A DNA stretch of 64,000 bases. It comes from an uncultured archaeon (GTDB lineage: Archaea > Thermoproteota > EX4484-205 > JAAOZP01). Location: contig CALIBN010000024.1 in the NCBI GenBank assembly GCA_938045545.1, forward strand, positions 6,274 to 70,273, in the 5' to 3' direction. How positions within the stretch are numbered: position 1 is the stretch's first letter; the number at the start of each line of letters is the position of its first letter. Position numbers and translations under genes: made by a program. The notes beneath the pieces are model-generated. The model was not told the origin of the DNA and did no database searches. It saw only the letters and a program-made list of their open reading frames with translations. This document shows positions 1 to 64,000 of this stretch, one piece after another.

Positions 1-90
1 TGTTAAACGTTTAGCGTGCGCTCGCGTAATCCGGAGCATGAGATAAAACTTAATATTTCGGATTTTGCTACTGGTTACGGTTGGTTGAGC

Positions 91-570
91 ATGAGGGTGT
101 TGGTGACCTACTACTCTAAAACTGGAAACACGGAAAGCATGGCGAGAGCCATAGCTGAGGGGGCTAAGGAGGTTAAAGGGGTCGTTGCCACGGTTAAGCG
201 GGTTGAGGAAACCTCTTTGGAAGACCTGGTGGAATCGGACGTTATAATAGTTGGGTCTCCAACCTACTACGGGTTAATGGCGGCTCCTGTGAAAAGGCTT
301 TTAGATGAAAGCGTTAAGATACACGGGAAGCTTGAAGGAAAGGTTGGGGGAGCCTTTACATCCTCAGGGGGGAGTGCAACGGGGGCTGAAACAACCATCA
401 TGTCGATACTGCAAGCCCTGCTTGTCCACGGTATGATTATTCAGGGAGACGCAGAGGATAAGCACTACGGAGTTGCCTGCGTCGAGAAGCCTGGTGAAGA
501 AGACTTGGAGCTATGTAGAAAAATGGGTAGGAGGCTTGCGGAGCTGGCTTCCCGCCTGGTTAAGGACTAG
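91..570 (+). CDS. Flavodoxin-like WrbA-family NAD(P)H-dependent oxidoreductase
   Basis: YYSKTGNT FMN-binding loop, GSPTYYG and GGAFTSSG motifs; start moved to ATG 91 (MRVLV). Confidence 0.85.
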   Translation: MRVLVTYYSKTGNTESMARAIAEGAKEVKGVVATVKRVEETSLEDLVESDVIIVGSPTYYGLMAAPVKRLLDESVKIHGKLEGKVGGAFTSSGGSATGAETTIMSILQALLVHGMIIQGDAEDKHYGVACVEKPGEEDLELCRKMGRRLAELASRLVKD

Positions 571-571
571 C

Positions 572-693
572 CCTGCTGGGCTCTTGACTTTCACGCCGCC
601 AGCGTTTCCACAATTATTCTCGCGACTTCAAGCAGTATTCTACCCTCGTGTCGAACGCGTCCAGTAGGTCGCTATATACGTCAATCTAGCAGG
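572..693. ncRNA. Candidate ~120-nt structured element directly after the flavodoxin stop
   Basis: Nested complementary segments CCTGCTGGG/TCTAGCAGG, TTGAC/GTCAA, GCGAC/GTCGC, CTAC/GTAG, CGTGT/ACGCG. Confidence 0.3.
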
Positions 694-771
694 CGCTTTA
701 GAACATTAAGCAATTAAGCGTAAATCGGTAAAAGACTTATGACACTAGCCTTACGGCTGATTAAGACTTGG

Positions 772-1320
772 TCATTTCCCGGTTAATACTTCTTCCAGTA
801 TCCTTAACGTTTTGTCCTTCTCGGCTCCCATTTTAATTTTCTTCAAATCCACACTTGTGAATTTTAAGATTCCCTTAATGTCTTCAATATCCTTAATGGC
901 TCTATTCTTAGGAATAGTCGCCTTAATCATTCGTAGCTTTGCTAAGATTAATTCTTCGGGCTTCTGGAAAAACGTGTTTACGTTAGCGATTACACCCGGC
1001 CTCCTGCTAATCCTTTTTTCAGAAATTATTACGTCAACACTGTAAGGAGTCCCTTCATCCCTAATAGTGAAAATCCTATAACCGGATTTAAGTGCACTGC
1101 TTAACGCCTTCTCATCGATCTTCAGCCTCGCTTTTCTCAATGCTGAGATGAGCATGTCCATATCCTTTTTATCGGAGACCCTTACGATAACATCGATATC
1201 TACAGTGGAACGAGGGACTCCATAGAAACTGGCTGCTAAAGCACCGGTGAAGGCATATTCTAGCTTCGCATTTTCAAATGCGGTCACGAGCCTCCTAACT
1301 AGGTTTCTGAACGTCTTCAA
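772..1320 (-). CDS. DUF6036/MenT-like nucleotidyltransferase toxin
   Basis: TGALA...PRSTVDIDV NTase motif, LILAKL, and C-terminal KDIEDI. Confidence 0.75.
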   Translation of the reverse strand: MKTFRNLVRRLVTAFENAKLEYAFTGALAASFYGVPRSTVDIDVIVRVSDKKDMDMLISALRKARLKIDEKALSSALKSGYRIFTIRDEGTPYSVDVIISEKRISRRPGVIANVNTFFQKPEELILAKLRMIKATIPKNRAIKDIEDIKGILKFTSVDLKKIKMGAEKDKTLRILEEVLTGK

Positions 1321-1532
1321 ACGCTCTTAAACCCCCGTTTCCCTCCCCGATTTCTTTTCATCCATTCGACGCGTCTCCTGAGCTCTTCGAGCAAACGCTC
1401 CCCTTCAAGATTAGGATTCATTGCCTTGATTCCAGCAGCACAGATCTGCATGCATACGTCGCTTATATCTAGGGCCATTTCTACCTTCTGTTCAGGTTTA
1501 AGGTTACTCCACCGTTCTGCTCGCTTACGCAA
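1317..1532 (-). CDS. Small helical antitoxin, Rv0078B/MenA1-like
   Basis: QKVEMALDISDV...IKAMNPNL pattern; 4-bp overlap with the NTase; TTG 1532 chosen because a TATA lies at ~1568-1576. Confidence 0.6.
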   Translation of the reverse strand: MRKRAERWSNLKPEQKVEMALDISDVCMQICAAGIKAMNPNLEGERLLEELRRRVEWMKRNRGGKRGFKSV

Positions 1533-1723
1533 TACGCTGTACCCCGAATATCCAGTGTAGAACCACGTTATAAAAATTAGCGTGTGCTTTATAGCGCTTG
1601 AAATCATAACTCAATATGTCTAGGAGACATGTTTCTCGTAGAGTTTGTAGAGGAAGAGAAGAATGGGCCTGTTAGCTACTGCTCGAAAGTCAGCGCGCTG
1701 GTTGTAAGATGTTGTTGGCGGAT

Positions 1724-1909
1724 TTAAGTATGTATCTTCGATGCTTGTTCTCCCCGCGTCCCCCAGTTGCTCCTCGGCACATCGTGAATTATTATGTTAA
1801 GCTATTCAGGTTTAACACCTATCTTCTCGAAGGCTCTCGTTATCCCTTTTATAAGCTTCTCCTTCTGCTCCTCGGAACGGCCCTCCCACATTTCAACTAT
1901 AACCACCGG
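1724..1909 (-). pseudogene. 4-oxalocrotonate tautomerase family pseudogene
   Basis: PVVIVEMWEGRSEEQKEKLIKGITRAFEKIGVKPE*LNIIIHDVPRSNWG; in-frame TAG at 1802-1804 and damaged start (ATCCG instead of ATGCCG). Confidence 0.8.
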
Positions 1910-2025
1910 ATCCTAACCACCCTTCACCACTTGTTTGCAGCGTCATATTTAGGTTTTAGTCAACCGGCATGTTTAAAATTGACAGCCGGGTTTCTAAGAA
2001 GGATTCGGGTTGGTTGGGCAGCCGC

Positions 2026-2877
2026 CTATCGCACTAAGACCGTAAGCACATAAGTGTACCTGGTTTCACTCCACTCAGCATATGGGAAAAAGGCTTCTAA
2101 AACATAGGTGCCCTCCTCGTCGAAAGCATAGCTGTATTCGGCTTCGATGGTTCCGCCTGCTTTTAAAACCCTGTTTTGAACAACCTCTATACATAGTTTT
2201 TCAGGATCGTGGCCAACCGGGTACAGCTCGGTTCTCTCATCCCCCGGAGCCCGTAGACGTATTTTGAAATCCGGACTGCACGGCGTTGGGGAAGAATAGG
2301 TGAAATCCTCCTGCGCAGGGTTTAAAGCTACCGCAAGTATTTTCAACGTTTCACCCTTGTTGACAACCAGCTTATCCGTCTTCAAGTAGAAAACTATTTT
2401 CGAGTAGCCCATTGCGAAACTGTTCAATTCCAGCAGCAGGCTGGTGAGGCTGTAGAGTTCTCCAGGCAATTCTCCACTAACATCCGTCCAATAATACGTT
2501 ACTATCCTACTCTTGCCGTAAACAGTCAGGTTGTAAATGAAATAGTCCGCCCCGCCTCCAGGCTCAAGCTTTAAGCCATCCGGGTACGCTTCGAGAAGAG
2601 TCTTCATCCTTCGCAGCAATTCGTCGTTTGTTGAAATCGGTATTACTGAGGAGCCGCTCTTGTTCCTAGCAAGGTCGTTGAAAACGATGCTTCCATTCGA
2701 ATAGTACTCGTATTTTTCACGCCTAGCCCAAAAACCGCCTGAAACCGTTAACTCCATCGTTTTCTCAGGCTTTCTTTGAAAACCGATTATAATGATTGTT
2801 GCAGCAGCCAGCATCACCAGTACCCATTGAAAAACTTTAAGTTTCAACCCGTTCATAATGCTTACCCAACTATTCAA
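2026..2877 (-). CDS. Membrane-anchored or secreted protein with C-terminal BsuPI-like (proteinase inhibitor) domain
   Basis: N-terminal hydrophobic helix; GGADYFIY motif; LKTDKLVVNKGE...CIEVVQNRVL beta-sandwich. Confidence 0.5.
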   Translation of the reverse strand: MNSWVSIMNGLKLKVFQWVLVMLAAATIIIIGFQRKPEKTMELTVSGGFWARREKYEYYSNGSIVFNDLARNKSGSSVIPISTNDELLRRMKTLLEAYPDGLKLEPGGGADYFIYNLTVYGKSRIVTYYWTDVSGELPGELYSLTSLLLELNSFAMGYSKIVFYLKTDKLVVNKGETLKILAVALNPAQEDFTYSSPTPCSPDFKIRLRAPGDERTELYPVGHDPEKLCIEVVQNRVLKAGGTIEAEYSYAFDEEGTYVLEAFFPYAEWSETRYTYVLTVLVR

Positions 2878-2967
2878 GGGTATATAATACTATTTTTTAG
2901 AACACTAGCCAGTTAAGCTGAACCGGCTAAAGACTTATTTCCCATCGTCTGATCGTAAATATTCGAA

Positions 2968-4011
2968 ATGTCCAGCCGGGAACAAAGGGAGAAGCTTCTC
3001 TCGGCTTTAGAAGGATTAACCAGGACCGTCGTGCTGGAGACCGACGTGGGTTCCGCAATCGTCACACAGTACGGTGCCAGGATCCTGGGAGTTTTCGTCG
3101 GAGATAGGCAGAACCCCTTCTGGGTTTCGAAGAATCTGTCAAGCGCGATAAGCGGTGGGGAATGGAACATCGGCGGAAACAGGCTTTGGATTTCTCCTGA
3201 GAGAAGATTCTACTATCGAAGACCAGGGGGCTTCGAAGACTGGCTGTGCCAGTCTTCACTCGACCCGGGAAACTGGTCAATCGTCAGCTCCAGTGGGAAA
3301 AGCGTGAATCTAGAGGGGGAGGCGGAGCTAGAGGACTTCGCGAGCCAAACCAGGATCCACCTGGCCTTTTCAAGGCAAATCTCAATACGTGGCGAAAGCG
3401 TCAGGAAGGGTTTGGAGCATGTTGGGCTTAAGGTTAGGGATGCCATGGTGGCCAGGGGGGAGGTGAAAAACGGGGTAAACCTTTGGTCTTTAACACAGGT
3501 GCGTCCCGGGGGGAGTAGGAGTGGCACAGTAATCGTCCCTACGCGCAGAGGCGCTAAGCCCATACATTACTTCGGGGAAATACCGAGAGACAGGTTAAAG
3601 GTTTCCGGCGACCATGTTTCGTTTAAAATAGACGGCGCCGCCATCTATAAGCTGGGCATAGCTCCTGAGGATGTTCCCCAGCCAGGCTGCCCGAGAATCC
3701 TGTATTATGCAGAGCATGGGAGGAATGAGGTTTTCCTCGTATCCATGAGGACCATGATGGCTCCGGTTAGTCAAGAGGAGTGTCTCGACGTGGCGAAAGC
3801 CGACCCTGCTGGCCCCAAGGGATGTGTTCAGTCTTATAATTCTGGTCCGGACCTTTGCTTCGGGGAGATTGAGCTCCACTTTAAGCCAGCCGCTAGAGTT
3901 AAGGATTCCTCCGTGTCCTACGCTGATTACGATATAGATGTTTTCGCAGGTGGGCGTGGAGACGTTTTGAGACTTCTGAGGAAGATTATTCCTAAGCCTT
4001 TTCTATTTTAA
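2968..4011 (+). CDS. Conserved hypothetical protein, DUF6786-like (aldose-epimerase-like fold)
   Basis: YGARILG, WNIGGNRLWISPE, QSYNSG...FGEIELH motifs. Confidence 0.55.
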   Translation: MSSREQREKLLSALEGLTRTVVLETDVGSAIVTQYGARILGVFVGDRQNPFWVSKNLSSAISGGEWNIGGNRLWISPERRFYYRRPGGFEDWLCQSSLDPGNWSIVSSSGKSVNLEGEAELEDFASQTRIHLAFSRQISIRGESVRKGLEHVGLKVRDAMVARGEVKNGVNLWSLTQVRPGGSRSGTVIVPTRRGAKPIHYFGEIPRDRLKVSGDHVSFKIDGAAIYKLGIAPEDVPQPGCPRILYYAEHGRNEVFLVSMRTMMAPVSQEECLDVAKADPAGPKGCVQSYNSGPDLCFGEIELHFKPAARVKDSSVSYADYDIDVFAGGRGDVLRLLRKIIPKPFLF

Positions 4012-4026
4012 AACTACGGTTTCTCT

Positions 4027-4839
4027 TTAAACGTTTAAATCAAGCACGCTATATCTTAATTCTCCTCCTTCGACCCAGCATACTAGCAAATTGTTATTTT
4101 TCAACGGAGACCAGTTCCCCCTTTCTGTTTTCTCAGACGCGACTATAATATGATCCTTATCGATTTTGAAGCACATCTCGTATACCGGTGCGTCTCCGTA
4201 GCACATTGATGGACCAGGATTATACAGGTATCTCGTGAAGGCGTAGAGCCTGCTGCCGTCTGAGAATATCGTGTTCAAACTAGTGAACGGTGCCTCAAAC
4301 CTGCTGACCTTCTCCTCTAAAAATATTTCCATAAGTGTCTGCTCGACTTTTCTGAAGGCAGTTATCACATCACCCTCCTTCTCGATAAGGCTGAGCAGCA
4401 GGTAGAAGTATGTCTCACTATCGTTTCGCCCTTTAATTAGGCTCGCATAGGGACCCAGCCTCCTTGAAACCTCGTCGGGAATATTGATCGTGCCGTTGTG
4501 CGCTAAAACATATTTTGAATGGTTGAAAGGCTGAGAGTTTTCAAGCGATATGAGCATTTCTCGCACCAGCCCCCTTGGGTTGCTTGCTTTCCTCACGTGC
4601 GCGATGATTATCCTGCCCCTGGCGGCTTTAGCGGCCTTCTCAAACTCTTCCCTATCCTCGTAAACCGGCTTATCGCTTTTGAAGATTATTGGGGTGCTTC
4701 CTCCAAGGTAGAAGCCTATGCCCCAGCCGTCTGACTGTCTCCCTTTAAAAGCTTGCGCGAATAGGGAGCACTCAGAGTTTAGGAGATGGTTTTCAACACT
4801 GCCAGCTCTCGCGAAAATTGCCCCCAGGAGCCTGCACAT
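4027..4839 (-). CDS. Class II glutamine amidotransferase (EgtC/YafJ-like)
   Basis: N-terminal MCRL, DGWGIG, AHVRKAS, HNGTI, DSE, VASE. Confidence 0.9.
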   Translation of the reverse strand: MCRLLGAIFARAGSVENHLLNSECSLFAQAFKGRQSDGWGIGFYLGGSTPIIFKSDKPVYEDREEFEKAAKAARGRIIIAHVRKASNPRGLVREMLISLENSQPFNHSKYVLAHNGTINIPDEVSRRLGPYASLIKGRNDSETYFYLLLSLIEKEGDVITAFRKVEQTLMEIFLEEKVSRFEAPFTSLNTIFSDGSRLYAFTRYLYNPGPSMCYGDAPVYEMCFKIDKDHIIVASEKTERGNWSPLKNNNLLVCWVEGGELRYSVLDLNV

Positions 4840-4942
4840 GGCTTACTCTATGACAAGAGGTGTTTTTAGCTTTTCCGGAATGAGAAAAATTTGCTAACAG
4901 TGGACCTTTCATGGAGCTCCCTACTGTTAAGAATTTTTAATA

Positions 4943-5176
4943 TTATTTTTCTCGGCGGTTTTTACTGTCCATGTTCTGATTTTCCCTGACCGTCTTTTTG
5001 AATAAGGGATCATGCCTCCACAAGGAAAGACTCTCCTGCACGGCTTTTTCATGCGCCTCATTGGTGCTCATACCGTTTGCACGATGATATATTTCCCTTA
5101 ACTCATGGGAAAGTATATATTTCTCGTAAGATCTCCACATTTCAGAAATCCACATTTCATTCCGCGGAATTTTCAA
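4943..5176 (-). CDS. Short hypothetical protein or gene remnant with HELxE...AH metalloprotein-like motif
   Basis: ILSHELREIY...EAHEKA; TTG start, probably N-terminally truncated. Confidence 0.35.
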   Translation of the reverse strand: MKIPRNEMWISEMWRSYEKYILSHELREIYHRANGMSTNEAHEKAVQESLSLWRHDPLFKKTVRENQNMDSKNRREK

Positions 5177-5339
5177 TTCTCTTGCCGCATTTGTTACTAG
5201 TTACCATATGCTTGTCTTAAATAACGTTGTATGTAGCATTATAATCCTCTTACTTCATGAGGCACATAACGGACCTTATAGGCATGCTTAACGAGCATCT
5301 TAAGAGCGTCTTCAAACAGGTCTTTATTAATCAATTCCT

Positions 5340-5759
5340 CTAATGCACGCTACGAGGGTCGATTCTTCTTATACCAGGTATTCTATCAAAGACGGTGTCT
5401 GTAGATATTATTGAATGGTCTGGAACCTGGTTTAATGCTGTTGCAGCATAATACGCGTCAAAAATTGATTCTAATCTATATTGTTTCATCAGTGTTAATG
5501 CTAGCAGATCGATTTCATACGTCGTCTCTAGGAAGACAAGATTCTTTATGGCGGTTAAGGCAGCTACTCTGGAAATATATTCGTCTATGGAAATCCCTTC
5601 CTCTTTGGCGACATAGTACATTTCATGAAGAGCCTCTCTTGATGCATACACGGTTCCGAGCTCGCCCTTTACAATTTTTAACATTAAGTTTTTAGCGACT
5701 TTCTTTAACCAGTCCTCTTTCTTCACGTAAGCGTAAAGCATATCGGTTTCGATCATCAA
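5340..5759 (-). CDS. vapC: PIN-domain VapC toxin
   Basis: IETDMLY, E, FDAYYAA, STDTVFD acidic PIN motifs. Confidence 0.9.
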   Translation of the reverse strand: MMIETDMLYAYVKKEDWLKKVAKNLMLKIVKGELGTVYASREALHEMYYVAKEEGISIDEYISRVAALTAIKNLVFLETTYEIDLLALTLMKQYRLESIFDAYYAATALNQVPDHSIISTDTVFDRIPGIRRIDPRSVH

Positions 5760-6004
5760 AGTTGTTTCCTCCTTCTCGCTCGTTTTACAGCATTTTCTTT
5801 AGCGGAGCTTTCAGCCAACTTCTTCAACTGCTCCCTTTCCTTCCCAGTAGCCAGCCATCCCTCTGCTTCTTCATAAGGAGTTTGTGGAAGCGGGATCGTG
5901 ATAAAGAAATTGCCCGCGGGTATGACTACAACCTTGGTTCCTCTGATACCAATTTCTTTTGGAATAGTCATCCTCCCCCTCTCATCAACCCTCACTACTG
6001 CCAT
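5756..6004 (-). CDS. vapB: AbrB/MazE-type VapB antitoxin
   Basis: VRVDERGRMTIPKEI motif; ATG 6004; overlaps vapC start. Confidence 0.85.
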   Translation of the reverse strand: MAVVRVDERGRMTIPKEIGIRGTKVVVIPAGNFFITIPLPQTPYEEAEGWLATGKEREQLKKLAESSAKENAVKRARRRKQL

Positions 6005-6444
6005 TTTACCCTCAATTTTTATTAAACCCCAAAATATAAATTTTTGCCCCTTCAATAGCGCACGCTTGCACGCTGCCCGAGTTCTTGAAATTTCCGGCAC
6101 CGAAATCGTTAATGTGTCTACATACTCAGCACCACTGGTTTAACGGGGCCTCGGTTTTCATGAAATATTATCTCTCCAAAGAATCCCAATGGTATTTCAA
6201 TGGTTCTGGGCTCACGGCCAGCGCATGCTATCAATAAACATATTCAAATCTCCAGCCCCTCTCTTTCTTTAGTTTCTCAGCTCCTTCTTTCGTCAATACA
6301 ACTACAGTTAAGAGGCTTAGGGATATCCTAAGGGTTAAGCCTGCTTAGACACATTGTTTTCTCCTACGAGACACGAAAAGTGAATCAGCCACATAGAACC
6401 TTAACGGGATATTAAGGTCTCTGGAAACACCGATTCTAAAATCT

Positions 6445-8410
6445 CTATGTTTGAACTACGATTGGTATCGCCATATTCATCCTCGGCAGTAATGCTATTG
6501 CTTCACCCATTTTCAGCTCCTGAATTTTTAAGGCTTGCTCCTCGTTAAGGTGCATCGTATCCGCGATCTTTTCAACATCACTAGAGTACTGCAACCTAAG
6601 GCAAATTATAGTCCCGCACAATCCCAAGACATCTCTCGACACCGTTAATGGTCTCTGATCTATAAGCCAAACAGACTCTCCGAACTTCCTCATCTCCCTG
6701 AGCATCTTCTCCACTATGGTCTCCTGACCCTCAAACCTAGCTGGGGCGATGTTATGGGCTTCCTCGCAGACTATAACGTGCGGCAAACCCCTGTTGGGCT
6801 TCTTCCTTCTATAATCGTAAACCCGCTTCAGCATCATCCACGTAAATATGTTTGCATCCCTATCCGTATCCAAGTCGCTGAGATCAAAGATGACCATATT
6901 TGAGAGAAGCCTCTCCATCATCCCTTCCCGTTCACCGATTGCGTCAAAAACTTTCCCAAAACTTCCTTGAGTGAGCTCGCTCAACCTTCCTACTAGCGAG
7001 AACAGCTTGTCCCTAGCTTTTCCTGAAGGAAGGAACATCAGGTCTTCAGAGTCAACGCTCCTCTCGAGGGATTCCACGAAGTCTACGAAGTCTGGGCGTT
7101 TTTTCCTCTTTAACATACTTCAAATACATCCTCCTGAAAACGTGGGAAACCAATGGCCCGAACTCATCGGGCCAGGCCATCGCGAAGACCTCGCCCAGGA
7201 TCTTAGCATGGCCCTCTGGGTCACCGTGGTGCTCCAAGAGGTTTATCTTGGCGTTATTCGCATCGAGGACCAAGGCGTCATCGAATTCATCAACGTATTC
7301 CCCATGCCTGTCGAAGACCATCGCAAAACCTCCTAGCTCCCTGTATCTCCTCAGAAGTGCCTTTGTTAGAGTGCTCTTCCCTGAGCCCGGGACGCCGAAT
7401 ATCGCCATGTGAAGAGGCAGATCTTCTATGCCTATCTTAACCTCAATCCTCTTTCTCATAGATTCGTATATCCTACGAGTATTCCATTCCTCTCCAGCCC
7501 AGCTGGGTCAAAGGCCCCGAAGTCAACGATCCTCTTGGGCGTGTAAGATGCGCTCGGCGTTATGGGCTCCGGGAAGCTTACGAATGACGATAGCTCATTC
7601 GCTAGTTAGGTGGAGTCTTTTAGAATCCACGATTCCCCTGGCGAGAATGCTCCTCGCTACCCCACTTAGACCCAGCCAACCGGCCTCTTCCAGCTTAACT
7701 CCGTACGATGAGGAGAAGGCCGCTTTAACTGCCTCCACATAATTCCTCTGCTCAAGATAGGCTTGTTTAGGGCTTCTTGTTGAAGGACCTATCACGACGA
7801 TAATGGGAGAGCACGTCCAACACCCAACATCGTTGCTAATCCTTTCGTATCTCTGACGAAGCCTCTCGAGCTCTGTGGATTTGTCCAAGTCATACCCTAT
7901 GAGCTCTCCCCTGCTGTTATAGAGCCCCTTCTCCCTCAGCTTTCTGTAGGCTTTCGAGTACCGTAAGGAAATGCTCCTCTTCTTGGCCCAGAGGCTTAAC
8001 GCGTGGAAAACTCCCTTGCAAGACTTGGACGCAGAATCTCGGTGAGCAACCGGATTCTGCAGAGGATCTTAAAGCCTTTTCAAGCGCATCTTCTGGAATG
8101 TTGAGCTCATCTTCCTTTAATTTCATGGATAGGAAAGAGGCTGCGGAGACCCTTCGGCCTTTAAGCAGGATCAAGACATTCCTATGCTTTGAGATCGGTA
8201 GGCCTCCCAAGGGCCACAGGGCGGCCTCGGGGGAAGCCTCAAGAGCCTCTAGCTCAGCGCCCGGAAAGCCGGCGAGTACGCTGGCCCTCATCCTCGAGAA
8301 TATTTTACTGAGCCCTTCAATCGACCGGGATGCTGCTGAGAGCCTCGCCTCATAGTTAAACGGCTCGTAGGATACCGTGAACATACCTTCAAAGCCGGTT
8401 GCGGAGAGGC
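6445..8410 (-). pseudogene. Frameshifted paralog of the HerA/VirB4-like ATPase
   Basis: Four ORF fragments (7917-8417, 7595-7888, 7052-7459, 6445-7116) collinear with 16499-18694, including GVPGSGKS and IVCEEAH. Confidence 0.9.
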
Positions 8411-8483
8411 CATGCATGGCTTTTTCGCTAGGTACTGGCGCTAGCCAGGGCTATCGCTCCAAGCTCCCGGGAGGTGATGTGGA

Positions 8484-9529
8484 ATGTCTTCTCCGGAACC
8501 AGAGAATAGAGGTAACTATATCATAGCAAGGAAGACTATAAAGGCGAAGATACTTGAGCTGAAGAGGGAGGAAGAGGAACTCCTTAGGCGCGAGTACGAG
8601 AACTTCCAGCGCTATCTACAGGGCGAGAAAACAGTTCCGCTATATGCTGCTACTAAGCAACAAGCAGATAGACTCCTGAAGGAGCTGAACGGGAAGCTGA
8701 GGGAAAGGGAGTATCCACTAATACTGAGGAACGACACCTACCGAATTGAAATCGAGCAAAGCCCCTACTTGCTTAAGATACCCGTCTACGGTGTCTGGGG
8801 AGGGATAAGGGTTCCGATTAGGACCCACAACCCCATAACTAGCGATATGAGATGTAAGGAAGCTAAGGTAATCCACAAAGATAACGAGTGGTTCGTCTAC
8901 ATCTGCATCGAGAAGGAGGTTGAGAAGAGGATTCCGAGGAACATTTGGCCATAGATATGGGGATAAGGTGGATCGCTACGACAGTCAATTCCAGCAACCC
9001 GGTCCCAAAGTTTTACGGCAGGGAGCTGAGGAGGGTCAGGGGACGCTTCTTTTACCTAAGAAGAAGCCTTGCATTGAAGAAGGCATACGGAGCAATAAAG
9101 AAGATTGGTGATAGGGAGCGAAGGATGGTGAACGATATCCTGCATAAGATAAGCAGGAGGATGGTGGACGAGGCCTTGGAGACGGATGCGATGATCGCCA
9201 TGGGGAACTTGAAGGGAATTAGGGAAAATGATAAGGGCAAAGGTTCAACAGGAAACTCAATGGATTTCCATACTGGAAGCTCAGCAAGTTCATAGAGTAT
9301 AAGGCGAGGTGGCTTGGAATAAAAGTGATCAAAATAAACGAGAGGAACACTTCGAAGCTTTGCCATAGATGCGGAAAGAAAGGAATCCGCGATGGAAGCC
9401 TCTTCAAATGCCAGAGCTGCAACTACTCATGCGACGCAGACTACAACGGAGCAATGAACATAATGAAGCGGGCCATGCGCTATATGCGAATGGCAGGGGC
9501 TGAGTTGACACAGCCCATAACCCGGCAGG
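8484..9529 (+). pseudogene. tnpB: tnpB pseudogene with two frameshifts
   Basis: Fragments collinear with 14222-15265; single-base losses near 8944 and 9240; stop TAG changed to CAG. Confidence 0.9.
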
Positions 9530-9577
9530 ATGAACCCACAGGGCGACGAACCGGGAACCCCTAGCATGGGGATGTCA
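9492..9577 (+). ncRNA. TnpB omega-RNA scaffold / right end, copy 1
   Basis: GGGCTG-AGTTGACA-CAGCCC hairpin whose TGACA can pair with terminal TGTCA; CCCGG/CCGGG stem; homology with other copies ends at GATGTCA. Confidence 0.75.
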
Positions 9578-9580
9578 AAA

Positions 9581-11275
9581 CTAGCGCCGAGCCCCGTAGT
9601 CTTCACTGGTTTCTTTAGTAACCAGGTACTGCAGGTCGGTCTCAGGATCCTTAACCGGGATGATCCTTATTCCGCCGACCCTGCTCACCTTCTTCACGTT
9701 CTCCGGGTATTTCCCCCCGTGAAGGTGGAAGATTTTAACCCTGTGTCCTCTTTTAACGATCTGCTCTAGACAGGGAAGCGCCTCCTCAATGTTCTGCCAG
9801 CCGCAATCCGTTATAATGTTTATCAAAACCCTGTTCTCGCTCTCGGAGACGAGCCTCATGATCTCGTTTAGAGGAAGTATCGTCATTCCCCCGAAGTAGA
9901 GCGCTAAGGACAATTCCTTCTCAAGCGTCGAGCCCTGCCATTCTACAGAGTAGTAGTCTGTTGAGAAGGCTATTGAAGCTGTTTTCCCACCTATTCTCTC
10001 CACGGAAAGCAGGTTGATGAAGGCTGAGGTTGCAGCATTATGGATAACCTCCTGCATGCTTCTGCTGGCGTCTAAAACTATTAGGCTTGAGGGCACGTTG
10101 CTTACCGTCATGCTGCTCCCCTTCCCCTTAACCTCGCTCTGCCATTTCACCGTGTTTATTTCAATCCGCAGCCTTCCCTCGTCGAGGCTGGCCTCCAGAT
10201 CAAGGTCTTCAACCTCGTCCTCAATGTTCCAATCCATGGGGTAGCTGGATATTGCTAGATTCGGCTCAGGCCTCCTGCCCTCCTCAAGATATACGAGCAT
10301 CGTCCTCCTCGCCCTAGCCCTATACCAGCATACTTTCCAGAAGAGCTCTTCAACCATCTCGTTAGTCAACCCGGTGTACGGCTTGCTTACGCTCGTAGGC
10401 AGCCTGGGCTCCTGCCCGCCCTCAGGCTTAGCGCGGCGTATTCCCCCGGCTTCTCCCCTTCTGGTCTTTTTCCCACCCGCCGCTTTACCGCTTTTCCTAA
10501 TCGTCTTCTTAATCTCCTCAAGCTCAGAGTTCTTCAGCCTCGATTTAACCCAGTACTCGTAAAACCTTCTCGCCTCCTCGCTGTTTTTTATTCCCCCAAG
10601 CACCTCGTTAATCTTCTCAATAGTGTTCCTGCTCAAGTCCTCCCTTAAGGGGATGCTCGCGCCCGGGCCGGCAAGCTGCCTCGGTATTTCGGCTTTAACC
10701 CTGTTTAAAGAGAGGATGAGCGCCACCAGCCTCACTTTACTAAACCAGTTTCTTTCAGACCTCATAACCATGCTGATTTGCCTAGCCACGTTTTCAACGT
10801 TATAGTCGTATTCCCTATGGCTCTTTCTCAAGATGTGCCTGTAGGCTGCCTGAATATACCTTCCAACCCCCCTCTGCGAAGTGTTTAGAAACTGTTCGAC
10901 GTGATAAGGTGTTTCCCCGAACCTGCTTAAAAGGTAGAAGCAGTCAACGTTCAAGTCGGCGAACAGCAAGACTGAGAAATACGCGGTGCCCCAGTCCTTG
11001 CACGCACCGTAAGCCTCCTTCACCAGCTCGTAAGCCGTCCTAATGTCATACGGGCAGTAGTGCAGATGAGCAATCTCATGCCTGATGACGGACCTAAGAT
11101 ATTTTTCACCGTCAACCTTCTTCGGAACCGCCTCCGGAGAAATATGTACTTTTGAATCCACCACGAAAAAGGGTTTGCCACCTTCACCGTCATGCTTCAC
11201 TTCCAGTTCGCACGGTGGGAAATAGAGTTCACTCCTAACCTGCGCGAAAATCCTTCTTACTTCTTCATCGTCCAT
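9581..11275 (-). CDS. vWA-domain protein with N-terminal HExxH metallopeptidase-like domain
   Basis: RHEIAHLH; MIDAS DASRSM, GMT, ITDCG. Confidence 0.75.
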   Translation of the reverse strand: MDDEEVRRIFAQVRSELYFPPCELEVKHDGEGGKPFFVVDSKVHISPEAVPKKVDGEKYLRSVIRHEIAHLHYCPYDIRTAYELVKEAYGACKDWGTAYFSVLLFADLNVDCFYLLSRFGETPYHVEQFLNTSQRGVGRYIQAAYRHILRKSHREYDYNVENVARQISMVMRSERNWFSKVRLVALILSLNRVKAEIPRQLAGPGASIPLREDLSRNTIEKINEVLGGIKNSEEARRFYEYWVKSRLKNSELEEIKKTIRKSGKAAGGKKTRRGEAGGIRRAKPEGGQEPRLPTSVSKPYTGLTNEMVEELFWKVCWYRARARRTMLVYLEEGRRPEPNLAISSYPMDWNIEDEVEDLDLEASLDEGRLRIEINTVKWQSEVKGKGSSMTVSNVPSSLIVLDASRSMQEVIHNAATSAFINLLSVERIGGKTASIAFSTDYYSVEWQGSTLEKELSLALYFGGMTILPLNEIMRLVSESENRVLINIITDCGWQNIEEALPCLEQIVKRGHRVKIFHLHGGKYPENVKKVSRVGGIRIIPVKDPETDLQYLVTKETSEDYGARR

Positions 11276-11277
11276 CT

Positions 11278-12498
11278 CTATTCGAGCCCGAGGCCCACCT
11301 TCAAGGTTTCCTCCCGGCTGATCCTGCCTTCCCTAACCCATTTCTCCTCTAGGGAAAACAGCTCCTCGGCGAAAACATTATCCTCAGCAGCTATTTCTTT
11401 AGCGGTCCTATATAGGCCTGGGCTGAAACCGTTGTAAAGCTCGTTCAGGATGAACCATTGTTTCCTGGATTCTCGTTCAAACATTCTCTCCCTCTCCCTT
11501 TCAAGCAACTCGCTGATTTCCTTCAAGGGTTTCTCAGGGTTTAGGAAGCCTGTCCTATGTATGAGAACCCATTTAGCCATCTCGATCACATCCTTCTCCT
11601 CAACCTTTCCCTCAAGCCACTTCTTAGCCTTGACGAGTTGAAGCAGGATGAGGGTTGCCCTCTCGCTCGGAGGCTCCTTAACCCTGCTGCAGACGAACCT
11701 GGTGAAATGGCAGCCCTCGCACAGGACTGGAAGGGGGACGCTGCTATGCTCCTTACCCCTGACGCACACTTGAAAGTCTCTGACGAGCGTGTTTATGAAG
11801 CCGATTAAACCTGGTTCAACCCCGGTTTCCTCAACCTCCCTCCTTATCTCCGCCAGGTCCCCCGGCTCCATGACGCGCGGCATGGATTTTATCAAATCGT
11901 AGCCGTAATCATTGTTCAACTCTTGGAGAGCGAATTTTTGGCTCACCGTGAGCGAACTCAGGTAGAGAGCAATGTCAAACCTGTCGTAGAACGGCGGAGG
12001 CTGTATGAAAGTCGTCACGTCACCCGGGTTCTCGTTAGCTATGAGAGTATAGTCTTCAACAGTATACTTCTGCCCGTAGGCCCATACTTCTCCGAACTGC
12101 ATCAAATGATGAATGTTCGCAGTAGTGTAGGGGTTAAGCCTGTTCACCTCATCTATCCCCTTGCCCTGGGCCCGTACGAACTTAGCCCAGAGGACTTTCT
12201 CCCTGCCCTTCTTCTCAAGCGAAGGAATATGGAGTCTTCCAACAACCTCCCCTCTCTTCACCTCGGAGGCTCCTGAAATGACGACAAACTCGTCTCCGAA
12301 GAGGCCTTTCAAAACAAGCAGCATCAGCGTGGACTTGCCTGTTCCCCTGGGCGCCCTTATCAGCGTTGTGGACTTCCTGTGAAGCAGGTTCAGCAAAAGT
12401 ATTGAGATTACCTCCTCGTTGCCGATGAACCTTTTAGAAAGCTCTTCTCTCAGCCTTTCCACGAGAGGCCTCTTGCTACTCACGCTAACCATCCCCAT
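11278..12498 (-). CDS. MoxR-family AAA+ ATPase
   Basis: FIGNEE, APRGTGKS Walker A, IDEVNR Walker B, ANENP, YDRFD. Confidence 0.85.
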   Translation of the reverse strand: MGMVSVSSKRPLVERLREELSKRFIGNEEVISILLLNLLHRKSTTLIRAPRGTGKSTLMLLVLKGLFGDEFVVISGASEVKRGEVVGRLHIPSLEKKGREKVLWAKFVRAQGKGIDEVNRLNPYTTANIHHLMQFGEVWAYGQKYTVEDYTLIANENPGDVTTFIQPPPFYDRFDIALYLSSLTVSQKFALQELNNDYGYDLIKSMPRVMEPGDLAEIRREVEETGVEPGLIGFINTLVRDFQVCVRGKEHSSVPLPVLCEGCHFTRFVCSRVKEPPSERATLILLQLVKAKKWLEGKVEEKDVIEMAKWVLIHRTGFLNPEKPLKEISELLERERERMFERESRKQWFILNELYNGFSPGLYRTAKEIAAEDNVFAEELFSLEEKWVREGRISREETLKVGLGLE

Positions 12499-12794
12499 GC
12501 GGCCGCTGCCAGGGAAACAATTAGGAGTAAAAGCAGTATTCTAAGCCTCAGCATGAGGCTTTTAATCCTCCTCTCCATCCAGTTAATCCTGTCGAGGATG
12601 TCGAAAGCAGTACTCCTGTCGAGATAAATGTAGTCTCCAGAAGTCTTGTTCGAATACGCGAACTCCAGGAACCCTGTGAAAGAATACTTGTCTCTCTTAA
12701 CCTCTTCATCCCAGGAGATCCTCTGCCCCTGCCTCTCAACCTTAATGTTGGTGGACTTCTCCTCTAAAAACTTTCTGAAACTTCTGCTCTCCAA
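12480..12794 (-). CDS. Small tail-anchored membrane protein
   Basis: C-terminal hydrophobic helix; overlaps MoxR start, first gene of the operon. Confidence 0.6.
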   Translation of the reverse strand: MESRSFRKFLEEKSTNIKVERQGQRISWDEEVKRDKYSFTGFLEFAYSNKTSGDYIYLDRSTAFDILDRINWMERRIKSLMLRLRILLLLLIVSLAAAAWGWLA

Positions 12795-12801
12795 GCTGCA
12801 T

Positions 12802-12819
12802 AACCATCGTGCGATGGTT
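12802..12819. promoter_or_regulatory. Perfect palindrome AACCATCG-TG-CGATGGTT, candidate operator
   Basis: Lies between a TATA-like tract and the TTG start of the MoxR operon, in the divergent region shared with hmgA. Confidence 0.45.
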
Positions 12820-12904
12820 TTTTAAGCATTATCCTGTTTTTTAAGGCTTGAGAAGCCCCAGCTTACGTTTGAAAACGTTTTTAACTTAGCCAAAAGGGTA
12901 AACG

Positions 12905-14176
12905 GTGATGAGAACATCCAGAATACCGGGCTTCTACAATTTAAGCGTGGCGGAGAGGCTGAGCAGGATAGTAGAGTACGCCGGGCTGACGGAGGAGGAG
13001 GCTAAACTCCTCTCGAAAGAGGGCAATCTAAGCCTAGAGACCGCTGACAGAATGGTTGAAAACGTGATTGGGACAATGGCTTACCCCTTCTCTGTTGCAC
13101 TCAACTTCCTCATAGATGGTAAAGAGTATATCGTCCCCATGGTTATAGAGGAAACCTCCGTCGTAGCGGCCGCCAGCAACGCTGCTAAAATGACTAGGGC
13201 GAAAGGAGGGATATTCACGGACGCCACAGAGCCCATCATGATAGGGCAGGTGCAACTGACTGGAGTAACCAACCCCCTCACGGCTAAAATGAAGATCCTT
13301 GAACACAGGGACGAAATATTGAAGCTTGCCAACGATCAGGATCCTGTTCTCGTAAAGCTCGGCGGAGGCGCTAGAGATGTTGAAGTTAGAGTGGTGGATA
13401 GTAACGTGGGCCCAATGGTGATAACGCATCTCCTAGTTGACGTTAGGGATGCGATGGGGGCGAACGCTGTCAACACTATGTGCGAAGCCGTAGCACCCCT
13501 GATAGAGAAAATAACCGGTGGAAAAGTATATTTGAGGATAATATCGAACCTTGCCGATAGAAGACTCGTAAGGGCTAGAGCGACGGTTGCCAAAGAGGAG
13601 GTCGGCGGCGAGGAGGGTGTCGACGCAATAGTGAAAGCATGGGCTTTCGCAGCAAGCGACCCCTATAGATGCTCAACACATAATAAGGGGATTATGAACG
13701 GTGTCATTGCAGTTGCTCTGGCTACTGGGCAGGACCATCGAGCTATAGAGGCGGGTGCCCACGCTTTCGCTGCAAGGACGGGCAAATACCTGCCTTTAAC
13801 CGTCTGGGAAAAGGATGAGAATGGCGATCTCGCTGGAACGCTGGAGATGCCCATGGCGGTTGGCTTAATAGGCGGGGCAACTAAAACTCACCCTATAGCG
13901 AGGATCGCGATTAAAATCCTTGGCGTTAAAACCGCGACGGAATTGGCGAGAGTGATGGGCGCCGTAGGTCTAGCTCAGAATCTTGCAGCCCTTAGAGCGT
14001 TGGCGCTCGAGGGGATTCAAGCAGGCCATATGAGGCTTCACGCGCGTAACATAGCGATTATGGCGGGTGCCACGGGAGACCTGATTGAGAAGGTCGCTGA
14101 GCAGATGATTAAGGAAAGGAAGATAAGGTTCGATAGGGCCCAGGAGCTCGTCAAGGAATTCACGGAGAAGAAGTGA
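12905..14176 (+). CDS. hmgA: Class II HMG-CoA reductase
   Basis: ENVIG, EETSVVAA, DAMGAN, THNKGIMNG, GIQAGHMRLHARN. Confidence 0.95.
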   Translation: MMRTSRIPGFYNLSVAERLSRIVEYAGLTEEEAKLLSKEGNLSLETADRMVENVIGTMAYPFSVALNFLIDGKEYIVPMVIEETSVVAAASNAAKMTRAKGGIFTDATEPIMIGQVQLTGVTNPLTAKMKILEHRDEILKLANDQDPVLVKLGGGARDVEVRVVDSNVGPMVITHLLVDVRDAMGANAVNTMCEAVAPLIEKITGGKVYLRIISNLADRRLVRARATVAKEEVGGEEGVDAIVKAWAFAASDPYRCSTHNKGIMNGVIAVALATGQDHRAIEAGAHAFAARTGKYLPLTVWEKDENGDLAGTLEMPMAVGLIGGATKTHPIARIAIKILGVKTATELARVMGAVGLAQNLAALRALALEGIQAGHMRLHARNIAIMAGATGDLIEKVAEQMIKERKIRFDRAQELVKEFTEKK

Positions 14177-14258
14177 CATCCCCATGCTAGGGTTCCCGGT
14201 TCGTCGCCCTGTGGGTTCATCCTACCGGGTTATGGGCTGTGTCAACTCAGCCCCTGCC
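14174..14258 (-). ncRNA. TnpB omega-RNA scaffold / right end, copy 2 (predicted guide CTTCTTCTCCGTGAATTCC)
   Basis: Near-identical to 9492-9577; TGACA/TGTCA pseudoknot; overlaps the tnpB 3' end. Confidence 0.8.
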
Positions 14259-15265
14259 ATCCACATGTAGCGGATGGCTCGCTTCATTATGTTCATCGCT
14301 CCGTTGTAGTCTGCGTTGCATGAGTAGTTGCAGCTCTGGCATTTGAAGAGGCTTCCTTTGCGAGTTCCTCTATTTCCGCATTTATGGCATAGCTTCGAAG
14401 TGTTCTTCTCATTTACTTTTATTACTTTGATCCCGAGCCATCTAGCCTTGTACTCTATGAGCTTGCTGAGCTTGCGATAGGGGAATCCATTTAGTTTCCT
14501 GTTGAACCTCTTGCCCCTATCGCCATCCCTGATCCCCTTTAAGTTCCCCATTGCGATCATCGCATCCGTCTCCAAGGCCTCGTCCACTATCCTCCTGCTT
14601 ATCTTATGCAGAATATCGTTCACCATCCTTCTTTCCCTATCTCCAATTTTCTTGATCGCGCCGTATGCCCTCTTCATGGCGAGGCTTCTTCTTAGGTAAA
14701 AGAAGCGTCCCCTGACCCTCCTCAGCTCCCTGCCGTAAAACTTTGGGACCGGGTTGCTGGAATTGACTGTCGTAGCGACCCACCTTATCCCCATATCTAT
14801 GGCCAAGACATTCTTCGGGATCCTCTTCTCAACTTTCTTCTCAACGCAAATGTGGATGAACCACTCGTTGCCCCTGCGAATCACCTTGGCCTCCTTAAGC
14901 CCCATATCGCCCGTTATGGGCTCATGAGTCCTAATCGGAACCCTTATCCCTCCCCAAACGCCGTAGACGGGTATCTTAAGCAAGTAGGGGCTTTGCTCGA
15001 TTTCAATTCGGTAGGTGTCGTTCCTCAGCATTAGCGGATACTCCCCCTCCTTCAGCTTCCCGTTCAGCCTCCTCAGAAACCTCTCCGCGGCTTGCTTCGT
15101 GGCAGAGTATACCATAGCGGATTTCTCTCCCCTCAGGTAGCGCTGGAAGCTCTCGTACTCGCGCCTAAGGAGTTCCTCTTCCTCCCTCTTAAGCTCAAGT
15201 ATCTTCGCCTTTATAGTCTTCCTAGCTGTAACATAGTTACTTTTCTCTGATTCTGAAAAAGACAT
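14222..15265 (-). CDS. tnpB: TnpB RNA-guided endonuclease with rearranged RuvC-II
   Basis: LAIDMG (RuvC-I), AMGNL plus VNEKNTS (relocated Glu), CHKC/CQSC zinc ribbon, NADYNGAMNI (RuvC-III); SD AGGAGGTGG. Confidence 0.92.
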   Translation of the reverse strand: MSFSESEKSNYVTARKTIKAKILELKREEEELLRREYESFQRYLRGEKSAMVYSATKQAAERFLRRLNGKLKEGEYPLMLRNDTYRIEIEQSPYLLKIPVYGVWGGIRVPIRTHEPITGDMGLKEAKVIRRGNEWFIHICVEKKVEKRIPKNVLAIDMGIRWVATTVNSSNPVPKFYGRELRRVRGRFFYLRRSLAMKRAYGAIKKIGDRERRMVNDILHKISRRIVDEALETDAMIAMGNLKGIRDGDRGKRFNRKLNGFPYRKLSKLIEYKARWLGIKVIKVNEKNTSKLCHKCGNRGTRKGSLFKCQSCNYSCNADYNGAMNIMKRAIRYMWMAGAELTQPITR

Positions 15266-15279
15266 TTAGCACCACCTCC

Positions 15280-15430
15280 TGGGAGCCGGAGCGATAGCCC
15301 TGGCTAACGCTGATACTTAGCGAAAGCCACGCTGGGCCTATACCCGATTAAAAGCGGGTTCCAGCCACTACAAAGCAGGCTAAGAGGTTCTTTCTAAAAC
15401 TCCCTGTTTCATGCTCCTCCGCAGCTCCCA
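15280..15430 (-). ncRNA. Conserved ~150-nt structured 5' leader upstream of tnpB
   Basis: Closing stem TGGGAGC/GCTCCCA; begins ~26 nt after TATATA (15453-15458); compensatory changes against the copy at 61099-61250. Confidence 0.65.
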
Positions 15431-15466
15431 ATTATGTTAAACAGATGGGAGGTATATAGATATTCT

Positions 15467-15510
15467 GATGGCATATGGATGTCACTCGGATGGAACACGG
15501 ATGACACACG
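15467..15510 (+). repeat. Array A: four 11-bp tandem repeats, consensus GATGNMACACG
   Basis: GATGGCATATG GATGTCACTCG GATGGAACACG GATGACACACG. Confidence 0.85.
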
Positions 15511-15589
15511 GCCGCCTTTTTAAATATGCGGAGGGGGCGTTGCAACGGAGTAAAGCATTTCTACCTCTCCGAATGTTAAAAGTAGGCAA

Positions 15590-16390
15590 ATGGGGATGCT
15601 GGGACACGTAGTGAGGCTGTTTTCCGCTGTAATCATTGGACTGCTGTTTTCATACCTCGTTTATCGGGCCTTGACCACTCTAGATAGTTTCCTAGCATCG
15701 ATCCTCTCTCTCGGCCTCATGATGAGCATGCCCCTCACGCTAATCCTGGTTTTCTACAACAGGCTTCGCTGGGGAGCATTTTTCTTCGTGGCCGTCTGGC
15801 TCCTCTACGCCTCAGCGGTATGGCTCTACATGCTGGCCGGCTTTTTCACAACAGTCTTTCATGGACAGGCTTGGATACCCGTTTTCATATTAAGCATCGG
15901 CGGAATAGCCTTTCTCTTAGTTGTTCTCAGGAGGAGAGGGATAGGCCTCCCGCAGGTATTTCAAGGGAAAGGGGAGAGCTTGAAAGGTGTTAAAGAGATT
16001 CAGGAGGTTGCTGAGGAGCCCGTAGAAGGGGTCGTTGAGCCCGAGCCCCAAGAGGAGCCGGATTTCTCCCGAACCATGGAACTCCTGGATGAGGCCCACT
16101 GCAGGATCCTTGAAACCCTATTGGAGTCGGGCAGCCCGTATTCGAAGAAGGAGTTAGCCAAGGCTATTGGGGCAACATACAGAAGGGTTCTTAGGGCGGT
16201 CGAGGAGCTTGAGAAGCTTGGGCTCGTCGAGGTTAAGGAAGCACCGAGGAGTGCGAGGGGCTCCTCCGTAGTTCATGCCGTCAAGCTATCCCCAGCTGTA
16301 TCTAGGAGGAGCGAGCTGGCCAAGGAGATGGTTAAGAGGAGGATGGAGGAGCTCGGGGCGGTTAAGGGCAGGGCTAAAACAAGCGCATAA
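15590..16390 (+). CDS. Membrane-anchored winged-helix DNA-binding protein
   Basis: About four N-terminal TM helices, acidic linker, C-terminal wHTH (RILETLL...SKKELAKAIG.TYRRVLRAVEELEKLGLVEV). Confidence 0.8.
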   Translation: MGMLGHVVRLFSAVIIGLLFSYLVYRALTTLDSFLASILSLGLMMSMPLTLILVFYNRLRWGAFFFVAVWLLYASAVWLYMLAGFFTTVFHGQAWIPVFILSIGGIAFLLVVLRRRGIGLPQVFQGKGESLKGVKEIQEVAEEPVEGVVEPEPQEEPDFSRTMELLDEAHCRILETLLESGSPYSKKELAKAIGATYRRVLRAVEELEKLGLVEVKEAPRSARGSSVVHAVKLSPAVSRRSELAKEMVKRRMEELGAVKGRAKTSA

Positions 16391-16404
16391 AACCCATCGT
16401 TTGC

Positions 16405-16459
16405 CGTGTGTTATCCGTATGACATCCGTGTTCCATCTGAGTGCCATCCGTGTTACATC
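16405..16459 (-). repeat. Array B: five 11-bp repeats, inverted relative to array A
   Basis: Minus strand GATGTAACACG GATGGCACTCA GATGGAACACG GATGTCATACG GATAACACACG. Confidence 0.85.
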
Positions 16460-16498
16460 GGGATGCTTATGAATGGGGATATCGATGATTGAACGGAA

Positions 16499-18694
16499 TT
16501 GATCGAGGAGTTCAGAAGGGTAGTCTACGAGAGGGTTGAGGTGAGCAGCTTTAGGAAGCGCGTTGAGCAAGCCCAGCCTAAGCGAGTTAAGGCCTTCAAA
16601 ATCCTCGGAAGTACGGTTGTCCTAGGTAAAGACGTTTTCAGCGTTTCGGGGAGGCTTGTTTCAGAGATAAGGCTCAGGTCGGCTGATTACGAGGAGAATA
16701 AATCCGAGGTTAAGATGCTTCAAGGCCTTTCGGCAACGGGCTTCGAGGGAATGTTCACGATATCCTATGAGCCCTTCAACTATGAGGTGAGGTTCTCAAT
16801 AACCTCGAAATCCCCAAGGGAGCTTAGACTCATGGCTTCAAGGCTTAAGGCCTCAATACTGGCAAGCAGTCCCGGAGCTGAGCTCGAATCGCTTAGAGCT
16901 TCCATCGATAACGTGCTATGGCCCCTAGGAGGCTTCCCGGTCTCCAGGCGGGAAAACAGGTTGATCCTGCTTAGGGGTAAGGAAGTCTCAGCAGCATCAT
17001 TCCTGTTAATTAAGCTGAAAGAGGAGATGATTAGCCTTCTCGAGGATGGCCTTGAGAACGCCTTAAGGTCCTCTGCGGAATCAGGATGTTCGTTCAGGTT
17101 CTGCGTCCCGGTCAAATCATGCAGAGGATTCGCCCACCTTCTAAACACATGGGTAAAGAAGAAGGATATTCTATCCAGATATTCCAAGGCCTACAGGGAG
17201 CTTAGGGAGAATGGGCTTTTTAACAGCAGGGGCGAGCTCATAGGCGTTGACCTAAGTAAGTCAACTAAGCTTGAGCTTCTCCGCTCTCAGTACGAGAGGC
17301 TTAACGGACAAACGGGATGTTGGACATGCTCTCCGATAATAGTAGTGATAGGAACTCCCGAGAGGGACCCTAGGCAGGCTTGTGAAAAACAGAGGGAGTA
17401 CGTTGAAGCTGTCAAGGCATCTTTCTCATCATCCTACAGGGTTAAGATCGAGGAGGCTGGGTGGCTGAACCTAGGGGAGGTAGCGAGAAGCATACTCGTC
17501 AGGGGGATAACGAGCTTGAACAAACTTCATGTAACCGGCGATGAGTTATCTTGTTTCATAAGCTTTCCCAAGCCAATAACGCCAAGCATATCCTACATGC
17601 CGAAGAAGATCGTTGAATTCGGAGCCTTCGACCCGGCTGAGCTCAGGAGGAATGGTATACTCCTAGGATACTATGAATCCATGAGAAAGAGGTTTGGGGT
17701 CAGAATAGGGATAGAAGACCTTCCCCTACATTTAGCTATATTCGGCGTCCCGGGCTCAGGGAAGAGCACTCTAACAAAGGCACTTCTGAGGAGATACAGG
17801 GAGCTAGGAGGTTTTGCGATGGTCTTCGACAGGCATGGAGAGTACGTTGACGAATTCGATAATGCCCTAGTCCTCAATACGGATAATGCCAGGATAAACC
17901 TCCTAGACCACCACGGTGACCCGGAGGGCCATGCTAAGATCCTGGGCGAGGTCTTCGCGATGGCTTGGCCGGATGAGTTCGGGCCGTTGGTTTCACACGT
18001 TTTCAGGAAGATGTACCTGAAGTACATTAAAGGAGTCAGCCACCCCGATTTCCTGGAATTCGTAGAATTCCTCGAGAAGGACGCCAACTCGGAGGACCTG
18101 ACGTTCCTTCGCTCCGGAAAGGCTAGGGATAAGCTGTTCTCGCTAGTGGGGAGGCTTAGCGAGCTAGCCCAGGGGAGCATTGGAAAGGTGTTCGACACGG
18201 TTGGGGGGCAAGGGGGCGTGATGGAGAGGCTGCTCTCGGGCATGGTCGTCTTCGATTTAAGCGGCATGGATACGGATAGGGATGCGAACATACTTACATG
18301 GTTGATGCTGAAGCGAATCTACGATTATAGAAGGAAGAAGCCCAACAGGGGTTTGCCGCACGTTATAGTCTGCGAGGAGGCTCATAACATCGCTCCAGCT
18401 AGGTTTGAGGGCCAGGAGACCATAGTTGAGAAGATGCTTAAGGAGATGAGGAAGTTCGGCGAGTCTGTTTGGCTTATAGATCAGAGACCATTAACGGTGT
18501 CGAGGGATGTCTTGGGATTATGTGGGACCATAGTCTGCCTGAGGCTACAATACTCGAGCGACGTTGAGAAGACCGGGGACACGATGCACCTGAACGAAGA
18601 GCAGAGGCTGAGGCTGCAGGAACTCGAGTTGGGGGAGGCGATAGCATTGCTGCCGAGAATGAAGACTGCGATACCAATCACCGTCCAGCTGTAG
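16499..18694 (+). CDS. HerA/FtsK-superfamily (DUF87, VirB4/CedB-like) ATPase with long N-terminal domain
   Basis: GVPGSGKS Walker A, FDRHGEY, IVCEEAH Walker B, EMRKFG, IDQRP. Confidence 0.88.
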   Translation: MIEEFRRVVYERVEVSSFRKRVEQAQPKRVKAFKILGSTVVLGKDVFSVSGRLVSEIRLRSADYEENKSEVKMLQGLSATGFEGMFTISYEPFNYEVRFSITSKSPRELRLMASRLKASILASSPGAELESLRASIDNVLWPLGGFPVSRRENRLILLRGKEVSAASFLLIKLKEEMISLLEDGLENALRSSAESGCSFRFCVPVKSCRGFAHLLNTWVKKKDILSRYSKAYRELRENGLFNSRGELIGVDLSKSTKLELLRSQYERLNGQTGCWTCSPIIVVIGTPERDPRQACEKQREYVEAVKASFSSSYRVKIEEAGWLNLGEVARSILVRGITSLNKLHVTGDELSCFISFPKPITPSISYMPKKIVEFGAFDPAELRRNGILLGYYESMRKRFGVRIGIEDLPLHLAIFGVPGSGKSTLTKALLRRYRELGGFAMVFDRHGEYVDEFDNALVLNTDNARINLLDHHGDPEGHAKILGEVFAMAWPDEFGPLVSHVFRKMYLKYIKGVSHPDFLEFVEFLEKDANSEDLTFLRSGKARDKLFSLVGRLSELAQGSIGKVFDTVGGQGGVMERLLSGMVVFDLSGMDTDRDANILTWLMLKRIYDYRRKKPNRGLPHVIVCEEAHNIAPARFEGQETIVEKMLKEMRKFGESVWLIDQRPLTVSRDVLGLCGTIVCLRLQYSSDVEKTGDTMHLNEEQRLRLQELELGEAIALLPRMKTAIPITVQL

Positions 18695-19007
18695 CGTGCT
18701 CAACCATGCTCGGGCTAAAGCCCCGAGAGCGGCTGGATTGGGCTCCATGAGTTAATCGTAGAATGTTTATGAGTTCAGCCGATGGTACATACGCATCGTT
18801 AGCGGGGAATAATTTAAGACCATTATTTTCCTAACTTCCGCTTTTGGCATATGCTAAAACGTTAAAGCCTAGTTTTCAAAGCCTAGTTTAAAAGTCTTCA
18901 GTAACATCCTTCAGCAGCGTTAAGCAAGTGTTCGAATTTCTGTACACGCTGTTCGCAACAATACTGTTAAAAACAGGTGGGGGCAAATAGCAGGATGGGG
19001 TTCGAAA

Positions 19008-19844
19008 ATGGAGGAAATGTTAAGCAGGAAATGGTTGCTCGTGCTCAGCGTGGTTTTCGTCGCAACCATCGGCGTAAACCTGGCTCTACTAGTCGGAATA
19101 TATCCGGTGCTCATCAGCCAGCGGGCAGGCTCTGAGAACCGCTTCAACACGGTTGAAGAAGGCTTTAAAACCTGGGGCACCGCCGGCCTGCTGGACACCG
19201 GCCAGGCTGAGCAGCGGGCGAAGACGATAAGCGTAACCGGCACCGGCGTGGTTAAGGCTAAGCCTGACAGGGCGGTTTTAAGCCTCAGCGTGGTTACGCA
19301 GGCGGAAAGCGCGGGGGAAGCGATCTCTGAGAACGCGGGTAAAATGGACAGCGTCGTAAAAGCCGTCAGGAGCATGGGGATTCTGGAGAACCAGACGGAA
19401 ACATCCGCGTACAGTCTGACCCCTATTTGGGATTATCCTAAGGAAGGCGTCTCGCCCAGAATAGTTGGCTACACGTGTTCCAACACTATTAGGGTCACGG
19501 TTAAGGATTTGAACAAGGTGGGGGAGGTGATTGACGCAGCGGTTAAGGCTGGTGCAAACCAGGTTTCCTCGCTTCAATTCACGATTTCCGACGAGGCAAT
19601 GCGTCAACTCGGGTTGAATGCTTTGAGCCTTGCTGTGAAAGACGCCTCCTCTAAAGCCAGCACGATAGCTGCCGCAGCCGGAGTAACGCTGGTCGGCCCG
19701 GTTTCAATAAGCCTCTCCGGATACTCTCCGTATTTTAGAAGCTACGCTTTTGAATCCGTGATGGGAAGCGTTGCGACGCCGATAATTTCACCGGAGGAGG
19801 TCAGCGTAACCGTGAGCGTTTCAGCGGTTTACGAGTTTAATTGA
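19008..19844 (+). CDS. SIMPL (DUF541) domain protein
   Basis: ISVTGTGVVKAKPDRA, GYTCSNTIRV, GEVIDAAVKAGAN; N-terminal TM. Confidence 0.9.
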   Translation: MEEMLSRKWLLVLSVVFVATIGVNLALLVGIYPVLISQRAGSENRFNTVEEGFKTWGTAGLLDTGQAEQRAKTISVTGTGVVKAKPDRAVLSLSVVTQAESAGEAISENAGKMDSVVKAVRSMGILENQTETSAYSLTPIWDYPKEGVSPRIVGYTCSNTIRVTVKDLNKVGEVIDAAVKAGANQVSSLQFTISDEAMRQLGLNALSLAVKDASSKASTIAAAAGVTLVGPVSISLSGYSPYFRSYAFESVMGSVATPIISPEEVSVTVSVSAVYEFN

Positions 19845-20378
19845 CATTCCCCCGGTTGAAGCCGGTGGGATTCCCGGTTCGTCGCCCTCAGGGCTCATCC
19901 CCTCGAGTTATAGCGCGCGCCCTATGGCCATTAGGAGGCTTACCACTCTCGAAGCATAAGAATGCTTTAAGCCTGTTTAGGGGACGGAAGATCTCGGCAG
20001 CCTCATCCCTATTCATGAGGTTAGAAGATGCTCTCGAACTTCCTGAGGATGCTCTTGAGAATGCTTTAAGGTCCTCCGAAGAATCCGGTTGCTCGCTCAG
20101 GTTCTGCATCCCAGTTAAGTCTTGCAAGGGAATTTTCCATGCTTTAAGCCTGTGGGCCAGAAGGAAAATTATCTCTTCGCAGTACTCTAGGGCTTACAGG
20201 ATGTTGAGGGGAAAGGGACTCTACAACAGCAGAGGGGAGCTCATAGGCTACGACCTTGGGAAATCCGCCGAACTCGAAAGGCTTCCGGGATACGAGAAGC
20301 TCGACGGTAAAGCTGGATGCGGAAATGCTCCCCTACAATCGTCGTGATAGGCCCTTCAGCAAAAAGCCCTGAACGAGC
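19842..20378 (-). mobile_element. Cassette copy 3 remnant: right end fused to an internal ATPase fragment
   Basis: 19842-19900 matches the right end and keeps a longer hairpin (CCCACCGG-CTTCAA-CCGGGGG); ~19915-20378 encodes the ALWPLGG...NSRGELIG ATPase segment. Confidence 0.8.
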
Positions 20379-20539
20379 ACTTGCTTAAAGCATGGTATGA
20401 GGTTTTACTAAGTGTTTTACAGCACTGACTATAGACAATGAAAGCTTTAGTGCGCGATTCTTCGACCATTCTACGTGGGAAAATCTAGGATGATTGGTAA
20501 AAGTTTAAGACCTTTTTAAACAATTAGTCAGCGTGCTGC

Positions 20540-20998
20540 TTGTTGAGCGAGGAGGAGCTAGAGTATAAGCTGCGCGGCAAGACTCTTCAGGTCTACCTCT
20601 ACCTGATAAGGTCCGGCGGGGACGATAGCTACGGCGTGAGGGAGGTTCAGAGGGCACTTGGCTTCAAGAGCCCGAGCATAGCGTCATACCATCTTGAAAA
20701 GCTGAGGGAACTGGGTCTGCTCGTTAAGGATGAGAAGGGGGATTATCGCGTCGCTAAAGAGGTCAACATAGGGTTGTTTAAGCTCTACATTAAGATAGGG
20801 GAGCTTAGAATGCCGAGGTTCCTACTGTACGCTTGCTTCATAACCAGCATGGTGGCGACATACCTGCTGGCTTATCCTCAGACGTTCAGCCCACATAATC
20901 TTTTCGCGCTACTGGTAAGCTTCTCCTCGCTCACAATACTCTGGGGCGAGACCCTCCTGATAATGAGGGAAACAAGGTCTAAAACCTTGAAAAAATAG
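20540..20998 (+). CDS. ArsR-like HTH regulator with C-terminal TM helices
   Basis: GVREVQRALGFKSPSIASYHLEKLRELGL; two hydrophobic C-terminal helices. Confidence 0.8.
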   Translation: MLSEEELEYKLRGKTLQVYLYLIRSGGDDSYGVREVQRALGFKSPSIASYHLEKLRELGLLVKDEKGDYRVAKEVNIGLFKLYIKIGELRMPRFLLYACFITSMVATYLLAYPQTFSPHNLFALLVSFSSLTILWGETLLIMRETRSKTLKK

Positions 20999-21158
20999 CT
21001 TTTTCAACAGGAACCTGATGTGCAGGCCTGCCAATAGGCTTGAAGAGAGTGTTTTAATCCTTGGAGCCGTCATGGCGAGGCATGCAGGCAGTCTCCAATC
21101 CGCGTTTCAACAGGAAACCATTAATATGGGAAGCAAGGGTCCCGTACGGGTGAACAGG

Positions 21159-23108
21159 ATGCCGAAGAAACACTACGGTTTCCAATCGGCAGAAGTATCC
21201 TCCCCAGACGGGCAGATCCTTGTGAAAATAACCATTAGGGAGAGAATCGAGCCATATCCCTCTGGTAGGCGCCTCTACTACTCCATCTCTTTCAAGGGAA
21301 GGGAGATACTGGTTGACTCTCCGCTGGCCATGGATTTTAAGGACGCGCCGCCCCTCGCCGGGAACCTTGTTTTAACCAGGAGGGAGGAGAAGACTATTAG
21401 CGAGAAATGGCAGGCGGTGCACGGCAAGTGCAAGAGCGTCCTTAACCTGTGCAACGAGCTGCACCTTTGGCTTAAGGAGGAAGAGGAGCCGGGTAGGAGG
21501 CTGGAGCTTTTTTTCCGCGCGTACAATGACGGTGTTGCATTCCGCTATTTTCTCCCGAGGCAACCGGGCATGAAGAGCTTCAAACTTGCTAATGAGCGCT
21601 CAGAATTTCACTTCGCGTCAAACCATACTGTTTGGGCAGCCGACTATAGATCGTACATCTCGCCCCAGGAAGCCCTTTTCGAGAAGAAGACTCTCAGCCA
21701 AATAACGCCTTCCTCAATAATAGGACTACCCTTGCTTGTTAAAGTCGACGAATCCAGATGGGTTGCAATCACTGAGGCAAACATAACAGACTGGGCTGGA
21801 ATGTATCTTACCGGGACGGGTGTCAAACCCTATGCTCTCGTCTCAAGCCTCGCCCCTAGGCTAGACGAGCCCGGAGTACTGGTCGGCTCAAACACTCCCC
21901 ACTACTCGCCGTGGAGAGTAGTGATGATAGGCCAGAGCCCCGGAGACCTGATCGAGTCAAACATCATACTGAATCTTAATGAGCCATGCGTAATCAGAGA
22001 CACGTCTTGGATAAAACCGGGTAAGGCTGCTTGGGACTGGTGGTGCGGAGGATATATTCCCGACGCGAAGTTTAAAGTCGGCATGAACACCGAGACCATG
22101 AAGTACTTCATAGAGTTCGCCGCAGAAATGGGTTTCGAGTACATGATTGTCGACGCCGGCTGGTATGGAGAACCTAACAAGCCTGAGGCGGATGTCACTA
22201 AACCTATTCCTGAGCTGAATATTCGTGAGCTCATCAGGTTCGCTGGAGAAAGAAACATTAGGATTATAATCTGGCTCCACTGGAGGGATGTTGAGGAAAA
22301 GATTGAGGAAGCCTTCCAGCTTTACGAGAAATGGGGTATAGCAGGGGTCAAGATAGACTTTATGGATCGCGACGACCAGGAGATGGTTAACTTCTACCAC
22401 AGGGTTGTTAAGAAGGCTGCTGAACACCGTCTTCTCGTAGAATTCCACGGCGCTTACAAGCCGGATGGCTTACGCAGAACCTATCCGAACCTAATAACCC
22501 GCGAGGGCGTTTTAGGAAACGAGTATTGTAAATGGTCAACGCTAGTCACCCCAGAGCACACCGTGACAATACCCTTCACGAGGATGCTTGCTGGACCTAT
22601 GGACTTTACGCCAGGAGGCTTTCGTCACACGACCAAGGCGACTTTTAGACCTCAGAACAGGGGCCCGTTCGTAATGGGTACGAGGTGTCACCAGCTTGCT
22701 ATGTTCGTTGTCTACGAGAGCCCGCTGCAAGTCGTTTGCGACTCACCCTACAATTACCGGGGGCAACCCGGCCTAGAGTTTCTCAAGATAGTTCCAACTA
22801 CATGGGATGAGACCAAGTTTCTGAACGGCGAGGTTGGGGAATACATAACCATCGCTAGGAGAAACGGTTCAGACTGGTTCATCGGAAGCATGACGAATTG
22901 GAATCCTAGGGAAATAGAAATACCGTTGGGATTCCTGGGAGATGAAAAGTATGTTGCCCACGTTTTTGAAGATGCTCCGGATGCGGATGATTTCCCTAAT
23001 AGGGTTTGCGAGAAGAGGCTTGAGGTAACGTCTAAAGACATCTTGGTGGCGAGAATGGCTTCCGGCGGAGGCTATGTGGCCCACATACTGCGTGATGAAG
23101 ATCGATGA
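21159..23108 (+). CDS. Glycoside hydrolase family 97 (alpha-glucosidase/galactosidase)
   Basis: RAYNDGVAFRY, WIKPGKAAWDWW, GVKIDF, TREGVLGNE, GPMDFTPG; start uncertain (ORF open from 21018). Confidence 0.92.
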   Translation: MPKKHYGFQSAEVSSPDGQILVKITIRERIEPYPSGRRLYYSISFKGREILVDSPLAMDFKDAPPLAGNLVLTRREEKTISEKWQAVHGKCKSVLNLCNELHLWLKEEEEPGRRLELFFRAYNDGVAFRYFLPRQPGMKSFKLANERSEFHFASNHTVWAADYRSYISPQEALFEKKTLSQITPSSIIGLPLLVKVDESRWVAITEANITDWAGMYLTGTGVKPYALVSSLAPRLDEPGVLVGSNTPHYSPWRVVMIGQSPGDLIESNIILNLNEPCVIRDTSWIKPGKAAWDWWCGGYIPDAKFKVGMNTETMKYFIEFAAEMGFEYMIVDAGWYGEPNKPEADVTKPIPELNIRELIRFAGERNIRIIIWLHWRDVEEKIEEAFQLYEKWGIAGVKIDFMDRDDQEMVNFYHRVVKKAAEHRLLVEFHGAYKPDGLRRTYPNLITREGVLGNEYCKWSTLVTPEHTVTIPFTRMLAGPMDFTPGGFRHTTKATFRPQNRGPFVMGTRCHQLAMFVVYESPLQVVCDSPYNYRGQPGLEFLKIVPTTWDETKFLNGEVGEYITIARRNGSDWFIGSMTNWNPREIEIPLGFLGDEKYVAHVFEDAPDADDFPNRVCEKRLEVTSKDILVARMASGGGYVAHILRDEDR

Positions 23109-23236
23109 AAAATTTTATGAGAGAGTTCGCTCGAATAGCGCGGGCTGCGCCCCCAGCTGCCGCCGTTAAGCTTCTCCTCCAGATAATCTGTTTATAAATG
23201 TTGCCATTTTTATTAAACTTGGGAAAAAATTAAATA

Positions 23237-24079
23237 ATGTTTAACGGTTCTCAAACGGTTCCTGAGATCATGGTTAAGGTAAACTATCATATTCACAGTA
23301 CGTATAGCGACGGCCGAGCTACCATAATGCAGTATGCTGAGGAAGCGGTTAGAAAGGGTTTTCACGAGATCGCCTTTACTGAACACTTGGCTATACGGCC
23401 AGGGTCGATGAAAAAACTGTATTACTCTATAGATGCTTCTAAGATAGAGGATTATGTTGAGGATGTTAAAGGGGCAGGGAGGAGTTTTAAAGGCTTAAAG
23501 GTTAAGGCTGGTTTAGAAGTCGACTACTTCCCAGGCTCGGGATCACTGCTTAAAGATATCTTGGGGAGTAACGATTTGGATTTCACTATGGTAAGCATCC
23601 ATTGGATAGGCGAGTTTTGCCTAGACTGTGTCAAGTATAAGAAGGCTTTCGAGATCGCTGTTAAAGAAGAGGGTTTCGACAAGTTCTACTCGAAATATTT
23701 GAGGCTTCTTGGGGAAGCTGTGGAGTCAGGATTGTTCAACGTTATCGCGCATTTCGACATCGCTAGGAACTGGGGTTTCAAAACCTCCAGTGATTTTAAG
23801 ATGGATGAGCTCAAGATCTTGGAGAATGCAAGTAAGCTGGGAATGGCTGTCGAGGTTTCCAGCAAGGGTTTGAGAAACCCCATTAACGAGCCATATCCTG
23901 CTAGAAGGATTTTAGAATACTGCAGTCCTCTCCGCATACCGATAACACTGGGTACTGATGCTCACAGGTTGAATGAGATTGATGCAAACTATGATTCTAT
24001 AGTTGAGTATGCCAGGTCTGCAGGCTACTCAGAGTTAGCCGTGTTCAGTAGGGGGAAGCTGACCCTCGTTTCCCTTTAG
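23237..24079 (+). CDS. PHP-family histidinol-phosphatase-like protein
   Basis: YHIHSTYSDG, FTEH, GLEVD, AHFD, GTDAH. Confidence 0.85.
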   Translation: MFNGSQTVPEIMVKVNYHIHSTYSDGRATIMQYAEEAVRKGFHEIAFTEHLAIRPGSMKKLYYSIDASKIEDYVEDVKGAGRSFKGLKVKAGLEVDYFPGSGSLLKDILGSNDLDFTMVSIHWIGEFCLDCVKYKKAFEIAVKEEGFDKFYSKYLRLLGEAVESGLFNVIAHFDIARNWGFKTSSDFKMDELKILENASKLGMAVEVSSKGLRNPINEPYPARRILEYCSPLRIPITLGTDAHRLNEIDANYDSIVEYARSAGYSELAVFSRGKLTLVSL

Positions 24080-24540
24080 GCTTCTCCGAACCATTTGCCT
24101 AAGCCGCCTTCCGTCTTTCTAACCCTGAATTCTTCAGCCTCCTTAAGAACTTCCTTGTAACCCGGATATTTGATTCTAATGATTGCCTCGTCTAGGCTTA
24201 GCCATTCGAAGCCCTCATGCTCCCAGGATATTGAAACATTTTTCTCTAAGGCTTCTCCGAGAAACAGGATCAGCGTTTTGCTGACAAGCGTACCGTTATC
24301 CCTCCTATAATAGTAGTTTAAAACCTTCCTGAACCCAGGTATGACTCTAATTTTATCTATCCCGCTTTCCTCCTTCAATTCTCTCAACGCTGCTGCAAGC
24401 TCGTCCTCAGCCTCCTCTATATTGCCCTTCGGAAAATCAAGCCTTCCTCCGACTTTTAGAAACAGGTATTTCACTTCACTATTTTCCTTTGTAAAAACAA
24501 TGAAGCCGGCTGACTTCTCTTTCATCAGGGGGCTGGACAA
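24076..24540 (-). CDS. NUDIX hydrolase (Ap4A hydrolase-like)
   Basis: PKGNIEEAEDELAAALRELKEESG Nudix box; ISWEH. Confidence 0.88.
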   Translation of the reverse strand: MSSPLMKEKSAGFIVFTKENSEVKYLFLKVGGRLDFPKGNIEEAEDELAAALRELKEESGIDKIRVIPGFRKVLNYYYRRDNGTLVSKTLILFLGEALEKNVSISWEHEGFEWLSLDEAIIRIKYPGYKEVLKEAEEFRVRKTEGGLGKWFGEA

Positions 24541-24623
24541 TAAGCTTTAACCCAGGCTTCTCTTTATAAGTGTTTTCGGAAAAAACTTATTTAAAGCCCC
24601 TGCATTATGTAGAACGATGAGTC

Positions 24624-25070
24624 TTGGAGAAGGAAGAGCTTTTGAAAATGCTCAACCATGCGCTTGAACTCGAGCACGCGGCTTATGTACAATACCTCAG
24701 CCATGCTGAGCTTATAGATGGTGATAACGCTGAACCGTTGATAGAGAGGCTTAAAGAAATCGCGAACGATGAGAAAACCCATCAGGAGAAGTTCAGGTCC
24801 CTGATAGGCATGCTAGGGGGAACACCCAGCATGGGCATTGCAGAAACCCATCCGGCTAAAACCGTTAGGGAAATACTTGAGCAGAATCTGAAGGACGAGA
24901 AAGAGGCTGTTGACACTTACAGGAAGATATATGGGGCGATAGTCGGGGGAAGAGGCAGAGGATACTATGATATGCTTCTTGAACATGAGGTTAGACACAT
25001 AATAATGGATGAGCAGGAGCACATTACAGAGCTAGAACTATTGCTTGGAAAGTCGGGCGAAAGCTATTAA
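24624..25070 (+). CDS. Ferritin-like / bacterioferritin-like protein
   Basis: ELEHAAYVQY, DEKTH, DEKEAVDTY, DEQEH diiron motifs. Confidence 0.85.
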   Translation: MEKEELLKMLNHALELEHAAYVQYLSHAELIDGDNAEPLIERLKEIANDEKTHQEKFRSLIGMLGGTPSMGIAETHPAKTVREILEQNLKDEKEAVDTYRKIYGAIVGGRGRGYYDMLLEHEVRHIIMDEQEHITELELLLGKSGESY

Positions 25071-25105
25071 AACGTTTTCGTTTTTTCTTTTTTTTAAAAA
25101 AACGC
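25071..25105. terminator. T-rich terminator region between convergent genes
   Basis: TTTTCGTTTTTTCTTTTTTTTAAAAAAA. Confidence 0.5.
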
Positions 25106-25106
25106 G

Positions 25107-26054
25107 TTAAAATACCCATCTATAGCTATCTTCCTCCTTAACCATGTTCTTCAATGCCTCCCTGTCTGTAATCTCCTTGGCTGGTTTCATCAGAATTTCC
25201 TCCTCTTCAGGTGAAATGAAGAAGTTCGCCAAGTATGTTTTCCCATTCAAGTATCTTAAACGTCCCTTGACTTTTTCAGCTATCCTGTTGTCAACCTCCT
25301 TGAACTCTTCAGGGAGTATTCTAAGCCCATCCCGAGGTTTCAAACCCATTACGAAACCCCAGTCGTCGCAGAAGCTTTTAACGTAGACGTGCAGAGGAAT
25401 CGAGTTTCCAAAAACCCTTTTAACGGTCCAGAATATTCTCCTAAACTGACGACTCTGGAACGCGGTTGCCTGAGTTATGAAAGTGCCTCCGGGCTTCAGG
25501 GCATCTTGAACCATTCTGTAAAACTCCTTGGAGTAGAGTAGAACAGACGGGCCACCCTCCACCGGGTCAGTTAAATCAATTATTATTGAATCATAATAAT
25601 TCTTCTTTCGCGATATGAATTTCCTCGCATCAGTAAGGTGAATCTTAACCCTCCGGCTCTTCAAGGATCCTTTGTTTAAGCGTTGAAGGTATTTTTCAGA
25701 CACTTCAACAACCCTCCCATCTATGTCTACAAGATCCACGTGCTCAACCTCCCTGTATTTTAAAACCTCTCTGAGCGCGCATCCGTCTCCTCCCCCGAGT
25801 ATGGCTATGCGCCTCCGGTCTTCAGCGTTTAGAAGCGGCGTGTGTACAAGCGTCTCATGATACCTGTATTCATCGTACTCGGCAACCTGAATAAGGCCAT
25901 CGAGCAACAGGCATAATCCGAATTCAGGTGACTCCAGCACCTCCAGGGTTTGAAACCTTGTTCTCTCAGCAAGCAGGATTTTGCTGACTCTGAAGAGAAA
26001 GTAGTTGTTAAAAAGGTCGAGTGTTAAGTATCTTGTTCTCGTTAACCTGGACAT
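25107..26054 (-). CDS. speE: Spermidine synthase (aminopropyltransferase)
   Basis: LDGLIQ, YHETLVH, ILGGGDG, IIDLTDP. Confidence 0.92.
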   Translation of the reverse strand: MSRLTRTRYLTLDLFNNYFLFRVSKILLAERTRFQTLEVLESPEFGLCLLLDGLIQVAEYDEYRYHETLVHTPLLNAEDRRRIAILGGGDGCALREVLKYREVEHVDLVDIDGRVVEVSEKYLQRLNKGSLKSRRVKIHLTDARKFISRKKNYYDSIIIDLTDPVEGGPSVLLYSKEFYRMVQDALKPGGTFITQATAFQSRQFRRIFWTVKRVFGNSIPLHVYVKSFCDDWGFVMGLKPRDGLRILPEEFKEVDNRIAEKVKGRLRYLNGKTYLANFFISPEEEEILMKPAKEITDREALKNMVKEEDSYRWVF

Positions 26055-26427
26055 GTTCTAACACTCCTCGTCTAAGCTCCTTGTACATTACTCTTTTAGC
26101 TTTTAGAGCCCTGCTGACATGTTTGAGAGCCAGCCTCGGCATGCTTCTGTTTCCACACGTGAAGATGTCTATGGCTGCATAGCCATACTCCGGCCAAGTG
26201 TGGATGGCTATGTGCGACTCCGCTATGACCACAACCCCTGAGACTCCTTGGGGTGTGAACTTATGGAACCTGCAGTCGATTATCCGTGTCTCCGCCTTCT
26301 CAGCGGCCTCTACGACGGTTTTCCTAACATATTCTAAGTCGTCTAGCAGTTCTTCATCGCAACGGTACAGATCCGCTATTATTTGCTTACCTAAATACAT
26401 TATTCTACTCATTTCTGATTTTTTCAA
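26008..26427 (-). CDS. speD: S-adenosylmethionine decarboxylase proenzyme
   Basis: GVSGVVVIAESHIAIHTWPEYGYAAIDIFTCG. Confidence 0.92.
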   Translation of the reverse strand: MKKSEMSRIMYLGKQIIADLYRCDEELLDDLEYVRKTVVEAAEKAETRIIDCRFHKFTPQGVSGVVVIAESHIAIHTWPEYGYAAIDIFTCGNRSMPRLALKHVSRALKAKRVMYKELRRGVLEHVQVNENKILNTRPF

Positions 26428-26662
26428 GTTAGTGTATATTAAAACAATTTAAATTTTACGGTTAGACATTAAAAACAAAGTTAAAACGGTTTTTCTTGCT
26501 GAAAACTGATTTGAAATAAAAATTGTAGTCGAATGATGAGCAATGTTTTTTATAGTCTATTTTTCAGCTTCAAAAAGCTTTTTTCTTCATTTTTTAATTT
26601 TTTAAAAAGCTCAACGCGTTTTTTCAAGTCTTTTTCCGCAACAATTCCGCCGAAAATAAAGT

Positions 26663-27622
26663 CTAGTAGAAGTTTTTCAAAAGCAGATCTAAATACCTGT
26701 AGCCACCGTCAGGCAATACTGTAACAATACTCCCGCCCTTGAAATCCCCGGCTACTTTCAAACAGGCTGAAACATTCGCCCCAGAAGATACTCCGCACAG
26801 CAATCCTTCAATCCTAGCCAGCTGAAGAGTTGTCTGAATAGCCTCCTCGTCGCTCACCAGCATCACCCCGTCGACAAGGCCCAGGTTATCCCTGAGGATC
26901 TTTGAGACAAAGCCCTCTCCAATGCCTTCTATCACATGCGGTATCCCAGCTATCTTCGAAGCTCCTCTTCCGTAAAACATGTTGTAGAGCGCCGGGGAAT
27001 TCTCAGGCTCGACGGCGATTAAACGCATATTGGGGTACTTCTCCTTCAAAGCCTTTCCCACCCCTATAAGCGTCCCACCGGTTCCCACTCCGGCGACGAA
27101 GGCGTCGATCCTCTCATCCAGCTGCCTCAGTATTTCCATACCTGTGCCCTCGTAATGGGCCTTAACATTATCCTCGTTTGAAAACTGGTTGACTAGGAAA
27201 CCACCGGTCTTTTCAGCTATTTCACCCGCCTTTCTGACCACGCTCTCCATACCCTCCTTCTCAGGAACCAAAACTATCTTAGCGTTTAACGTGTGCATCA
27301 TCTGCCGCTTAGCCTTAGCAGTGTTATCCGGCATCACGAGGATTGCGTTATAGCCTTTAACTGCAGCAACCATCGCAATAGAGATCCCCGTGTTCCCGCT
27401 AGTGGCCTCAACTATTGTTGAACCGGGTTTCAGAAGCCCCTTCTTCTCCGCAGACTCTATAATGTACAGGGCTATCCTGTCCTTTATGCTTCCACTCGGA
27501 TTTAGAAACTCGAGTTTCGCAAAAATGTTTACGCCTGCTTTTTCAGAAATCTTGTTCAGCCTCACTAATGGTGTTTCCCCTATTGCGTTAAGGACGCTGG
27601 AGGCTACTCTGTTTCTCTCCAA
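26663..27622 (-). CDS. cysK: Cysteine synthase (O-acetylserine sulfhydrylase family)
   Basis: IGETPLV, NPSGSIKDR, EATSGNTG, GVGTGGT. Confidence 0.9.
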   Translation of the reverse strand: MERNRVASSVLNAIGETPLVRLNKISEKAGVNIFAKLEFLNPSGSIKDRIALYIIESAEKKGLLKPGSTIVEATSGNTGISIAMVAAVKGYNAILVMPDNTAKAKRQMMHTLNAKIVLVPEKEGMESVVRKAGEIAEKTGGFLVNQFSNEDNVKAHYEGTGMEILRQLDERIDAFVAGVGTGGTLIGVGKALKEKYPNMRLIAVEPENSPALYNMFYGRGASKIAGIPHVIEGIGEGFVSKILRDNLGLVDGVMLVSDEEAIQTTLQLARIEGLLCGVSSGANVSACLKVAGDFKGGSIVTVLPDGGYRYLDLLLKNFY

Positions 27623-27782
27623 GCCTCGGCTAAAAACCAGTTGATACGCTTATAAACTCTTGCAACTGTTGTTAAGGAGCAGTGTTAATGCAGTTGAAGC
27701 ATAGCGGGCTCCCTGAGAAAATAAAAGACATCTCTGCACTTAACCAGGGGATTGGGAAGGATTTCTGTAATAGGCTTGTGTT

Positions 27783-28289
27783 CTAGGATACGCGTGCGGT
27801 CCCCCTGAACAGGATTATCGTCCTTCCGTTTTCAACGCCGGAAGCGCCTAAACCCCTTAAAGCATACAGTCCGCCTCCCATCCAGAAGTAACGTATGTGA
27901 AGAACCATGCTTGAACCATCGTTGCATCTGAGTCTGAGAATTATAGTGCTTCTCTTGTATAACACTACGCCCCGGGCTTCTGCAACATCATAGGTTGTTC
28001 CACCGATTACAACGCTTCCCTCAACCGCTTCTACAGGGATAAAGTTCTCTCGTCTCTCTCCAAGCTTCAAGGCTAGACTCAGACCCAGTTCCCTCTTTTC
28101 CCTCTCTCCATCAGTTTTTCTTACAGCTATTCCCTTTGCATTCACAGAGACTGTTGATTTCCCCCTTATCGGTGTCTGCTCTTGAGGCTCGCCGCTGATT
28201 CTTAAGAACAGCATTGTCGAGACCAGTATCGCTAATAAGCTTGCTAGCGCCAGCAGTTTGAACCCGGTCATGTTTCTCATGCTCATCAC
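27783..28289 (-). CDS. Secreted or membrane-anchored beta-rich hypothetical protein
   Basis: Signal/TM helix followed by alternating beta-strand pattern. Confidence 0.55.
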   Translation of the reverse strand: MMSMRNMTGFKLLALASLLAILVSTMLFLRISGEPQEQTPIRGKSTVSVNAKGIAVRKTDGEREKRELGLSLALKLGERRENFIPVEAVEGSVVIGGTTYDVAEARGVVLYKRSTIILRLRCNDGSSMVLHIRYFWMGGGLYALRGLGASGVENGRTIILFRGTARVS

Positions 28290-28331
28290 CTCCGTTTAAA
28301 GCGTTTTCCCTCTGATTTTTATATGTGAGGC

Positions 28332-29027
28332 ATGATTCGTATGGATGAATCATCCATAAACTTAAAAAGCGTTAAAAAGCGTATGCTTCGAAGAAGCTTG
28401 GACGGTTTACCGCTAATATCAATTCTAACCGAGCCGGTGAGTGCAGTGATAAGCTTTGCCATAGCCTATTACGCGTATAAAAGCTTTAGAATGTCTTCAA
28501 TAAGAAGACTTTTTCTGCTGCATTTAGGGTTTGTAATACTTGGAGTAGCCCTCTTGCTTCGCTTCGTAACCTTCACCTTCCTCCTGTCGCTGCGTTTTTC
28601 TGAACAGAATGTTCAAGCTATACGGGGAATCGTTTCTCTAGGAGGATTCGTTTTCTCCTCGCTGCAGCTGGTCGCCTATATTCTTTTCTCAGCCTCGTAC
28701 ACCTCGCAACCTGAATCCGCAAACGAGAATGGCAAAATACTGGCCGTCCTACCAGGTTTCTACCTTATATTTTTCAACCCTTTTCTAGAACTGTTGTCTC
28801 TCGCGATAATCGGCTACGTCGTGGCCCGTGCGCTTATTCTCTTCATTTATAAAAGCAGCGGCAATTCGCTTCTAGTCCTGCTCGGCTTTGCATGTTTCTT
28901 CGCGAGCCACCTGTTCTTTCTTTTCACGGCGATTGAAGAAAGCCTCTTGTTCCTGGGTCAGGTTGTTCAGCTTTTCGGATTCATATTCTTTCTAGTGATG
29001 TTGACACGGGTGACTAGGACGGGTTGA
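28332..29027 (+). CDS. Polytopic membrane protein (sensor-like)
   Basis: About six TM helices; overlaps the downstream wHTH gene. Confidence 0.6.
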   Translation: MIRMDESSINLKSVKKRMLRRSLDGLPLISILTEPVSAVISFAIAYYAYKSFRMSSIRRLFLLHLGFVILGVALLLRFVTFTFLLSLRFSEQNVQAIRGIVSLGGFVFSSLQLVAYILFSASYTSQPESANENGKILAVLPGFYLIFFNPFLELLSLAIIGYVVARALILFIYKSSGNSLLVLLGFACFFASHLFFLFTAIEESLLFLGQVVQLFGFIFFLVMLTRVTRTG

Positions 29028-29311
29028 CTGCTTCAAAAGAGTACCGTTCTAAAGCACGCATCTACTTCGACATATTGAACCAGATAGTTAGCGAAGGCGG
29101 TAGGGCTGGACCCACACGCATTCTTTACGGTGCAAACTTGTCGCATGACCGTTTGACTAAGCACTTAGCCCAGCTCATAAGCCTAGGGTTGGTTGTTGAG
29201 GAGAAGGAGGGGGACAGGGTATTCTATTCTTTAACTGAAAAAGGGATGGCTTTTATCCAAGAGTTTCGCCGGATACAGGCTTTCGCTAAAGCCTTCGGAA
29301 TACCTATTTGA
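29024..29311 (+). CDS. Small archaeal winged-helix regulator
   Basis: RSKARIYFDIL...PTRILYGANLS...YSLTEKG. Confidence 0.85.
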   Translation: MTASKEYRSKARIYFDILNQIVSEGGRAGPTRILYGANLSHDRLTKHLAQLISLGLVVEEKEGDRVFYSLTEKGMAFIQEFRRIQAFAKAFGIPI

Positions 29312-29395
29312 CAGCCTTACAGCATCCAAATCGACTCTTCTTAGCGTTAAGCATGGAAAGATTTATGAGTGTAACCGGGGGTTTTAATATTGCGG

Positions 29396-30184
29396 ATGGA
29401 GACTATTGCCAGGATTAATGAGCCGCTTCACGGTTATGTTCAGGAGATAGTGCTTATCCCTGTGAGCAAGCTTAAGGTTATAGAGGTTCAGAGAAAACCC
29501 TCCGCTCCTCACGTTAAGAGGCTTAAAAGCTCGATTAAGAAGATAGGTTTCACCATACCGCTGATAGTTGTCAGAAGGGGGGAAGAAAACATAATAATAG
29601 ATGGTCAACACAGGTTTCTGGCGGCGAAGGAGCTTGGAATAAAAGAATTGCCTGCGATAGTAATACCTGAAAAGTATGCTCACAACCTGATGGAGCTGAA
29701 CGTTGAGAAACAGATGTCTCTGAGGGAGAGAGCGTACGTTGCGCTTAATGTTTACAGGATGTATTTGAATGAAACCCCTTCTATGAAGGAGGATGATGGA
29801 AGGATAATGGATTCAATAGAGTATGCATACTATGTTACGCTTGGAATAGCCTATGAGAAGAAGCCGAGGGTATCCGGATCACCCTATGAGGCATTGTTGA
29901 AGAAGGTAGATGGTTTTCTTTCAAAGCCGTTGAGGGACGCTGTCGTGGAAAGGGAGAGGAGGGCGGAAGTCATAATAGAGACGGATGGCTTAACCAGGGA
30001 GGTTGTTAAGAAAGTCAAGGAATTAGGGGTGGAACACGAATTCCTATATAACGAGGTCGTGTCTTTCTGCAACCCTATGAAGAGGAAGAAGAAGGTTTCA
30101 CAGAGCTTCGACAATATTTTCAGCGCGCTGCAAAAGAACCTAAAGGACTTGGCTCAAAACCCTGAGAAAATTTTAAAGAAGTAA
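29396..30184 (+). CDS. ParB/Sulfiredoxin N-terminal domain protein
   Basis: GFTIPLIV, IIDGQHRFLA. Confidence 0.8.
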   Translation: METIARINEPLHGYVQEIVLIPVSKLKVIEVQRKPSAPHVKRLKSSIKKIGFTIPLIVVRRGEENIIIDGQHRFLAAKELGIKELPAIVIPEKYAHNLMELNVEKQMSLRERAYVALNVYRMYLNETPSMKEDDGRIMDSIEYAYYVTLGIAYEKKPRVSGSPYEALLKKVDGFLSKPLRDAVVERERRAEVIIETDGLTREVVKKVKELGVEHEFLYNEVVSFCNPMKRKKKVSQSFDNIFSALQKNLKDLAQNPEKILKK

Positions 30185-30362
30185 CTGAAAAAATTTACCA
30201 TATTCGGCGAGAAAGCACATGTCCTTCAGGAATGGTGATAATGCCATTAAACTTTTGGACATTTCTCCACTAAAAGCCTTTCCCCGTATCCATTGAGTAT
30301 GATCAGAATAAGAATGAATATTACTACCTATTTATCTATATAGTTGGGAACTGCGTGAAGTG

Positions 30363-31193
30363 TCAAGGTTTAGTGACCATTCTCACCGTGGCTAAGAGTA
30401 GCACAATGCCCAGCAACATCTTAAGAAGACCTTCGCTAGCCACGGTTACGAAACTGGCTCCAACATATGATCCCAAGACTGAAGCGAAGCCCATGGTTAA
30501 TCCAATGGCAATGCCATAGTTGTTCAGGTGGCCTATGCGCCAATGCTTTATGAAGCTGGCCAATATGGTTGGGATGGAAACCAGCAGGCTTAATGTACCC
30601 GCTATTTTCACCGGGAAACCAAAGAAGTAGATGAGAGCTGGGATCCTGTACTCTCCTCCAGCAACTCCCAGCAGGCCTGAAACAACCCCGATTAGAAGGC
30701 CAACGAGCATCGAGAAGGCGATTTCCATAAGATATGGGAATGAAACGCTTGATGGGGGCAATTCGACAAACTGGTCAAAAATCATCCTCAACCCTACTGC
30801 AATCAACAGCACTATTAGAAACTTCCTTAACAGGCTTTCATTTAGCCTTCCAGCCAGATGTGCACCAATATATCCTCCCAAGATTGAGCCGGAAGACATG
30901 AATAACGCGATATTGATCGCGTTAGGAGTGATTAGGCCGGTCCGGTACCTCACGATAAATGAGACGGAGACGGTTAAAAGCCCTATCAACAGGTTTATAG
31001 TGATTGAAAGCAGGACCGGCAGATCCAGCAGGTAGAGCAAGACGGGTATTCTGAACTCCCCGCCTCCTACGCCAAGGAGTCCTGATGCTAAACCAATCGA
31101 AAAACCGGAAAAAACGGAGACAAAAAGTTTGCCTATGTTAAAACGTTGAACCGTGCTCTCGAAAGCATTGCCCGTCATTATTAATGCTTTCAA
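30363..31193 (-). CDS. TauE/SafE sulfite exporter family permease
   Basis: Duplicated SGLLGVGGGE/SGLLGVAGGE motifs. Confidence 0.88.
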   Translation of the reverse strand: MKALIMTGNAFESTVQRFNIGKLFVSVFSGFSIGLASGLLGVGGGEFRIPVLLYLLDLPVLLSITINLLIGLLTVSVSFIVRYRTGLITPNAINIALFMSSGSILGGYIGAHLAGRLNESLLRKFLIVLLIAVGLRMIFDQFVELPPSSVSFPYLMEIAFSMLVGLLIGVVSGLLGVAGGEYRIPALIYFFGFPVKIAGTLSLLVSIPTILASFIKHWRIGHLNNYGIAIGLTMGFASVLGSYVGASFVTVASEGLLKMLLGIVLLLATVRMVTKP

Positions 31194-31237
31194 ACCGGCT
31201 GACTTTGCATTTAAATAGTTTAAGTTCCTCAGTCAAG

Positions 31238-31738
31238 CTACTCTAAGGTTATTCTTCCTGAAACCGTTGCGAAAACATTCTTAGAATAGTGTAAGACCGG
31301 TTGAAAGTCGAGTTTTTCAACATGCTCTTTCAAGACTCTTCCAACAACCAGCCAGTGGTCTCCGAACTCTTTGAACAGTTCCACTCTGCACTCCAGCTGG
31401 ACAGGCATGTTTCTCACGAGGGGTGGCTTAACAGTCTCAGCCTTCTCAGTCTCCAATCCTAGGAGGGCAAACTTATCGACTTCCCTCCCGGACCTTGTGC
31501 CGCAGGCCCACACCATATCGATCATATCTCTCGAAGGAATGGCTAAAATGAATTCGGTAACCTCCCTCAGATTCTCAAAGGTTTTCCTTCTGGGGGAAAC
31601 GGCAAAAGCAACATATTTCGGTTCAAAGCTTATAGGCATCAAGAATGAGAATGCCGCAATATCCGGCTCACCCTTAGAATCGCAAGTAATAACTAGTCCC
31701 GTCACCCTTGGAAAGATCATCTCGCTTATTCTAGCCAT
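31238..31738 (-). CDS. Flavin reductase family protein
   Basis: CGTRSGREVDKF, LECRV, GDHWLVVGRV. Confidence 0.88.
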   Translation of the reverse strand: MARISEMIFPRVTGLVITCDSKGEPDIAAFSFLMPISFEPKYVAFAVSPRRKTFENLREVTEFILAIPSRDMIDMVWACGTRSGREVDKFALLGLETEKAETVKPPLVRNMPVQLECRVELFKEFGDHWLVVGRVLKEHVEKLDFQPVLHYSKNVFATVSGRITLE

Positions 31739-32064
31739 GTATCGAGATCGTAGAAAGTATTGTTAACCTTTTCCCTCGAGCATCCAATATTAGGGAGCTA
31801 AAATCCCGTTTTTGTAGTAACCGTATTGCAACACTGTTGAGAAGGTTAGTTAACATATTCTTAAAGACGATTAAAATAGGGAGGCTTCTCCCTTTATCCA
31901 TAGTCTCGTTTTAAATTATTTATGAATCTGGAAAAAGAAGCCATTTCTAGAGAGGAATTAACTTTACAACCTTATTATCGATCCTTGTTTTATCCTCGTA
32001 ATCCCAAGTGATTATTTCTCAGAAAAATTAACGCCGCCTAGCCAGAAATTAAAAGCAAGATTTA

Positions 32065-32688
32065 CTAACTTTTTCTCTCAAGGATCTCCCTGATTCTCTT
32101 AAGCTCGTCTAGGATCCGTTGTTCTAAATCTTCTTGCGGAGCGAATCCTGACTCAGTCTCCACAGCCATCGGCCGAAGCCTTCCAACCATGTTAAGCATG
32201 AAGCTCTTCACTTCTTCAACGTTCTTAATACCCTGAAGAATGGCTTCCGCAACCCCGTGGCTTCCGGGAGCAACATGGTAACCAGCAGTTTGAATGCGAA
32301 GCTCCCATAACCCTAGCATCCTGGAGACGGGGCCTTGTCGAATGTCAACATTAGTTATACGGTTGTAGGGGACTATGCTCTTATGCTTCCACCAAACCCC
32401 CTTTTCAACGATTATTTCACTCTCCGTAAAGGTGTAGAACAGGGATAGATAATACAGGTTTATCCAAATGATCGAGGGGACAAGGATTAGGAGGCATATG
32501 ATTGCGAGAATGAATATAACCATCGCGAGAACCCCCAAGTTAAGGGTAGGAGGAGAGAGGATTGTTAAAACGCTCATGAGGCATAGCGGAAAAATGAGAA
32601 CCAGCCCTAAACCAGTTAGAAGGTAGATGTATTGAAGCGTCTTGAAAGACGGGTCTGGTTTAAACTTCTCGCCAATTCTAACAGTCAT
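32065..32688 (-). CDS. Membrane protein with bacterial PH (bPH_2) domain
   Basis: Two TMs; EKGVWW...VPYNRITNVDIRQGP...IQTAG. Confidence 0.8.
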   Translation of the reverse strand: MTVRIGEKFKPDPSFKTLQYIYLLTGLGLVLIFPLCLMSVLTILSPPTLNLGVLAMVIFILAIICLLILVPSIIWINLYYLSLFYTFTESEIIVEKGVWWKHKSIVPYNRITNVDIRQGPVSRMLGLWELRIQTAGYHVAPGSHGVAEAILQGIKNVEEVKSFMLNMVGRLRPMAVETESGFAPQEDLEQRILDELKRIREILERKS

Positions 32689-32766
32689 TCACTTCAGTAA
32701 TCATGCAGGGGAATATAAGACTTTTTCAGATGATGCTGCAAATAAGGTTGGTGTTTTTAGAAAATA

Positions 32767-33556
32767 CTATTTTTCCTCGCGTCTCGTGGAAACGATGTAG
32801 GAAAGTATTACGAATACTGTTGGATATAGTATCAGGACCATTAGGGATATGGGGTATTGTGAAGACAGTTTAAGCAGGTCGAAGACATCCTGCTTGCTAG
32901 CCTTAGCGGGAACAGGGCCTGTTAAAGTGCTGTAGTGATTATTGATTGAGAAGATCTGCGTCATGTAGTTTAGCTCAACGTATTTTTTTCCCAGTAATCG
33001 CTCTCCAGGCTGAAAGAGGCGAAGGAGGGTATACCCAGCATCATGAAGGCGATCATCACGGATATTAAAGGCACTATTATGGTAAAAAACGCCCAGAGCG
33101 CTATGCTTGCTATGGGCGAGTGACCCGATTTATTTAGGATCGTGGAGAAGAAAAGCGAGACGGAGTAGTATGCGAACGCGAAAATCAGTGAGAATATTGA
33201 GAATAACGTTAGCCTGGTGAGATCGTCTAAGTCTATGTTTAGGCCGTATACTTAAGGTTCTCCAAGGCAGTCATGTCGTCGTAGAACTCGAAGCCTTCTG
33301 GCAGCAGCCCCACCTTCCTCCTTATCTCCAATGATTCGCGAAGCACATCATGTCCTAAAACCCTAGCCACGCCCCTCGTCGGCAGAGTTAAGCCCATCAG
33401 TATCGCTATCAGCGTTGATTTCCCAGCTCCATTCGGGCCGAAGAGCCCGTGTATGCTGCCTTTAGGAATCTTAAGGTTAACGTTGTCCAGGGCTGTCACC
33501 GGAGGGGTGCCCTTGAATATCTTTACAAGGTTTTCATATTCTATTACAAAGCTCAT
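32767..33556 (-). pseudogene. Collapsed ABC-2 transporter operon (ATPase N-terminus joined to permease C-terminus)
   Basis: GPNGAGKST ATPase stops shortly after the Q-loop; followed directly by the permease remnant AYYSVSLFFSTILNKS. Confidence 0.75.
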
Positions 33557-33760
33557 GCCTCCCGCCTTCCCTGTTTCTGAATATTTAGAGGGTGAGAGTT
33601 AAAAAGATTCCAGCGTAGCCTTCTTTATGGGGAATACTCCGTATTCAGTTCAAAGAAACGTGGAGGAATATTGTTAGCGTCGGTGCTGGTTTACTCGGTC
33701 TGAGGGTTTTCCTCTTTGCTTAAGCCTTCCTAAAAGATTGAGGTTCATGAAAACCCTATT

Positions 33761-34261
33761 TTAAACCTCAGCCCCTACTTCTCTGAAACCGTTCTCAACA
33801 TACTGGAGGCCTCTCCGAAGCATTTTGAAAACCTTCTTACCGGCCTCGACGCCTGTTTCACTCACAAGCCCCCTCTTTATCAGTATGCTCATGTACTGCC
33901 TAGGGTTTTCAAGCCCGCTTAGCCTAGCCTCCTCCTTAAGCTTCTCAACATCCTCGTAAGTAAAATCCCTCTTCTCAACCATGTAAAGATAGTAGCCGAT
34001 CAACAGTATCTTCTCATACCCCTTCAACATATCTGGCTCCCTTCCGATCCTCTTAGCCTCCTCGGCGAGAAACTCGGTGAAGGTGATGCCCTGTGGCAGC
34101 GGCTCTGGTTCAATTGTCCTCGCAGCCTCAACCCTTTCTTGGAGAAACTCGCTCCTGAGCCTCTCGAAAGTAGTCTCCACAAACTCCCTGCTGCCCCAGA
34201 CCTCCACCTCGACGTCTCTCCTCTTAACCCTCACGCCGTATCCATGTTCCTTGACACTCAT
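33761..34261 (-). CDS. Hypothetical protein with C-terminal wHTH-like domain
   Basis: VEVEVWGSREFV N-terminal motif; ENPRQYMSILIKRGLV; start set at ATG 34261. Confidence 0.6.
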   Translation of the reverse strand: MSVKEHGYGVRVKRRDVEVEVWGSREFVETTFERLRSEFLQERVEAARTIEPEPLPQGITFTEFLAEEAKRIGREPDMLKGYEKILLIGYYLYMVEKRDFTYEDVEKLKEEARLSGLENPRQYMSILIKRGLVSETGVEAGKKVFKMLRRGLQYVENGFREVGAEV

Positions 34262-34305
34262 GTTCAAGCCGGAAACCATGCTTCTCAACGAAATATAAGG
34301 CTTTC

Positions 34306-36267
34306 TCAGGAGAGGAAGCTGCTTACCTCCCTCGTAAGGTTTTCGATTTTCAAATGGGCATGCATGTCCTGTCTCCAATCCTGTGGAAGCTTGTCCCTCA
34401 CCCTTCCATATATCCTGCTGTCCATAATCACTATGACTCCCCTGTCCTGCTGGCTTCTTATCAGTCTGCCAGCCATCTGGGCCAGTGTGACTATGCATGG
34501 GGTGGTGCTCGCGTATTCGAAAGCCTTTTCGCCGAACTTTTTCTCATAGTATTTTAAAAGGGCTTCATGCATCTCGCTCCTCTTAGGATAGGGTAGGCCA
34601 ACTATCACGACGGCTGAGAGGAGGGAGGAGCCCTCGCTCGTAAGGTCCACGCCCTCGCTTATCTTGCCTCTTGCAACACCTAACGCTAAGCAACTGTTGT
34701 TCTCCCTGAGGAACTTGAGCACTTCCCTAACCCTTGTCTTCGCGTCCTCCCTGATTATCGGGCGGTTTATCACGATTCTCTCCGAAACCTTCTCCATCAG
34801 CTCGTAAGACGGGAAGTATACGGCTACCCTCCCTTTTACGGATTCAATGATCCTGTTGAGCCTCTCAGCTATCCTGCCTATCATCTCCCCCCTAAGCTCG
34901 TACTTGGTTGTCACAGCCTTGTCCACGAGTATCAGCCTGTTCTCCCTTTTAAACGGAGACGGGAGGGAGAGGGTTGCCACCCGCCTCTCATCCAAGCCTA
35001 GGACATCCCTGTAGTAGGGGAAATCCCAAAGTGTTCCAGACATTAAAACGGCTGACCTAACCTTGTTCAGGCTTCGCGTCGCCCTTGAAACATCCAGCGA
35101 ACATATTCCAATCCTCACAATCCTCCTGCCGCCGGAGCCTTTCTCAACCCTAACGTATCTCACAGTGTCCTCGGAATCCTCAGAGGCCCATCTTTGAGCA
35201 AACTCCGCGATCCTCCCAAGGTGCGAGACAGGAGGCTTCCCCGAATCCATTTTCATCGAAACTATTCTCTCAGATTCCTCCAGCATTTTCCGGAGGGTTT
35301 CAAGCACCTTCTCCCCTGGCATGCGTAGGGCTCTGAGCAGGGAAGCCTCATCCCCTTCTAAAACATGGTTCTCCCCAATGCCCACTTGTTTCACAGCTTT
35401 TCTCCCAAGCCTCTCCATGAACGCTTTGAAAAGCCTTATGAAACTCTTTTCTTCAAACCCGTATTCGACAGCCTCTTTCCAGGCTCTTGAAACGGTTCTC
35501 GTGGAAACCTCGTCTGAGAGGAGCCCTGAGGCAGCGGAGGGGAGCGAGTGAGCCTCGTCGAAAACAATGTTCACACTGCCCATCTGCATCCTTCCCCTGG
35601 CGAATATGCTTCTCCTAGCCTCATCTATAAGGAAATGGTTGTAGTTGCCTATGATGACGTCTGAGTCGGCAGCCGCCAGCCTAGTTAGCTCATACGGGCA
35701 CATCCCCCGTGATGAAGCCTCTTCGTACAGCTCGTCCGGCATTAAAACACGCTTGACCCCCGCCTCCTCCAGGAAGACTATCGCCTCCCTAGACGGCTTC
35801 CAGTCCCTGAAAACCTTAGCGTAGAAGGCGCATGATGATGCTGAAACACCCTTCTTAAGCCTGCTGCAATACGTTAGGAAGCTCCGGTAGTCCATTCTCC
35901 CAACCTCCAGCCTCCCCCTGGCTAGGGGGCACATCTCCTGCCTGCTCACCATCAGCGTTGCCCTAAGGATTACCCCAGTCTTTTCAGCGATCGTTTTAAG
36001 CTCCCTAGCGTATATTTCAAGCTCGTTCCTCGTCCTAGTCAGTATGAACAGTTTCCCAACTTCCTCGATCTCCCTAGCCATCAAGTATGCTGTTAAAACC
36101 GAAACTGATTTCCCGGTTCCACAGGGGGAGGATAATAAACCTATTCTCCCCGTGGTGAGAACACGGAAGATGAACTCTATCGCTTCAAGCTGGTGTTCCC
36201 TGAACTCCGAATAGGGAAAGTATTTCTTGGCCCATTTCTCAACCGTCTGATGCAAAGGCTTCTGCAT
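34306..36267 (-). CDS. xpd: XPD/Rad3-like Fe-S DNA helicase
   Basis: PCGTGKS, four Fe-S cysteines including CPY, DEAH, MSGTL, SEGVD, QMAGRLIRS. Confidence 0.9.
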   Translation of the reverse strand: MQKPLHQTVEKWAKKYFPYSEFREHQLEAIEFIFRVLTTGRIGLLSSPCGTGKSVSVLTAYLMAREIEEVGKLFILTRTRNELEIYARELKTIAEKTGVILRATLMVSRQEMCPLARGRLEVGRMDYRSFLTYCSRLKKGVSASSCAFYAKVFRDWKPSREAIVFLEEAGVKRVLMPDELYEEASSRGMCPYELTRLAAADSDVIIGNYNHFLIDEARRSIFARGRMQMGSVNIVFDEAHSLPSAASGLLSDEVSTRTVSRAWKEAVEYGFEEKSFIRLFKAFMERLGRKAVKQVGIGENHVLEGDEASLLRALRMPGEKVLETLRKMLEESERIVSMKMDSGKPPVSHLGRIAEFAQRWASEDSEDTVRYVRVEKGSGGRRIVRIGICSLDVSRATRSLNKVRSAVLMSGTLWDFPYYRDVLGLDERRVATLSLPSPFKRENRLILVDKAVTTKYELRGEMIGRIAERLNRIIESVKGRVAVYFPSYELMEKVSERIVINRPIIREDAKTRVREVLKFLRENNSCLALGVARGKISEGVDLTSEGSSLLSAVVIVGLPYPKRSEMHEALLKYYEKKFGEKAFEYASTTPCIVTLAQMAGRLIRSQQDRGVIVIMDSRIYGRVRDKLPQDWRQDMHAHLKIENLTREVSSFLS

Positions 36268-36306
36268 CCTTATTCCGGGGAACGCTTAAAAGCGTTAGCA
36301 CCCTGT

Positions 36307-39300
36307 TTAACCCTGAGGATTCTGGTTTACACCACTTTTCCCTGTTTTCCTCCCGCTCTCTTTGAAGCCTCTCCTCCTGCGCCTCATTCTCAGAGCGAGA
36401 GCAGCCAGCAGCGGGGTTACGGATATCAGTGGAAACAGGTTAACCCCCCGGTTACTCCAAACCCTAACCGAGTGTGGAACAGTGTTCTCAGAGTATGCTA
36501 CAAGCACGACTGGGTTTAAACCCTGCCCGCCTGGAAGCTCCAGGGAAGTTTCCAGGCATGAACCGGGTTCAAGGTCTCCAAGGTTTTTCTCAAAATCCGT
36601 ATCAACCACCTTAACCCTGACGCCTCTAACAACCAGATGCTTAGCGAGAGACCTGACCCTGACCCTGATCATCCTGCCGTCGTATTCAGCGTAGTCTATT
36701 CTCAGCGCAAGCCTCTCGTCGAAAAAGAGCCCTCCGGGAGGGCTTAGGAACACGGTCATGCTGGAGTTGTCACTCTGAACTTGAAGAATTCTTATCGAGC
36801 AGGATGTTTCCGGAGGATAGCCTTCAACCCTAATCCGCATAGGTAGGCTCACCATGCCAGCGTCAGCCTCCAGTCTTAGAAAAGCTTCAAACCCGTGCTG
36901 GTCGCCCTTTAAAACCAGGCTGCTCCAGTCGAGCCTGACGATCCTGACGCTGCAGTCCCCGACTGTCCTCCATATCCCTGAAGGATGCGGATCCCGTTTT
37001 AAAACCACTATCCTCTCCACGCAGGAAGCATTGTATTCAGAGTCGTTTAAAGCCAACCTTATTCTACCCTCGTCGTCTGACAGAACCCTTTTCGCGGATA
37101 GGCTCGTGTAGACGGGTAGGCTGCTCACCGGGGAACCGTTGTGAGCCCAGCGCGCCGTGGCGCAGAAAATCCTGGTTCCATTACGGTCTAAAATGTAGTC
37201 CGGGGTAATGTTGAAGGCTGTGAAAACAGCCTCGATGGTGAGCACGTCGCTGCAAACGTTTTCTTCAAGCGCCTTCACATAGTAACGGTAAACGCCGGGC
37301 TTGGACTCTGTCCAGTTGAAGCTGACCCCGTTGCTGGAAACCAGGCTGCTTCTCACAACCGTCCCGTTTGAAGACACGACACCCATCCTGATTCCGCGGG
37401 CAATGCTCCCGTTGCCCTGCCACACCACTCTACGTATAGTGATGTTAAGGAGGTCCATTATGTTCAGCATGACCCTGAAGGAATAGTTTTCCAGAGGGAT
37501 GTTGTTCACAAAGACCCTTGGCCCATTATCCTCAGGGTTGCCAAGCCTCACCCAGTTGGGAACCAGGGTTACGGTGCACGGCTCGACGCAAGGTAGGAAA
37601 CCGACAGCGTTGAAGGACGCTTTGGAAACGCCTTTCTCAGGTATTCTAAGCCTGAAGGACGCGGGGCTCCTTCCAACGAGTCCGGTTTCAACCCATCTTA
37701 CTTCAAGACCCTTAAGCGGCATGTTGTTGAAAGAGAGCCTTGCTGAAACCGTTACCTCAACCTCCTCCCCGGGTCTGCCGCCGACCACTGTTCTAGAGGC
37801 TTCCAGCAGTATTCTGGTGAAGACAACGCTGAGAGTAGCCTCACCCTCTATGAACCCGTCGCTCGCCTTAACCATTCCCTCGTAGGCAACATCCCTGCCT
37901 GTTAGCCTTAGCACAGCGGCGCCGTCGACCCCCGTCAGAGCGGAGGAGCCTGAAGGCTTAAACTCCACCAGCACGCTGGAGGCCGGTGTAAGGCTGTGAG
38001 AATACACTGCTTTAACTGAAAAACTTGATGAACCATTGTTGCAAGCATAGTAGGATTCTTCGAAGAACACAGCGTCTAGGCTTGAGACCTCAAGTCTGAT
38101 CTTTGTGAAGACTATTCTCACGCAAGCCTCCTCGCTCAACCTGGCCCCGTTCTCGCCGACCGCGACGAAGGTTAACCAGGCTTCCCGGTCTTTTTGGGCG
38201 AATGAGAAAACCGCGTCGCCGTTCATCCCGGTTAAAGCATCTTTGCCTTCGGAATCCCTTATCCTGACTCCAGCCGCCGGACTGTCGTCATGAGAGAAAT
38301 ATGCTGAAACAGTGATGCTCACGGTGGAGCCGCTCCTAGCCCAGTAAACCCCGTTCCTAAGAACCCCGCCGGAGACGCTCTTTACAGTAAGCCTGTAGGA
38401 TGACCATGTTACAGTGAAGGTCGCGTTCCCGCCGGTCGTAGAGCTTATACCCCTGTAAACCCCCTTGGGAGGGCTGAAGGAATATTTTCTGACACCTGGG
38501 CTGGATTCTGAAACACTGTAAACATCTATCTTAGAATATTCTCCAAGACAGTCGGAAACCTTAACCCTGAGCTCAACAGTCTCGCCGAGCATGCGTAAAC
38601 CTAGATCGGTGGGCCCCAGGGGCTCGATCCTCATCGAGTCGAAGCGCAGGCTCATCTGGGGTAAGCTTATTGTAAGCGTCAACTCGTCGGTCCTGTTCTT
38701 GGATGAGAAGACAACTCTTCTGGTGAAAAATCCTCCGCCCAGCTTCTTCAACACGCAGCTACCGGTTTCAACCCCGCTGGCGGCCTCCTCCGCAACCCAT
38801 CCGCCCGCGCTGTAAAACCTTATTTTCTGAGACCAGTGGACACTAGAGCCGCTGTTAGCCCACGCGTCCAAGCCCTCCACGAAAGTGCATCCAGTTATGT
38901 TTAAGCCTAGATACTCTATGCTTGTCACAAGATATTTTCCGGAGGCGAACCCGACCTCGTCGCCGTTGCTAATGGCTACGGCAACCCTACGGATACTGGC
39001 TTCACCGGAGCCCTCGTCGAAAACAGCGTCGATGGCGAAACCATCGCTAGGACTGACTGAGGGGGCTGGTTCTCCAACCATTATCACGACGGGGCTCGTG
39101 AAGACCCAGCTGTCCCTGTTAACCCCTTGGAAAACAGCTTTCTGAACACTTCCCGGAGCTCCGCTTCCAGTCTTCTCAACGTTGCTCCACCTCGCCTTCC
39201 AACTCATGTTTCTCACGCCAGTCGCCTGGGGAAGCCTGAACGTGAAGACGTGTGTTACGCTTCCATCCAGGGTTGCCTCAGCAGTATGCGATTCAGCCTG

Positions 39301-39885
39301 GATGCTTCCACCCCCCTCAAGCCTAATGTCCATCGCAGCGTAGGCTAAGTCGCGCTCCTCGAAGCACGAGGAAACCTTAACACTGATGCCTATTGTAAGC
39401 CTAACCTCGTGCGTCCCCTGGCCCAGGACAGCGGCCTTAGAATAGCAGCGTGCCCACCAGTATTCTTTACCCAGCTCGTAGACCCTGACCCCGTCGACGT
39501 AAACCCTGAGATACTTATCCACAACTGTCCAGCCGTTTGGAACAGGGTTATGGTCGTTCCCGCAAACGTAAATCCCTGCCGAGAAGCCTTCCGGTATTAT
39601 TACCCTTGCCGTCACTGACTTAGTATCGCTATACGTCCCCTGCCCAGCTCTGGCGTCGATATGAAGATAACCTGTTCCACCGTACCATATGCTTTCGCCG
39701 AATGAATAGCTTATTTGAACAGTATCCGTCCTTAAACCAGTCCACGAGTAGAATGACGGCAAGCTTTCCGGATGCGCTTCAACCTGAACCAGGCATTGGA
39801 GCAGGACTATGACTGTGATTAGCAGCAGGGTTTTCCAAGCTTTTTTCGAAACCGGCATCCCGAAGAATCCTTGCCGCCGGCACAC
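36307..39885 (-). CDS. Large cell-surface protein with Ig-like repeats and C-terminal TM anchor
   Basis: Signal peptide; repeated (A/S)xxSHxxxP...G.A.T...G units; terminal TM plus RRRRR. Confidence 0.7.
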   Translation of the reverse strand: MCRRQGFFGMPVSKKAWKTLLLITVIVLLQCLVQVEAHPESLPSFYSWTGLRTDTVQISYSFGESIWYGGTGYLHIDARAGQGTYSDTKSVTARVIIPEGFSAGIYVCGNDHNPVPNGWTVVDKYLRVYVDGVRVYELGKEYWWARCYSKAAVLGQGTHEVRLTIGISVKVSSCFEERDLAYAAMDIRLEGGGSIQAESHTAEATLDGSVTHVFTFRLPQATGVRNMSWKARWSNVEKTGSGAPGSVQKAVFQGVNRDSWVFTSPVVIMVGEPAPSVSPSDGFAIDAVFDEGSGEASIRRVAVAISNGDEVGFASGKYLVTSIEYLGLNITGCTFVEGLDAWANSGSSVHWSQKIRFYSAGGWVAEEAASGVETGSCVLKKLGGGFFTRRVVFSSKNRTDELTLTISLPQMSLRFDSMRIEPLGPTDLGLRMLGETVELRVKVSDCLGEYSKIDVYSVSESSPGVRKYSFSPPKGVYRGISSTTGGNATFTVTWSSYRLTVKSVSGGVLRNGVYWARSGSTVSITVSAYFSHDDSPAAGVRIRDSEGKDALTGMNGDAVFSFAQKDREAWLTFVAVGENGARLSEEACVRIVFTKIRLEVSSLDAVFFEESYYACNNGSSSFSVKAVYSHSLTPASSVLVEFKPSGSSALTGVDGAAVLRLTGRDVAYEGMVKASDGFIEGEATLSVVFTRILLEASRTVVGGRPGEEVEVTVSARLSFNNMPLKGLEVRWVETGLVGRSPASFRLRIPEKGVSKASFNAVGFLPCVEPCTVTLVPNWVRLGNPEDNGPRVFVNNIPLENYSFRVMLNIMDLLNITIRRVVWQGNGSIARGIRMGVVSSNGTVVRSSLVSSNGVSFNWTESKPGVYRYYVKALEENVCSDVLTIEAVFTAFNITPDYILDRNGTRIFCATARWAHNGSPVSSLPVYTSLSAKRVLSDDEGRIRLALNDSEYNASCVERIVVLKRDPHPSGIWRTVGDCSVRIVRLDWSSLVLKGDQHGFEAFLRLEADAGMVSLPMRIRVEGYPPETSCSIRILQVQSDNSSMTVFLSPPGGLFFDERLALRIDYAEYDGRMIRVRVRSLAKHLVVRGVRVKVVDTDFEKNLGDLEPGSCLETSLELPGGQGLNPVVLVAYSENTVPHSVRVWSNRGVNLFPLISVTPLLAALALRMRRRRRGFKESGRKTGKSGVNQNPQG

Positions 39886-40773
39886 TTAAGCGCCAATATT
39901 GTTCGAAACAGCCTTGGCGAGGCTGTGAAAATCTTGGACAGTAAGCTCTAAAACCCTACTGGCCTCTGGAACAAGATGGAAAACATTGGAGTAAACCCGT
40001 TTACCCCTTTCCCCGTATAGCCGTTCAAGGCTGTTTCTCAAAACTGTTCTCGCAAGCCTGTTTCTCTGGCTGAACATCGCTCTAAGCAGGCCTTCCAGAA
40101 TACCCGTGTCCACCTCTATCCTAGAAGGCTTAATGTAGAGAACTGCGTGAGCAACCTTAGGCCTAGGGTAGAACGAGGAGGATGGGAAAAAACCTAGTAT
40201 ACGGGGCTCAGCCATGGTGTTAACAGAGACTGTTAGCCTGCCGTATTCCCTGGTTCCCGGTTTCGAGACAATTCTCTCAGCAACCTCCCTCTGCACCGTG
40301 ATCACAGCCCTCTCATAGTTCTGCTCCAGAATCCTGAATATCACCGGGGTTGAAACATGGTATGGGATGTTTCCAGTGTAGACATTACCCTTCAAATCCA
40401 TCTTCATGAAGTCTCCTTGAACCACCTCGACGTTATTAAAGGCTGAGAACCGGTCTTTCAATACCCTTACCAGCGCGGGGTCTATTTCAACAGCCTTAAC
40501 CTTTGAACCGTGCTTAGCCAGTTCAAAAGTCAGTGTCCCCAATCCGGCCCCAATCTCAACAATAGTATCGCTGGGCTTGGGCTGAACGTTTTCAACCACT
40601 GTTCTCACCAGAAGCTCGTCTACGACGAAGCTTTGGCTAAGCCTCTTCTTAGGCCTTATCCCATATTTCCTGATCAGACGGATCGTCTCAGCGAGAAGGT
40701 TTTCACGGTAAGGGTGGGGCCTGCTCCCGCCTGCTTGGGAGCCTACCCTCCTTCTAGTCGACATGCAGCTCAA
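39886..40773 (-). CDS. rsmA: 16S rRNA dimethyladenosine transferase KsgA/Dim1
   Basis: LSQSF, EIGAGLGTLT, GNIPY, QREVAER, FYPRPKV. Confidence 0.93.
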   Translation of the reverse strand: MSCMSTRRRVGSQAGGSRPHPYRENLLAETIRLIRKYGIRPKKRLSQSFVVDELLVRTVVENVQPKPSDTIVEIGAGLGTLTFELAKHGSKVKAVEIDPALVRVLKDRFSAFNNVEVVQGDFMKMDLKGNVYTGNIPYHVSTPVIFRILEQNYERAVITVQREVAERIVSKPGTREYGRLTVSVNTMAEPRILGFFPSSSFYPRPKVAHAVLYIKPSRIEVDTGILEGLLRAMFSQRNRLARTVLRNSLERLYGERGKRVYSNVFHLVPEASRVLELTVQDFHSLAKAVSNNIGA

Positions 40774-42217
40774 GCGTGTACACGCTTATCGCCTTCAACA
40801 ATGGGAAGGCCATGTTCGGCGGAGTGTGTTCCACGCATAGCTCAACGTTAATCCTGTAAACGCCTCTAGCAATAGTCCTCTTCAACTCCAAGCTTAGGAA
40901 TACGAATCTCGCTTCCCCGACGGTTATGTTCACCCTTTCAATGCTAACCCCCATTTTCGGAAACCCTTCTCCTGTCGAAAAGTAGAACATGCCTAAATCC
41001 GGGTCCGTCGAGTTATACTTGCTTACTCTGAGTATAACCTCCCCCTCAAACCCATTTAAAGAGCCCAATAGAAAATCGACGGTGGTCTTCCCGCCGGGAG
41101 AAGCGTCGACGCGTGAAAAGTATGCTACTATGCTTGGGGCGGGCTCATTATATGTTGAGGAAACGTTCGCAACCCCCAGCTTAACCCCTTTAACCTCCAT
41201 CCTTGACGAGGTTTCCACGATGAACGTTAAAACATTTATGCCGAAGAGGGAGCGCTCATCTATCTGCATAGTCATAACCACCCCGCTGTAGTTCCTCGGC
41301 GTTAAGAAGAAGTCGCTGCCGTTAAACTCGTTCAGAAAGAGACCAATATGGCTCGAGTAAACATGCACTGTTTCGTCGAAACCGTAGATGGGTTTAACTT
41401 TCACCAGTATGTTCACAACGTCACCCGGCTTAGCAATCGTGATGTTCGGTTGGAAGAGTATTTGAAAGTCTGGCGGAGGAGCCTCTGAAACCTCTACCGT
41501 CAGGTTCACAAGAGCCTGATGGCTAGTCGAGTTTAAAACAACCGTGAAATTGTTAACGCCCACAGGGGTGCTCCTGTTCGTTTTAACGATTATCTGATCT
41601 CTTTTCACACCTTTCTCTATAATGCTTTTCTCGGGCGTTGAGCCCGGCAGGCCCATTATGGAAACACCTATGGTCTCGTTGAAACCGGCGTGCGGGGTTA
41701 TTGAAATGTTCAGCAGGAACGCTTCGGTCTGAATGATGCTTCCTGGTTGAAGGCTAACGCTCGCTTCAAACCAGGGCTTCTCAACCTCCTTAACGACTAT
41801 CGTGAGCCTCGTTTTCCTCTCAACCTCCAGGTAGGAGCCTGAGACATTAACAGGGTATGTGCCAGGGAGGAGACCAGTGGTGTTCAGCGTGAGGATGGCG
41901 TTCCTCGAGGAAGGTGTTAAAACCCAGTTTGAAACCGAGTAGTCTATTTCGCCGGGTTTTTCAATCTTAAGGGTTACGCTGCCCTGGAAGGCGCCCTCCG
42001 GCACAAGGGTTATGAGCGTATTCACAACCTTGCCTGGGAGAACCTCCACCCGGGTAGTGTTCAACTCCAGTCTGAAATCGTACACGGACGGCGGGGGGGT
42101 GAGGACCTTGGTGAACAGGAAGTAGACGAGGACTACTGCTAGCAAAGCCACTGCGACTATCACAATGATGGGAAGCATTCTTCTAATCTTCTCCTCATTC
42201 TCTCCCGGCTCGAACAA
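40754..42217 (-). CDS. N-terminally anchored surface protein with ~4 Ig-like repeats
   Basis: TM helix then repeated DF.L...PG....I.L....GF.G.V.L units. Confidence 0.7.
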   Translation of the reverse strand: MFEPGENEEKIRRMLPIIVIVAVALLAVVLVYFLFTKVLTPPPSVYDFRLELNTTRVEVLPGKVVNTLITLVPEGAFQGSVTLKIEKPGEIDYSVSNWVLTPSSRNAILTLNTTGLLPGTYPVNVSGSYLEVERKTRLTIVVKEVEKPWFEASVSLQPGSIIQTEAFLLNISITPHAGFNETIGVSIMGLPGSTPEKSIIEKGVKRDQIIVKTNRSTPVGVNNFTVVLNSTSHQALVNLTVEVSEAPPPDFQILFQPNITIAKPGDVVNILVKVKPIYGFDETVHVYSSHIGLFLNEFNGSDFFLTPRNYSGVVMTMQIDERSLFGINVLTFIVETSSRMEVKGVKLGVANVSSTYNEPAPSIVAYFSRVDASPGGKTTVDFLLGSLNGFEGEVILRVSKYNSTDPDLGMFYFSTGEGFPKMGVSIERVNITVGEARFVFLSLELKRTIARGVYRINVELCVEHTPPNMAFPLLKAISVYTLELHVD

Positions 42218-42305
42218 GTATCGTTTCTAATGGTGAAGAAGGATTTTTAAAGTTCTCGTTTAAAACAGGGATATCTTTAAAGCCTCCTCCAGCCCATATC
42301 GGCTC

Positions 42306-43520
42306 ATGCCACTAGACCCTTACACCGTCAGAGAGGATTTTCCTATTCTGAAGAGGGTTGTAAACGGTAAAAGCCTTGTTTACTTTAACAATGCTGCGAC
42401 AACCCAGAAGCCTGTTCAGGTTGTTGAGGCTATAAAAGACTATTACTACAATTATAATTCCGACGTTCTGCGCAGCGTAAACACGTTGAGCTCCCAGGCG
42501 ACTGACCTCTACATGGAGGCTAGGCGTAAAATAGCCGGGTTCATAGGCGCCGGCGAGGATGAGATTGTCTTCACTAGAAACACGACCGAGGGCTTAAACA
42601 TGGTTGCGGAGGCGCTTTCAGGGCGGATCGGCAGAGGGTCTCTGGTCGTCACCAGCATAATGGAGCACCACAGCAACCTTTTGCCTTGGAGGAGAATAGT
42701 AGCTAGAAAGGGCGGGAGGCTGACCGTGGTGGGGATGAACAGGGATTTCACGATAGACATGGACATGGTTGAGAAAAGCCTTGAAGAGGGTTGTGAAATA
42801 CTTACTACTCTGCATGTTTCCAACGTTCTCGGGACTGTTAACCCTGTTAAAGAGCTTTCCAAGCTTGCCCACAAGCATGGGTGCCTCTTCATTCTCGACG
42901 CTGCCCAGAGCGTGCCGCACATGCCTTTCAACGTTAAGGATGTTGAACCGGATGCTACTGCTTTCAGCGGACACAAGATGCTTGGGCCTACAGGCATAGG
43001 CGTATTATACGTTAAGAGGAGTATTCTGGAGGAGGTTGAGCCCATGCTTCTAGGAGGCGGGATGGTGAAGACGGTGACTCTTGAAACCCAGGTTTACGAG
43101 GATATTCCCTTCAGGTTTGAAGCCGGCACCCCTAATGTTGAGGGTGTAATCGGGCTGGCTGCTGCTGTCGATTACCTCCGCAAGATCGGGTTGGAGAACA
43201 TTGCTGAACACGAGTCGAAACTGGTTAAGCATCTCCTTGAAGGCTTAGATAGGAGCTTTGTTGAAGTCTACGGGCCTGGAGAGGCTGATAAGCATGCCGG
43301 AATCTTAAGCTTCAACGTTAAGGGTGTTCATCCCCATGACGTCGCCCAGTTTCTAGACGCAGACGGGATCATGATAAGGTCAGGTGCCCTCTGTGCTGAG
43401 CCGCTTGTGAACGCTCTGGGAGCAAGCGCTGTTGCCAGAGTAAGCTTCTACCTCTACAACACTCTGGAGGAGGTCGATATGTTTCACGAGTCCCTCAGAA
43501 GGATGAGGATGCTCATGTAG
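42306..43520 (+). CDS. sufS: Cysteine desulfurase SufS
   Basis: NAATTQKP, FSGHKMLGPTGIG, FEAGTP, RSGALCA. Confidence 0.93.
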   Translation: MPLDPYTVREDFPILKRVVNGKSLVYFNNAATTQKPVQVVEAIKDYYYNYNSDVLRSVNTLSSQATDLYMEARRKIAGFIGAGEDEIVFTRNTTEGLNMVAEALSGRIGRGSLVVTSIMEHHSNLLPWRRIVARKGGRLTVVGMNRDFTIDMDMVEKSLEEGCEILTTLHVSNVLGTVNPVKELSKLAHKHGCLFILDAAQSVPHMPFNVKDVEPDATAFSGHKMLGPTGIGVLYVKRSILEEVEPMLLGGGMVKTVTLETQVYEDIPFRFEAGTPNVEGVIGLAAAVDYLRKIGLENIAEHESKLVKHLLEGLDRSFVEVYGPGEADKHAGILSFNVKGVHPHDVAQFLDADGIMIRSGALCAEPLVNALGASAVARVSFYLYNTLEEVDMFHESLRRMRMLM

Positions 43521-43543
43521 CTGTTGAACGGGGTGGGGAAACA

Positions 43544-43921
43544 ACGGGGGGTTCAGAGGGTCTCCGCGAGCTTTTAAAACGGTTTAAAAACACTGCTAAT
43601 TACGGTGTGATTGAGAATGCTGACGCCGTCTCGGAGGAGACCGATTACTCTTGCGGAGACAGGCTGAAAATGTTTTTCAAGCTTGAGGGGAGAAAGATTG
43701 TGGACGTTAAGTTTACTTCCGAGGCATGCCTGTTCTGCAACGCTTCAGCATCCCTACTCGCCGACCTGGCTAAAGGTAGGACTATTGAGCAGGCTCTTAG
43801 TATTAAAGAAGAAGATCTTTTAAGACTGTTCAACACTGATTCTAAAAGCCCTCGCTACCGCTGTATAATCCTCCCCCTGAGGGTCTTGAAGAAGGCCCTC
43901 CAAGGGTTTGAGAAAGGCTAG
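43544..43921 (+). CDS. sufU: SufU/IscU-like Fe-S scaffold
   Basis: SCGD, AC..CNASAS, RYRC; in-frame LLKRFKNTANYG upstream of GTG 43607; probable ACG start at 43544. Confidence 0.8.
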   Translation, partial: TGGSEGLRELLKRFKNTANYGVIENADAVSEETDYSCGDRLKMFFKLEGRKIVDVKFTSEACLFCNASASLLADLAKGRTIEQALSIKEEDLLRLFNTDSKSPRYRCIILPLRVLKKALQGFEKG

Positions 43922-44583
43922 GCCTCACTGTTTTCCTCAGGTCTTTTCGACAGGATCTCGACCCAAGGGTTGTCTCTTAAGAAGGATGGGAGCCCACCCG
44001 TCTCAGCCGGTTCCCCCCCGCCTGAGAACTTTTTTTGAACAGGCTCCTCCGCAACCATCGTTTTCCTCTCCACGGTTCTCCTCAGCTCCCTGACTTCCCT
44101 CAACAGTGAGAAGTATGCTTTTTCAAGCGAGTCAACTCTTTCAGAAAGCTCTCTGATCATGGACTCTATTCTGACAAGGCTTCTCTCGAGAGACCGGGTT
44201 TCAACAGGCCTCTGAGCCTGCCTGTTCACAGTCTTCCTAAACCTGTTCTCCGCAGGAACCTTCTCCTCCGCGCCGTAGTCATCGTACAGGATTAGCCCGA
44301 CGCCCTTCTTCATGAAGGAAGCTGTCTCGGCATCTTCCCCGACGATTCTGGGGGCGGCCACGTAAACCATGCTGTACTCCTTCGCTTTTTCAAGCACGGA
44401 GGCCAGGGCCTCGTAGAGAACAACCCTGTCAGCCTCCTCCTCGAAAAGTATTTTCACCAATGCTTCCTCCCTGCCGTTTGAAAAAACAAGCTCCCCCTTC
44501 TCCTCGTCATAGTCAGTAGCCTGAAAACCCTGTTTAGAAAAGTATTTTTCAACCCTCTGAATAACCCTTCTGGAGAGGCTCAT
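43918..44583 (-). CDS. Arcadin-2-like crenactin-binding protein
   Basis: Overlaps the crenactin stop; coiled coil; C-terminal DNPWVEILSKR resembles Pyrobaculum arcadin-2 ENEWVKILRSKR. Confidence 0.7.
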   Translation of the reverse strand: MSLSRRVIQRVEKYFSKQGFQATDYDEEKGELVFSNGREEALVKILFEEEADRVVLYEALASVLEKAKEYSMVYVAAPRIVGEDAETASFMKKGVGLILYDDYGAEEKVPAENRFRKTVNRQAQRPVETRSLERSLVRIESMIRELSERVDSLEKAYFSLLREVRELRRTVERKTMVAEEPVQKKFSGGGEPAETGGLPSFLRDNPWVEILSKRPEENSEA

Positions 44584-45848
44584 CTGAACCCCATCCATCC
44601 CTCCATCCTGTCCCAGCTCCACCTGAAACCCTCGGGGACAGCGTAGCCGTAAACTATGCATCCCCTCCAGACAGAGTACTTCGGGGAGCTCGCCATCACG
44701 ACTCCTGCTTCCGAAACTCCTTTCTCGCTGAGCATCGTCTTAATCTTGTCAACCGCGTTTACACACGTGTTTTCAAGGCCCGGGGGGACTCTCCACTCGA
44801 AGTTCCCGCCGGAGAGTATTATCTGCCTGTATAGGTATGGTTGAAGCTCAACCGGGCATTTTTCGATTGACTGCAATATTGCCTCAGCCATGTCAATCAT
44901 CCCTAGGAAAAACGTGTCCCCCACCTTAACATCCCCGGGCCGAGGCATTCCCCTTGTGAAATAGCTTTGAAAAACCTCGTGGTTAGGGTTGAAAACATAC
45001 TCGCCGATGAGGAACCTTAGCCAACCGTTATCTTCAAGCGTGATCCTCAGCCTGGTTCCAGGTATGTTTACCACTGCGGCCAGCCTATCCGGGTTCTCCT
45101 TTCCAAACCTTATCGCCTCCTCAAGCCTCCTAGGCACTAGGCCAACCTGCTCCTTGATCTGTCTGACGACAGTCTCCTCCTTGGCGAGGTCGCTGTATCC
45201 ACTGTCCTTCAGTATCTCTGCCGTTATAGAGTTAGCATCCCCACCGCCCCTGTTTAGAGCGATGATGGCTGTTCTAACAGGGTATCTCGAGATCGGGGTT
45301 ATCTGAGTGTTGCCATGTCCAGACTCTACGACGACGCTCGTCGGAACCTTGTGGGATATCGCGACCGCCAGGGGCTGCGGGATTATCGTGGCCGCCGCAA
45401 TAGTGTGTTCCTCGGAATCAATCCTCCTGTAGATGTCGAAAAGCTTCTCATACATGTATCTCGGCGCGACTGCTGACAGGGAGGCTACAACGTAGAAACC
45501 GTTGAAACCCTCCTCCTTCGGCGTGAACTCTCTGAGGGCCATTCGAGAAACCTCTTCAACAACCTGCCAGGCTCTACTGTCGTTCTTATCTATTACGCCG
45601 TTTCTAAAAGGGTAGACGAGTCTTGAAGGCAGGTCTTCTCTCGCCTCCAAGTACAGAGGGATATCCTTTCCCACTACAACCTCCCTGCCCTCTCCCATTA
45701 TCCTCGTCATAATCGAATCCTTATCCGGGAAATAGCCTCTGTTCTCAGTCACCTCCGGTGTTTCACCCAGAGAGATCGGGCCATACTTGATGAAGCTCGT
45801 CCCATAATCCATTCCAAGCACGTGTGAACGCTTATACGTCTCGGACAA
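44580..45848 (-). CDS. Crenactin (archaeal actin)
   Basis: GMDYGTSFIKYGP, ESGHGNTQ, LSGGNF, YSVWRG, terminal EGW. Confidence 0.92.
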   Translation of the reverse strand: MSETYKRSHVLGMDYGTSFIKYGPISLGETPEVTENRGYFPDKDSIMTRIMGEGREVVVGKDIPLYLEAREDLPSRLVYPFRNGVIDKNDSRAWQVVEEVSRMALREFTPKEEGFNGFYVVASLSAVAPRYMYEKLFDIYRRIDSEEHTIAAATIIPQPLAVAISHKVPTSVVVESGHGNTQITPISRYPVRTAIIALNRGGGDANSITAEILKDSGYSDLAKEETVVRQIKEQVGLVPRRLEEAIRFGKENPDRLAAVVNIPGTRLRITLEDNGWLRFLIGEYVFNPNHEVFQSYFTRGMPRPGDVKVGDTFFLGMIDMAEAILQSIEKCPVELQPYLYRQIILSGGNFEWRVPPGLENTCVNAVDKIKTMLSEKGVSEAGVVMASSPKYSVWRGCIVYGYAVPEGFRWSWDRMEGWMGFR

Positions 45849-45970
45849 TCCTCCCTCACACTCTTCTACTAATGCTTCCTTTAAACCATTTAAAAAACTA
45901 CTGGTGCACGTTAAAACTCCACCGTCCCTGCCTCAGGCCTTCTTAACCGTTTCTAAAGGGTGAACAGGGG

Positions 45971-46489
45971 CTAAAGCCTCAGCATGCTTCTCAGCCTTTC
46001 TGAAACAGTCCTGCTCCTCCTTTTTTTTCCGGAAAGAATCCTTGAAACCATGTTCATCCCCCTGTTGGGTTTGAAAAGCCTGTAGGAAAAAGTGGCAACC
46101 CCCTTATCAGGGTAGGTTGAAACCCTCACCCCAATCCCCTCGATGAAGAAGTTTTCGCCCAATCCTTGGAACTGTTCAATACTGCCCCTGACAGTAACGT
46201 AGGCTTCAACATGCTCGCACAGCTCAAGAATACCGTCGACAATCCTGTCAGCCATCAAGGGGTTTCTCAAACCGGAGAAATGGAGTGAAGCATGCAGGGT
46301 TTTCCCAAGCTCCTCCTCGTGGAAAAGCGTAAGGCTGAAATCCTCGTAAACCTCTGTGCGGAGCCTTGTTGAAACGTGTCTAGAGATCTTTTTAAGGGAT
46401 TCGACCAGCAGAGGCCAGTATCCGCCGGGCTTCTCAAAATAGGCCTCCACTCTCATGAAATACTCCTGCTTTTCCAGCGGGCTGGTCAT
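45971..46489 (-). CDS. Hypothetical protein upstream of crenactin
   Basis: 172-aa ORF in the same orientation; no motif recognised. Confidence 0.55.
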   Translation of the reverse strand: MTSPLEKQEYFMRVEAYFEKPGGYWPLLVESLKKISRHVSTRLRTEVYEDFSLTLFHEEELGKTLHASLHFSGLRNPLMADRIVDGILELCEHVEAYVTVRGSIEQFQGLGENFFIEGIGVRVSTYPDKGVATFSYRLFKPNRGMNMVSRILSGKKRRSRTVSERLRSMLRL

Positions 46490-46645
46490 CAGCCTAATAT
46501 TGCGGTGCCGGAGGGAGAGATTAAAACATTACCTTAAGCCACCCTTCCCCCTGCGGATATACCGGTTTGAAAGGGTTGCCCCACACGATTGGCTTTTAAG
46601 CGAATGGGGAAGCTTTAAAACAGGAGGTTAAAGCCCAGTTTTAAA

Positions 46646-47464
46646 ATGGAGAGCGAGTATTCCGAATACGTTAAGGATGCTTTGAAAAAGTGTTTTGAAA
46701 AGATTAGGGGGATGGATGAGCATTCCCTTCATGAAAGAGTCGCGATAAACCCTTTCGGAGACCAGACCTTCATGGTGGACAGGGTTGCTGAAGAAGTGGT
46801 TTTCGAAACAACAAGGTTTTTCTTTAAAGACGCTACGCTGGTTAGCGAGGAATCAGGGCTAGTGGAGATTGGAGGCGGAGGTCCCCCTTTAATAATCGTC
46901 GACCCTGTTGACGGGAGCGTCAACGCTTCCAGAGGATATCCCGGTTACAGCTGTTCAATAGGGGTTGCAGAAGGAGAGCGCTTGGACGACTTAGTATGCT
47001 CAGGCGTTGTCAATCTTTTAACCGGCGACCTTTACTTGGCTGAGAAGAATCGCGGAGCGTTCTTAAACGGGCGTAGAATAAGGGTTTCGAACGTGAAGAG
47101 GATCGAGGAGTCTCTGATATCTGTTGACTTGAACGTCCGGGGAAGACTGCCTGGCTACGTTAGCAGGGTTTCAAGCATAATTGAGAAGGCTAGGCACGTT
47201 AGATCTCTGGGTTCTGACGCGCTTGAAATATGCTTAGTGGCCTCTGGGGCGGCCGACGCCTTCTTGGATCTAAGGGGTTTTCTGAGGAGCCTCGACTTCG
47301 CAGCAGCATTCTTAATAGTTAAGGAGGCTGGAGGAGTAGTGTTAAACGGTGAGGCGGAGGACCTTAATGTTGAGCTGGTGCCTGTCTCGAAAAGCAGGGT
47401 TGTAGCAGCATGTTCAAGAAGCCTTGGCGAAGAAATAATTCGAGCCTTCAGAAGCAATACTTAG
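46646..47464 (+). CDS. Inositol monophosphatase / FBPase family protein
   Basis: SEE, DPVDGSVN, RSLGS, DFAAA. Confidence 0.9.
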   Translation: MESEYSEYVKDALKKCFEKIRGMDEHSLHERVAINPFGDQTFMVDRVAEEVVFETTRFFFKDATLVSEESGLVEIGGGGPPLIIVDPVDGSVNASRGYPGYSCSIGVAEGERLDDLVCSGVVNLLTGDLYLAEKNRGAFLNGRRIRVSNVKRIEESLISVDLNVRGRLPGYVSRVSSIIEKARHVRSLGSDALEICLVASGAADAFLDLRGFLRSLDFAAAFLIVKEAGGVVLNGEAEDLNVELVPVSKSRVVAACSRSLGEEIIRAFRSNT

Positions 47465-47465
47465 G

Positions 47466-47522
47466 CCAGTCGGAATGGGGTTTCTCATCATTATTCAGAG
47501 ATCACCTCCATTCCTCATCTGA
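47466..47522 (-). ncRNA. Box C/D 2'-O-methylation guide sRNA
   Basis: CAG-ATGAGGA(C)-ATGGAGGTGATCT-CTGA(D')-ATA-ATGATGA(C')-GAAACCCCATT-CCGA(D)-CTG. Confidence 0.8.
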
Positions 47523-47541
47523 TGATCCTGTAAATCGCTTA

Positions 47542-48081
47542 TTAAAAAGTTTTCCAGAGTGTTTCTTCAAAAACCCTGTATGTTTCATCATCATACAGGC
47601 AGAGTATGATTTCCCTAATCTTACCTCCTGAGGAAACGTATTCCTTGATCGTCTTCAGCATTACCTGCGCGCACCTATCCTTAGGGTAGCCAAATAAGCC
47701 AGTGGATACGGCTGGGAAAGCTATTGACCATAGACCAAGCTGCTCAGCCAGCTTCAAGCTGTTTAACGTGGCGCTCCTGAGCTTCTCATCCTCGTCGCCC
47801 TCTCCCATTCTCGGGCCCACCGTGTGGATGACGTACTTCGCCTCCAGAGAGCCTGCCGTGGTGTAGACCGCCTCCCCCACTTTCACCGGCCCCCTCTGCT
47901 CAACTATCCTGCTGCTCTCCTCCTGAATAATCTTTCCCCCTGCCCTGACTATTGCAGCCGCTACTCCACCCCCGTGTCTCAACCAGCTGTTGGCAGCGTT
48001 AACGATCGCGTCGACCTTGAGCTTAGTAATATCGCCTTTAACAAGCCTTACAACGTATTCTCCTATCTTCACGTAAGACAT
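47542..48081 (-). CDS. Macro-domain (O-acetyl-ADP-ribose deacetylase-like) protein
   Basis: GDIT, AIVNAAN, GGGVA, IHTVGP, PAVSTGLFG. Confidence 0.92.
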   Translation of the reverse strand: MSYVKIGEYVVRLVKGDITKLKVDAIVNAANSWLRHGGGVAAAIVRAGGKIIQEESSRIVEQRGPVKVGEAVYTTAGSLEAKYVIHTVGPRMGEGDEDEKLRSATLNSLKLAEQLGLWSIAFPAVSTGLFGYPKDRCAQVMLKTIKEYVSSGGKIREIILCLYDDETYRVFEETLWKTF

Positions 48082-48178
48082 TTTCAGCAATACCGTTACG
48101 CGGGGTGAAATAAGTTTTACAGTGGATTTAAGACGGGAGAACACATTTAAATCCAGTTTTTAATAGCAGGCAGCCGTA

Positions 48179-49471
48179 ATGGCTCAGGCGCTTGACGATA
48201 AGGCTTCGGCAAAAAGGTATAGGAGGAACCTTCTAGTCCTTCTCATAGACTGGATGACTTATGGTTCAGCGATGAACTTCGTCTCCATGGCTACTGTCCT
48301 GCCCGCCTTCATAATGAGCCTCACCGACTCTAAGATCGCTGTGGGATTAGTTACGACGATATCGTTTTTGGGATGGAACTTTTTCCAACTGGTTTCCGCT
48401 GGAAGAATAGAAATGAGGAAGTTTAAGAAGCCTTTTCTACTGAGAATAACTCCGGGTGAAAGAATACCGTGGCTCATAGTTGCTTTTTCAACAGTCCTGC
48501 TCGCCGAAAGAGATCCTTTACTCGCCCTCCTTATATTCTACGCGTCGTACATTACGGTGAACGTTTCTTCGGGCCTCTGCACCACCGCTTGGCTGGATAT
48601 TGTTGCTAAGACGATTCCTGAGGAGAAGAGGGGCTTCTTCTTCGCGGCCGCAAACCTTGTCTCATCAGTTTTAGGGCTGGCGAGCGGCTTCGCGGTGGCT
48701 TTCTACATGAGTTTCTTCAAATACCCTGTAAACTTTTTCATGTGTTTCCTAACGGCGTTCATACTCGTCTCCCTATCTTGGGTTGACATCACGTTCATAG
48801 ACGAGCCGCCGTCAAACGTGGTTGGGAAGCCCAGCACCTTCAGGGAATACGTCGGCAAGATTCCGAGGATCATTAAGAACGATAGAAACTATCTTCTTTA
48901 CACGGTTTCCGGGATAGTGGGCTCCTTCGGGGGGATCGCCTCCTCCTTCTATACCGCGTACGCTATAGACAGGTTTAAAGCAGGAGGCTTCGAAATAGGA
49001 TTGTTCACATCCGCCTCGGTTGGAACACAGATACTCGCAAACGTTCTGTGGGGCCTAATTCAGGAAAGACACGGCCATAAGACGGTGCTCGTAGCAGGAG
49101 GCGTAGCAGGGCTCCTGGCGACCATTATCGCCCTGCTCGCCACCTCGCCGAATCATTTCCTGCTGGTTTTTGCCTTTTCAGGAGCGTCTTTCAGCTCATT
49201 CATGGTTTCAGGCTTTCCGATGCTTATGGAGATGGCTCCGGAGGAGGATAGGCCGACTTACATAGGTTTAAACAGCGCTCTGAGAGCGCCTTCGCAAGCC
49301 GTCGCCCCTATTGTTGGAGGACTGGTTATTGAAGAATACGGTTACCCACCGGCCTTCTTAGCCTCAGCGTTATTCTCAACCGCCAGCACGGTTATCTTGG
49401 CACGGGTCAGGCAGAAGCCCCGTGGCCCAGCTGGGTCCTCCATCCTAGGAAAGCTTTTAAAGCGTTTTTAA
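48179..49471 (+). CDS. MFS transporter
   Basis: About 12 TMs; EEKRGFFF and EEDRPTYIG loops. Confidence 0.85.
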   Translation: MAQALDDKASAKRYRRNLLVLLIDWMTYGSAMNFVSMATVLPAFIMSLTDSKIAVGLVTTISFLGWNFFQLVSAGRIEMRKFKKPFLLRITPGERIPWLIVAFSTVLLAERDPLLALLIFYASYITVNVSSGLCTTAWLDIVAKTIPEEKRGFFFAAANLVSSVLGLASGFAVAFYMSFFKYPVNFFMCFLTAFILVSLSWVDITFIDEPPSNVVGKPSTFREYVGKIPRIIKNDRNYLLYTVSGIVGSFGGIASSFYTAYAIDRFKAGGFEIGLFTSASVGTQILANVLWGLIQERHGHKTVLVAGGVAGLLATIIALLATSPNHFLLVFAFSGASFSSFMVSGFPMLMEMAPEEDRPTYIGLNSALRAPSQAVAPIVGGLVIEEYGYPPAFLASALFSTASTVILARVRQKPRGPAGSSILGKLLKRF

Positions 49472-49483
49472 GCTTGTTCCGCC

Positions 49484-50692
49484 ATGCCTGCCCCCTCCTG
49501 GAGGATTATCGGCAGAGACGTTTATTGGCTGAGCATGCCTGATTACAGTACAAAGTTTTTCGAGAACATTTGGCCAATACCCGGTGGAGTAAACTACAAC
49601 GCTTACCTTGTCGCTGACGGCAGCGAGTGTCTTCTGATAGATTCTTCTAAAAACGTTTATACTGCTGAAGAATTTATAGGTCTTCTCAAACAGGTTACTG
49701 AGCCGAGCCGCATAAGGCATATCGCCGTGCTCCACACGGAGCCTGATCACAGCAACCTTATAAGAGAGGTTTCAAACAGGGTTGGAAACCCCGTGTTATA
49801 CTCGACCCTAAAGGCCTCCGCCTTCATGAGAAGCATGTTTAACGTTGAGACGAGGGTTGTGAAGGACGGGGACACTATAATAGTCGGTGGAAGAAGGCTT
49901 AGGGTTATCGAGCTTCCCTGGATACACTGGCCTGACACTATGCTCCTCTACCTTGAGGACGAGGGAATACTGTTCAGCTCCGACGCCTTCGGCGCCTTCG
50001 GCGCTTTGGAGAAGCCTGTTTTCGACGACGAAACAGACTTCGAACAATACATGCGTAACTCCAAAGAGTATTTTGCAACAGTCGTCGCGGCTTACAGACA
50101 GATGGTTCTTAGAGCCTTGGACAAGGTTGGTAAACTCGGTTTAAGACTGAGGATTATTGCTCCCGCGCACGGGATTGTTTTAAGAAGCAGGATTCCTGAG
50201 GTTACTGAAGCTTTAACCTCCTGGTGCAGGTTAAAGAGCAAGAGGAAGATAACGGTGATATACGGGTCCATGTACGGTTTTACGGAACGGCTTGCGAGAC
50301 ACGCGTGCAGCATCCTTAAGAACAGGGTTGAAGAGGTTGCTCTTCATAGTTCCATGGAAAGCGGTGTGAACAGTGTTTTAAGCGACATTGTCGATTCAGC
50401 GGGCGTTCTCCTCATAACCCCCACCTACGAGGGAAACGTGTTCCCGCCTTTAAGCAACATTGTCGAGCTTCTCAGGATTAAGAAAATGGGCGTTGGAAAG
50501 TTTGCGGCAGTAACTGTGACGAAGCTTTGGGGAGGGACAGCGGCAAGCCAGCTTTCGGCGAGATTAAGCGAGGCTGGCTTCGAGGTCTCGCATGTCTGCG
50601 AATACGTTAACTATCCGTGTGAAAGAGACTTGACGGAGTACGAGAAAATTCTCCAAGGCTTCCTTCAAAAGATCTTAGAAAAAGCCGAATAA
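49484..50692 (+). CDS. fprA: FprA-type flavodiiron protein
   Basis: HTEPDH, HWPD, SDAFG, PAHG, YGSMYGFT flavodoxin domain. Confidence 0.88.
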   Translation: MPAPSWRIIGRDVYWLSMPDYSTKFFENIWPIPGGVNYNAYLVADGSECLLIDSSKNVYTAEEFIGLLKQVTEPSRIRHIAVLHTEPDHSNLIREVSNRVGNPVLYSTLKASAFMRSMFNVETRVVKDGDTIIVGGRRLRVIELPWIHWPDTMLLYLEDEGILFSSDAFGAFGALEKPVFDDETDFEQYMRNSKEYFATVVAAYRQMVLRALDKVGKLGLRLRIIAPAHGIVLRSRIPEVTEALTSWCRLKSKRKITVIYGSMYGFTERLARHACSILKNRVEEVALHSSMESGVNSVLSDIVDSAGVLLITPTYEGNVFPPLSNIVELLRIKKMGVGKFAAVTVTKLWGGTAASQLSARLSEAGFEVSHVCEYVNYPCERDLTEYEKILQGFLQKILEKAE

Positions 50693-50738
50693 GGATGGTT
50701 AGCAAACTTTTATAACTCTGTGCTCGTATAAGTCAACT

Positions 50739-51200
50739 ATGTCTTCAACGGAGCAGGCCTTGGACGATCTAGATCTTAAGATACTTAGACAGCTTATGTC
50801 TGACTCCAGAATGTCCTACAGGAAAATAGCTAAAGAGCTCGGGGTCGCTCCTGGGACAGTTCTAGCTCGAATCCGAAGAATGGAGGAAAACAAGGTTTTG
50901 AAAAAGTATACTTTAAGCGTTGACTACGAGAAGCTCGGGTTCTCGGTTACCAGTGTGACTGAGATAAGGGTTTCAAAGGGTAAGCTTGTAGAGGTGGAGA
51001 AGAAGCTGGCTGAGCTTCCGGGTGTGTGCGCTGTCTACGATGTCACCGGGGATGTTGACGCTATAGTGATAAGCAAGTTTAGGAACCCTGCTGAGTTAAG
51101 CAGGTTTACGAAGAGGGTTCTATCCATGCCGAACGTTGAGAGAACTAATACCCACTTCGTCTTAACTGTGGTTAAAGAGGATTTCAACATTTCCATTTAG
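50739..51200 (+). CDS. Lrp/AsnC family regulator
   Basis: LDDLDLKIL...SRMSYRKIA...VYDVTGDVD. Confidence 0.92.
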   Translation: MSSTEQALDDLDLKILRQLMSDSRMSYRKIAKELGVAPGTVLARIRRMEENKVLKKYTLSVDYEKLGFSVTSVTEIRVSKGKLVEVEKKLAELPGVCAVYDVTGDVDAIVISKFRNPAELSRFTKRVLSMPNVERTNTHFVLTVVKEDFNISI

Positions 51201-51279
51201 GGATTTATTCGGGTAAAAGAGTGTTAAGCTTGCCCTTTTAAGAAGAGGTTAGACAAATGTCGTTAAAATTTTATCTCCA

Positions 51280-52026
51280 GTGAAAAACAGTTTTATAGCC
51301 TCTAAAAACAAGTCAGTTAGATTGCTTGAAACCCTGCTGATAGAGGGACTTTACGCCGGCGTATTCTTCATATGGGTGTTGTTCGTCGTCGGGGTTTTAA
51401 CCTACGTGTGCTACAAGATACTGGTTAAGAAGGTTCCTGAAGGGGTGGCAGTCTACTACAACAGGAAGATAATCCATATTCTCGCAGGCGGTTTAATAGG
51501 CTACCTTGTACCCTTTACTTTCAGCACACCCTTCTACCCGTTGGTCCTCTCAATGGTCCTAGGGGTTTTCACCCTCATCCCTCATCTTCTTAAAAAGCCT
51601 ATGTACTGGTTTCAGACAAGCGACAATGCTTACGAGGTTCACTTCTGCCTGAGCTGGGGGCTGATACTGACCGCGGGCTGGCTCTTCACCGGTGGGTTCG
51701 CTGGTGGAAACTTCTGGTTTGGAGTAATACCAATAATGTTCATGGCGCTCGGGGATGCTGTAACCGGGCTTGTAAGGAACGCGATGTTCAAGAGGCGCAC
51801 AAAGTCGTGGTGGGGAAACCTGGCTATGGCCATCGTTAATGTCATAACAGGGTTGAAGCTTGCGCTCCCGGGCGTCGTCGCCGGGCTGTTCAGCAGCGTA
51901 ATCGAGCATTTCGAATTCGGCCCTATAGATGATAACATAACTGTCCCAATCTCCGCCTTTCTAATCCTGATGCTGTTCTACTTTTTTATGCCTGAAGCAT
52001 TCTCGATTCTTAATGTTTTAGCCTGA
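51280..52026 (+). CDS. Dolichol/phytol kinase-like CTP-dependent membrane kinase
   Basis: RKIIHILAGG, GDAVTG, KSWWG, IDDNITVP. Confidence 0.8.
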   Translation: MKNSFIASKNKSVRLLETLLIEGLYAGVFFIWVLFVVGVLTYVCYKILVKKVPEGVAVYYNRKIIHILAGGLIGYLVPFTFSTPFYPLVLSMVLGVFTLIPHLLKKPMYWFQTSDNAYEVHFCLSWGLILTAGWLFTGGFAGGNFWFGVIPIMFMALGDAVTGLVRNAMFKRRTKSWWGNLAMAIVNVITGLKLALPGVVAGLFSSVIEHFEFGPIDDNITVPISAFLILMLFYFFMPEAFSILNVLA

Positions 52027-52084
52027 GACCTGGTTACTCTTAACGGATAAAACCTTTATTAGTCTCGAGAAATCTGCGGGCAGT

Positions 52085-52924
52085 ATGGAGTCTCACGAGG
52101 AGGCTTATGAGAAAGCCCGTGGGAAAATTGATTACGTTGAAATCGGCAGAGAGGTCGGCAAGGGGGTTGTCCTAAACAGGTTTAAAATAATCGGGTACGA
52201 CGAGGATATTCCAGGCTTGGCTGTGCATCATCCTGCAGGCCCCTCTGGCAAACTATTGCTGTTTCTACACGGCTTAGGGGGAAGTAAGGAGGATGCTCTA
52301 TACTTCAGAGCATTCGTGGAAAACATGGGTTTCTCAATAATGGCGGTTGACGCTAGGGGACACGGGGAGAGGAAGCTGAGCCTTGAAAACATCAAGCCGG
52401 AGCTGATAATCGAATACTTAGGTAAAACAATAGTTGACAACAGGCTTGCGATAGATATTGCTTTCAGAAACCGTTGGGTTGAAGAGGGGAAGCTCATTCT
52501 CGCGGGGGCAAGCATGGGGGGAATACTGGGAGGCGTATTGGCGGGGGTGGACAAGAGGATTAGCGGTGCTGTGCTCTATGTTCCAGGCGGGGATCTTGTT
52601 GAAATAATGTCTGAGAGCAACGTGCCGATGCTGGTTGAACTAAGGAGCAAAGTGCCTCGCGAACTTCTCTCTCTCGTTAAACCGGTGCTTGAACCAGTAG
52701 ACCCGATAAACTATATCGACAAGGTGTCTCCACGGCCTCTTCTGATTCAGCTGGGCAAGCATGATGACATTGTTCCCTTTAAAAACGGCATGAAGCTTTT
52801 CGAGAAGGCTAAGGAGCCGAAGCAGCTTGTCGTGCATGACTCGGGGCACGCATTGCCGGTGGATAAGGCTGTTGACGAGACAGTCAACTGGCTAAGGAAA
52901 AATTTCCCACAGCTAATGGTTTAA
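52085..52924 (+). CDS. Alpha/beta hydrolase
   Basis: LHGLGG, GASMGG nucleophile elbow, DDIVP, GH. Confidence 0.88.
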   Translation: MESHEEAYEKARGKIDYVEIGREVGKGVVLNRFKIIGYDEDIPGLAVHHPAGPSGKLLLFLHGLGGSKEDALYFRAFVENMGFSIMAVDARGHGERKLSLENIKPELIIEYLGKTIVDNRLAIDIAFRNRWVEEGKLILAGASMGGILGGVLAGVDKRISGAVLYVPGGDLVEIMSESNVPMLVELRSKVPRELLSLVKPVLEPVDPINYIDKVSPRPLLIQLGKHDDIVPFKNGMKLFEKAKEPKQLVVHDSGHALPVDKAVDETVNWLRKNFPQLMV

Positions 52925-53140
52925 AGAACGCAATACCAGCGTGCTTGACATTCTCGTATAAGTGAAGCGTATCTTAGAGATAGATCCTCAGTATCCTTAT
53001 TCATTTTCATAGACAAATATTCCAAGATTTTCTTTGCGTTACCAGGCATGCTGTGCCGACCCTCATCTCTGTGACGCATGTTGGGAGATGAGGATTCGCG
53101 TTTATGCCTTCAACCCCGTAGCGCGCGCCAGCACTCCCGT

Positions 53141-54076
53141 TTAGAGTAAATCTTCTTTCCTCATACGGGCCATCTCTACTAGCGAGATGATTACTGAAAC
53201 CATGATTAGTATTGCGCCGGCCGATTCGGTTGTCCCAAGCCTCTCCCCTAAGATCAGGAAGGAGAATAATGCTGCTGAAACTGGTTCAAGAGCGTAGATT
53301 AGAACGGCCTGGGAGGCAGAAGTGTGTTTCTGTCCCAATACTTGTAATACTCCGACAAGTATTGAGCATACGGCTGCCAGGTAGAGAAGAGGCGGGATGA
53401 CTTCGATTAAACTTTCAAAGCCTGATGAGGTGGGGAAAAACGCTGAACCGGCGATGGCTGTCACAGCATACTGGTAGAAGACTAAATCCAGTGAAAAGTA
53501 TTTTTTGGAAAAACTGTCGACAGCTAAGACTTGAAGCGCCCAGAAGAAGGCGCCTGCTAAAACCATCAGGTCCCCGATCCTCGACTCATAGGTTCCACCT
53601 GATATCAAGTACATCCCAATTACTGACAGGATTAGTGCTAGCGTAAATTTATGATTATAGTTGAACCTTCTCCGTAACACGTCGACAGCGTAAACTATCG
53701 GTATGTAGAGGCTGGTGATGAAGCCTGAGTTGGATGCAGAAGTATATCCTGTTCCAAGCCCTTGGAGGAAAATCCCTCCGAAGTATAGCAGCCCTAAAAC
53801 TGCTCCTGGCCCCGCTGCCTCGCGCATCTTACTCCTGTTCTTGAAAAGGCTGTGGAAAAAGTACGGCAGTAGGAGAATAACTGACAGTGTGAACCTTAGG
53901 GCAACGTATTCCCCCGCGTTTATTCTGGAGACGACTATTTTAATCAGGGGGAAAGATGTCCCCCAGAGGATTGAGACAGTAACCAGTAGCAAGGGCCCCA
54001 GGATCTTTGCGTAAGATTTCAACATATGCGGGGAGTTAAACATGGTGCTTAATAACTTGTGCCCTTTGGAGTACAC
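53141..54076 (-). CDS. EamA/DMT family transporter
   Basis: WGTSFP, SASNSGFITSL, LEPV; start likely downstream of 54076. Confidence 0.88.
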   Translation of the reverse strand: MYSKGHKLLSTMFNSPHMLKSYAKILGPLLLVTVSILWGTSFPLIKIVVSRINAGEYVALRFTLSVILLLPYFFHSLFKNRSKMREAAGPGAVLGLLYFGGIFLQGLGTGYTSASNSGFITSLYIPIVYAVDVLRRRFNYNHKFTLALILSVIGMYLISGGTYESRIGDLMVLAGAFFWALQVLAVDSFSKKYFSLDLVFYQYAVTAIAGSAFFPTSSGFESLIEVIPPLLYLAAVCSILVGVLQVLGQKHTSASQAVLIYALEPVSAALFSFLILGERLGTTESAGAILIMVSVIISLVEMARMRKEDLL

Positions 54077-54096
54077 TGGTTAAGTGAGGCGGGTTT

Positions 54097-55095
54097 TCAC
54101 TGGGAAAGCATTTCCATCGAGACACGGATTGGCGGCCACTGGGCAAGGCTCCCAGGCTTAACGGCACCCCAGGTGGTGCAAAGGTAGCCGAGCATACGCT
54201 CATTACTCATGAATCTCCGCGAGAACCCTATGAACGCCTTAGTTGCTTCAACATCCTTCCAGCCGCTCGGCAGGACGCGGAAGCCTTTCTCAAGGAAAAA
54301 CGGGATTGAAGGATAGTCTTCGCGCAGAGTATAGTGCCAGTCGCATATCACTATGTCCCTGGGAATCATGTCGACCGCTGGGTGAGTCTGGTTCTCGGAG
54401 GACTCCCACATTCCGTAGCCGGTGGTTTTACTGTCCAGCAGCCGGTCGCCCCACATCAGCATCTCAACCCCCCGCTTCTTCAAATGCTCATAGTAATCGT
54501 TAGCAGCCTTTGCGAAAAGCCTGCTTGGACTCTGGTTCCGGCAGCGCGGGCAATGCTCCGAGGCGATTAGAAAGACCTCATCCATCCCAACGTGCAGCGC
54601 GTCTGCTTCAAACACGTCTATAAGCTCGTCGAAAAGGCTGAAAACAATCCTGTTAACATCAGGATGCTGGGGGCACCAGCTCCGGCAATATATGCCCTCG
54701 TTATTCGGAAACTGGCCAGGAGTCTCGTCGAACTCAGGGTACTTGGTTAAAAGCGGGAAGGTCGTTTTACCCCACGACTGGTGCCCAAGGCACTGGAACT
54801 GTGGGATCAAACGGATGTCGTGGGAGCGGCACTCTTCGACCAGAGCACGCGCATGATCAAAAGTTATTGGATCCGGGCCTTGTAGCTCGGGGTGTGAGGA
54901 ATAAGCGTAGCCATAGTCCACTTCAACTATGAGAACGTTTACACCGATATTTGTTAGCTCAGGCACCTCTTTAACTAAAGCATCAATATCATCATTGCTG
55001 TTGGATATTAGGTGAATACCGCGCCACAGCCTACGCTCCATGTTTTTTCTATAGAGATCTGGGTTAAAAATATTTCTATGTTGCCTACCTCCCAC
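54097..55095 (-). CDS. GH20-like glycoside hydrolase (hexosaminidase-like)
   Basis: IPQFQCLGH, HVGMDEV, MWGD, CTTW. Confidence 0.8.
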   Translation of the reverse strand: MGGRQHRNIFNPDLYRKNMERRLWRGIHLISNSNDDIDALVKEVPELTNIGVNVLIVEVDYGYAYSSHPELQGPDPITFDHARALVEECRSHDIRLIPQFQCLGHQSWGKTTFPLLTKYPEFDETPGQFPNNEGIYCRSWCPQHPDVNRIVFSLFDELIDVFEADALHVGMDEVFLIASEHCPRCRNQSPSRLFAKAANDYYEHLKKRGVEMLMWGDRLLDSKTTGYGMWESSENQTHPAVDMIPRDIVICDWHYTLREDYPSIPFFLEKGFRVLPSGWKDVEATKAFIGFSRRFMSNERMLGYLCTTWGAVKPGSLAQWPPIRVSMEMLSQ

Positions 55096-55283
55096 TCAGC
55101 ATTACGATGTTTGTTGCTCCTCCAATCTCATACTTAACAAAGCCCGTAGTCAGTTTATATTCCTCTTAATTTCAAAATGTTTAAGCCTCGTTCTTCTGGG
55201 AACAGAATCTGCCGTTGGGCATGCAATGGTCCCTATGGGCTTGAACCGTTAAAAGATAAATAAGGCTTAAGATATGCTGGAGC

Positions 55284-56255
55284 ATGCCTAGCCCTAGGGT
55301 TATCGGCATCGGGGAGGTCCTGATAGATTTCGTAGGGGTTGAACACACTTCCCTCGACAAGGCCACAACCTTTAAAAAATGCTTTGGAGGCGCTCCCATG
55401 AACACTGTAGTGGGGGTTGCGAGGCTTGGGGTTGCTGCGGGAGCAATAGCCGCGGTTGGCGACGACTTCTTCGGAAGATTTATCCTTGGCGAGTTTAAAA
55501 GGAATAATGTTGACGCGTCGCGCGTCAAGGTTAAGAAGGGAGTTAGGACTACGCTCGCATTCATAGTGAACGATCCCGTTAAAGGATGGGTTTGCATCTT
55601 CTACCGGAGCCCATGGTTGAAGCATACTTCAGACACCCTGCTTTCCCCCATGGATATTGATTACGACTACATATCTAAGGCAAGGATTCTACACGTATCG
55701 GGGTTCGCGCTTTCGCAAAACCCTGCTAGGCAGGCAGTAATCAAGGCGGTGAAGCATGCTAAGGATTCCGGCGTCGAAGTTTCTTTCGACCCCACTCTGA
55801 GGCTCGACGTTTGGCGTTCGGTGACTATCCTCAGGAAAACATATGTTCAGATGCTTAGGTCCGCGGACATCGCGACTTTCTCGAGGGAGGAGGCCAGGTT
55901 CATCTTCGGAACCAGTAATCCGAAAAAGGTTGCTGAAAAAGCGTTGAAGTATGGGATTAGAATAGTGGGTGTTAAACTCGGCGCTCACGGCTCCTTCCTG
56001 AAGGCTAGAGGCGGGCCCGAGAAATACGTGCCTGCTTTCAAGGTTAAGGCTGTGGACGCCACTGGAGCCGGCGACGGCTGGAACGCGGGCCTGCTAGTGG
56101 GCCTGTGCAAGGGTTTAGACGTTGAGCAGTGCGCTAAGGTTGCGAACGCTGTTGGAGCCCTGGTTGTCACGAAACCCGGTGCAATAACAGCCCTTCCTTC
56201 GAGAGACGAGTTAAACAGGTTCCTGAAGGCGAACAATGTTAAGATAAGTATTTAG
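55284..56255 (+). CDS. PfkB-family carbohydrate kinase
   Basis: GEVLID, GGAPMN, DATGAGD. Confidence 0.92.
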   Translation: MPSPRVIGIGEVLIDFVGVEHTSLDKATTFKKCFGGAPMNTVVGVARLGVAAGAIAAVGDDFFGRFILGEFKRNNVDASRVKVKKGVRTTLAFIVNDPVKGWVCIFYRSPWLKHTSDTLLSPMDIDYDYISKARILHVSGFALSQNPARQAVIKAVKHAKDSGVEVSFDPTLRLDVWRSVTILRKTYVQMLRSADIATFSREEARFIFGTSNPKKVAEKALKYGIRIVGVKLGAHGSFLKARGGPEKYVPAFKVKAVDATGAGDGWNAGLLVGLCKGLDVEQCAKVANAVGALVVTKPGAITALPSRDELNRFLKANNVKISI

Positions 56256-56276
56256 TTTTAAAAGGATACGACTGTT

Positions 56277-57650
56277 CTACTTGTAATGCCGCCGCATCTC
56301 CTCGTGATAGGGGATTGAAAGAATATCTTCTAAAAGTCCCCTAGCCTGCTCCTCGCTCCTAGTCCAAGGATCCATCTCAATTAGCTCCAGCAGCCTCTCC
56401 CTGCTTCCACTCTCGTATGCTTCAAGCTCCACCTCTACGGGCGCCACCCTGTCTCTCAGAATGTAAGCAGTCAAGGGTTTCGGCAGCCCTCTGGCCCTGA
56501 TCCCGTGAACCCCCGTCCCGCTCACTTCAGCTTTCACCTCAACCTCGAAGTCGCTGGGAACACCCGGCACAAGCCCCTCTGAATTAACAATGTTAACCTG
56601 GAACACTCTGGGAATATTGCAGGCTATGGACTCTATAATGGGTATGATTATCTCACCCGATTTCTCGGCGGGGAAAACGCTCGTAACCTTTTTAGAAGCG
56701 TCTAAGGATACTTTTAATATTTTCTCCACGGTTTCCCTGTTGTATGTGAAGAAGCCCTCCCACCAAGACTCGGGATCCTCCCTCCATCTTCTCTCCGTCT
56801 CCCTATCCGTATGGTACCACCATGGCCATGAGCCCCCGCCTGGAGTACAAGTGTCCCCAACCGGGAAAACTCCAAACCTCCTGTAGAGGTCGAAAGCCTT
56901 GGGGCCGAGGTCGCTGCTGAAACCTACTCTTTCCCAATGTTTCCCAGCTTCCTTGGCGATCCACTCGTCCAGCAGCGGGAGGACGTCCCTATCCTCGTAA
57001 GTAAGGCTTACCAGCCATATGAAATGGTTTACTCCGGGCGCGTCGAAACCTATACTGTTCGCATCGAGCCCAAGTAGGCCGGCAACCCGGTATACTCCGC
57101 TAAAGCCGTGGCATAGGCCAATGGTTTTAACTCTACTATGCCTCCTGCCCAGGTATGTAACTCCGGCTAGAACAGGGTTCGCCAGCTGAATATGCCAGGC
57201 TTCAGGACACTCCTCAAGAATATCCTCCATCAAGGAGTCGAAGAACCTGAGCTGGTAGAAGTTTATCCAGAATGCTTCATCATGCATTATGTGGAGGCTT
57301 CCGCCAAACCTGTACCCCCGTCTCCGGGCTATCGACCAGCCTTCCCTAAGCCTAGCGTAACCGGCTGTGAGCACAGTGTTTACGACGAAATCGGCTTCCC
57401 TCAGGGATTCCCGCCGGTTGAGAGTCTTCTCAATCCTCAGCCTGCTTCCGGTTTCCTCAGCATACTTTCTGCAAATCGCGTACACGGCGTCAAGCCTCTC
57501 CCTGTTTACATCCATCAGGCTGACAGTGCTTCCAGACAGGCTGGGTGTTAAACACAGGTCTTTAATCAGGCTTATAGAGAAGACTGCGCTACCCGCCCCT
57601 ATTAAGCTGATTTTAACGTTAACCATCTCCTGTCTCACTCTCCAAGACAT
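56277..57650 (-). CDS. Glycoside hydrolase family 4 (NAD-dependent alpha-glycosidase)
   Basis: IGAGSAVF, ANPV, GLCHG, GVNHFIW. Confidence 0.92.
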   Translation of the reverse strand: MSWRVRQEMVNVKISLIGAGSAVFSISLIKDLCLTPSLSGSTVSLMDVNRERLDAVYAICRKYAEETGSRLRIEKTLNRRESLREADFVVNTVLTAGYARLREGWSIARRRGYRFGGSLHIMHDEAFWINFYQLRFFDSLMEDILEECPEAWHIQLANPVLAGVTYLGRRHSRVKTIGLCHGFSGVYRVAGLLGLDANSIGFDAPGVNHFIWLVSLTYEDRDVLPLLDEWIAKEAGKHWERVGFSSDLGPKAFDLYRRFGVFPVGDTCTPGGGSWPWWYHTDRETERRWREDPESWWEGFFTYNRETVEKILKVSLDASKKVTSVFPAEKSGEIIIPIIESIACNIPRVFQVNIVNSEGLVPGVPSDFEVEVKAEVSGTGVHGIRARGLPKPLTAYILRDRVAPVEVELEAYESGSRERLLELIEMDPWTRSEEQARGLLEDILSIPYHEEMRRHYK

Positions 57651-58057
57651 GTTACGACTAGTCTTCTACTCCTTGGCCTAACGTCGAGCTCTATGAATAC
57701 CACTTGCTGCCACGTGCCGAGTCTGAGGGCACTATCCTTTATCGGAATGGTTATGCTCGGTCCAATTATAGATGCTCTCACGTGAGAATGCCCATTCCCG
57801 TCGCGCCAAGTCTTCTCATGCTCGTATTCAGCGCTCCTAGGGGCCACTCTCTCCAGAGCATTCGGCAAATCCTTAAGCAAGCCGGGCTCATACTCTATAG
57901 TCGTCACGGCTCCCGTGGACCCTGGTATGAAAACATTAGCAATACCGTTTTTAATACCGGTTTTAGAAACTATCTTCTCAATTTCACCCGTAATGTCCAC
58001 AATGTCAAGCTCCCCGCTGGTCTTTATCCCAAGCTCCGTCTCAACCACGATCAACAT
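57635..58057 (-). CDS. yjbQ: YjbQ (UPF0047) protein
   Basis: DGNGHSHVRAS, LGTWQQV..ELD. Confidence 0.92.
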   Translation of the reverse strand: MLIVVETELGIKTSGELDIVDITGEIEKIVSKTGIKNGIANVFIPGSTGAVTTIEYEPGLLKDLPNALERVAPRSAEYEHEKTWRDGNGHSHVRASIIGPSITIPIKDSALRLGTWQQVVFIELDVRPRSRRLVVTCLGE

Positions 58058-58309
58058 TCACCACCGTTTAAGCGGAGAAACCAGTATTTCTTAAGCTTGT
58101 TTGGCTCAGGGCTTGAGATAAGCAAGGCTATTCCCACTATGTTCCAGTAGGGCAGCGTATCCTGTGAAAACTGTTTCCCACGGGTTCTGTGCTGATATTT
58201 GGACAAATTATCCGGTAAATATTTTTCTTTTCAAACATTTTTTAAAGGTTGAGTCTGTTCGTAGGCAGAGTTATGAAACAATCTTAATTAAAGATTTTTC
58301 TTAATTTTC

Positions 58310-58618
58310 TTGGAGCACCAGGGGATGGAGCCCGATCCCGATGGCCTGAAGGAAAGATTCATGGAAGGATTAGCGTTCTCTCTGCTCATAGTCCTTTTAA
58401 CAAATGTTTTCTCATTCTTTTTAACGATCGGGAGCAGGGAGGACTTTGATTCTCCCCCCGCCCCTTTTCTGAAGGAAGAATCATCACCCTTAATAGGTCC
58501 AAGTGCCGGCAATGCTGGCGGTGAAAAGCCAGAATCCGGGGAAGGGCTCCTCACTCACTCTCTTTCAACAAGTCGCGAAAATTCGACGAGCCAAGAATAC
58601 TCGCCGTTCGGCAGATGA
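58310..58618 (+). CDS. Possible small single-TM hypothetical protein
   Basis: One hydrophobic helix; no motif; may be spurious. Confidence 0.3.
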   Translation: MEHQGMEPDPDGLKERFMEGLAFSLLIVLLTNVFSFFLTIGSREDFDSPPAPFLKEESSPLIGPSAGNAGGEKPESGEGLLTHSLSTSRENSTSQEYSPFGR

Positions 58619-58838
58619 ACCCATATTCAAATCCAGTACAATATGTCTTATTGAAGGGATAGGCTGCGTGACTACTTGCGGCTGTAGCTAAACCCTATTC
58701 ATCAAGGGCTGGAAAAACGTGGAGCAATAGGCGTAAAACCCGGCTTAACAGGCTGGAAAATGCGGATACCTCTGTTTTTAGCTATTTAAAGTATTGTAAA
58801 ACAATGTTTAAACCCCTCTCCCCAGACTGGTAAGACAG

Positions 58839-60404
58839 ATGGAGGGGAGGAATAGCATAAGGATTAATTTGGCGGCAGCATTCTCACTCCTATTGGTAAT
58901 AGGCTTTTTCCAGTGGAGCAGCTTAAAGGTGGAGCAGGCGTCAGGGTGGAATAGCACAGTAGTATACCTAGACTGGAACGCTAGGCTCATGATTACTCTG
59001 GTCGCTGAAGACGGGAGGCCTTTGGAGAAAGCGTGGGTGTACGTTGTCGACGCTTACACCGGGGAGAACGTTACCGCGGCGATGACAGATGACTACGGGC
59101 ATGCTGGGACACTCGTCGTGGGAGCGGGCAACGCTGCTGAACACTTGAAGATCGAGCCCGGCGACAGGGTTGACATAGGTTTCAACCTTCTCAGAGGATG
59201 GTACTGGGTCGACGAGCACAAGAGGCTTACAGGTGAGCCGGTAAACCCCGATTGGGACCCTGTTTCAAACAATGTTCCCCCGCAGCCCGTTGGAGGCGAG
59301 TATATTCAACACGTATCTTTCAACGGCAGGTCGGGATGGGCAAGGTTCTACGGGAAATACTACGTCGTAGTTTACTATAAGCCCGCTGGTTGCAGCAGTG
59401 TCCTTGGTCCAGTTTCCTCGGTAGTGGTGTTCGACAGCTACACTGCCGAAGCCCAGCACCAGTACATATACCTGGGCATACATCCCGAGTCTTACGCCGC
59501 TACCTCTGAATACGGTGTCTCGCAGGCTAAAATATTCAGGGCTAACGTTGGCGACATGGTTATGTCTTTCAACGATGCTAATGGTAGGCCGTTGAAAAAT
59601 GTTCGCGTCGTGCTTGAGGAATGGGGTTTAAGCGGTTTTACGGACGAGTCTGGAACCCTGCTTTTCGAGAGGATGCCAAGGATAAGCTACCGGCTTACTG
59701 CTGAATGGGTGAGCAGGTATGGCAGCAAGGCTGTCGTGAAGACAACTGTAACGGAAGACACCTTGATAGTAATGCCCATCTACGACATTGTTTTAAGACT
59801 ACTGTCTCCGAGGGGCAGGCCCTTGACTACTGCCGATGTTTACCTTGAAGAAGTATACTTGGGTAAGGCTGATGCTAATGGTGAAGTCCTGGCGACACAG
59901 GTTCCGTCTGGGAACTACACGGTGTCGGCTAAATGGTTTAACTCAAGCCTCGTGTTTCGGAAAATAGGGGTTGCGACAGGCGGTGAAATAACCTTGACGC
60001 CTTCAAACGTGCACAGTCTAACCGTAATGGTGAGGGGTGCTCAGGGACAGGCTTTGGAGGGCGCTGGCGTCGTGATTATGAAGAATGGTTTTGAGCTTGC
60101 CAGGGTTCTCACGGATAAGGGTGGCAACGCTGAGGTTGAGCTGCCTGATGGAGAGTACACCGTAAAGGTTTCATACGGTCAATTCCAAGGGGAAGAACAG
60201 GTTTCGCTCACTCGCGACAGCTTCGCCAGGTTCCAGCTAGACGTGTTCGTAGAGCTCCTAGGGGTTGGAATGACTCTTTCCCAAACCATTCTCCTGATAC
60301 TAGCCTTTATGATACTGGTCATCGCTATAGCGATAATACTGCACGAGTACCATGTTTACAGGAGGAAGAGGCTTCCGCAGTTATTTGTCAAGGCTCCAAA
60401 GTAA
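58839..60404 (+). CDS. Surface protein with carboxypeptidase-regulatory-like (prealbumin-fold) repeats
   Basis: Signal peptide; repeated G.PL..A.V...TD..G...P.G.Y units; C-terminal TM plus RRKR. Confidence 0.8.
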   Translation: MEGRNSIRINLAAAFSLLLVIGFFQWSSLKVEQASGWNSTVVYLDWNARLMITLVAEDGRPLEKAWVYVVDAYTGENVTAAMTDDYGHAGTLVVGAGNAAEHLKIEPGDRVDIGFNLLRGWYWVDEHKRLTGEPVNPDWDPVSNNVPPQPVGGEYIQHVSFNGRSGWARFYGKYYVVVYYKPAGCSSVLGPVSSVVVFDSYTAEAQHQYIYLGIHPESYAATSEYGVSQAKIFRANVGDMVMSFNDANGRPLKNVRVVLEEWGLSGFTDESGTLLFERMPRISYRLTAEWVSRYGSKAVVKTTVTEDTLIVMPIYDIVLRLLSPRGRPLTTADVYLEEVYLGKADANGEVLATQVPSGNYTVSAKWFNSSLVFRKIGVATGGEITLTPSNVHSLTVMVRGAQGQALEGAGVVIMKNGFELARVLTDKGGNAEVELPDGEYTVKVSYGQFQGEEQVSLTRDSFARFQLDVFVELLGVGMTLSQTILLILAFMILVIAIAIILHEYHVYRRKRLPQLFVKAPK

Positions 60405-60494
60405 ATGCCTGAAATCTTTTTTATGCATGTTCAAAGTTTTCTTACACGAGTGGAAAAATTTGAGCTCTAAAATGTTTGCCTCTTCTTATGCTAC

Positions 60495-60993
60495 TTAAAA
60501 GGAGACATTAATGGGTGTTGCTGTTCTCATCCTCGGCAGCAGCGCTATCGCCTCTCCCAACCCGAGCTCCTGTAGCTTCAGCCTCTGCTCCTAGCTTAGG
60601 TGTATCGTATCAGCAATCTTTTCAACCTCGCTCTCAATACTGTTAAGGGCCTCTGGTATATTGGCCAAACCGATTCCCCGAACTTCCTCATCTCCTTAAG
60701 CATCTTCTCAACTATGGTCTCCTGCCCTTCGAATTTGGCTGGGACGATGTTGGGCCTTCTCGCAGACTATGACGTGCGGCAAACCTCCGTCAGGCTTCCT
60801 CCTCCTATAATCGTAAACCCGCTTAAGCATCATCCACGTAAATATGTTTGCATCCTTATCAGTATCCATGTAAGTCAAAAAATTACCATGTCTGAGAGGA
60901 GCCTCTCCATCATGCCCTCCTGCTCGCCGACAGTATCGAATACCTTTTCGATGCTTCCTCGGGTTAACTTGCTCAGCCTTCCTACCAGTGAGC
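60495..60993 (-). pseudogene. C-terminal fragment of the HerA/VirB4-like ATPase
   Basis: DANIFTWMMLKRVYDY...LPHVIVCE...LPRMRTATPI with frameshifts. Confidence 0.85.
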
Positions 60994-61018
60994 ACACCTT
61001 TCCACATATAAAGGCGAC

Positions 61019-61062
61019 CGTGCGCCACCCGTATTCCGTCCGCGTGCCATCTGAGCGCCATC
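61019..61062 (-). repeat. Array C: four decayed 11-bp repeats (counterpart of array A)
   Basis: Minus strand GATGGCGCTCA GATGGCACGCG GACGGAATACG GGTGGCGCACG. Confidence 0.75.
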
Positions 61063-61098
61063 GGAATGTCTATATACCGTCCATCTGTTTAAGATAAT

Positions 61099-61250
61099 TG
61101 GGAGCTGCGGAGGAGCGTGAAACAAGGAGTTTTCGAAGAGGCATCCTGGTCCGTTTTGTAGTGGCTAAAGCCCGCCTTTAATTGGGCATAGGCCACGCGT
61201 GTTTTCGCTAAAACACTAGCGTTAGCTAGGACTATCGCTCCAAGCTCCCG
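61099..61250 (+). ncRNA. Second full copy of the structured tnpB leader
   Basis: TGGGAGC...GCTCCCG after TATATA; homologous to 15280-15430. Confidence 0.65.
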
Positions 61251-61533
61251 GGAGGTGGTATAGAATGTCTTCTCTGGAATCAGAGAATAGAAGAATAGAG
61301 GTAACTATATTATAGTAGAAAAACGATGAAGATCCTGGGGCTGAGCGAGAAGGAGGGAAAGGCATGAGTACGAGAATTTCCAGCGATACTTGCAGGGCGA
61401 CGAACCGGGAACTCCTCACTAGGAGATGTCAAAGGAGGAAAATTAACGAATTATTGAGAAGCTAATTCTGAAATAATCGTGTTGAAAAGCCGGACTAAAG
61501 CTTTTTATATTAACTGTAATGCCTATATTGGCT

Positions 61534-61786
61534 ATGAGTACTATATCTGTGACTGAAGATGTGGAAAAAGGCTCTGCTAAAAATAGCTTCCGAACTCCAG
61601 TTGAAATGGGGGAGAAGAGTGGATTTGAACGAAGCCATAAGGTATTTAATTGCTAGAGGAGTTAAACGACCAGACTTATTGGAACGGGCTTGTCAACCGA
61701 TTCCAGGTTTTGAGGAAGCCTATAAGGAGTTAAAGGGGGAAAGGGCGAAAGATGAGGAAAGGGCTTGCGGGAAGTTTAGCCTTTGA
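61534..61786 (+). pseudogene. Frameshifted VapB-type antitoxin
   Basis: MSTISVTEDV from ATG 61534 continues as KKALLKIASELQ only after a frameshift near 61563. Confidence 0.7.
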
Positions 61787-62184
61787 CGCGAGCGTACTTC
61801 TAGAGCTTTTATACTCCACCCCCACACGGTTCAAAATTGAAGGAGGCTATTAAAAGCGAAACGGTTTATGGAAACATATCTGAACTATGTGTCGCAGAAG
61901 TAGGATATGTCCTTTGTAGGAAGCTAGGCGGTGGGGAAGCCAGAGTCAGGATCAAAAACCTACTGGACTCAGGCTATTTTTTCGTACACGATGATTCCGA
62001 GCTTATCGAGCATGCTGCAGAATACAAGTGTAAAAGAAGACTTTCCTTGGCTGATTGCTTTACCTTGGCTCTAGCTAAGAAAATAGATGCGCCCGCCCTC
62101 TTCGCTAGGAGGGAGGCCGAATTAATCAAAGAAATTTCAAGCGAGCCTTTTGATGTAGAAATCCTGTTCTTGGAGGACTTTTAG
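61752..62184 (+). pseudogene. vapC: Frameshifted PIN-domain VapC toxin
   Basis: MRKGLAGSLAFDASVLLE from ATG 61752 is out of frame with LSLADCFTLALA in the 61837 ORF. Confidence 0.75.
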
Positions 62185-62711
62185 CGGGAATCTTGCCTAC
62201 CTGTTCAAACCTTATCGTTCACTAGGGTGCATTATAGAGTGATGAGCCGCCGGAGAAGAAAAAGCGATATGAATTTCATATGAGGGATGCTGGCAATCAT
62301 TCTAATGTTTCTCGTTATTGCCATCCGTCTTCTCACTACCCGTGTTATTAAGCGGATAGTGGGAGCGCTGCTATGTTTCTTGGGTTTGAAATAATTGAAA
62401 AAATGGACATAAGAGAAGGGGATAAGCTCATAGTCGAGGTTACTGAAAATTCTCCCGGTGCCAGGTTCTGCTCTGAATGCGGTTCAAAGCTTTAAACCGT
62501 AGTGTCTTTTCAAAAAGTTACTTACAATATGTTTTTCCGAAAGCTTTTTCACATTAGGGATATTGTTAATGTCGTTTTTAAACCATCTTGTCGGAAAACG
62601 CCTGTATGAAAAATCATGTCGAGAATTGTAATTTAGAAATGTCGAGCATAGTAAAAAAATACGTTTAGCGAAAAGTATATATTTGGAGCATTCACAAGTT
62701 AAGAATGAAAA

Positions 62712-63335
62712 ATGGACCCGTTGGACAAGCTGGATTTAGAGATACTCCGCATACTGTGCAGCAACCCTAAGCAGAGCTATCGTGACATCGCTAAGCGTCT
62801 CGAAGTGTCAGACCGAACGATCGCCCGCAGGATAAACAGGATGGAGAACGATGGCGTAATACTGGGCTACCAGCCTGTTTTAAGCGACTACGCTAGGAGC
62901 CTCCTGTTCAGCTCGAACGAGACTGTTGAGTTCAAGTTTTCACCCATGGAGTGGAGCGAGTTTGAAAAGTCCTTCAAAACAATGTATTACAGCGCCTCAG
63001 ACGTCATATTATTCTACGCTGGGAAGGGGGTTGGAAAAGCATTGATGGAGGAGATCAAGGAGATGACTGGCGGCAAAACTTCTGTTGAAGACTTTTTAAC
63101 AAACCTTTCAAAAATATGTGTTCTAAGAGGGTGGGGCGGCGTTCTCTTTGAAAGAGTGGGAAACGGGGCGATAAAGGCTACTTTAAACAACCTCAGGATA
63201 AACCGTTTCATGTTCAGAGGCGTTCTGACACAGCTGCTCGAAACCCTGACGGGGGGAAGCGTAGAAATATCATCCTTAACCGAGGACAGCAGCGTCATAC
63301 TGATGAAGTTCTCGGAAATACTTTCGGAGGTTTGA
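62712..63335 (+). CDS. AsnC-type HTH fused to a V4R-like ligand domain
   Basis: LDKLDLEIL...SYRDIA...; ILFYAGKGVG, RGWG, FMFRGVL. Confidence 0.75.
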   Translation: MDPLDKLDLEILRILCSNPKQSYRDIAKRLEVSDRTIARRINRMENDGVILGYQPVLSDYARSLLFSSNETVEFKFSPMEWSEFEKSFKTMYYSASDVILFYAGKGVGKALMEEIKEMTGGKTSVEDFLTNLSKICVLRGWGGVLFERVGNGAIKATLNNLRINRFMFRGVLTQLLETLTGGSVEISSLTEDSSVILMKFSEILSEV

Positions 63336-63340
63336 GAAAC

Positions 63341-64000
63341 ATGGAGAGAGTACCCTTCGGCATAGGCGAGCTCGACGGCCTCATAGAGGGGGGAGTGCCT
63401 AGGGGCGGGCTGATCATCGTCGCCGGGAACGCTGGAGTAGGCAAAACCATTCTCTCAGCCCAGTTCATATACAACGGGGCGTCGCGATACGGTGAGAAGG
63501 GCATCTACATCTGCATGAGCGAGACAGGGGAGCATTTTAAAGCCGACATGGCCAGCCTAGGGTGGGACTTTGCAAAACTTGAGGAGAAAAGCATGGTTAA
63601 GATAGTTGAGTTCCCAACGATGGCTAAGATTGGCGTTGAAGACGTTGTAAGCCTAATAGTGGACGAGGCGAGGAAGTTTAAGGCCGAGAGGGTTGTCGTA
63701 GACTCTGTTTCAGCCCTAAACATGGCTTTAAGCAGGAAATCCGAGGTTAGAGCGGTCGTAAACCTTCTAGCCAGAATGCTGAAAAACCTCGGCTGCACAA
63801 CGATAATGGTCACCGAAAACCCATGGGGGAGCAAGGGAATAGGCCTTGGCGTTGAGGAATTCGTATCCGACGGAATCATAATAATGGAGTCAGTCGTGGT
63901 TGGAAACAGGCTTGACAAGAGGCTCATGATACTCAAGATGAGGGGTACAAACCATGACACCAGGTATTACCGGCTCCACGTCGACAAGGGCTCAGGAATA
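63341..64000 (+). CDS. KaiC/RAD55-like RecA-superfamily ATPase (runs off window end)
   Basis: MERVPFGIGELDGLIEGGVPRG, GNAGVGKT, VVVDS, EFVSDGII, LKMRGT. Confidence 0.9.
   Translation, partial: MERVPFGIGELDGLIEGGVPRGGLIIVAGNAGVGKTILSAQFIYNGASRYGEKGIYICMSETGEHFKADMASLGWDFAKLEEKSMVKIVEFPTMAKIGVEDVVSLIVDEARKFKAERVVVDSVSALNMALSRKSEVRAVVNLLARMLKNLGCTTIMVTENPWGSKGIGLGVEEFVSDGIIIMESVVVGNRLDKRLMILKMRGTNHDTRYYRLHVDKGSGI

Follow-up and report, generated by a model that had tools for sequence, protein, structure and literature searches.

The window analysed here, a 64,000-nt stretch of archaeal DNA, contains a cassette in which a tnpB gene is joined to genes for a membrane wHTH protein and a HerA-clade ATPase. 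The wHTH and ATPase genes recur in other archaea as a core module whose nuclease position is also occupied by other proteins. We judge the chances to be about even that a self-regulated nuclease-plus-translocase conflict module captured TnpB along with its right end (RE) and became IS-like. No account of tnpB combined with such wHTH and ATPase genes was found in the literature searched, in keeping with the original prediction that the combination is undescribed.

The only intact cassette, copy A, occupies 14174-18694. Its RE (14174..14221, minus strand), delimited in an alignment of 15 copies, comprises the terminus and a subterminal hairpin. The terminus reads ...TGTCA in the tnpB orientation; the 15 copies are alike from the TTGACA-type terminus at 14174-14190 onward, and position 14174 is the exact end point of homology with G014, the closest genome. 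The conserved RE segment, which resembles a region for a predicted omega-RNA, extends into the 3' end of tnpB to about 14330. The intact tnpB gene (14222-15265, minus strand) encodes a 347-aa protein that matched OrfB_IS605 (31 bits, cut-off 30.5) and Cas12f1-like TNB (80.7 bits) in Pfam and guided_TnpB in NCBIfam (168.8 bits, cut-off 100). The RuvC-I and RuvC-III Asp residues are kept, and Gly takes the place of the canonical RuvC-II Glu, as it does in that column in 120 of the 120 best homologs. A TnpB type with a rearranged catalytic site has already been described and predicted to be active (PMC10691335); from its catalytic residues, the cassette TnpB is of this known rearranged RuvC type and is predicted to be active. 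Upstream of tnpB lie a structured leader of ~150 nt (5' UTR; 15273..15429, minus strand) and the left iteron array (15462..15512), whose 3-4 GGATG-type units at about 11-nt spacing sit between an outward (tnpB) and an inward (wHTH) TATA-like box. The wHTH gene (15590-16390, plus strand) encodes 266 aa with four predicted TM segments in residues 1-118, an acidic linker and a C-terminal winged helix. It adjoins the gene for the 731-aa P-loop ATPase (16499-18694, plus strand; DUF87/HerA and TrwB_AAD_bind matches), upstream of which the right iteron array (16403..16464) is found as an inverted copy of the left one (inverted repeat of 50 nt, 80%). The dN/dS values of 0.05-0.37 across tnpB, wHTH and ATPase (0.10-0.15 for tnpB) indicate purifying selection on all three. 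The predicted gene order holds as a recurring unit, but the ATPase gene, described as divergent, is co-directional with the wHTH gene and divergent only from tnpB. From the four TM segments of the wHTH protein and the iterons at both promoters, the predicted co-regulation of nuclease and ATPase from the membrane can reasonably be inferred.

The core module was found in several thermophilic archaeal lineages. All 14 loci with room had the wHTH gene next to the ATPase gene, in opposite orientation in three of them, and inverted repeats of up to 74 nt at 100% flanked the wHTH gene in 8 of 9 loci tested. The full tnpB-wHTH-ATPase order recurs at two loci in G012 and in G014 and G018. In the nuclease position, TnpB-1, the family of copy A, was found at five loci, a second family, TnpB-2, at two, and proteins designated X and Y at three and two; the remaining 2 of the 14 were not assessable. 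TnpB-2 is 26% identical to TnpB-1 and keeps the canonical Glu. Neither X nor Y belongs to a Pfam family. When a structure model of X (pLDDT 78.6) was compared with the PDB, the best 17 matches were all PD-(D/E)xK, Cas4, RecB, NucS or Card1 nucleases, and residues D323, E337 and K339 of X are invariant. The model suggests that X is a PD-(D/E)xK-type nuclease, a likeness at the level of the fold only. The X profile gave only chance-level matches to PDB sequences, and hhalign aligned X and Y over just 57 columns at the D..ExK motif with a probability of 7.7%. Nuclease domains like that of X are present outside the module as well, on contig C22 of G000, the genome from which the window comes. The original prediction had tied the wHTH and ATPase genes to TnpB specifically; this was contradicted by homologous wHTH-ATPase pairs that carry X, Y or a different TnpB in that position, following the shared leader. 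Some of the adjacency to tnpB could reflect repeated insertion, given how abundant tnpB is in these archaea. Genomes with X or Y modules gave a single ATPase match each, and TnpB-1 genomes gave several.

Two module loci, L066 and L068, encode ATPases that are 97.7% identical and wHTH proteins that are 41% identical, with different iterons and opposite orientation. A swappable, fast-evolving wHTH-iteron pair, like an immunity or incompatibility region, would suit descent from a plasmid- or virus-like replicon that had integrated and left a remnant; the wHTH protein would then serve either as an initiator that binds the iterons or as a repressor conferring immunity, the ATPase would drive replication or packaging, and the nucleases would be accessory. 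The spacing of the iterons beside the wHTH gene, at about one helical turn, points the same way, as does PMC4158269 (Table 1), which lists wHTH regulators and HerA-like helicases among the commonest families of archaeal 'dark matter islands' and calls them virus-associated. We nevertheless consider this origin decidedly unlikely, because no integrase, capsid or replication gene was linked in any locus compared, phage and plasmid collections yielded only ATPase-domain matches at about 25% identity, and the inserted units, at only 4.7-5.4 kb, are bounded by the TnpB right end.

The leader ends at the Shine-Dalgarno sequence of tnpB, about 15 nt from the start codon, and is conserved, with compensatory changes, among the loci that carry TnpB-1, X or Y. 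Its structure was derived from nine sequences with the Shine-Dalgarno region excluded, after which the pairs were counted: 85% of cells were paired, compared with 31-57% when the sequences were slid, and nine pairs were changed on both sides, compared with 3.8 +/- 1.5 in shuffles. The MFE z-score was -2.5. RNAalifold returned no structure from a first, too-diverse leader alignment and an odd consensus from a trimmed one, and Rfam gave no match either in the whole window at the gathering threshold or in 14100-16600 at E <= 1. A TnpB relative from another family, 49% identical, has the same type of RE without the leader and without iterons, indicating that the leader belongs to the module and not to the IS.

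Four copies of the cassette had been predicted in the window, and all four were found at or near the predicted positions; copy A is intact as predicted, but the other three are decayed. Copy B (6445..9577), inverted relative to copy A and 77-87% identical to it, retains an ATPase pseudogene, a leader remnant, a frameshifted tnpB (8484-9564, plus strand) and an RE (9561-9577). The counterpart of 15340-16720 of copy A, including the wHTH gene, is missing from it, and both genes that are left, ATPase and tnpB, are broken. Copy 3 (19868..20351, plus strand) consists of a 44-nt RE fragment (19868-19911) and a fragment corresponding to ATPase residues 136-276 at 59% identity. Copy 4 (about 60405-61432) comprises an ATPase 3' remnant (60511-61000), the leader with a tnpB 5' remnant (61007-61397) and, fused to the latter, the last 38 nt of the RE, which runs to 61432; the whole stretch is missing in G023 and G012. 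The host segment between the inverted copies A and B (9578..14173), with a 564-aa ORF and genes for a MoxR-like ATPase and HMG-CoA reductase, is flipped relative to G014, and because copies A and B recombined, the insertion history of copy A can be reconstructed only in part. The genome-wide search that had been proposed added copies on contigs C4 (2.7 kb), C29 (tnpB only), C1, C17 and C8 of G000 and located the RE segment at 17 places. Similarity between copies ends at the ATPase stop codon. The source is a hot-spring archaeon of a Brockarchaeota genus, with one intact copy, the others being decayed; codon usage and the source names of homologs spoke against a haloarchaeal origin, which was therefore rejected. 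That A and B are inverted and only 4.6 kb apart would be expected if the genes had come together by chance and were then duplicated segmentally within the genome. This explanation is very improbable: the copies are 13-30% diverged with unrelated flanks, the identical gene order occurs at other loci in three other species, and it is contradicted by precise empty sites for three separate insertions.

The TnpB-1 version is multicopy and, as precise empty sites in sister genomes show, was inserted as a unit of 4.7-5.4 kb. For the copy shared by G012 and G018, the recommended empty-site comparison revealed an empty site in 12 of 17 genomes, and for the copy on contig C41 of G012 in 5 of 5; the C15 locus had no synteny in relatives. 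A derivative of 495 bp, which retains the RE and the 3' end of the ATPase gene, is missing in G014, G012 and G023, and its flanks are 97% identical to G014; judged by this comparison, one small derivative was inserted recently. TldR is an exapted TnpB, and a nuclease-dead exapted TnpB of this kind was ruled out for the cassette, in which both Asp residues are kept, the Gly variant is of the rearranged type, and the gene is multicopy with polymorphic insertions.

Neither a Y1 nor a serine transposase was found: Y1_Tnp (PF01797) had no match in G000 or in any of the 17 genomes of the genus, and Resolvase (PF00239) had none in G000, which extends the predicted lack of TnpA from the window to the assembled sequence of G000 and, for Y1_Tnp, to the MAGs of the genus. 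Three small elements of 345-386 bp, on C16, C14 and C1, carry left-end (LE) and RE hairpins, adjoin T-rich motifs and show no target duplication (3 of 3). A solo match to the canonical LE of these PATE-like elements lies at 30199..30230 of the window (minus strand; C24 36472-36503; 97% over 32 nt). The small elements, the subterminal hairpin and precise terminus of the RE in 15 copies, and internal-deletion derivatives like those described for the Haloquadratum PATEs in PMC3119063 all favour an ordinary IS200/IS605-type element, for which the wHTH and ATPase genes would be functionally untied cargo and a Y1 TnpA would act in trans, being unassembled or borne by a virus or plasmid. LE/RE elements in the same genome fit TnpA-driven IS200/IS605 biology with the TnpA gene missed by the MAGs, which are 57-94% complete (G000, 92%). 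We regard such an ordinary element as somewhat unlikely, because the Y1_Tnp result was negative in 17 of 17 genomes, the tnpB start lies so close to a leader common to non-TnpB nucleases, a second TnpB family stands in the identical position, and the cassettes have variable far ends (19, 93 or about 900 nt past the ATPase stop) with no canonical LE found after any ATPase gene by blastn-short. The IS200/IS605 family makes no target duplications; among five LE-less units, by contrast, two had a 10-11 bp duplication, one had an imperfect ~19 bp duplication with filler, and two had none. As read by eye without a chance comparison, five of nine empty sites had a YTA-type motif 5' of the flank on the RE side. 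Precise right ends, variable far ends and 10-11 bp duplications are what would be left if the ATPase and the membrane wHTH protein were themselves mobility machinery that, with TnpB and the right end, moved DNA independently of TnpA: an RNA-guided cut by a T-rich motif would come first, the ATPase would then drive processing of the ends, and the unit would be copied from the right end. We think TnpA-independent movement of this kind unlikely; if it occurs, it would explain the spread of tnpB-only elements in archaea lacking TnpA.

In the ATPase, Walker A (residues 416-424) is preceded by a 400-residue N-terminal domain with a conserved SYEPFNYE motif. DUF87 scored 49.6 bits (cut-off 23.2), the P-loop part matched the HerA central domain, the best solved relative was HerA (4d2i, E = 3e-16), and no membrane segment was predicted; by these sequence criteria the protein is a soluble ATPase of the HerA clade in the FtsK-HerA superfamily. 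In NCBIfam the ATPase domain matched CedD best; the CedD score was below the curated equivalog cut-off (106.7 vs 600), as was that of HerA_Thermprot (60.3 vs 800), and only residues 398-729 matched. Likewise, the HerA models of PADLOC matched the ATPase domain only in part (best E = 1e-24, residues 580-715), and only shallow clades were resolved in the ATPase tree. Since the soluble ATPase resembles CedD and HerA in its ATPase domain only, the suggestion of a DNA pump for cell-to-cell transfer found no specific support. An AlphaFold2 model of the ATPase built from 10 sequences (pLDDT 48) was too poor for a structure search, and for residues 1-400 ESM Atlas yielded nothing beyond unnamed clusters and a DUF8128 lead at 26%. 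Complex prediction of residues 1-400 with TnpB gave a score of 0.01, which is evidence neither way. An HUH/Rep-like nuclease in the N-terminal domain was ruled out, as no His before residue 411 is invariant in 10 sequences.

Under the reading we favour, capture of TnpB by a conflict module, the cassette would be a chimera of the core module and a TnpB part with the right end and omega-RNA region. The core module would comprise the iteron-bracketed membrane wHTH gene, divergent promoters overlapped by the iterons, the soluble ATPase downstream and the nuclease opposite, in an exchangeable slot that can hold either of two PD-(D/E)xK-type proteins or either of two unrelated TnpB families. From its place in the membrane, the wHTH protein may bind the iterons on both sides and thereby restrain its own promoter as well as the two outward ones. 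The leader could gate translation of the nuclease, with its 3' strand pairing either with the 5' strand or with the Shine-Dalgarno sequence. On release, nuclease and ATPase would be made together, and the presumably hexameric ATPase would act on nuclease-cut DNA by analogy with HerA-NurA and HerA-effector defence pairs. When the slot holds TnpB, an RNA-guided cut beside a short T-rich motif would help the unit to persist and spread. The wHTH-iteron pair, which is swappable and diverges fast, may serve as an immunity-like specificity determinant between related elements. The TnpB version would then have multiplied, given rise to small non-autonomous derivatives and now be mostly decaying.

If this reading is correct, two unrelated TnpB families are plug-in nucleases of a HerA-type ATPase module, which would represent a route, distinct from CRISPR and from the exaptations already known, by which a transposon nuclease becomes part of a cellular or conflict system. 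It would also offer a small test case for a long-standing puzzle, the movement of tnpB-only elements and miniatures where no TnpA is found: one copy is intact, insertions are dated, empty sites are available and the ends are defined. Three unexplored parts would come with it: the leader without an Rfam family, the membrane wHTH protein with swappable operator arrays, and the N-terminal domain of the ATPase.

Several known systems share parts of this architecture. With the IS200/IS605 tnpB-only elements and PATE/MITE derivatives of Haloquadratum walsbyi, as presented in PMC3119063, the cassette has in common TnpB, a hairpin RE with a precise end, many internally deleted derivatives with ends kept, small LE-plus-RE elements without target duplication, and the apparent mobility seen there without an intact TnpA. 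It differs from them in its two extra genes, lack of a canonical LE and variable far end, in the two cassette-type insertions with 10-11 bp duplications, and in a tnpB leader and promoter that are used by non-TnpB nucleases too. Gene-linked TnpBs include sigma-TnpB, SpoIIE-TnpB and RHH/MazE-TnpB (PMC10691335), and the exapted TnpBs treated there resemble the cassette in their stable link to non-transposase genes and, in archaea, a rearranged RuvC; those are immobilised and mostly predicted inactive, whereas the cassette TnpB is multicopy and mobile with both Asp residues kept. The word 'ATPase' occurs 0 times in the main text of PMC10691335, so an ATPase partner is unmentioned in that text. 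In the DNA-translocating ATPases CedD, CedB and VirB4 of the Ced system (bioRxiv 10.1101/2024.09.27.615246), the HerA/VirB4-like ATPase domain likewise follows a long N-terminal domain. Unlike the Ced ATPases, the cassette ATPase has no TM segment, its N-terminal domain is unmatched, and no CedA or pilin genes lie nearby. The repair pair HerA-NurA and the defence systems SIR2-HerA and DUF4297-HerA also place a HerA-clade ATPase beside an exchangeable nuclease or effector, which is of PD-(D/E)xK type in some variants. The cassette ATPase departs from these pairs, with HerA and CedD equivalog scores far below cut-off and an N-terminal domain unrelated by sequence, and its partial HerA-model match, with no named effector family in X or Y, places it outside SIR2-HerA and DUF4297-HerA. 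The cassette also adds to such pairs a membrane wHTH protein, iterons and a structured leader, and the partner can be TnpB. In phage repressor-operator immunity regions and plasmid Rep-iteron incompatibility modules, a regulator and its own binding sites diverge together and are swappable. The cassette differs from these in that its regulator is membrane-anchored and no replication or lysogeny genes accompany it; like them, it has a wHTH gene flanked by arrays of presumed binding sites that is swappable between near-identical elements.

BLASTN was performed with copy A (14174-18694) as query against the whole source genome, G000 (2.03 Mb, 51 contigs, 92% complete; window at contig C24, 6274-70273), whose closest protein homologs carry the database source names Candidatus Brockarchaeota or Thermoproteota. 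Copy A contains tnpB (14222-15265, minus strand), the winged-helix regulator gene wHTH (15590-16390, plus strand; a 266-aa product containing four hydrophobic segments and, C-terminally, a winged helix) and the ATPase gene (16499-18694, plus strand; 731 aa with DUF87/HerA and TrwB_AAD_bind matches and zero hydrophobic segments). The search recovered the three other copies that the original prediction had placed in the window, namely copy B (6445-9577, inverted relative to copy A, 77-87% identical to it and devoid of wHTH), a 0.5-kb remnant (19868-20351) and a 1-kb remnant, copy 4, ending at 61432. It also detected a 2.7-kb copy on contig C4, a copy with tnpB only on C29, and short fragments on C1, C8 and C17. 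Among the G000 copies, only copy A has intact genes; the segment forming the right end, the terminus after the tnpB 3' end, is present at 17 places.

The order tnpB(-) wHTH(+) ATPase(+) was also found in G012 (two loci), G018 and G014. Insertion of the cassette was borne out by empty sites in sister genomes. For the copy common to G012:C12 and G018:C5, a 4.66-kb insert with an 11-bp target sequence repeated at both junctions, 12 of the genus's 17 genomes have an empty site with abutting flanks. At G012:C41 the flanks abut in all five genomes searched; this 5.37-kb insert comprises the cassette and ~900 bp beyond the ATPase; here 4-5 nt are missing and the target is not duplicated. The cassette moves as a whole unit. 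Copy 4 is missing from G023 and G012. A 495-bp derivative on G000:C17, in which the right end is kept along with remnants of tnpB and leader and the closing stretch of the ATPase gene, is missing from G014, G012 and G023; its flanks are 97% identical to G014 and it is bordered by a 10-11-bp duplication, so that its insertion was recent and took place when it was already small. Across the insertions the right end is precise and the far end varies; duplications of 10-11 bp accompany two events. In addition, the host segment between the inverted copies A and B (9578-14173; a 564-aa ORF, a MoxR-like ATPase and HMG-CoA reductase) lies opposite to its orientation in the closest genome, G014, which fits recombination between the two copies.

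The right end is sharp across 15 aligned copies; it has a subterminal hairpin, and its terminus, read in window orientation, is of the TTGACA type. On the far side, the copies resemble one another only as far as the ATPase stop codon, beyond which their flanks are unrelated. On C16, C14 and C1 lie small elements (345-386 bp) that combine the cassette's right end with a distinct left end that has its own hairpin; they contain one repeat array and the leader's first half, and are inserted without target duplication, adjoining T-rich sequence. This left end was found after none of the ATPase genes. At 14174-14176 the HMG-CoA reductase gene takes its stop codon, TGA, from the first bases of the right end; in the insertion-free G014 this gene ends in TAA. 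A ~120-bp repeat beside one insertion site (L029, ~10086-10211), dispersed at ~80% identity over many contigs of many genomes in the genus, is a separate small repeat family.

The predicted lack of a TnpA gene held: the Y1_Tnp model had no match in G000 or across the genus (0 of 17 genomes), and the Resolvase model none in G000, an absence that is provisional as these are MAGs (G000 92% complete). Elsewhere in the class Y1_Tnp gave three matches above cut-off, and controls were positive. The main rival explanation takes the cassette for an ordinary cargo-bearing IS200/IS605 element whose TnpA went unseen; parts of PMC3119063 treat PATEs and the TnpA puzzle. The cassette TnpB (TnpB-1) keeps both RuvC aspartates and has glycine for the canonical RuvC-II glutamate, as do 120 of its 120 best homologs, a replacement described in parts of PMC10691335 as a rearranged site predicted to be active. 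The dN/dS of tnpB is 0.10-0.15 among intact copies.

Full-length ATPase relatives form just 27 clusters at 90% identity, or 14 at 50% (E <= 1e-30), and a wHTH homolog adjoins the ATPase in all 14 loci with room for it, running in the ATPase's direction in 11 and against it in 3. Inverted arrays of 3-4 short repeats lie on either side of wHTH in 8 of 9 loci tested, the best being 74 nt at 100% identity. The wHTH diverges much faster than its neighbours (dN ~0.5 versus 0.1-0.25). In two metagenome loci, L066 (1153-1716) and L068 (6170-6889), the ATPases are 97.7% identical whereas the wHTH proteins share just 41% identity, the repeat units differ and wHTH orientation is opposite, showing that the regulator and its putative sites are exchanged as one block. 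Within the N-terminal domain of the ATPase, the motif SYEPFNYE (residues 89-96; 16763-16786) is invariant in 10 of 10 aligned sequences and may mark an active site or a contact site.

The position upstream of wHTH is occupied by TnpB-1 in five loci, by a second TnpB (TnpB-2; 440 aa, canonical glutamate kept, 26% identical to TnpB-1) in two, by protein X (~400 aa) in three and by protein Y (~600 aa) in two. No Pfam family matched X or Y. X carries an invariant D...ExK motif, weakly common to Y, and the best 17 PDB matches of its model (pLDDT 78.6) are all PD-(D/E)xK, Cas4, RecB, NucS or Card1 nucleases (E = 2e-3 to 1e-2). Shallow clades of the ATPase tree track nuclease type; deep nodes are unresolved. 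On these comparisons, the nuclease position is exchangeable. In Y-type modules a conserved gene 3' of the ATPase on the opposite strand (L065 5269-6198, L064 3372-4346, L076 6184-6977), whose product combines an archaeal ATPase_2 domain with an MCM_C-like winged helix, may be an additional part of the module. An intact X-like protein on G000:C22 (L113, 3092-4285; 50% identical to X), without a leader and with no wHTH or ATPase gene near, apparently corresponds to the C-terminal portion of a longer protein resembling P0149 and P0150. An ATPase remnant on G000:C8 (L089, 9134-9489; compared with L027, L032 and L033) has its downstream flank in common with the G021 X-type module and with G019 and G017 partial ATPase genes truncated at the 5' side; this locus is orthologous, vertically inherited and decayed in G000.

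The leader, a segment of ~150 nt that separates the repeats from the nuclease start codon, is conserved in loci of the TnpB-1, X and Y types, and TnpB-2 loci have a matching closing stem. Its multi-helix structure with a long closing stem has 85% of cells paired versus 31-57% when slid, and 9 pairs changed on both sides versus 3.8 ± 1.5 in shuffles. Folding z-scores were -2.5 and -4.0 in GC-rich examples and not significant in AT-rich ones; no Rfam family matched. The stem's 3' strand directly adjoins the Shine-Dalgarno sequence, with which it is predicted to be alternatively able to pair. In another family, a relative of TnpB has a right end of the cassette's type without leader or repeats, indicating that the leader belongs to the module.

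The best account of the cassette is a chimera, in which the nuclease of a nuclease-wHTH-ATPase module would have been replaced by a TnpB together with its right end; this TnpB-bearing version would have turned IS-like and then multiplied. A link of TnpB to a HerA-like ATPase is undescribed in the literature searched, including main-text passages of PMC3119063, PMC10691335, PMC4158269 and the CedD preprint. We infer the probable regulation of the module from its promoter and operator geometry, and its probable function from its likeness to HerA-nuclease pairs.

Follow-up and report, generated by a model that had tools for sequence, protein, structure and literature searches.

Structured 5' UTRs of transposase genes borne by insertion sequences (IS), namely IS200 tnpA and ISPpu9, are the nearest known counterparts of the RNA described here, judging from excerpts of the papers concerned. 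In the IS200 tnpA transcript of Salmonella and E. coli, the structured leader controls translation of the transposase and is processed into the 5'tnpA sRNA; a stem sequesters the Shine-Dalgarno (SD) sequence, and the antisense sRNA art200 adds to the repression (excerpts of PMC4513863 and PMC5435999). In the bacterial ISPpu9, secondary structure in the transposase 5' UTR limits expression, and two sRNAs are also described (excerpt of PMC8450116). For elements bearing tnpB, the available excerpts deal with two other RNAs: the omega-RNA of TnpB (PMC8612924, PMC10278001), and the group I intron of IStrons, which is located at the 5' end of IS605/IS607 elements and interacts functionally with guide-RNA biogenesis (bioRxiv 10.1101/2023.11.20.567912). 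Among the matches listed by a full-text literature search, no paper deals with a structured tnpB leader. Antisense-controlled structured leaders with a conserved hairpin loop are a feature of plasmids, as in the repA leader of plasmid R1 (CopT) and its kin. To our knowledge, long structured 5' leaders are rare in archaea.

The RNA described here is a leader of about 150 nt in front of a tnpB gene of an uncultured hot-spring archaeon. As with IS200 tnpA in the excerpted accounts, a structured 5' leader that is highly conserved among copies precedes a gene of an IS200/IS605-family element, and an action on ribosome access is proposed, which for the present leader is a proposal only. Unlike in IS200, the SD is open in the predicted fold and an anti-SD-like strand is engaged in the closing helix; moreover, the gene is tnpB instead of tnpA, the host is archaeal, and neither sequence nor Rfam likeness is found to the excerpted system. 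The leader shares with ISPpu9 the feature of being a structured 5' UTR of an IS-borne gene, with unrelated sequence. It differs from both 5' UTRs, so far as the excerpts describe them, in being a portable promoter-leader module. The leader and the omega-RNA belong to the same element, have the same direction of transcription and are joined in one predicted transcript in deleted copies, whereas the omega-RNA is located at the 3' end and the leader has no likeness to it and occurs independently. Like the IStron intron as excerpted, the leader is a structured RNA on the left side of a tnpB-bearing element, but it is only about 150 nt long, has no intron core, matches no intron or ribozyme in Rfam and displays no visible splice-site logic. 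It resembles CopT in being a structured leader with a conserved hairpin loop on a plasmid-like element, next to iteron-like repeats, though the genes behind it are not rep genes.

The window, that is, the whole stretch of 64,000 nt that was analyzed, is contained in contig C24 of a 2.03-Mb MAG (92% complete). The sequencing runs listed are three DNA runs from one study, two of them containing the region, and no RNA run. The features of the locus are listed in Table 1. The tnpB product scores 168.8 bits against NCBIfam guided_TnpB (cut-off 100), and tblastn over the genome finds the gene to be the sole intact copy. The TnpB clade to which it belongs is without the canonical RuvC-II glutamate. 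The omega-RNA lies at the 3' end of the element, overlapping the tnpB stop codon, and is complete here. The array of ~11-nt repeats has an inverted counterpart at 16415-16464, on the far side of the gene for the winged-helix (wHTH) protein. In an alignment of copies, these repeats are kept while the surrounding sequence drifts, and the arrays are probably operator sites. The surroundings of the locus are plasmid-like, with iteron-like arrays and a HerA/FtsK-type ATPase.

Table 1. Positions of the leader, its predicted helices and the neighboring features in the window.
Feature	Position	Strand	Basis or remark
tnpB, 347 aa	14222..15265	(-)	Pfam OrfB_IS605 and Cas12f1-like TNB
Omega-RNA scaffold and element right end, ending ..GGAUGUCA	14174..14316	(-)	Profile of 16 copies; nhmmer match C24 20447-20589
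Membrane-anchored winged-helix (wHTH) protein gene, divergent from tnpB	15590-16390		
Array of ~11-nt repeats (CATCCGTGTNC-like), upstream of the TATA-like box	15462..15522	(-)	Inverted repeat I15
TATA-like box CTATATAC	15452..15459	(-)	Sequence; 21-nt spacer to the leader, fixed in length and variable in sequence
Structured leader, ~150 nt	15280..15430	(-)	Predicted start to the base abutting the SD
P1 5' strand UGGGAGCU	15423..15430	(-)	Partner 15280-15287
P1 3' strand GGCUCCCA, C-rich, anti-SD-like, immediately 5' of the SD	15280..15287	(-)	
P1b 5' strand GGAGCA, inside SD-like GGAGGAGC	15412..15417	(-)	Partner 15288-15293
P1b 3' strand CGCUCC	15288..15293	(-)	RNAalifold and pairing count on 10 leaders
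H2 hairpin	15383..15404	(-)	RNAalifold; 98.6% of cells pair, one-sided changes only (10 leaders)
P2 5' strand UAGCCUGC	15375..15382	(-)	Partner 15295-15304
P2 3' strand GCCAGGGCUA	15295..15304	(-)	Alternative partners 15361-15367 (helix of the first-pass annotation) or 15326-15330
P3/P3a hairpin: GGCU..ACCCG, 8-nt loop, CGGGU..GGCC	15335..15366	(-)	In most single folds
SD, GGAGGUG	15273..15279	(-)	Invariant in 10 leaders; ATG at 15265-15263
Full leader of copy 4 (L020)	61099..61250	(+)	Internally deleted element: leader, first codons, omega-RNA tail
3' part of leader, before decayed copy 1	8407..8470	(+)	

The position of the TATA-like box should be noted. Its distance to the first paired base of the leader is constant at 21-22 nt in 8 lineages, and that in G023, a genome of another family, agrees within 1 nt. 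The box is read as a promoter on the basis of the TATA-to-start spacing of archaea, and transcription is predicted to start around G15429, ~26 nt after the box, where the first paired bases are located.

A first-pass annotation, made from the letters of the window, had described a conserved, folded element of the sense strand between this TATA box and the SD, separate from the omega-RNA, and this description holds. On the minus strand, the strands of its closing stem are found as TGGGAGC (15430-15424) and CGGAG (15421-15417) with CTCCG (15291-15287) and GCTCCCA (15286-15280), and its interior motifs as ACCCG (15359-15355) with CGGGT (15346-15342) and TGGCTGG (15367-15361) with TTAGCCA (15307-15301). 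The stem does end at the SD, GGAGGTG following directly (15279-15273). The full leader in copy 4 and the 3' half surviving in copy 1 are also present as it had reported.

Ten distinct full-length leaders, from about 8 lineages, were compared: the one at 15280-15430, L013, L014, L017, L020, L022, L023 and the closely related trio L015/L016/L031. Copies identical to one of these (L025, L034-L040 and others) were excluded. In the four elements with intact tnpB, the p-distance of the leader is 0.17-0.26, as against 0.45-0.64 at synonymous sites of tnpB (dS 0.7-1.5). The 110 nt upstream of the leader diverge by 0.22 in the closest pair and by 0.46-0.55 in the other five pairs. Over 28 pairwise comparisons, the mean identity is 0.81-0.83 at leader bases 1-110 and 0.67 both in the TATA box plus spacer and in the arrays. 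The conserved zone thus extends from the predicted start to the SD, as a function at the RNA level predicts.

The predicted fold of the leader is multibranched, with the closing stem present. The energy of the single-sequence fold (-63.8 kcal/mol, z = -1.2) is not exceptional, 21 of 200 shuffles being as stable. The 14-bp closing helix (P1 and P1b) is found in the single-sequence MFE folds of all 10 leaders. The RNAalifold consensus contains the closing stem, P1b (GGAGC with GCUCC), H2 and the long-range P2, and leaves the SD unpaired. H2 is predicted in the MITE-like copies as well. Unpaired stretches that are conserved comprise GUGAAAC, UUUGUAGUGG and the 8-nt loop of P3a, CUUUUAAU (15354-15347), which is nearly invariant. 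Such conservation, in this loop as in the joining strands, suggests that the leader has another partner, a protein or an RNA. The strand at 15295-15304 pairs with three different upstream strands in a mutually exclusive manner.

In the 10 leaders, 94.7% of 380 cells pair. Both P3 and P3a are well kept (100% and 94% of cells, respectively), and in P2, with 92.5% of cells paired, L020 and L017 have a double change. Double changes occur in 5 of 38 pairs, a number attained in 18 of 500 shuffles. The covariation score of 0.243 compares with 0.215 +/- 0.011 and is attained in 2 of 500 shuffles; with slid partners, the score does not exceed 0.14. After addition of G023 and the divergent L056, the alignment of 12 leaders (A4) gives double changes in 13 of 38 pairs and a covariation score of 0.309 against 0.244, neither of which is reached in 500 shuffles; the pairing statistics of both sets are inflated, since the structure was chosen and tested on the same sequences and A4 was fitted to the model and is thus biased toward it. 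The sequences available amount to about 8 lineages of one genus and one outside it.

On a parsimony tree of the 10 leaders, 37 substitutions keep a pair and 6 break one. Three of the 37 are rooting artefacts on the L017 branch; with these counted as breaks, the numbers are 34 versus 9 (p = 4e-7 against a null of 0.41 pair-keeping, derived from the substitution spectrum at 95 unpaired columns). In P1 and P1b alone, pairing is kept in 15 of 17 inferred substitutions (null 0.41, p = 8e-5). The first-pass annotation had proposed P1 and a P1b in shifted register from two copies, so the test of these helices on the other eight sequences is nearly independent. Compensatory replacements are found on both parts of the closing helix: in P1, the L015 clade has A-U for G-C, and its sister L023 as well as L017 have the intermediate G-U; in P1b, L013 has a double change from G-C to A-U, and L017 has one from A-U to G-C, with G-U in L014. 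The L015 clade also has flaws: one P1b pair is an A-C mismatch, and 1 nt is deleted opposite P1. Among 310 cells, G-U occurs in 47 and A-C in 7, and this excess indicates that the sense strand is the folding strand. Conserved secondary structure with compensatory change, which is expected of a cis-regulatory structured 5' UTR, is thus found in the leader.

The covariation that the first-pass annotation had seen between two copies holds only in part. For ACCCG/CGGGT versus GCCCG/TGGGC, one true double change (A-U to G-C) stands, while the other change is one-sided. For TGGCTGG/TTAGCCA versus TGGCTAA/TTAGCTA, all changes are one-sided and the helix competes with other pairings; in the 10 sequences, this alternative helix (TGGCUGG/UUAGCCA) has 90% paired cells and no double change. 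In an all-against-all scan of column pairs, hundreds of unrelated pairs appear to covary, and transitions dominate. Two-copy covariation is weak for this reason: double changes driven by transitions are common between unrelated columns. The earlier model as a whole nevertheless pairs 91.3% of cells, compared with 94.7% for the present one, and because it scores so well the interior fold, as modeled, is ambiguous.

The leader occurs at about 10 places in its own genome. Within the genus, 8 of 17 genomes contain it, both by BLAST and by a covariance model made for this analysis. The covariance model finds it in one of 9 other genomes of the class, G023, which belongs to a different family of the same order. 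A strict leader pattern matches 8 loci in species genomes, all in Brockarchaeota or Thermoproteota MAGs, 3 loci in metagenomes, all of the L015 type, and no loci in viral contigs.

The closing stem of G023 is a perfect 15-bp helix, in which P1b continues P1, formed by CGGGAGCUGGAGAAG with CUUCUCCAGCUCCCG (L070, 798-812 with 928-942) and ending at the SD. The P3/P3a hairpin is kept with a U-G replaced by U-A. The layout also corresponds to that in the window: a wHTH homolog (42% identity) divergent from the repeats, a TATA box, a 20-21-nt spacer and the leader. TnpB, the omega-RNA and a homolog of the 404-aa ORF described below are all absent from the 2.7 kb around the leader; the TnpB relatives of G023, at most 37% identical, are located elsewhere in the genome.

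In L015, L016 and L031, everything from the arrays through the TATA box, leader and SD to about the fourth codon is the same, but the ORF thus entered is one of 404 aa that is not TnpB. This ORF belongs to no Pfam or NCBIfam family, and neither a right end nor an omega-RNA is found within 170 nt past its stop codon. A boundary of the cassette at the start codon, considered for L015 versus L016, is ruled out by 94% identity through the first ~650 nt of the ORF. The genes behind the leader are tnpB and unknowns of 404 aa and 517 aa. Since the leader stands before these other genes and beside a wHTH gene, it belongs to a regulated promoter module that serves different genes. Its occurrence without TnpB also rules out that it is an obligatory RNA partner of TnpB. 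The earlier suggestion of a second RNA component of the TnpB system is not supported, in view of both the 404-aa ORF loci and G023.

Searches for a known family agree with the statement of the first-pass annotation that the family was not recognizable. Rfam 15 at gathering thresholds gives no matches across the whole window, and at E values up to 10 on 15230-15560 it gives two snoRNA fragments only, which lie on the opposite strand and outside the leader. A diverged copy of the omega-RNA was also considered and rejected: nhmmer --max at E up to 100 finds no likeness in either direction (the omega profile was run on 10 leaders and the leader profile on 7 omega regions). The constant linkage to TnpB that is expected of an omega-RNA is broken at the 404-aa ORF loci and in the 2.7 kb of G023. 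Hammerhead and K-turn motifs, compared by eye with their consensus features, do not fit in element order and G-A pairs. A small ORF in the leader was rejected as well, since, by eye, several copies have GCG in place of the ATG/GTG that follows an internal GGAGG, and the reading frame is not maintained.

Most likely, then, the region is a new leader controlling expression, attached to the promoter of the element and not to TnpB. More specifically, we regard the region as a cis-acting structured 5' UTR made from the element's own regulated promoter, acting as a portable module for translation and stability, with a probability of about 0.6. The promoter would consist of the 11-nt operator arrays and the TATA box, adjoining the gene of the membrane-anchored wHTH protein as the putative regulator, and transcription would begin with the leading G of GGGAGC. 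The two ends of the leader, ~20 nt each, would then pair with one another (P1 and P1b) to close a branched domain of ~125 nt, which may comprise H2, P2, the P3/P3a hairpin with its invariant loop and a variable hairpin. Of the two strands of the closing helix, the 3' one (CGCUCC..GGCUCCC), in contact with the SD, resembles an anti-SD, and the 5' one (GGGAGC..GGAGGAGC) resembles an SD. The 3' strand is C-rich and abuts the SD, and for this reason the helix may do two things at once: it would bury the 5' end of the mRNA, protecting it from 5'-end-dependent decay, and it would occupy the anti-SD-like strand, keeping the SD free. Transcripts with a wrong 5' end, such as those of read-through from outside, would misfold and have a less exposed SD. 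The leader would thereby be a portable module that provides translation and stability to transcripts of its own promoter only, with tnpB behind it here and other genes elsewhere. The comparisons above establish the constraint on the sequence, the closing helix, the P3/P3a hairpin, the polarity toward the sense strand and the portability; the transcription start, the effects on the SD and on decay and any regulation are what we infer from this arrangement.

Partition-function folds are consistent with such gating. At 65 C, placing 60 nt of upstream read-through sequence before the native 5' end lowers the probability of the SD being unpaired in 9 of 9 leaders, for example from 0.58 to 0.10, from 0.94 to 0.20 and, in L031, from 0.51 to 0.46; deleting the first 22 nt likewise lowers it in 9 of 9. 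The effect on SD exposure, as calculated with energy models for 37-65 C, is modest in some of the leaders. In MITE-like copies without the 3' strand, the 5' strand is still fairly well kept, which suggests that part of its conservation may serve another purpose. Counted by eye, would-be disruptive changes in the 5' strand amount to 6 of 11 in copies without the partner versus 2 of 10, a difference in the direction that relaxed constraint predicts, yet not significant (Fisher p = 0.18).

In many internally deleted copies, the omega-RNA scaffold directly follows a 5' portion that consists of the promoter plus either ~65 nt (type B) or ~112 nt (type A) from the start of the leader. Other deletion junctions are located at ~48, 83 and 118 and past the start codon, and none is seen 5' of about leader base 48. 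The leader segment GCCUGCUUUGU, which overlaps the 5' strand of P2, and AUGAAGCGGGC, on the 5' edge of the omega-RNA scaffold, are complementary to each other at 10-11 of 11 positions in 18 of 25 elements; among the other seven, three are mostly alignment gaps. The pairing is present in 2 of 3 MFE folds and in the RNAalifold consensus of 9 type-B copies, and 91.9% of its cells are paired in type-B copies. These observations raise the alternative that the OMEGA system uses the leader, in whole or over its first 65-112 nt, as an RNA module, in which GCCUGCUUUGU pairs with AUGAAGCGGGC locally in the MITE-like copies and across 1.1 kb in the full element and thereby aids folding or processing of the omega-RNA or couples TnpB translation to RNP assembly. 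By eye, L033 has one apparent compensatory change, from U-A to C-G. Covariation of the pairing is absent, however, as 154-246 of 500 shuffles reach the observed measures, and an 11-bp match with G-U allowed between stretches of 165 and 190 nt is expected ~0.6 times by chance. The omega side is coding in full elements and would be conserved anyway, and the leader occurs without TnpB or omega-RNA in the L015 clade and G023. We thus consider an OMEGA module unlikely. A related and equally doubtful idea is that the first third of the leader serves stand-alone guide-RNA genes as their dedicated 5' module, in which GCCUGCUUUGU would toggle between its P2 partner and the omega edge, coupling TnpB translation to omega-RNA maturation.

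The interior of the leader could instead be a sensor, that is, a riboswitch or RNA thermometer in which a ligand or temperature shifts the GGCU/AGCC-rich interior pairing and changes access to the SD. The branched domain with strongly conserved unpaired GUGAAAC, UUUGUAGUGG and P3a loop would suit such a role, as would the several mutually exclusive pairings of 15295-15304 and a host known from hot-spring MAGs. Against it, the SD is unpaired in the consensus fold, no riboswitch or thermometer of Rfam matches, the genes served (tnpB and the 404-aa and 517-aa unknowns) have no common metabolic theme, and the closing stem is predicted to survive 65 C in most copies. We hold a sensor to be unlikely. 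Of the riboswitch- or thermometer-like translational control put forward by the first-pass annotation, translational control is retained as the most plausible class of function, while the SD is open instead of sequestered in the consensus fold and the sequence displays no readable logic of ligand or temperature. The same sequence could also act as DNA, as a left-end structure of the IS200/IS605 type read in single-stranded form by a transposase. The leader does lie inside the repeated unit, whose left boundary CCACATATAAAGGCG recurs among copies with 3 unrelated flanks, MITE-like copies have retained the leader, and ssDNA tolerates G-T pairs; at least 14 omega-bearing copies, each with a different 3' flank, indicate that the element did move. 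The enzyme for such a signal is nevertheless likely to be absent: Y1 transposase (PF01797) is found in 0 of 17 genomes (MAGs 70-94% complete; 6 of 14 control genomes positive), and no serine recombinase is found in the leader's own genome. Nor does the leader look like the subterminal hairpin of IS200/IS605 elements, being a 150-nt branched fold located ~95 nt inside the boundary and unlike the right end. Conservation begins at the predicted start and not at the boundary, the part near the boundary drifts, and the leader is kept, with compensatory change, before genes without a right end. The first-pass annotation had named a known IS left end or an eroded tnpA as what would overturn its reading, and neither is encountered here. 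Because the leader serves different genes and neither Y1 transposase nor serine recombinase was found, a transposition signal is quite improbable. The least probable of the alternatives, to our mind a remote one, is that a cis-encoded antisense RNA targets the leader, as happens in plasmid copy control, with the P3a loop as the kissing site. The 8-nt loop has UUUA, which fits YUNR, the loop motif of antisense systems, and the setting is plasmid-like, with iteron-like arrays and the HerA/FtsK-type ATPase, but the asymmetry of G-U over A-C (47 versus 7) indicates selection on the sense fold and the downstream genes are not replication genes.

The cis-acting leader of the element's own promoter remains our preferred reading. 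It places a compact RNA module of ~150 nt on a mobile element of uncultured Brockarchaeota, with its closing helix at the SD and reused before at least three unrelated genes. The fusion of the leader to the omega-RNA in deleted copies suggests how non-autonomous elements keep their guide RNAs expressed. Bacterial IS elements are protected from activation from outside; if translation is gated to the element's own transcripts, the leader would be an archaeal counterpart of this protection and, if the gating is true, would also offer a portable expression part for thermophilic archaea.

In loci L015, L016 and L031, a clade among those with related leaders, an ORF of 404 aa lies under the same promoter and leader (the ~150-nt structured RNA between TATA box and SD) as tnpB. 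It belongs to no known family, and its relative in the archaeon's own genome (C22:3092-4285, 50% identical) lacks the leader. The C-terminus contains a D..E-x-K motif (..VVEVK..), which is reminiscent of PD-(D/E)xK nucleases. Since codons 1 to ~4 of this ORF are similar to those of tnpB, a recombination junction just within the coding region is suggested. In L070, the leader locus of a genome from another family of the same order (G023), the leader and SD are followed only by a 3-codon frame (TTG TTT CTA TAA). A long ORF (517 aa or more), for which no Pfam family was found, begins ~200 nt further downstream. Apparently, the gene originally downstream of the leader was either lost or exchanged for another.

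In TnpB itself (window 14222-15265 (-); L013, L014 and L017), the position expected for the RuvC-II catalytic Glu, within residues ~236-242, is occupied by Gly in all four intact homologs; the alignment gives ..AMGNL.. or ..MGDL.. where a solved Cas12f-like protein has ..QMEDL... The Asp residues of RuvC-I (IDMG) and RuvC-III (NADYN) are both kept. TnpB of this clade may be nuclease-dead, or its active site may be rearranged.

Inverted arrays are located on both sides of the gene for the membrane-anchored winged-helix regulator (window 15462-15511 and 16415-16464). Because the orientation of this gene relative to the leader in L015 is opposite to that in the window and L013, the inter-array segment has been inverted in the course of evolution. 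The window has three copies of the 3' part of a HerA/FtsK-like ATPase gene, one of them truncated, with 71-89% identity, and an ATPase fragment directly adjoins the tnpB promoter region in copy 4, an internally deleted element, and at a contig end (C1:199-328). They look like multiple decayed copies of a single plasmid-like integrated element.

Positions of the features in the window, own-genome contigs (C) and leader loci (L)
Feature	Position	Strand	Remark
MITE-like derivatives	C2:48112-48399, C4:1-314, C29:71718-72076, C16:13106-13323, C2:87225-87411, C14:4464-4675, C1:24723-24932		own genome
MITE-like derivative	61007-61433		window
HerA/FtsK-like ATPase gene, 3' part	6445-7468, 17672-18679, 60504-61000		window; one truncated
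~60-nt repeat left of type-B copies	C2 ~87420-87560, C16 ~13330-13470, C1 ~24940-25080, C14 ~4680-4820, C29 ~10650-10740		own genome
Region after leader and SD	L070 (G023:C4) 955-1150
404-aa ORF	L015:1727-2941	+	equivalents in L016, L031

In the MITE-like deletion derivatives, operator repeats and then the TATA box precede the initial 65-112 nt of the leader, after which comes the omega-RNA scaffold; the flank 3' of ..TGTCAA differs for every one of them. No transposase able to mobilise them was found, with Y1 in 0 of 17 genomes. Immediately left of several type-B copies, in which the first ~65 nt of the leader are joined to the scaffold, is another conserved repeat of ~60 nt (..ACCATATYCGGCGAGAAAGCCCATG.., a perfect hairpin, then ..GAATCGCCCTTAAACG..), which could be a favoured insertion site or the end of a different element. 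The MITE-like derivatives themselves look like stand-alone guide-RNA genes.

Follow-up and report, generated by a model that had tools for sequence, protein, structure and literature searches.

In a 64,000-nucleotide stretch of DNA from an uncultured archaeon (hereafter, the window), the gene for a membrane-anchored winged helix-turn-helix (wHTH) protein is enclosed by two arrays of 11-bp units, which are non-random and confined to a 4.5-kb module comprising tnpB, a structured leader, array A, the wHTH gene with its four transmembrane (TM) helices, array B, and a HerA-type ATPase gene. We establish the anatomy of the arrays, their conservation, the way in which their units co-vary with the recognition helix of the wHTH, the strict co-occurrence of the wHTH protein and the ATPase, and one natural fusion of the two; binding, the sign of the regulation, and an action of the ATPase on bound DNA are what we infer from them. 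Sequence comparison supports the view that the arrays belong to the wHTH locus as a conserved, functional component. To the fuller proposal, in which they are bound cooperatively by the wHTH, govern three promoters, and keep the locus at the membrane ATPase, we would give about an even chance.

Arrays and promoter-like boxes

The features of the intact module, in coordinates of the window, are as follows.

14177 to 14330, minus strand: tnpB 3' end and a right end resembling an omega-RNA scaffold, with about 15 related copies in the genome
14222 to 15265, minus strand: tnpB, 347 aa, matching the TnpB family above cut-off
15266 to 15432, minus strand: conserved structured leader RNA (predicted helix), from the outward promoter to the tnpB start
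15451 to 15466, minus strand: predicted outward box of the leader/tnpB unit, read from the sequence, with TATATA at 15453-15458 and the anchor ATTCTGA/ATTCCGA (BRE position) adjoining the first unit
15467 to 15510, plus strand: array A, read directly, four units with GAT read from outside to inside (GATGGCATATG, GATGTCACTCG, GATGGAACACG, GATGACACACG); in the register GATnnnnnnnn they occupy 15467-15477, 15478-15488, 15489-15499, and 15500-15510
15517 to 15526, plus strand: predicted TATA-like box of the wHTH gene, TTTTTAAATA
15590 to 16390, plus strand: wHTH gene, 266 aa (Pfam, AF2 model, and PDB match)
16405 to 16459, minus strand: array B, read directly, five inverted tandem units running from the wHTH stop codon to the ATPase promoter, at 16449-16459, 16438-16448, 16427-16437, 16416-16426, and 16405-16415
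16460 to 16474, plus strand: predicted outward box of the ATPase gene, anchor GGGATGC and TTATGAAT
16499 to 18694, plus strand: HerA-clade ATPase (DUF87), 731 aa, with an N-terminal domain of about 380 aa that belongs to no family

The units of both arrays share the consensus GATGgcACaCG in exact tandem, at a spacing of exactly 11 with zero indels, in agreement with the period given in an earlier note on this DNA. They are direct repeats without a dyad, and the two arms, 903 nt apart, pair as an inverted repeat of 50 nt at 80% complementarity. TRF recovered period 11 at 15477-15511 and 16423-16459, and a two-unit pattern (at most one mismatch) matched the whole window 8 times against 0.05 expected, a count reached in none of 100 shuffles. 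Direct reading, TRF, and the shuffles together confirm the four plus five repeats that the note had described in inverted orientation about the wHTH gene. The genome-wide motif scan that it had proposed likewise bore it out: a generic three-unit pattern matched the whole 2.03-Mb genome 10 times, each time in a module copy (block shuffles gave 1, 1, 1, 0, and 0), and 19 of the 22 genome-wide matches of the two-unit pattern fell inside module copies.

The arrays stand in a close relationship to promoter-like boxes, which were identified by eye. TATATA lies 8 nt outside array A and TTATGA (16467-16472) 7 nt outside array B, where the note had put such boxes at 7-8 nt; TTATGA is 27 nt ahead of the ATPase TTG (16499), close to its estimate of about 30. 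As it also held, array A adjoins the wHTH gene's own TTTTTAAATA, which begins 6 nt to the inside of the array and has a counterpart, a CTTTTTA box, inside the leader-side array of other loci. A search for RNA sequencing runs covering 14900-17100 returned none.

We also considered a replication origin with iterons, and rejected it because no Rep/Orc gene is present, the arrays have no AT-rich unwinding element between them, and they enclose a gene.

The wHTH protein and a proposed role for the arrays

In the AF2 model, the wHTH protein consists of four TM helices (residues 3-115), a disordered acidic linker (116-156), the wHTH (159-233), and a C-terminal helix (241-265). The wHTH is MarR/Lrs14-like, with HVO_A0114 and HTH_24 of Pfam above cut-off, and Lrs14-like 6cmv is the best PDB match of the C-terminal domain by both sequence and fold. 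No sensor domain was matched in Pfam or NCBIfam, and only the disordered linker separates the TM helices from the wHTH in the model. With a TM anchor and a DNA-binding domain in one polypeptide and candidate sites at a target promoter, the protein has the makeup of a membrane-bound one-component transcription factor, and its wHTH is the sole recognizable sequence-specific DNA-binding domain of the module.

We propose that each 11-bp unit might serve as one wHTH site per helical turn, so that four to five wHTH domains would be aligned on one face of the DNA. The arrays would adjoin the BRE/TATA elements of outward promoters, that of the leader and tnpB on one side and that of the HerA-type ATPase on the other, and array A would adjoin the wHTH promoter too; their occupancy would then set the transcription of the leader and tnpB, the wHTH gene, and the ATPase gene, making the system autoregulated. 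Further, since the wHTH protein is a 4-TM membrane protein and the apparent partner of the ATPase, the bound arrays may hold element DNA at the membrane beside the ATPase. Such a double role, as operator and as handle, would be comparable to that of ParR/parC in plasmid R1. MarR/Lrs14-type wHTH proteins usually act as symmetric dimers on palindromes, a habit that sits uneasily with direct units without a dyad and counts against this proposal.

Conservation, co-variation, and inversion in homologous loci

Arrays are found on both flanks of the wHTH gene in 8 of 10 distinct homologous loci and on the ATPase side only in the other two (L040 and L041); an ATPase-side array is thus present in all ten. 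Scans with alignment A2 yielded three loci in metagenomes and five in genomes. In every arm of the ten loci, read from outside to inside, a TATA-like box is followed by the anchor (A/T)YTCYGA and then by units beginning with GAT, and the 7-8 nt between the array and the outward TATA-like box are fixed in all arms examined. Lineages differ in the sequence of the unit, with period and position constant: group 1 has GATGgcACaCG (29 units) and group 2 GATcGtaCtcA (26 units). The switch goes along with the first residues of the wHTH recognition helix, which read G-ATY(R/K)R, K-TTYPR, or, for GCnTGCATAT units, ASYKR..LSS, and this co-variation, which rests on about six non-independent lineages, is what would be expected of cognate binding sites. 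The homologous loci, in which the earlier note had suggested looking for co-varying repeats, all have arrays, and the units of these differ between lineages in step with the helix. As to its claim that the arrays are wHTH binding sites, the conserved position, the fixed distance to TATA, and the joint variation of unit and helix now speak for it, and binding is what they suggest.

The arms of a locus evolve in concert (100% identity over 86 nt in L042 and 96% over 55 nt in L034, compared with the 80% over 50 nt in the window), and this tendency of inverted repeats could account in part for the apparent co-variation.

Short tandem repeats can arise by slippage or duplication, and the number of units does vary from 3 to 8 across loci, with some 10-nt units in L036. 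That the arrays are functionless products of this kind is nevertheless scarcely conceivable to us: position, polarity, period, and the GAT core have persisted in loci whose wHTH proteins share only 29-47% identity with that of the window and whose spacers have otherwise diverged.

The wHTH cassette is flipped between the arrays in one lineage (L037, L033, and L043). This invites the idea that the arrays are recombination or transposition ends, either multi-site ends resembling TIRs or crossover sites of an invertible cassette, which we regard as decidedly improbable. An inverted pair around a single gene, with identical arms in L042, would suit it, as would the location of the arrays upstream of the tnpB unit, at its left end, and the common end point, about 20 nt inside the array, of three derivative copies of the module (C29a, C2, and that near window position 61000). 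Against it, the cassette is always flanked by the same two units, so that the cassette itself is immobile; L040 and L041 have a single array; and no recombinase or transposase lies in or beside the module, PF01797 (Y1 TnpA) having 0 matches in the 92%-complete genome under a search in which control genomes did match. Nor was a strand-changing joint seen in the Logan contigs of the sequencing runs with the locus, though contigs drop rare variants; one contig spans 15198-17100 in the orientation of the window, and the sole joint, 15165 to 16838, belongs to a paralogous deletion copy. The earlier suggestion that the arrays might invert the gene hence draws weak support from the flipped cassette in one lineage, set against contigs that show the window orientation only.

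The HerA-type ATPase and its link to the wHTH protein

The ATPase matches PF01935 (DUF87) above cut-off (6.9e-13) and, in a PDB search, HerA 4d2i (1.6e-28), which places it in the HerA clade. Its best NCBIfam match, CedD (1.2e-30), is below cut-off, and because no NCBIfam equivalog cut-off was reached we assign it neither to CedD nor to canonical HerA. P-loop models of TrwB/TraG match weakly, and FtsK_SpoIIIE matches only the distant ATPases of L040 and L041, below cut-off. Its N-terminal domain has 11 representatives in 1.84 billion proteins, with no known fold or family in Pfam and protein searches. The AF2 model of the ATPase (mean pLDDT 51) is too poor for a fold search, and a complex prediction with the wHTH protein scored 0.00 and gives no verdict.

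Among 401 genomes of the phylum, the N-terminal domain occurs in 8, all 8 of which have the wHTH protein; in the genomes searched the two are always found together and never singly. Moreover, one metagenomic protein of 1018 aa (P0017) combines in a single chain a hydrophobic N terminus/TM segment, an N-terminally placed wHTH (hhalign 96.5%, E 8e-10), the N-terminal domain of the ATPase (E 5.8e-20), and the DUF87/HerA ATPase. It thus seems that the wHTH protein and the ATPase are partners, and the tether to a membrane ATPase that had been envisaged earlier gains support from the strict co-occurrence and the fusion. P0017 was found once, in a single assembly, and may be an artefact of gene calling; regulation alone would also account for a regulator fused to the enzyme that it regulates.

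The same two observations would fit a different emphasis, in which the arrays would serve mainly to grip or load DNA that is to be moved, any promoter control being incidental. Here the TM-wHTH protein and the ATPase would form a split membrane translocase that pumps, segregates, or transfers its own element by means of polar arrays, comparable to TraB with the 8-bp clt repeats or FtsK with KOPS. The ATPase belongs to the HerA/FtsK superfamily, and the closest curated model is the DNA-translocating CedD, with TrwB/TraG more weakly similar; the arrangement of a wHTH joined by a flexible linker to a membrane anchor resembles that of FtsK and TraB; the opposed polarity of the arrays suits a directional signal; and the module is multi-copy and patchy, like a mobile element. 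We nonetheless consider this unlikely. A fixed 7-8 nt to a TATA-like box would be needless for a pure loading site, and mini-derivatives of the module keep array and promoter with no ATPase nearby. The module contains no plasmid, integrase, replication, or pilus genes, no relative of the wHTH protein or the ATPase was found in IMG/VR, and the ATPase itself is of the HerA clade and not the FtsK/SpoIIIE clade.

Alternatively, another protein of the module, either the N-terminal domain of the ATPase or the protein driven by the leader, might bind the arrays, with the wHTH binding elsewhere. Indeed, the ATPase accompanies the arrays as strictly as the wHTH protein does, it is the ATPase-side array that all ten loci possess, and the N-terminal domain of the ATPase, of some 380 aa, has no known fold or family. 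The leader-driven gene is inconstant and hence cannot be the common binder; further, the recognition helix that varies with the unit belongs to the wHTH, the one domain of the module recognizable as binding specific sequences. We accordingly hold another binder to be very unlikely, and retain the wHTH as the probable ligand of the arrays.

Copies and derivatives of the module

The module is rare and found only in Brockarchaeota-like archaea, with the wHTH protein patchily distributed (present in 5 of the genus's 16 other species). It is multi-copy in the source genome, where most copies are decayed. Two of these lie in the window.

6460 to 9577, minus strand: second module copy, with pseudogenized tnpB and ATPase gene; a 1.38-kb deletion took both arrays and the wHTH gene
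61019 to 61062, minus strand: decayed array A of four units, within a deletion derivative of the module at about 60511-61397

The decayed repeat copy reported earlier at 61019-61062 is therefore real. What had been missed is that it is the array A of a deletion derivative, composed of the 3' part of the ATPase gene, the array, the leader, and a 5' remnant of tnpB, in a genome in which the whole module is multi-copy and decaying.

Six mini-derivatives in the genome have lost the wHTH and ATPase genes and retained array and promoter, as expected for sites of a trans-acting factor. Cassettes in which array and promoter would drive only an omega-RNA-like scaffold are scattered in the genome. The minis C2, C14, and C29 carry GATCG-type arrays and the genome's single intact wHTH is of the GATGG type, so that some arrays are without a cognate protein in this genome, a point that counts against the role proposed for them.

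In an empty-site comparison with five module-free relatives, homology in all five ran only as far as the stop codon of HMG-CoA reductase and downstream synteny was lost, which fixes the boundary of the module on the tnpB side only. Searches of the main-text literature on TnpB with HerA, winged-helix, or transmembrane proteins in archaea, and on TnpB or mobile elements of Brockarchaeota, gave no description of the module.

TnpB, the leader RNA, and the right end

The module TnpB retains the RuvC-I and RuvC-III aspartates and has glycine at the canonical RuvC-II glutamate position, as do all four module TnpBs; a relocated glutamate is possible. In the case of TnpB and TldR proteins, the absence of a single catalytic residue can be spurious and the residue may sit elsewhere (PMC10705468). 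The leader comprises a closing helix (GGGAGCUG.. with ..AGCUCCC), followed by GGAGGUG and then ATG; Rfam has no family in the window at gathering thresholds, nor in 14100-15520 at E up to 1. The gene that it drives varies between loci and encodes TnpB, a distant TnpB-like protein, or unrelated proteins of 404 and 533-606 aa, the latter without a Pfam or PDB match. The description of tnpB as an "effector" in the earlier note calls for correction, given a TnpB without the canonical glutamate and a leader driving unrelated genes elsewhere. Weak leads to Cas4 and PD-(D/E)XK were noted for the proteins of 404 and 533-606 aa.

The module's right end falls on the HMG-CoA reductase stop codon. The flank differs in each of the approximately 15 copies of the 3' end and scaffold-like segment; second-site matches of these guide-like flanks in the genome, with three or fewer mismatches allowed, did not exceed chance, and two of the flanks have no exact match in IMG/VR.

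Combining these elements, one might picture a so far undescribed archaeal device for handling DNA, a split, sequence-specific membrane pump of the HerA type, formed by the TM-wHTH protein and the ATPase, that recognizes its own element by the inverted polar 11-bp arrays in the manner of clt or KOPS. The same arrays would drive a TnpB, possibly nuclease-dead, and its guide RNA, as well as solo guide-RNA cassettes, linking RNA-guided recognition of DNA to its translocation, segregation, or exclusion at the membrane. We consider this combination quite unlikely.

Implications

If the wHTH binds the arrays, it would be a neat case from nature of a membrane-anchored archaeal regulator whose code, an 11-bp unit tracking the recognition helix, is simple and re-programmable, and no cis-element would have been described before the arrays for an element that bears TnpB and its own transcription factor. 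With the cassettes in which promoter and array would drive nothing but an omega-RNA-like scaffold, direct tests of how TnpB guide RNAs are regulated would become possible. The fusion of wHTH and ATPase suggests a new membrane-bound, sequence-targeted HerA-family machine in archaea, in which, to our knowledge, DNA transfer and segregation systems beyond Ced/Ted are barely known. Should the arrays prove to be merely an autoregulatory operator, they would be a tidy but unexceptional piece of regulatory DNA in a rare mobile module.

Comparison with known systems

The best matches of the C-terminal domain, the Lrs14/AbfR and MarR-type regulators, are soluble proteins of about 100-150 aa, and we know of none with a 4-TM anchor or with phased arrays of direct repeats. 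ToxR and CadC are membrane-bound one-component regulators. Among archaea, ArnR/ArnR1 of Sulfolobus similarly unites a DNA-binding domain and a membrane anchor in one protein, and its boxes lie at -43 to -84, just upstream of BRE/TATA (PMC6396743). It is described there as having an N-terminal HTH, HAMP and sensor domains, two C-terminal TM helices, and two 15-bp inverted-repeat boxes (PMC6396743); unlike it, the present protein has four N-terminal TM helices and no recognizable sensor domain, and each array has four to five direct 11-bp units.

With IS200/IS605 TnpB elements the module shares a TnpB match above cut-off, a multi-copy conserved 3'/right end, and MITE-like internal-deletion derivatives, and the absence of the canonical RuvC-II glutamate recalls that described for some TldRs (PMC10705468). 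It differs from these elements in having no TnpA match in the genome and in possessing an upstream array of the transcription factor type, a structured leader, and two extra genes.

Among DNA translocases, FtsK recognizes KOPS. TraB is described as a membrane-bound ATPase of the FtsK/HerA superfamily, a single FtsK-clade chain whose C-terminal wHTH recognizes the short direct 8-bp clt repeats (PMC4447253). Direct repeats are present here as well, and co-variation suggests their recognition by a wHTH. The module differs in having a separate wHTH/anchor protein, an ATPase of the HerA clade in place of an FtsK/SpoIIIE-type ATPase with a fused C-terminal wHTH, and 11-bp repeats on promoters.

A close parallel in the form of the sites is parC of plasmid R1, which consists of two sets of five 11-bp iterons and is both operator and centromere (PMC2241845). 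As in ParR/parC, two clusters of repeats of about 11 bp, here four and five exact units, stand at promoters of their own system. In ParR/parC, as described, one protein unit occupies each repeat, and an NTPase machine takes hold of the very sites that serve as operator (PMC2241845). The parC clusters are described as direct and flanking a 39-bp promoter, whereas those of the module are inverted and flank a 0.9-kb gene, with no plasmid context seen. The proteins too are of different kinds, ParR being described as an RHH dimer and ParM as an actin-like motor, where the module has a membrane-anchored wHTH as candidate binder and a HerA/DUF87 ATPase.

Phased arrays and genes of the module

The wHTH gene lies between two arrays of 11-bp units, which on direct reading and with Tandem Repeats Finder keep a period of 11 free of indels and face each other as an inverted repeat (50 nt, 80% complementary). 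A two-unit pattern with at most one mismatch matches eight times in the window against 0.05 expected, and none of 100 shuffles reaches eight. The four plus five inverted repeats claimed in the earlier note are confirmed, and so is its promoter geometry, an array-to-TATA spacing of 7-8 nt with array A adjoining the wHTH gene's own box. A gap of 8 nt separates array A from TATATA on its outer, leader/tnpB side; on the outer side of array B, TTATGA comes after 7 nt and precedes the ATPase TTG by 27 nt; and the wHTH box, TTTTTAAATA, starts 6 nt inside array A. Of the two outward boxes, the leader-side TATA comes close to the consensus and the ATPase-side one is weaker.

Features of the module in the window
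14222-15265, upstream and divergent: tnpB (NCBIfam guided_TnpB above cut-off), preceded by the ~165-nt leader
15266-15432, - strand: leader
15467-15510, + strand: array A, four exact units, GATGGCATATG, GATGTCACTCG, GATGGAACACG, GATGACACACG
15590-16390, between the arrays: wHTH gene (266-aa protein)
16459-16405, - strand: array B, five units, GATGTAACACG, GATGGCACTCA, GATGGAACACG, GATGTCATACG, GATAACACACG
16499-18694, downstream of the wHTH gene: HerA-clade ATPase (731 aa)

The wHTH protein comprises four TM helices (3-115), a disordered acidic linker (116-156), the wHTH domain (159-233) and a C-terminal helix; the domain scores above cut-off with Pfam HVO_A0114 and HTH_24, and among solved structures those of Lrs14/AbfR and MarR proteins come nearest to it. 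The ATPase matches DUF87 and the PDB HerA structure 4d2i; its best curated model, CedD (1.2e-30), falls far below cut-off, and its N-terminal domain of ~380 aa lacks any family assignment.

Homologous loci and co-variation of arrays and wHTH

The wHTH family is tiny: a sample of 401 genomes of the phylum has it in 10, and 5.8 billion proteins contain eight clusters of it, with the named records coming from Brockarchaeota or Thermoproteota MAGs. Both flanks were read in ten distinct loci (the window, L039, L034, L036 with the near-identical L038, L037, L035, L031, L042, L040 and L041), besides the partial loci L033, L043, L032 and L044. In most loci, the highest-scoring 44-nt windows of a blind 11-periodicity scan flank the wHTH gene. 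Arrays stand on both flanks in eight of the ten; in the two most distant loci, L040 and L041 (wHTH identity 29-31%), a single array separates the wHTH stop from the ATPase promoter. The units of all arms read GAT... from outside in, directly after a conserved anchor (A/T)YTCYGA that itself follows a TATA-like box, so that the array-promoter spacing is fixed while the remaining spacer diverges; the wHTH gene's CTTTTTA-type box lies on the inner side of the leader-side array.

Unit period and polarity are constant between loci, but the unit sequence differs: GATGgcACaCG in the window, L039 and L037 (29 units), GATcGtaCtcA in L034, L035, L031, L036 and L042 (26 units), and a GATGGAATATC-like first unit followed by GCnTGCATAT-type units in L040 and L041. 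The start of the recognition helix shifts with unit type (G-ATY(R/K)R; K-TTYPR / K-ATYSR / K-TTYKK; ASYKR..LSS). The co-varying repeats for which the earlier note proposed a search are present, a pattern suggestive rather than statistical because it spans about six non-independent lineages, and one that, on sequence grounds, points to the wHTH as the array binder.

Arms are homogenised within a locus (100% over 86 nt in L042, 96% over 55 nt in L034, 77-81% elsewhere). The L042 arms (7036-7121 versus 7914-7999) form a perfect 86-nt inverted repeat, each with a TATA box, an array and an inner TATA-like stretch; the ATPase-side arm, being identical, thus has an inward box too, which faces the wHTH gene in antisense direction.

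The earlier note suggested that inverted arrays might invert the gene. L037 and the partial loci L033 and L043 have the wHTH cassette, including its promoter box, flipped between the arrays, so that the gene runs the same way as the leader and diverges from the ATPase; therefore, at least one past inversion took place by exchange within the arrays. Contigs from sequencing runs with the window locus, however, display the window's orientation alone.

A multi-copy, decaying element

BLAST of the locus against the genome it comes from delimits one unit, 14177-18694 (scaffold-like right end, tnpB, leader, array A, wHTH, array B, ATPase), with the window's copy intact and many collinear copies decayed. 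On one side homology ends ~45 nt beyond the tnpB stop, where the HMG-CoA reductase gene has its stop codon; on the other it ends with the ATPase stop. On the tnpB side (14170-14224), the scaffold end ..GGGGATGTCAC overlaps the HMG-CoA reductase TGA, and in five module-free relatives homology breaks off exactly there. One related genome holds two full copies, L034 and L036, which are 71.6% identical and share identical limits. The genome-wide motif scan proposed earlier gives 10 occurrences of a generic three-unit pattern in 2.03 Mb, all inside module copies (shuffles, 0-1), and the decayed array claimed at 61019-61062 is real. No Y1 TnpA was found in the window's own genome (92% complete).

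Decayed copies and mini-derivatives (C2, C4, C8, C14 and C29 are contigs of the same genome)
Window 6460-9577 and C4: tnpB and ATPase kept, internal deletions
C29:46837-48099: tnpB, leader and array kept
Window ~60511-61397: array, leader, tnpB remnant and ATPase 3' part kept
Window 19922-20351 and C8: ATPase fragments
C2 ~48112-48399 and ~87256-87410; C14 ~4490-4670; C29 ~10700-10850 and contig end 71718-72076; C4 1-314: mini-derivatives

The three decayed pieces of the window suggest local duplication or repeated insertion in the region. Directly next to the piece at ~60511-61397 is a VapBC-like pair (61559-62184), a small ORF and then a PIN-domain ORF.

In the six mini-derivatives, an array, its outward promoter and the leader 5' part (40-150 nt) run straight into the 3' end of tnpB and the scaffold-like right end, and the downstream flank differs from one to the next. 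They resemble independent guide-RNA cassettes driven by an array-controlled promoter, and, having array and promoter without the wHTH gene, they fit a trans-acting factor. The scaffold-adjacent flanks had no second target in their own genome beyond chance.

Leader RNA, TnpB and the exchangeable third gene

The leader is a conserved structured RNA of ~165 nt, in which GGAGGUG and the start codon come immediately after a closing helix (GGGAGCUG../..AGCUCCC). Across nine sequences, a compensatory change is seen in 9 of the 33 predicted pairs, and Rfam has no match for the leader. It could act as a riboregulator of translation or represent a new ncRNA. Besides the window copies at 15266-15432 (-) and 61097-61271 (+), it occurs at L039:8319-8494, L034:1978-2152, L037:5992-6164, L035:2864-3030 and L031:1929-2096. 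Five loci have it in front of TnpB and three (L037, L035 and L031) in front of unrelated proteins, and L042 has an AT-rich leader-like version before a distant TnpB-like protein; the module's third gene seems exchangeable.

Leader-driven proteins without a family
L037:6158-7372 (404 aa; weak Cas4 / PD-(D/E)XK leads in the C-terminal third, nothing stronger)
L043:5533-6717 (394 aa)
L035:1074-2675 (533 aa)
L031:155-1975 (606 aa)

All four module TnpBs (window, L039, L034, L036) have Gly at the canonical RuvC-II Glu position (IAMGNLKG, at residues ~236-241 of the window's TnpB, versus the usual ..EDL..), and their Asp residues of RuvC-I and RuvC-III are kept. In L042 and L031, the distant TnpB-like proteins retain the EDL Glu and lack the RuvC-III Asp. 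These proteins may be nuclease-dead (TldR-like), or the Glu may be relocated; inactivity is a lead rather than a result, because single catalytic-residue substitutions may be spurious, according to the TldR paper (PMC10705468).

What the arrays might do

The ATPase N-domain has 11 relatives among 1.84 billion representative proteins, and the eight of 401 genomes that encode it all encode the wHTH too. In P0017, a metagenomic protein of 1018 aa (a singleton of one assembly, on one 17.7-kb Logan contig), a hydrophobic N-terminus and a wHTH-like region (hhalign 96.5%, E 8e-10 against the wHTH profile) precede the N-domain (E 5.8e-20) and DUF87/HerA ATPase in one chain. This single fusion argues that wHTH and ATPase act as one machine; being one instance, it is possibly a gene-call artefact.

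We consider it probable that the wHTH binds the arrays, which would serve as operators for three promoters. A second role, in which wHTH-bound DNA would be kept at the membrane ATPase, is proposed because the wHTH protein is membrane-anchored, pairs strictly with a HerA-type ATPase and has a fused counterpart in P0017; to the two roles combined, with the wHTH binding cooperatively, we give about an even chance. The observation in the earlier note is confirmed, and its interpretation is supported in part and extended. Direct repeats are a poor match for a symmetric dimer of the MarR/Lrs14 type. Possibly, each dimer joins one unit of array A to a mutually inverted unit of array B, looping out the wHTH gene; L040 and L041 do with a single array.

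The module has no description in the literature searched or the family libraries used. For the proposed operator and tether functions, parallels are offered by R1 ParR/parC, where one 11-bp iteron set is both operator and motor handle (PMC2241845), by TraB/clt, where a membrane ATPase reads short direct repeats via a wHTH (PMC4447253), and by ArnR, a membrane-bound archaeal regulator with sites upstream of BRE/TATA (PMC6396743). The kind of cis-element is already known, that of phased iteron-like operator or centromere arrays, and the variant described here is new.
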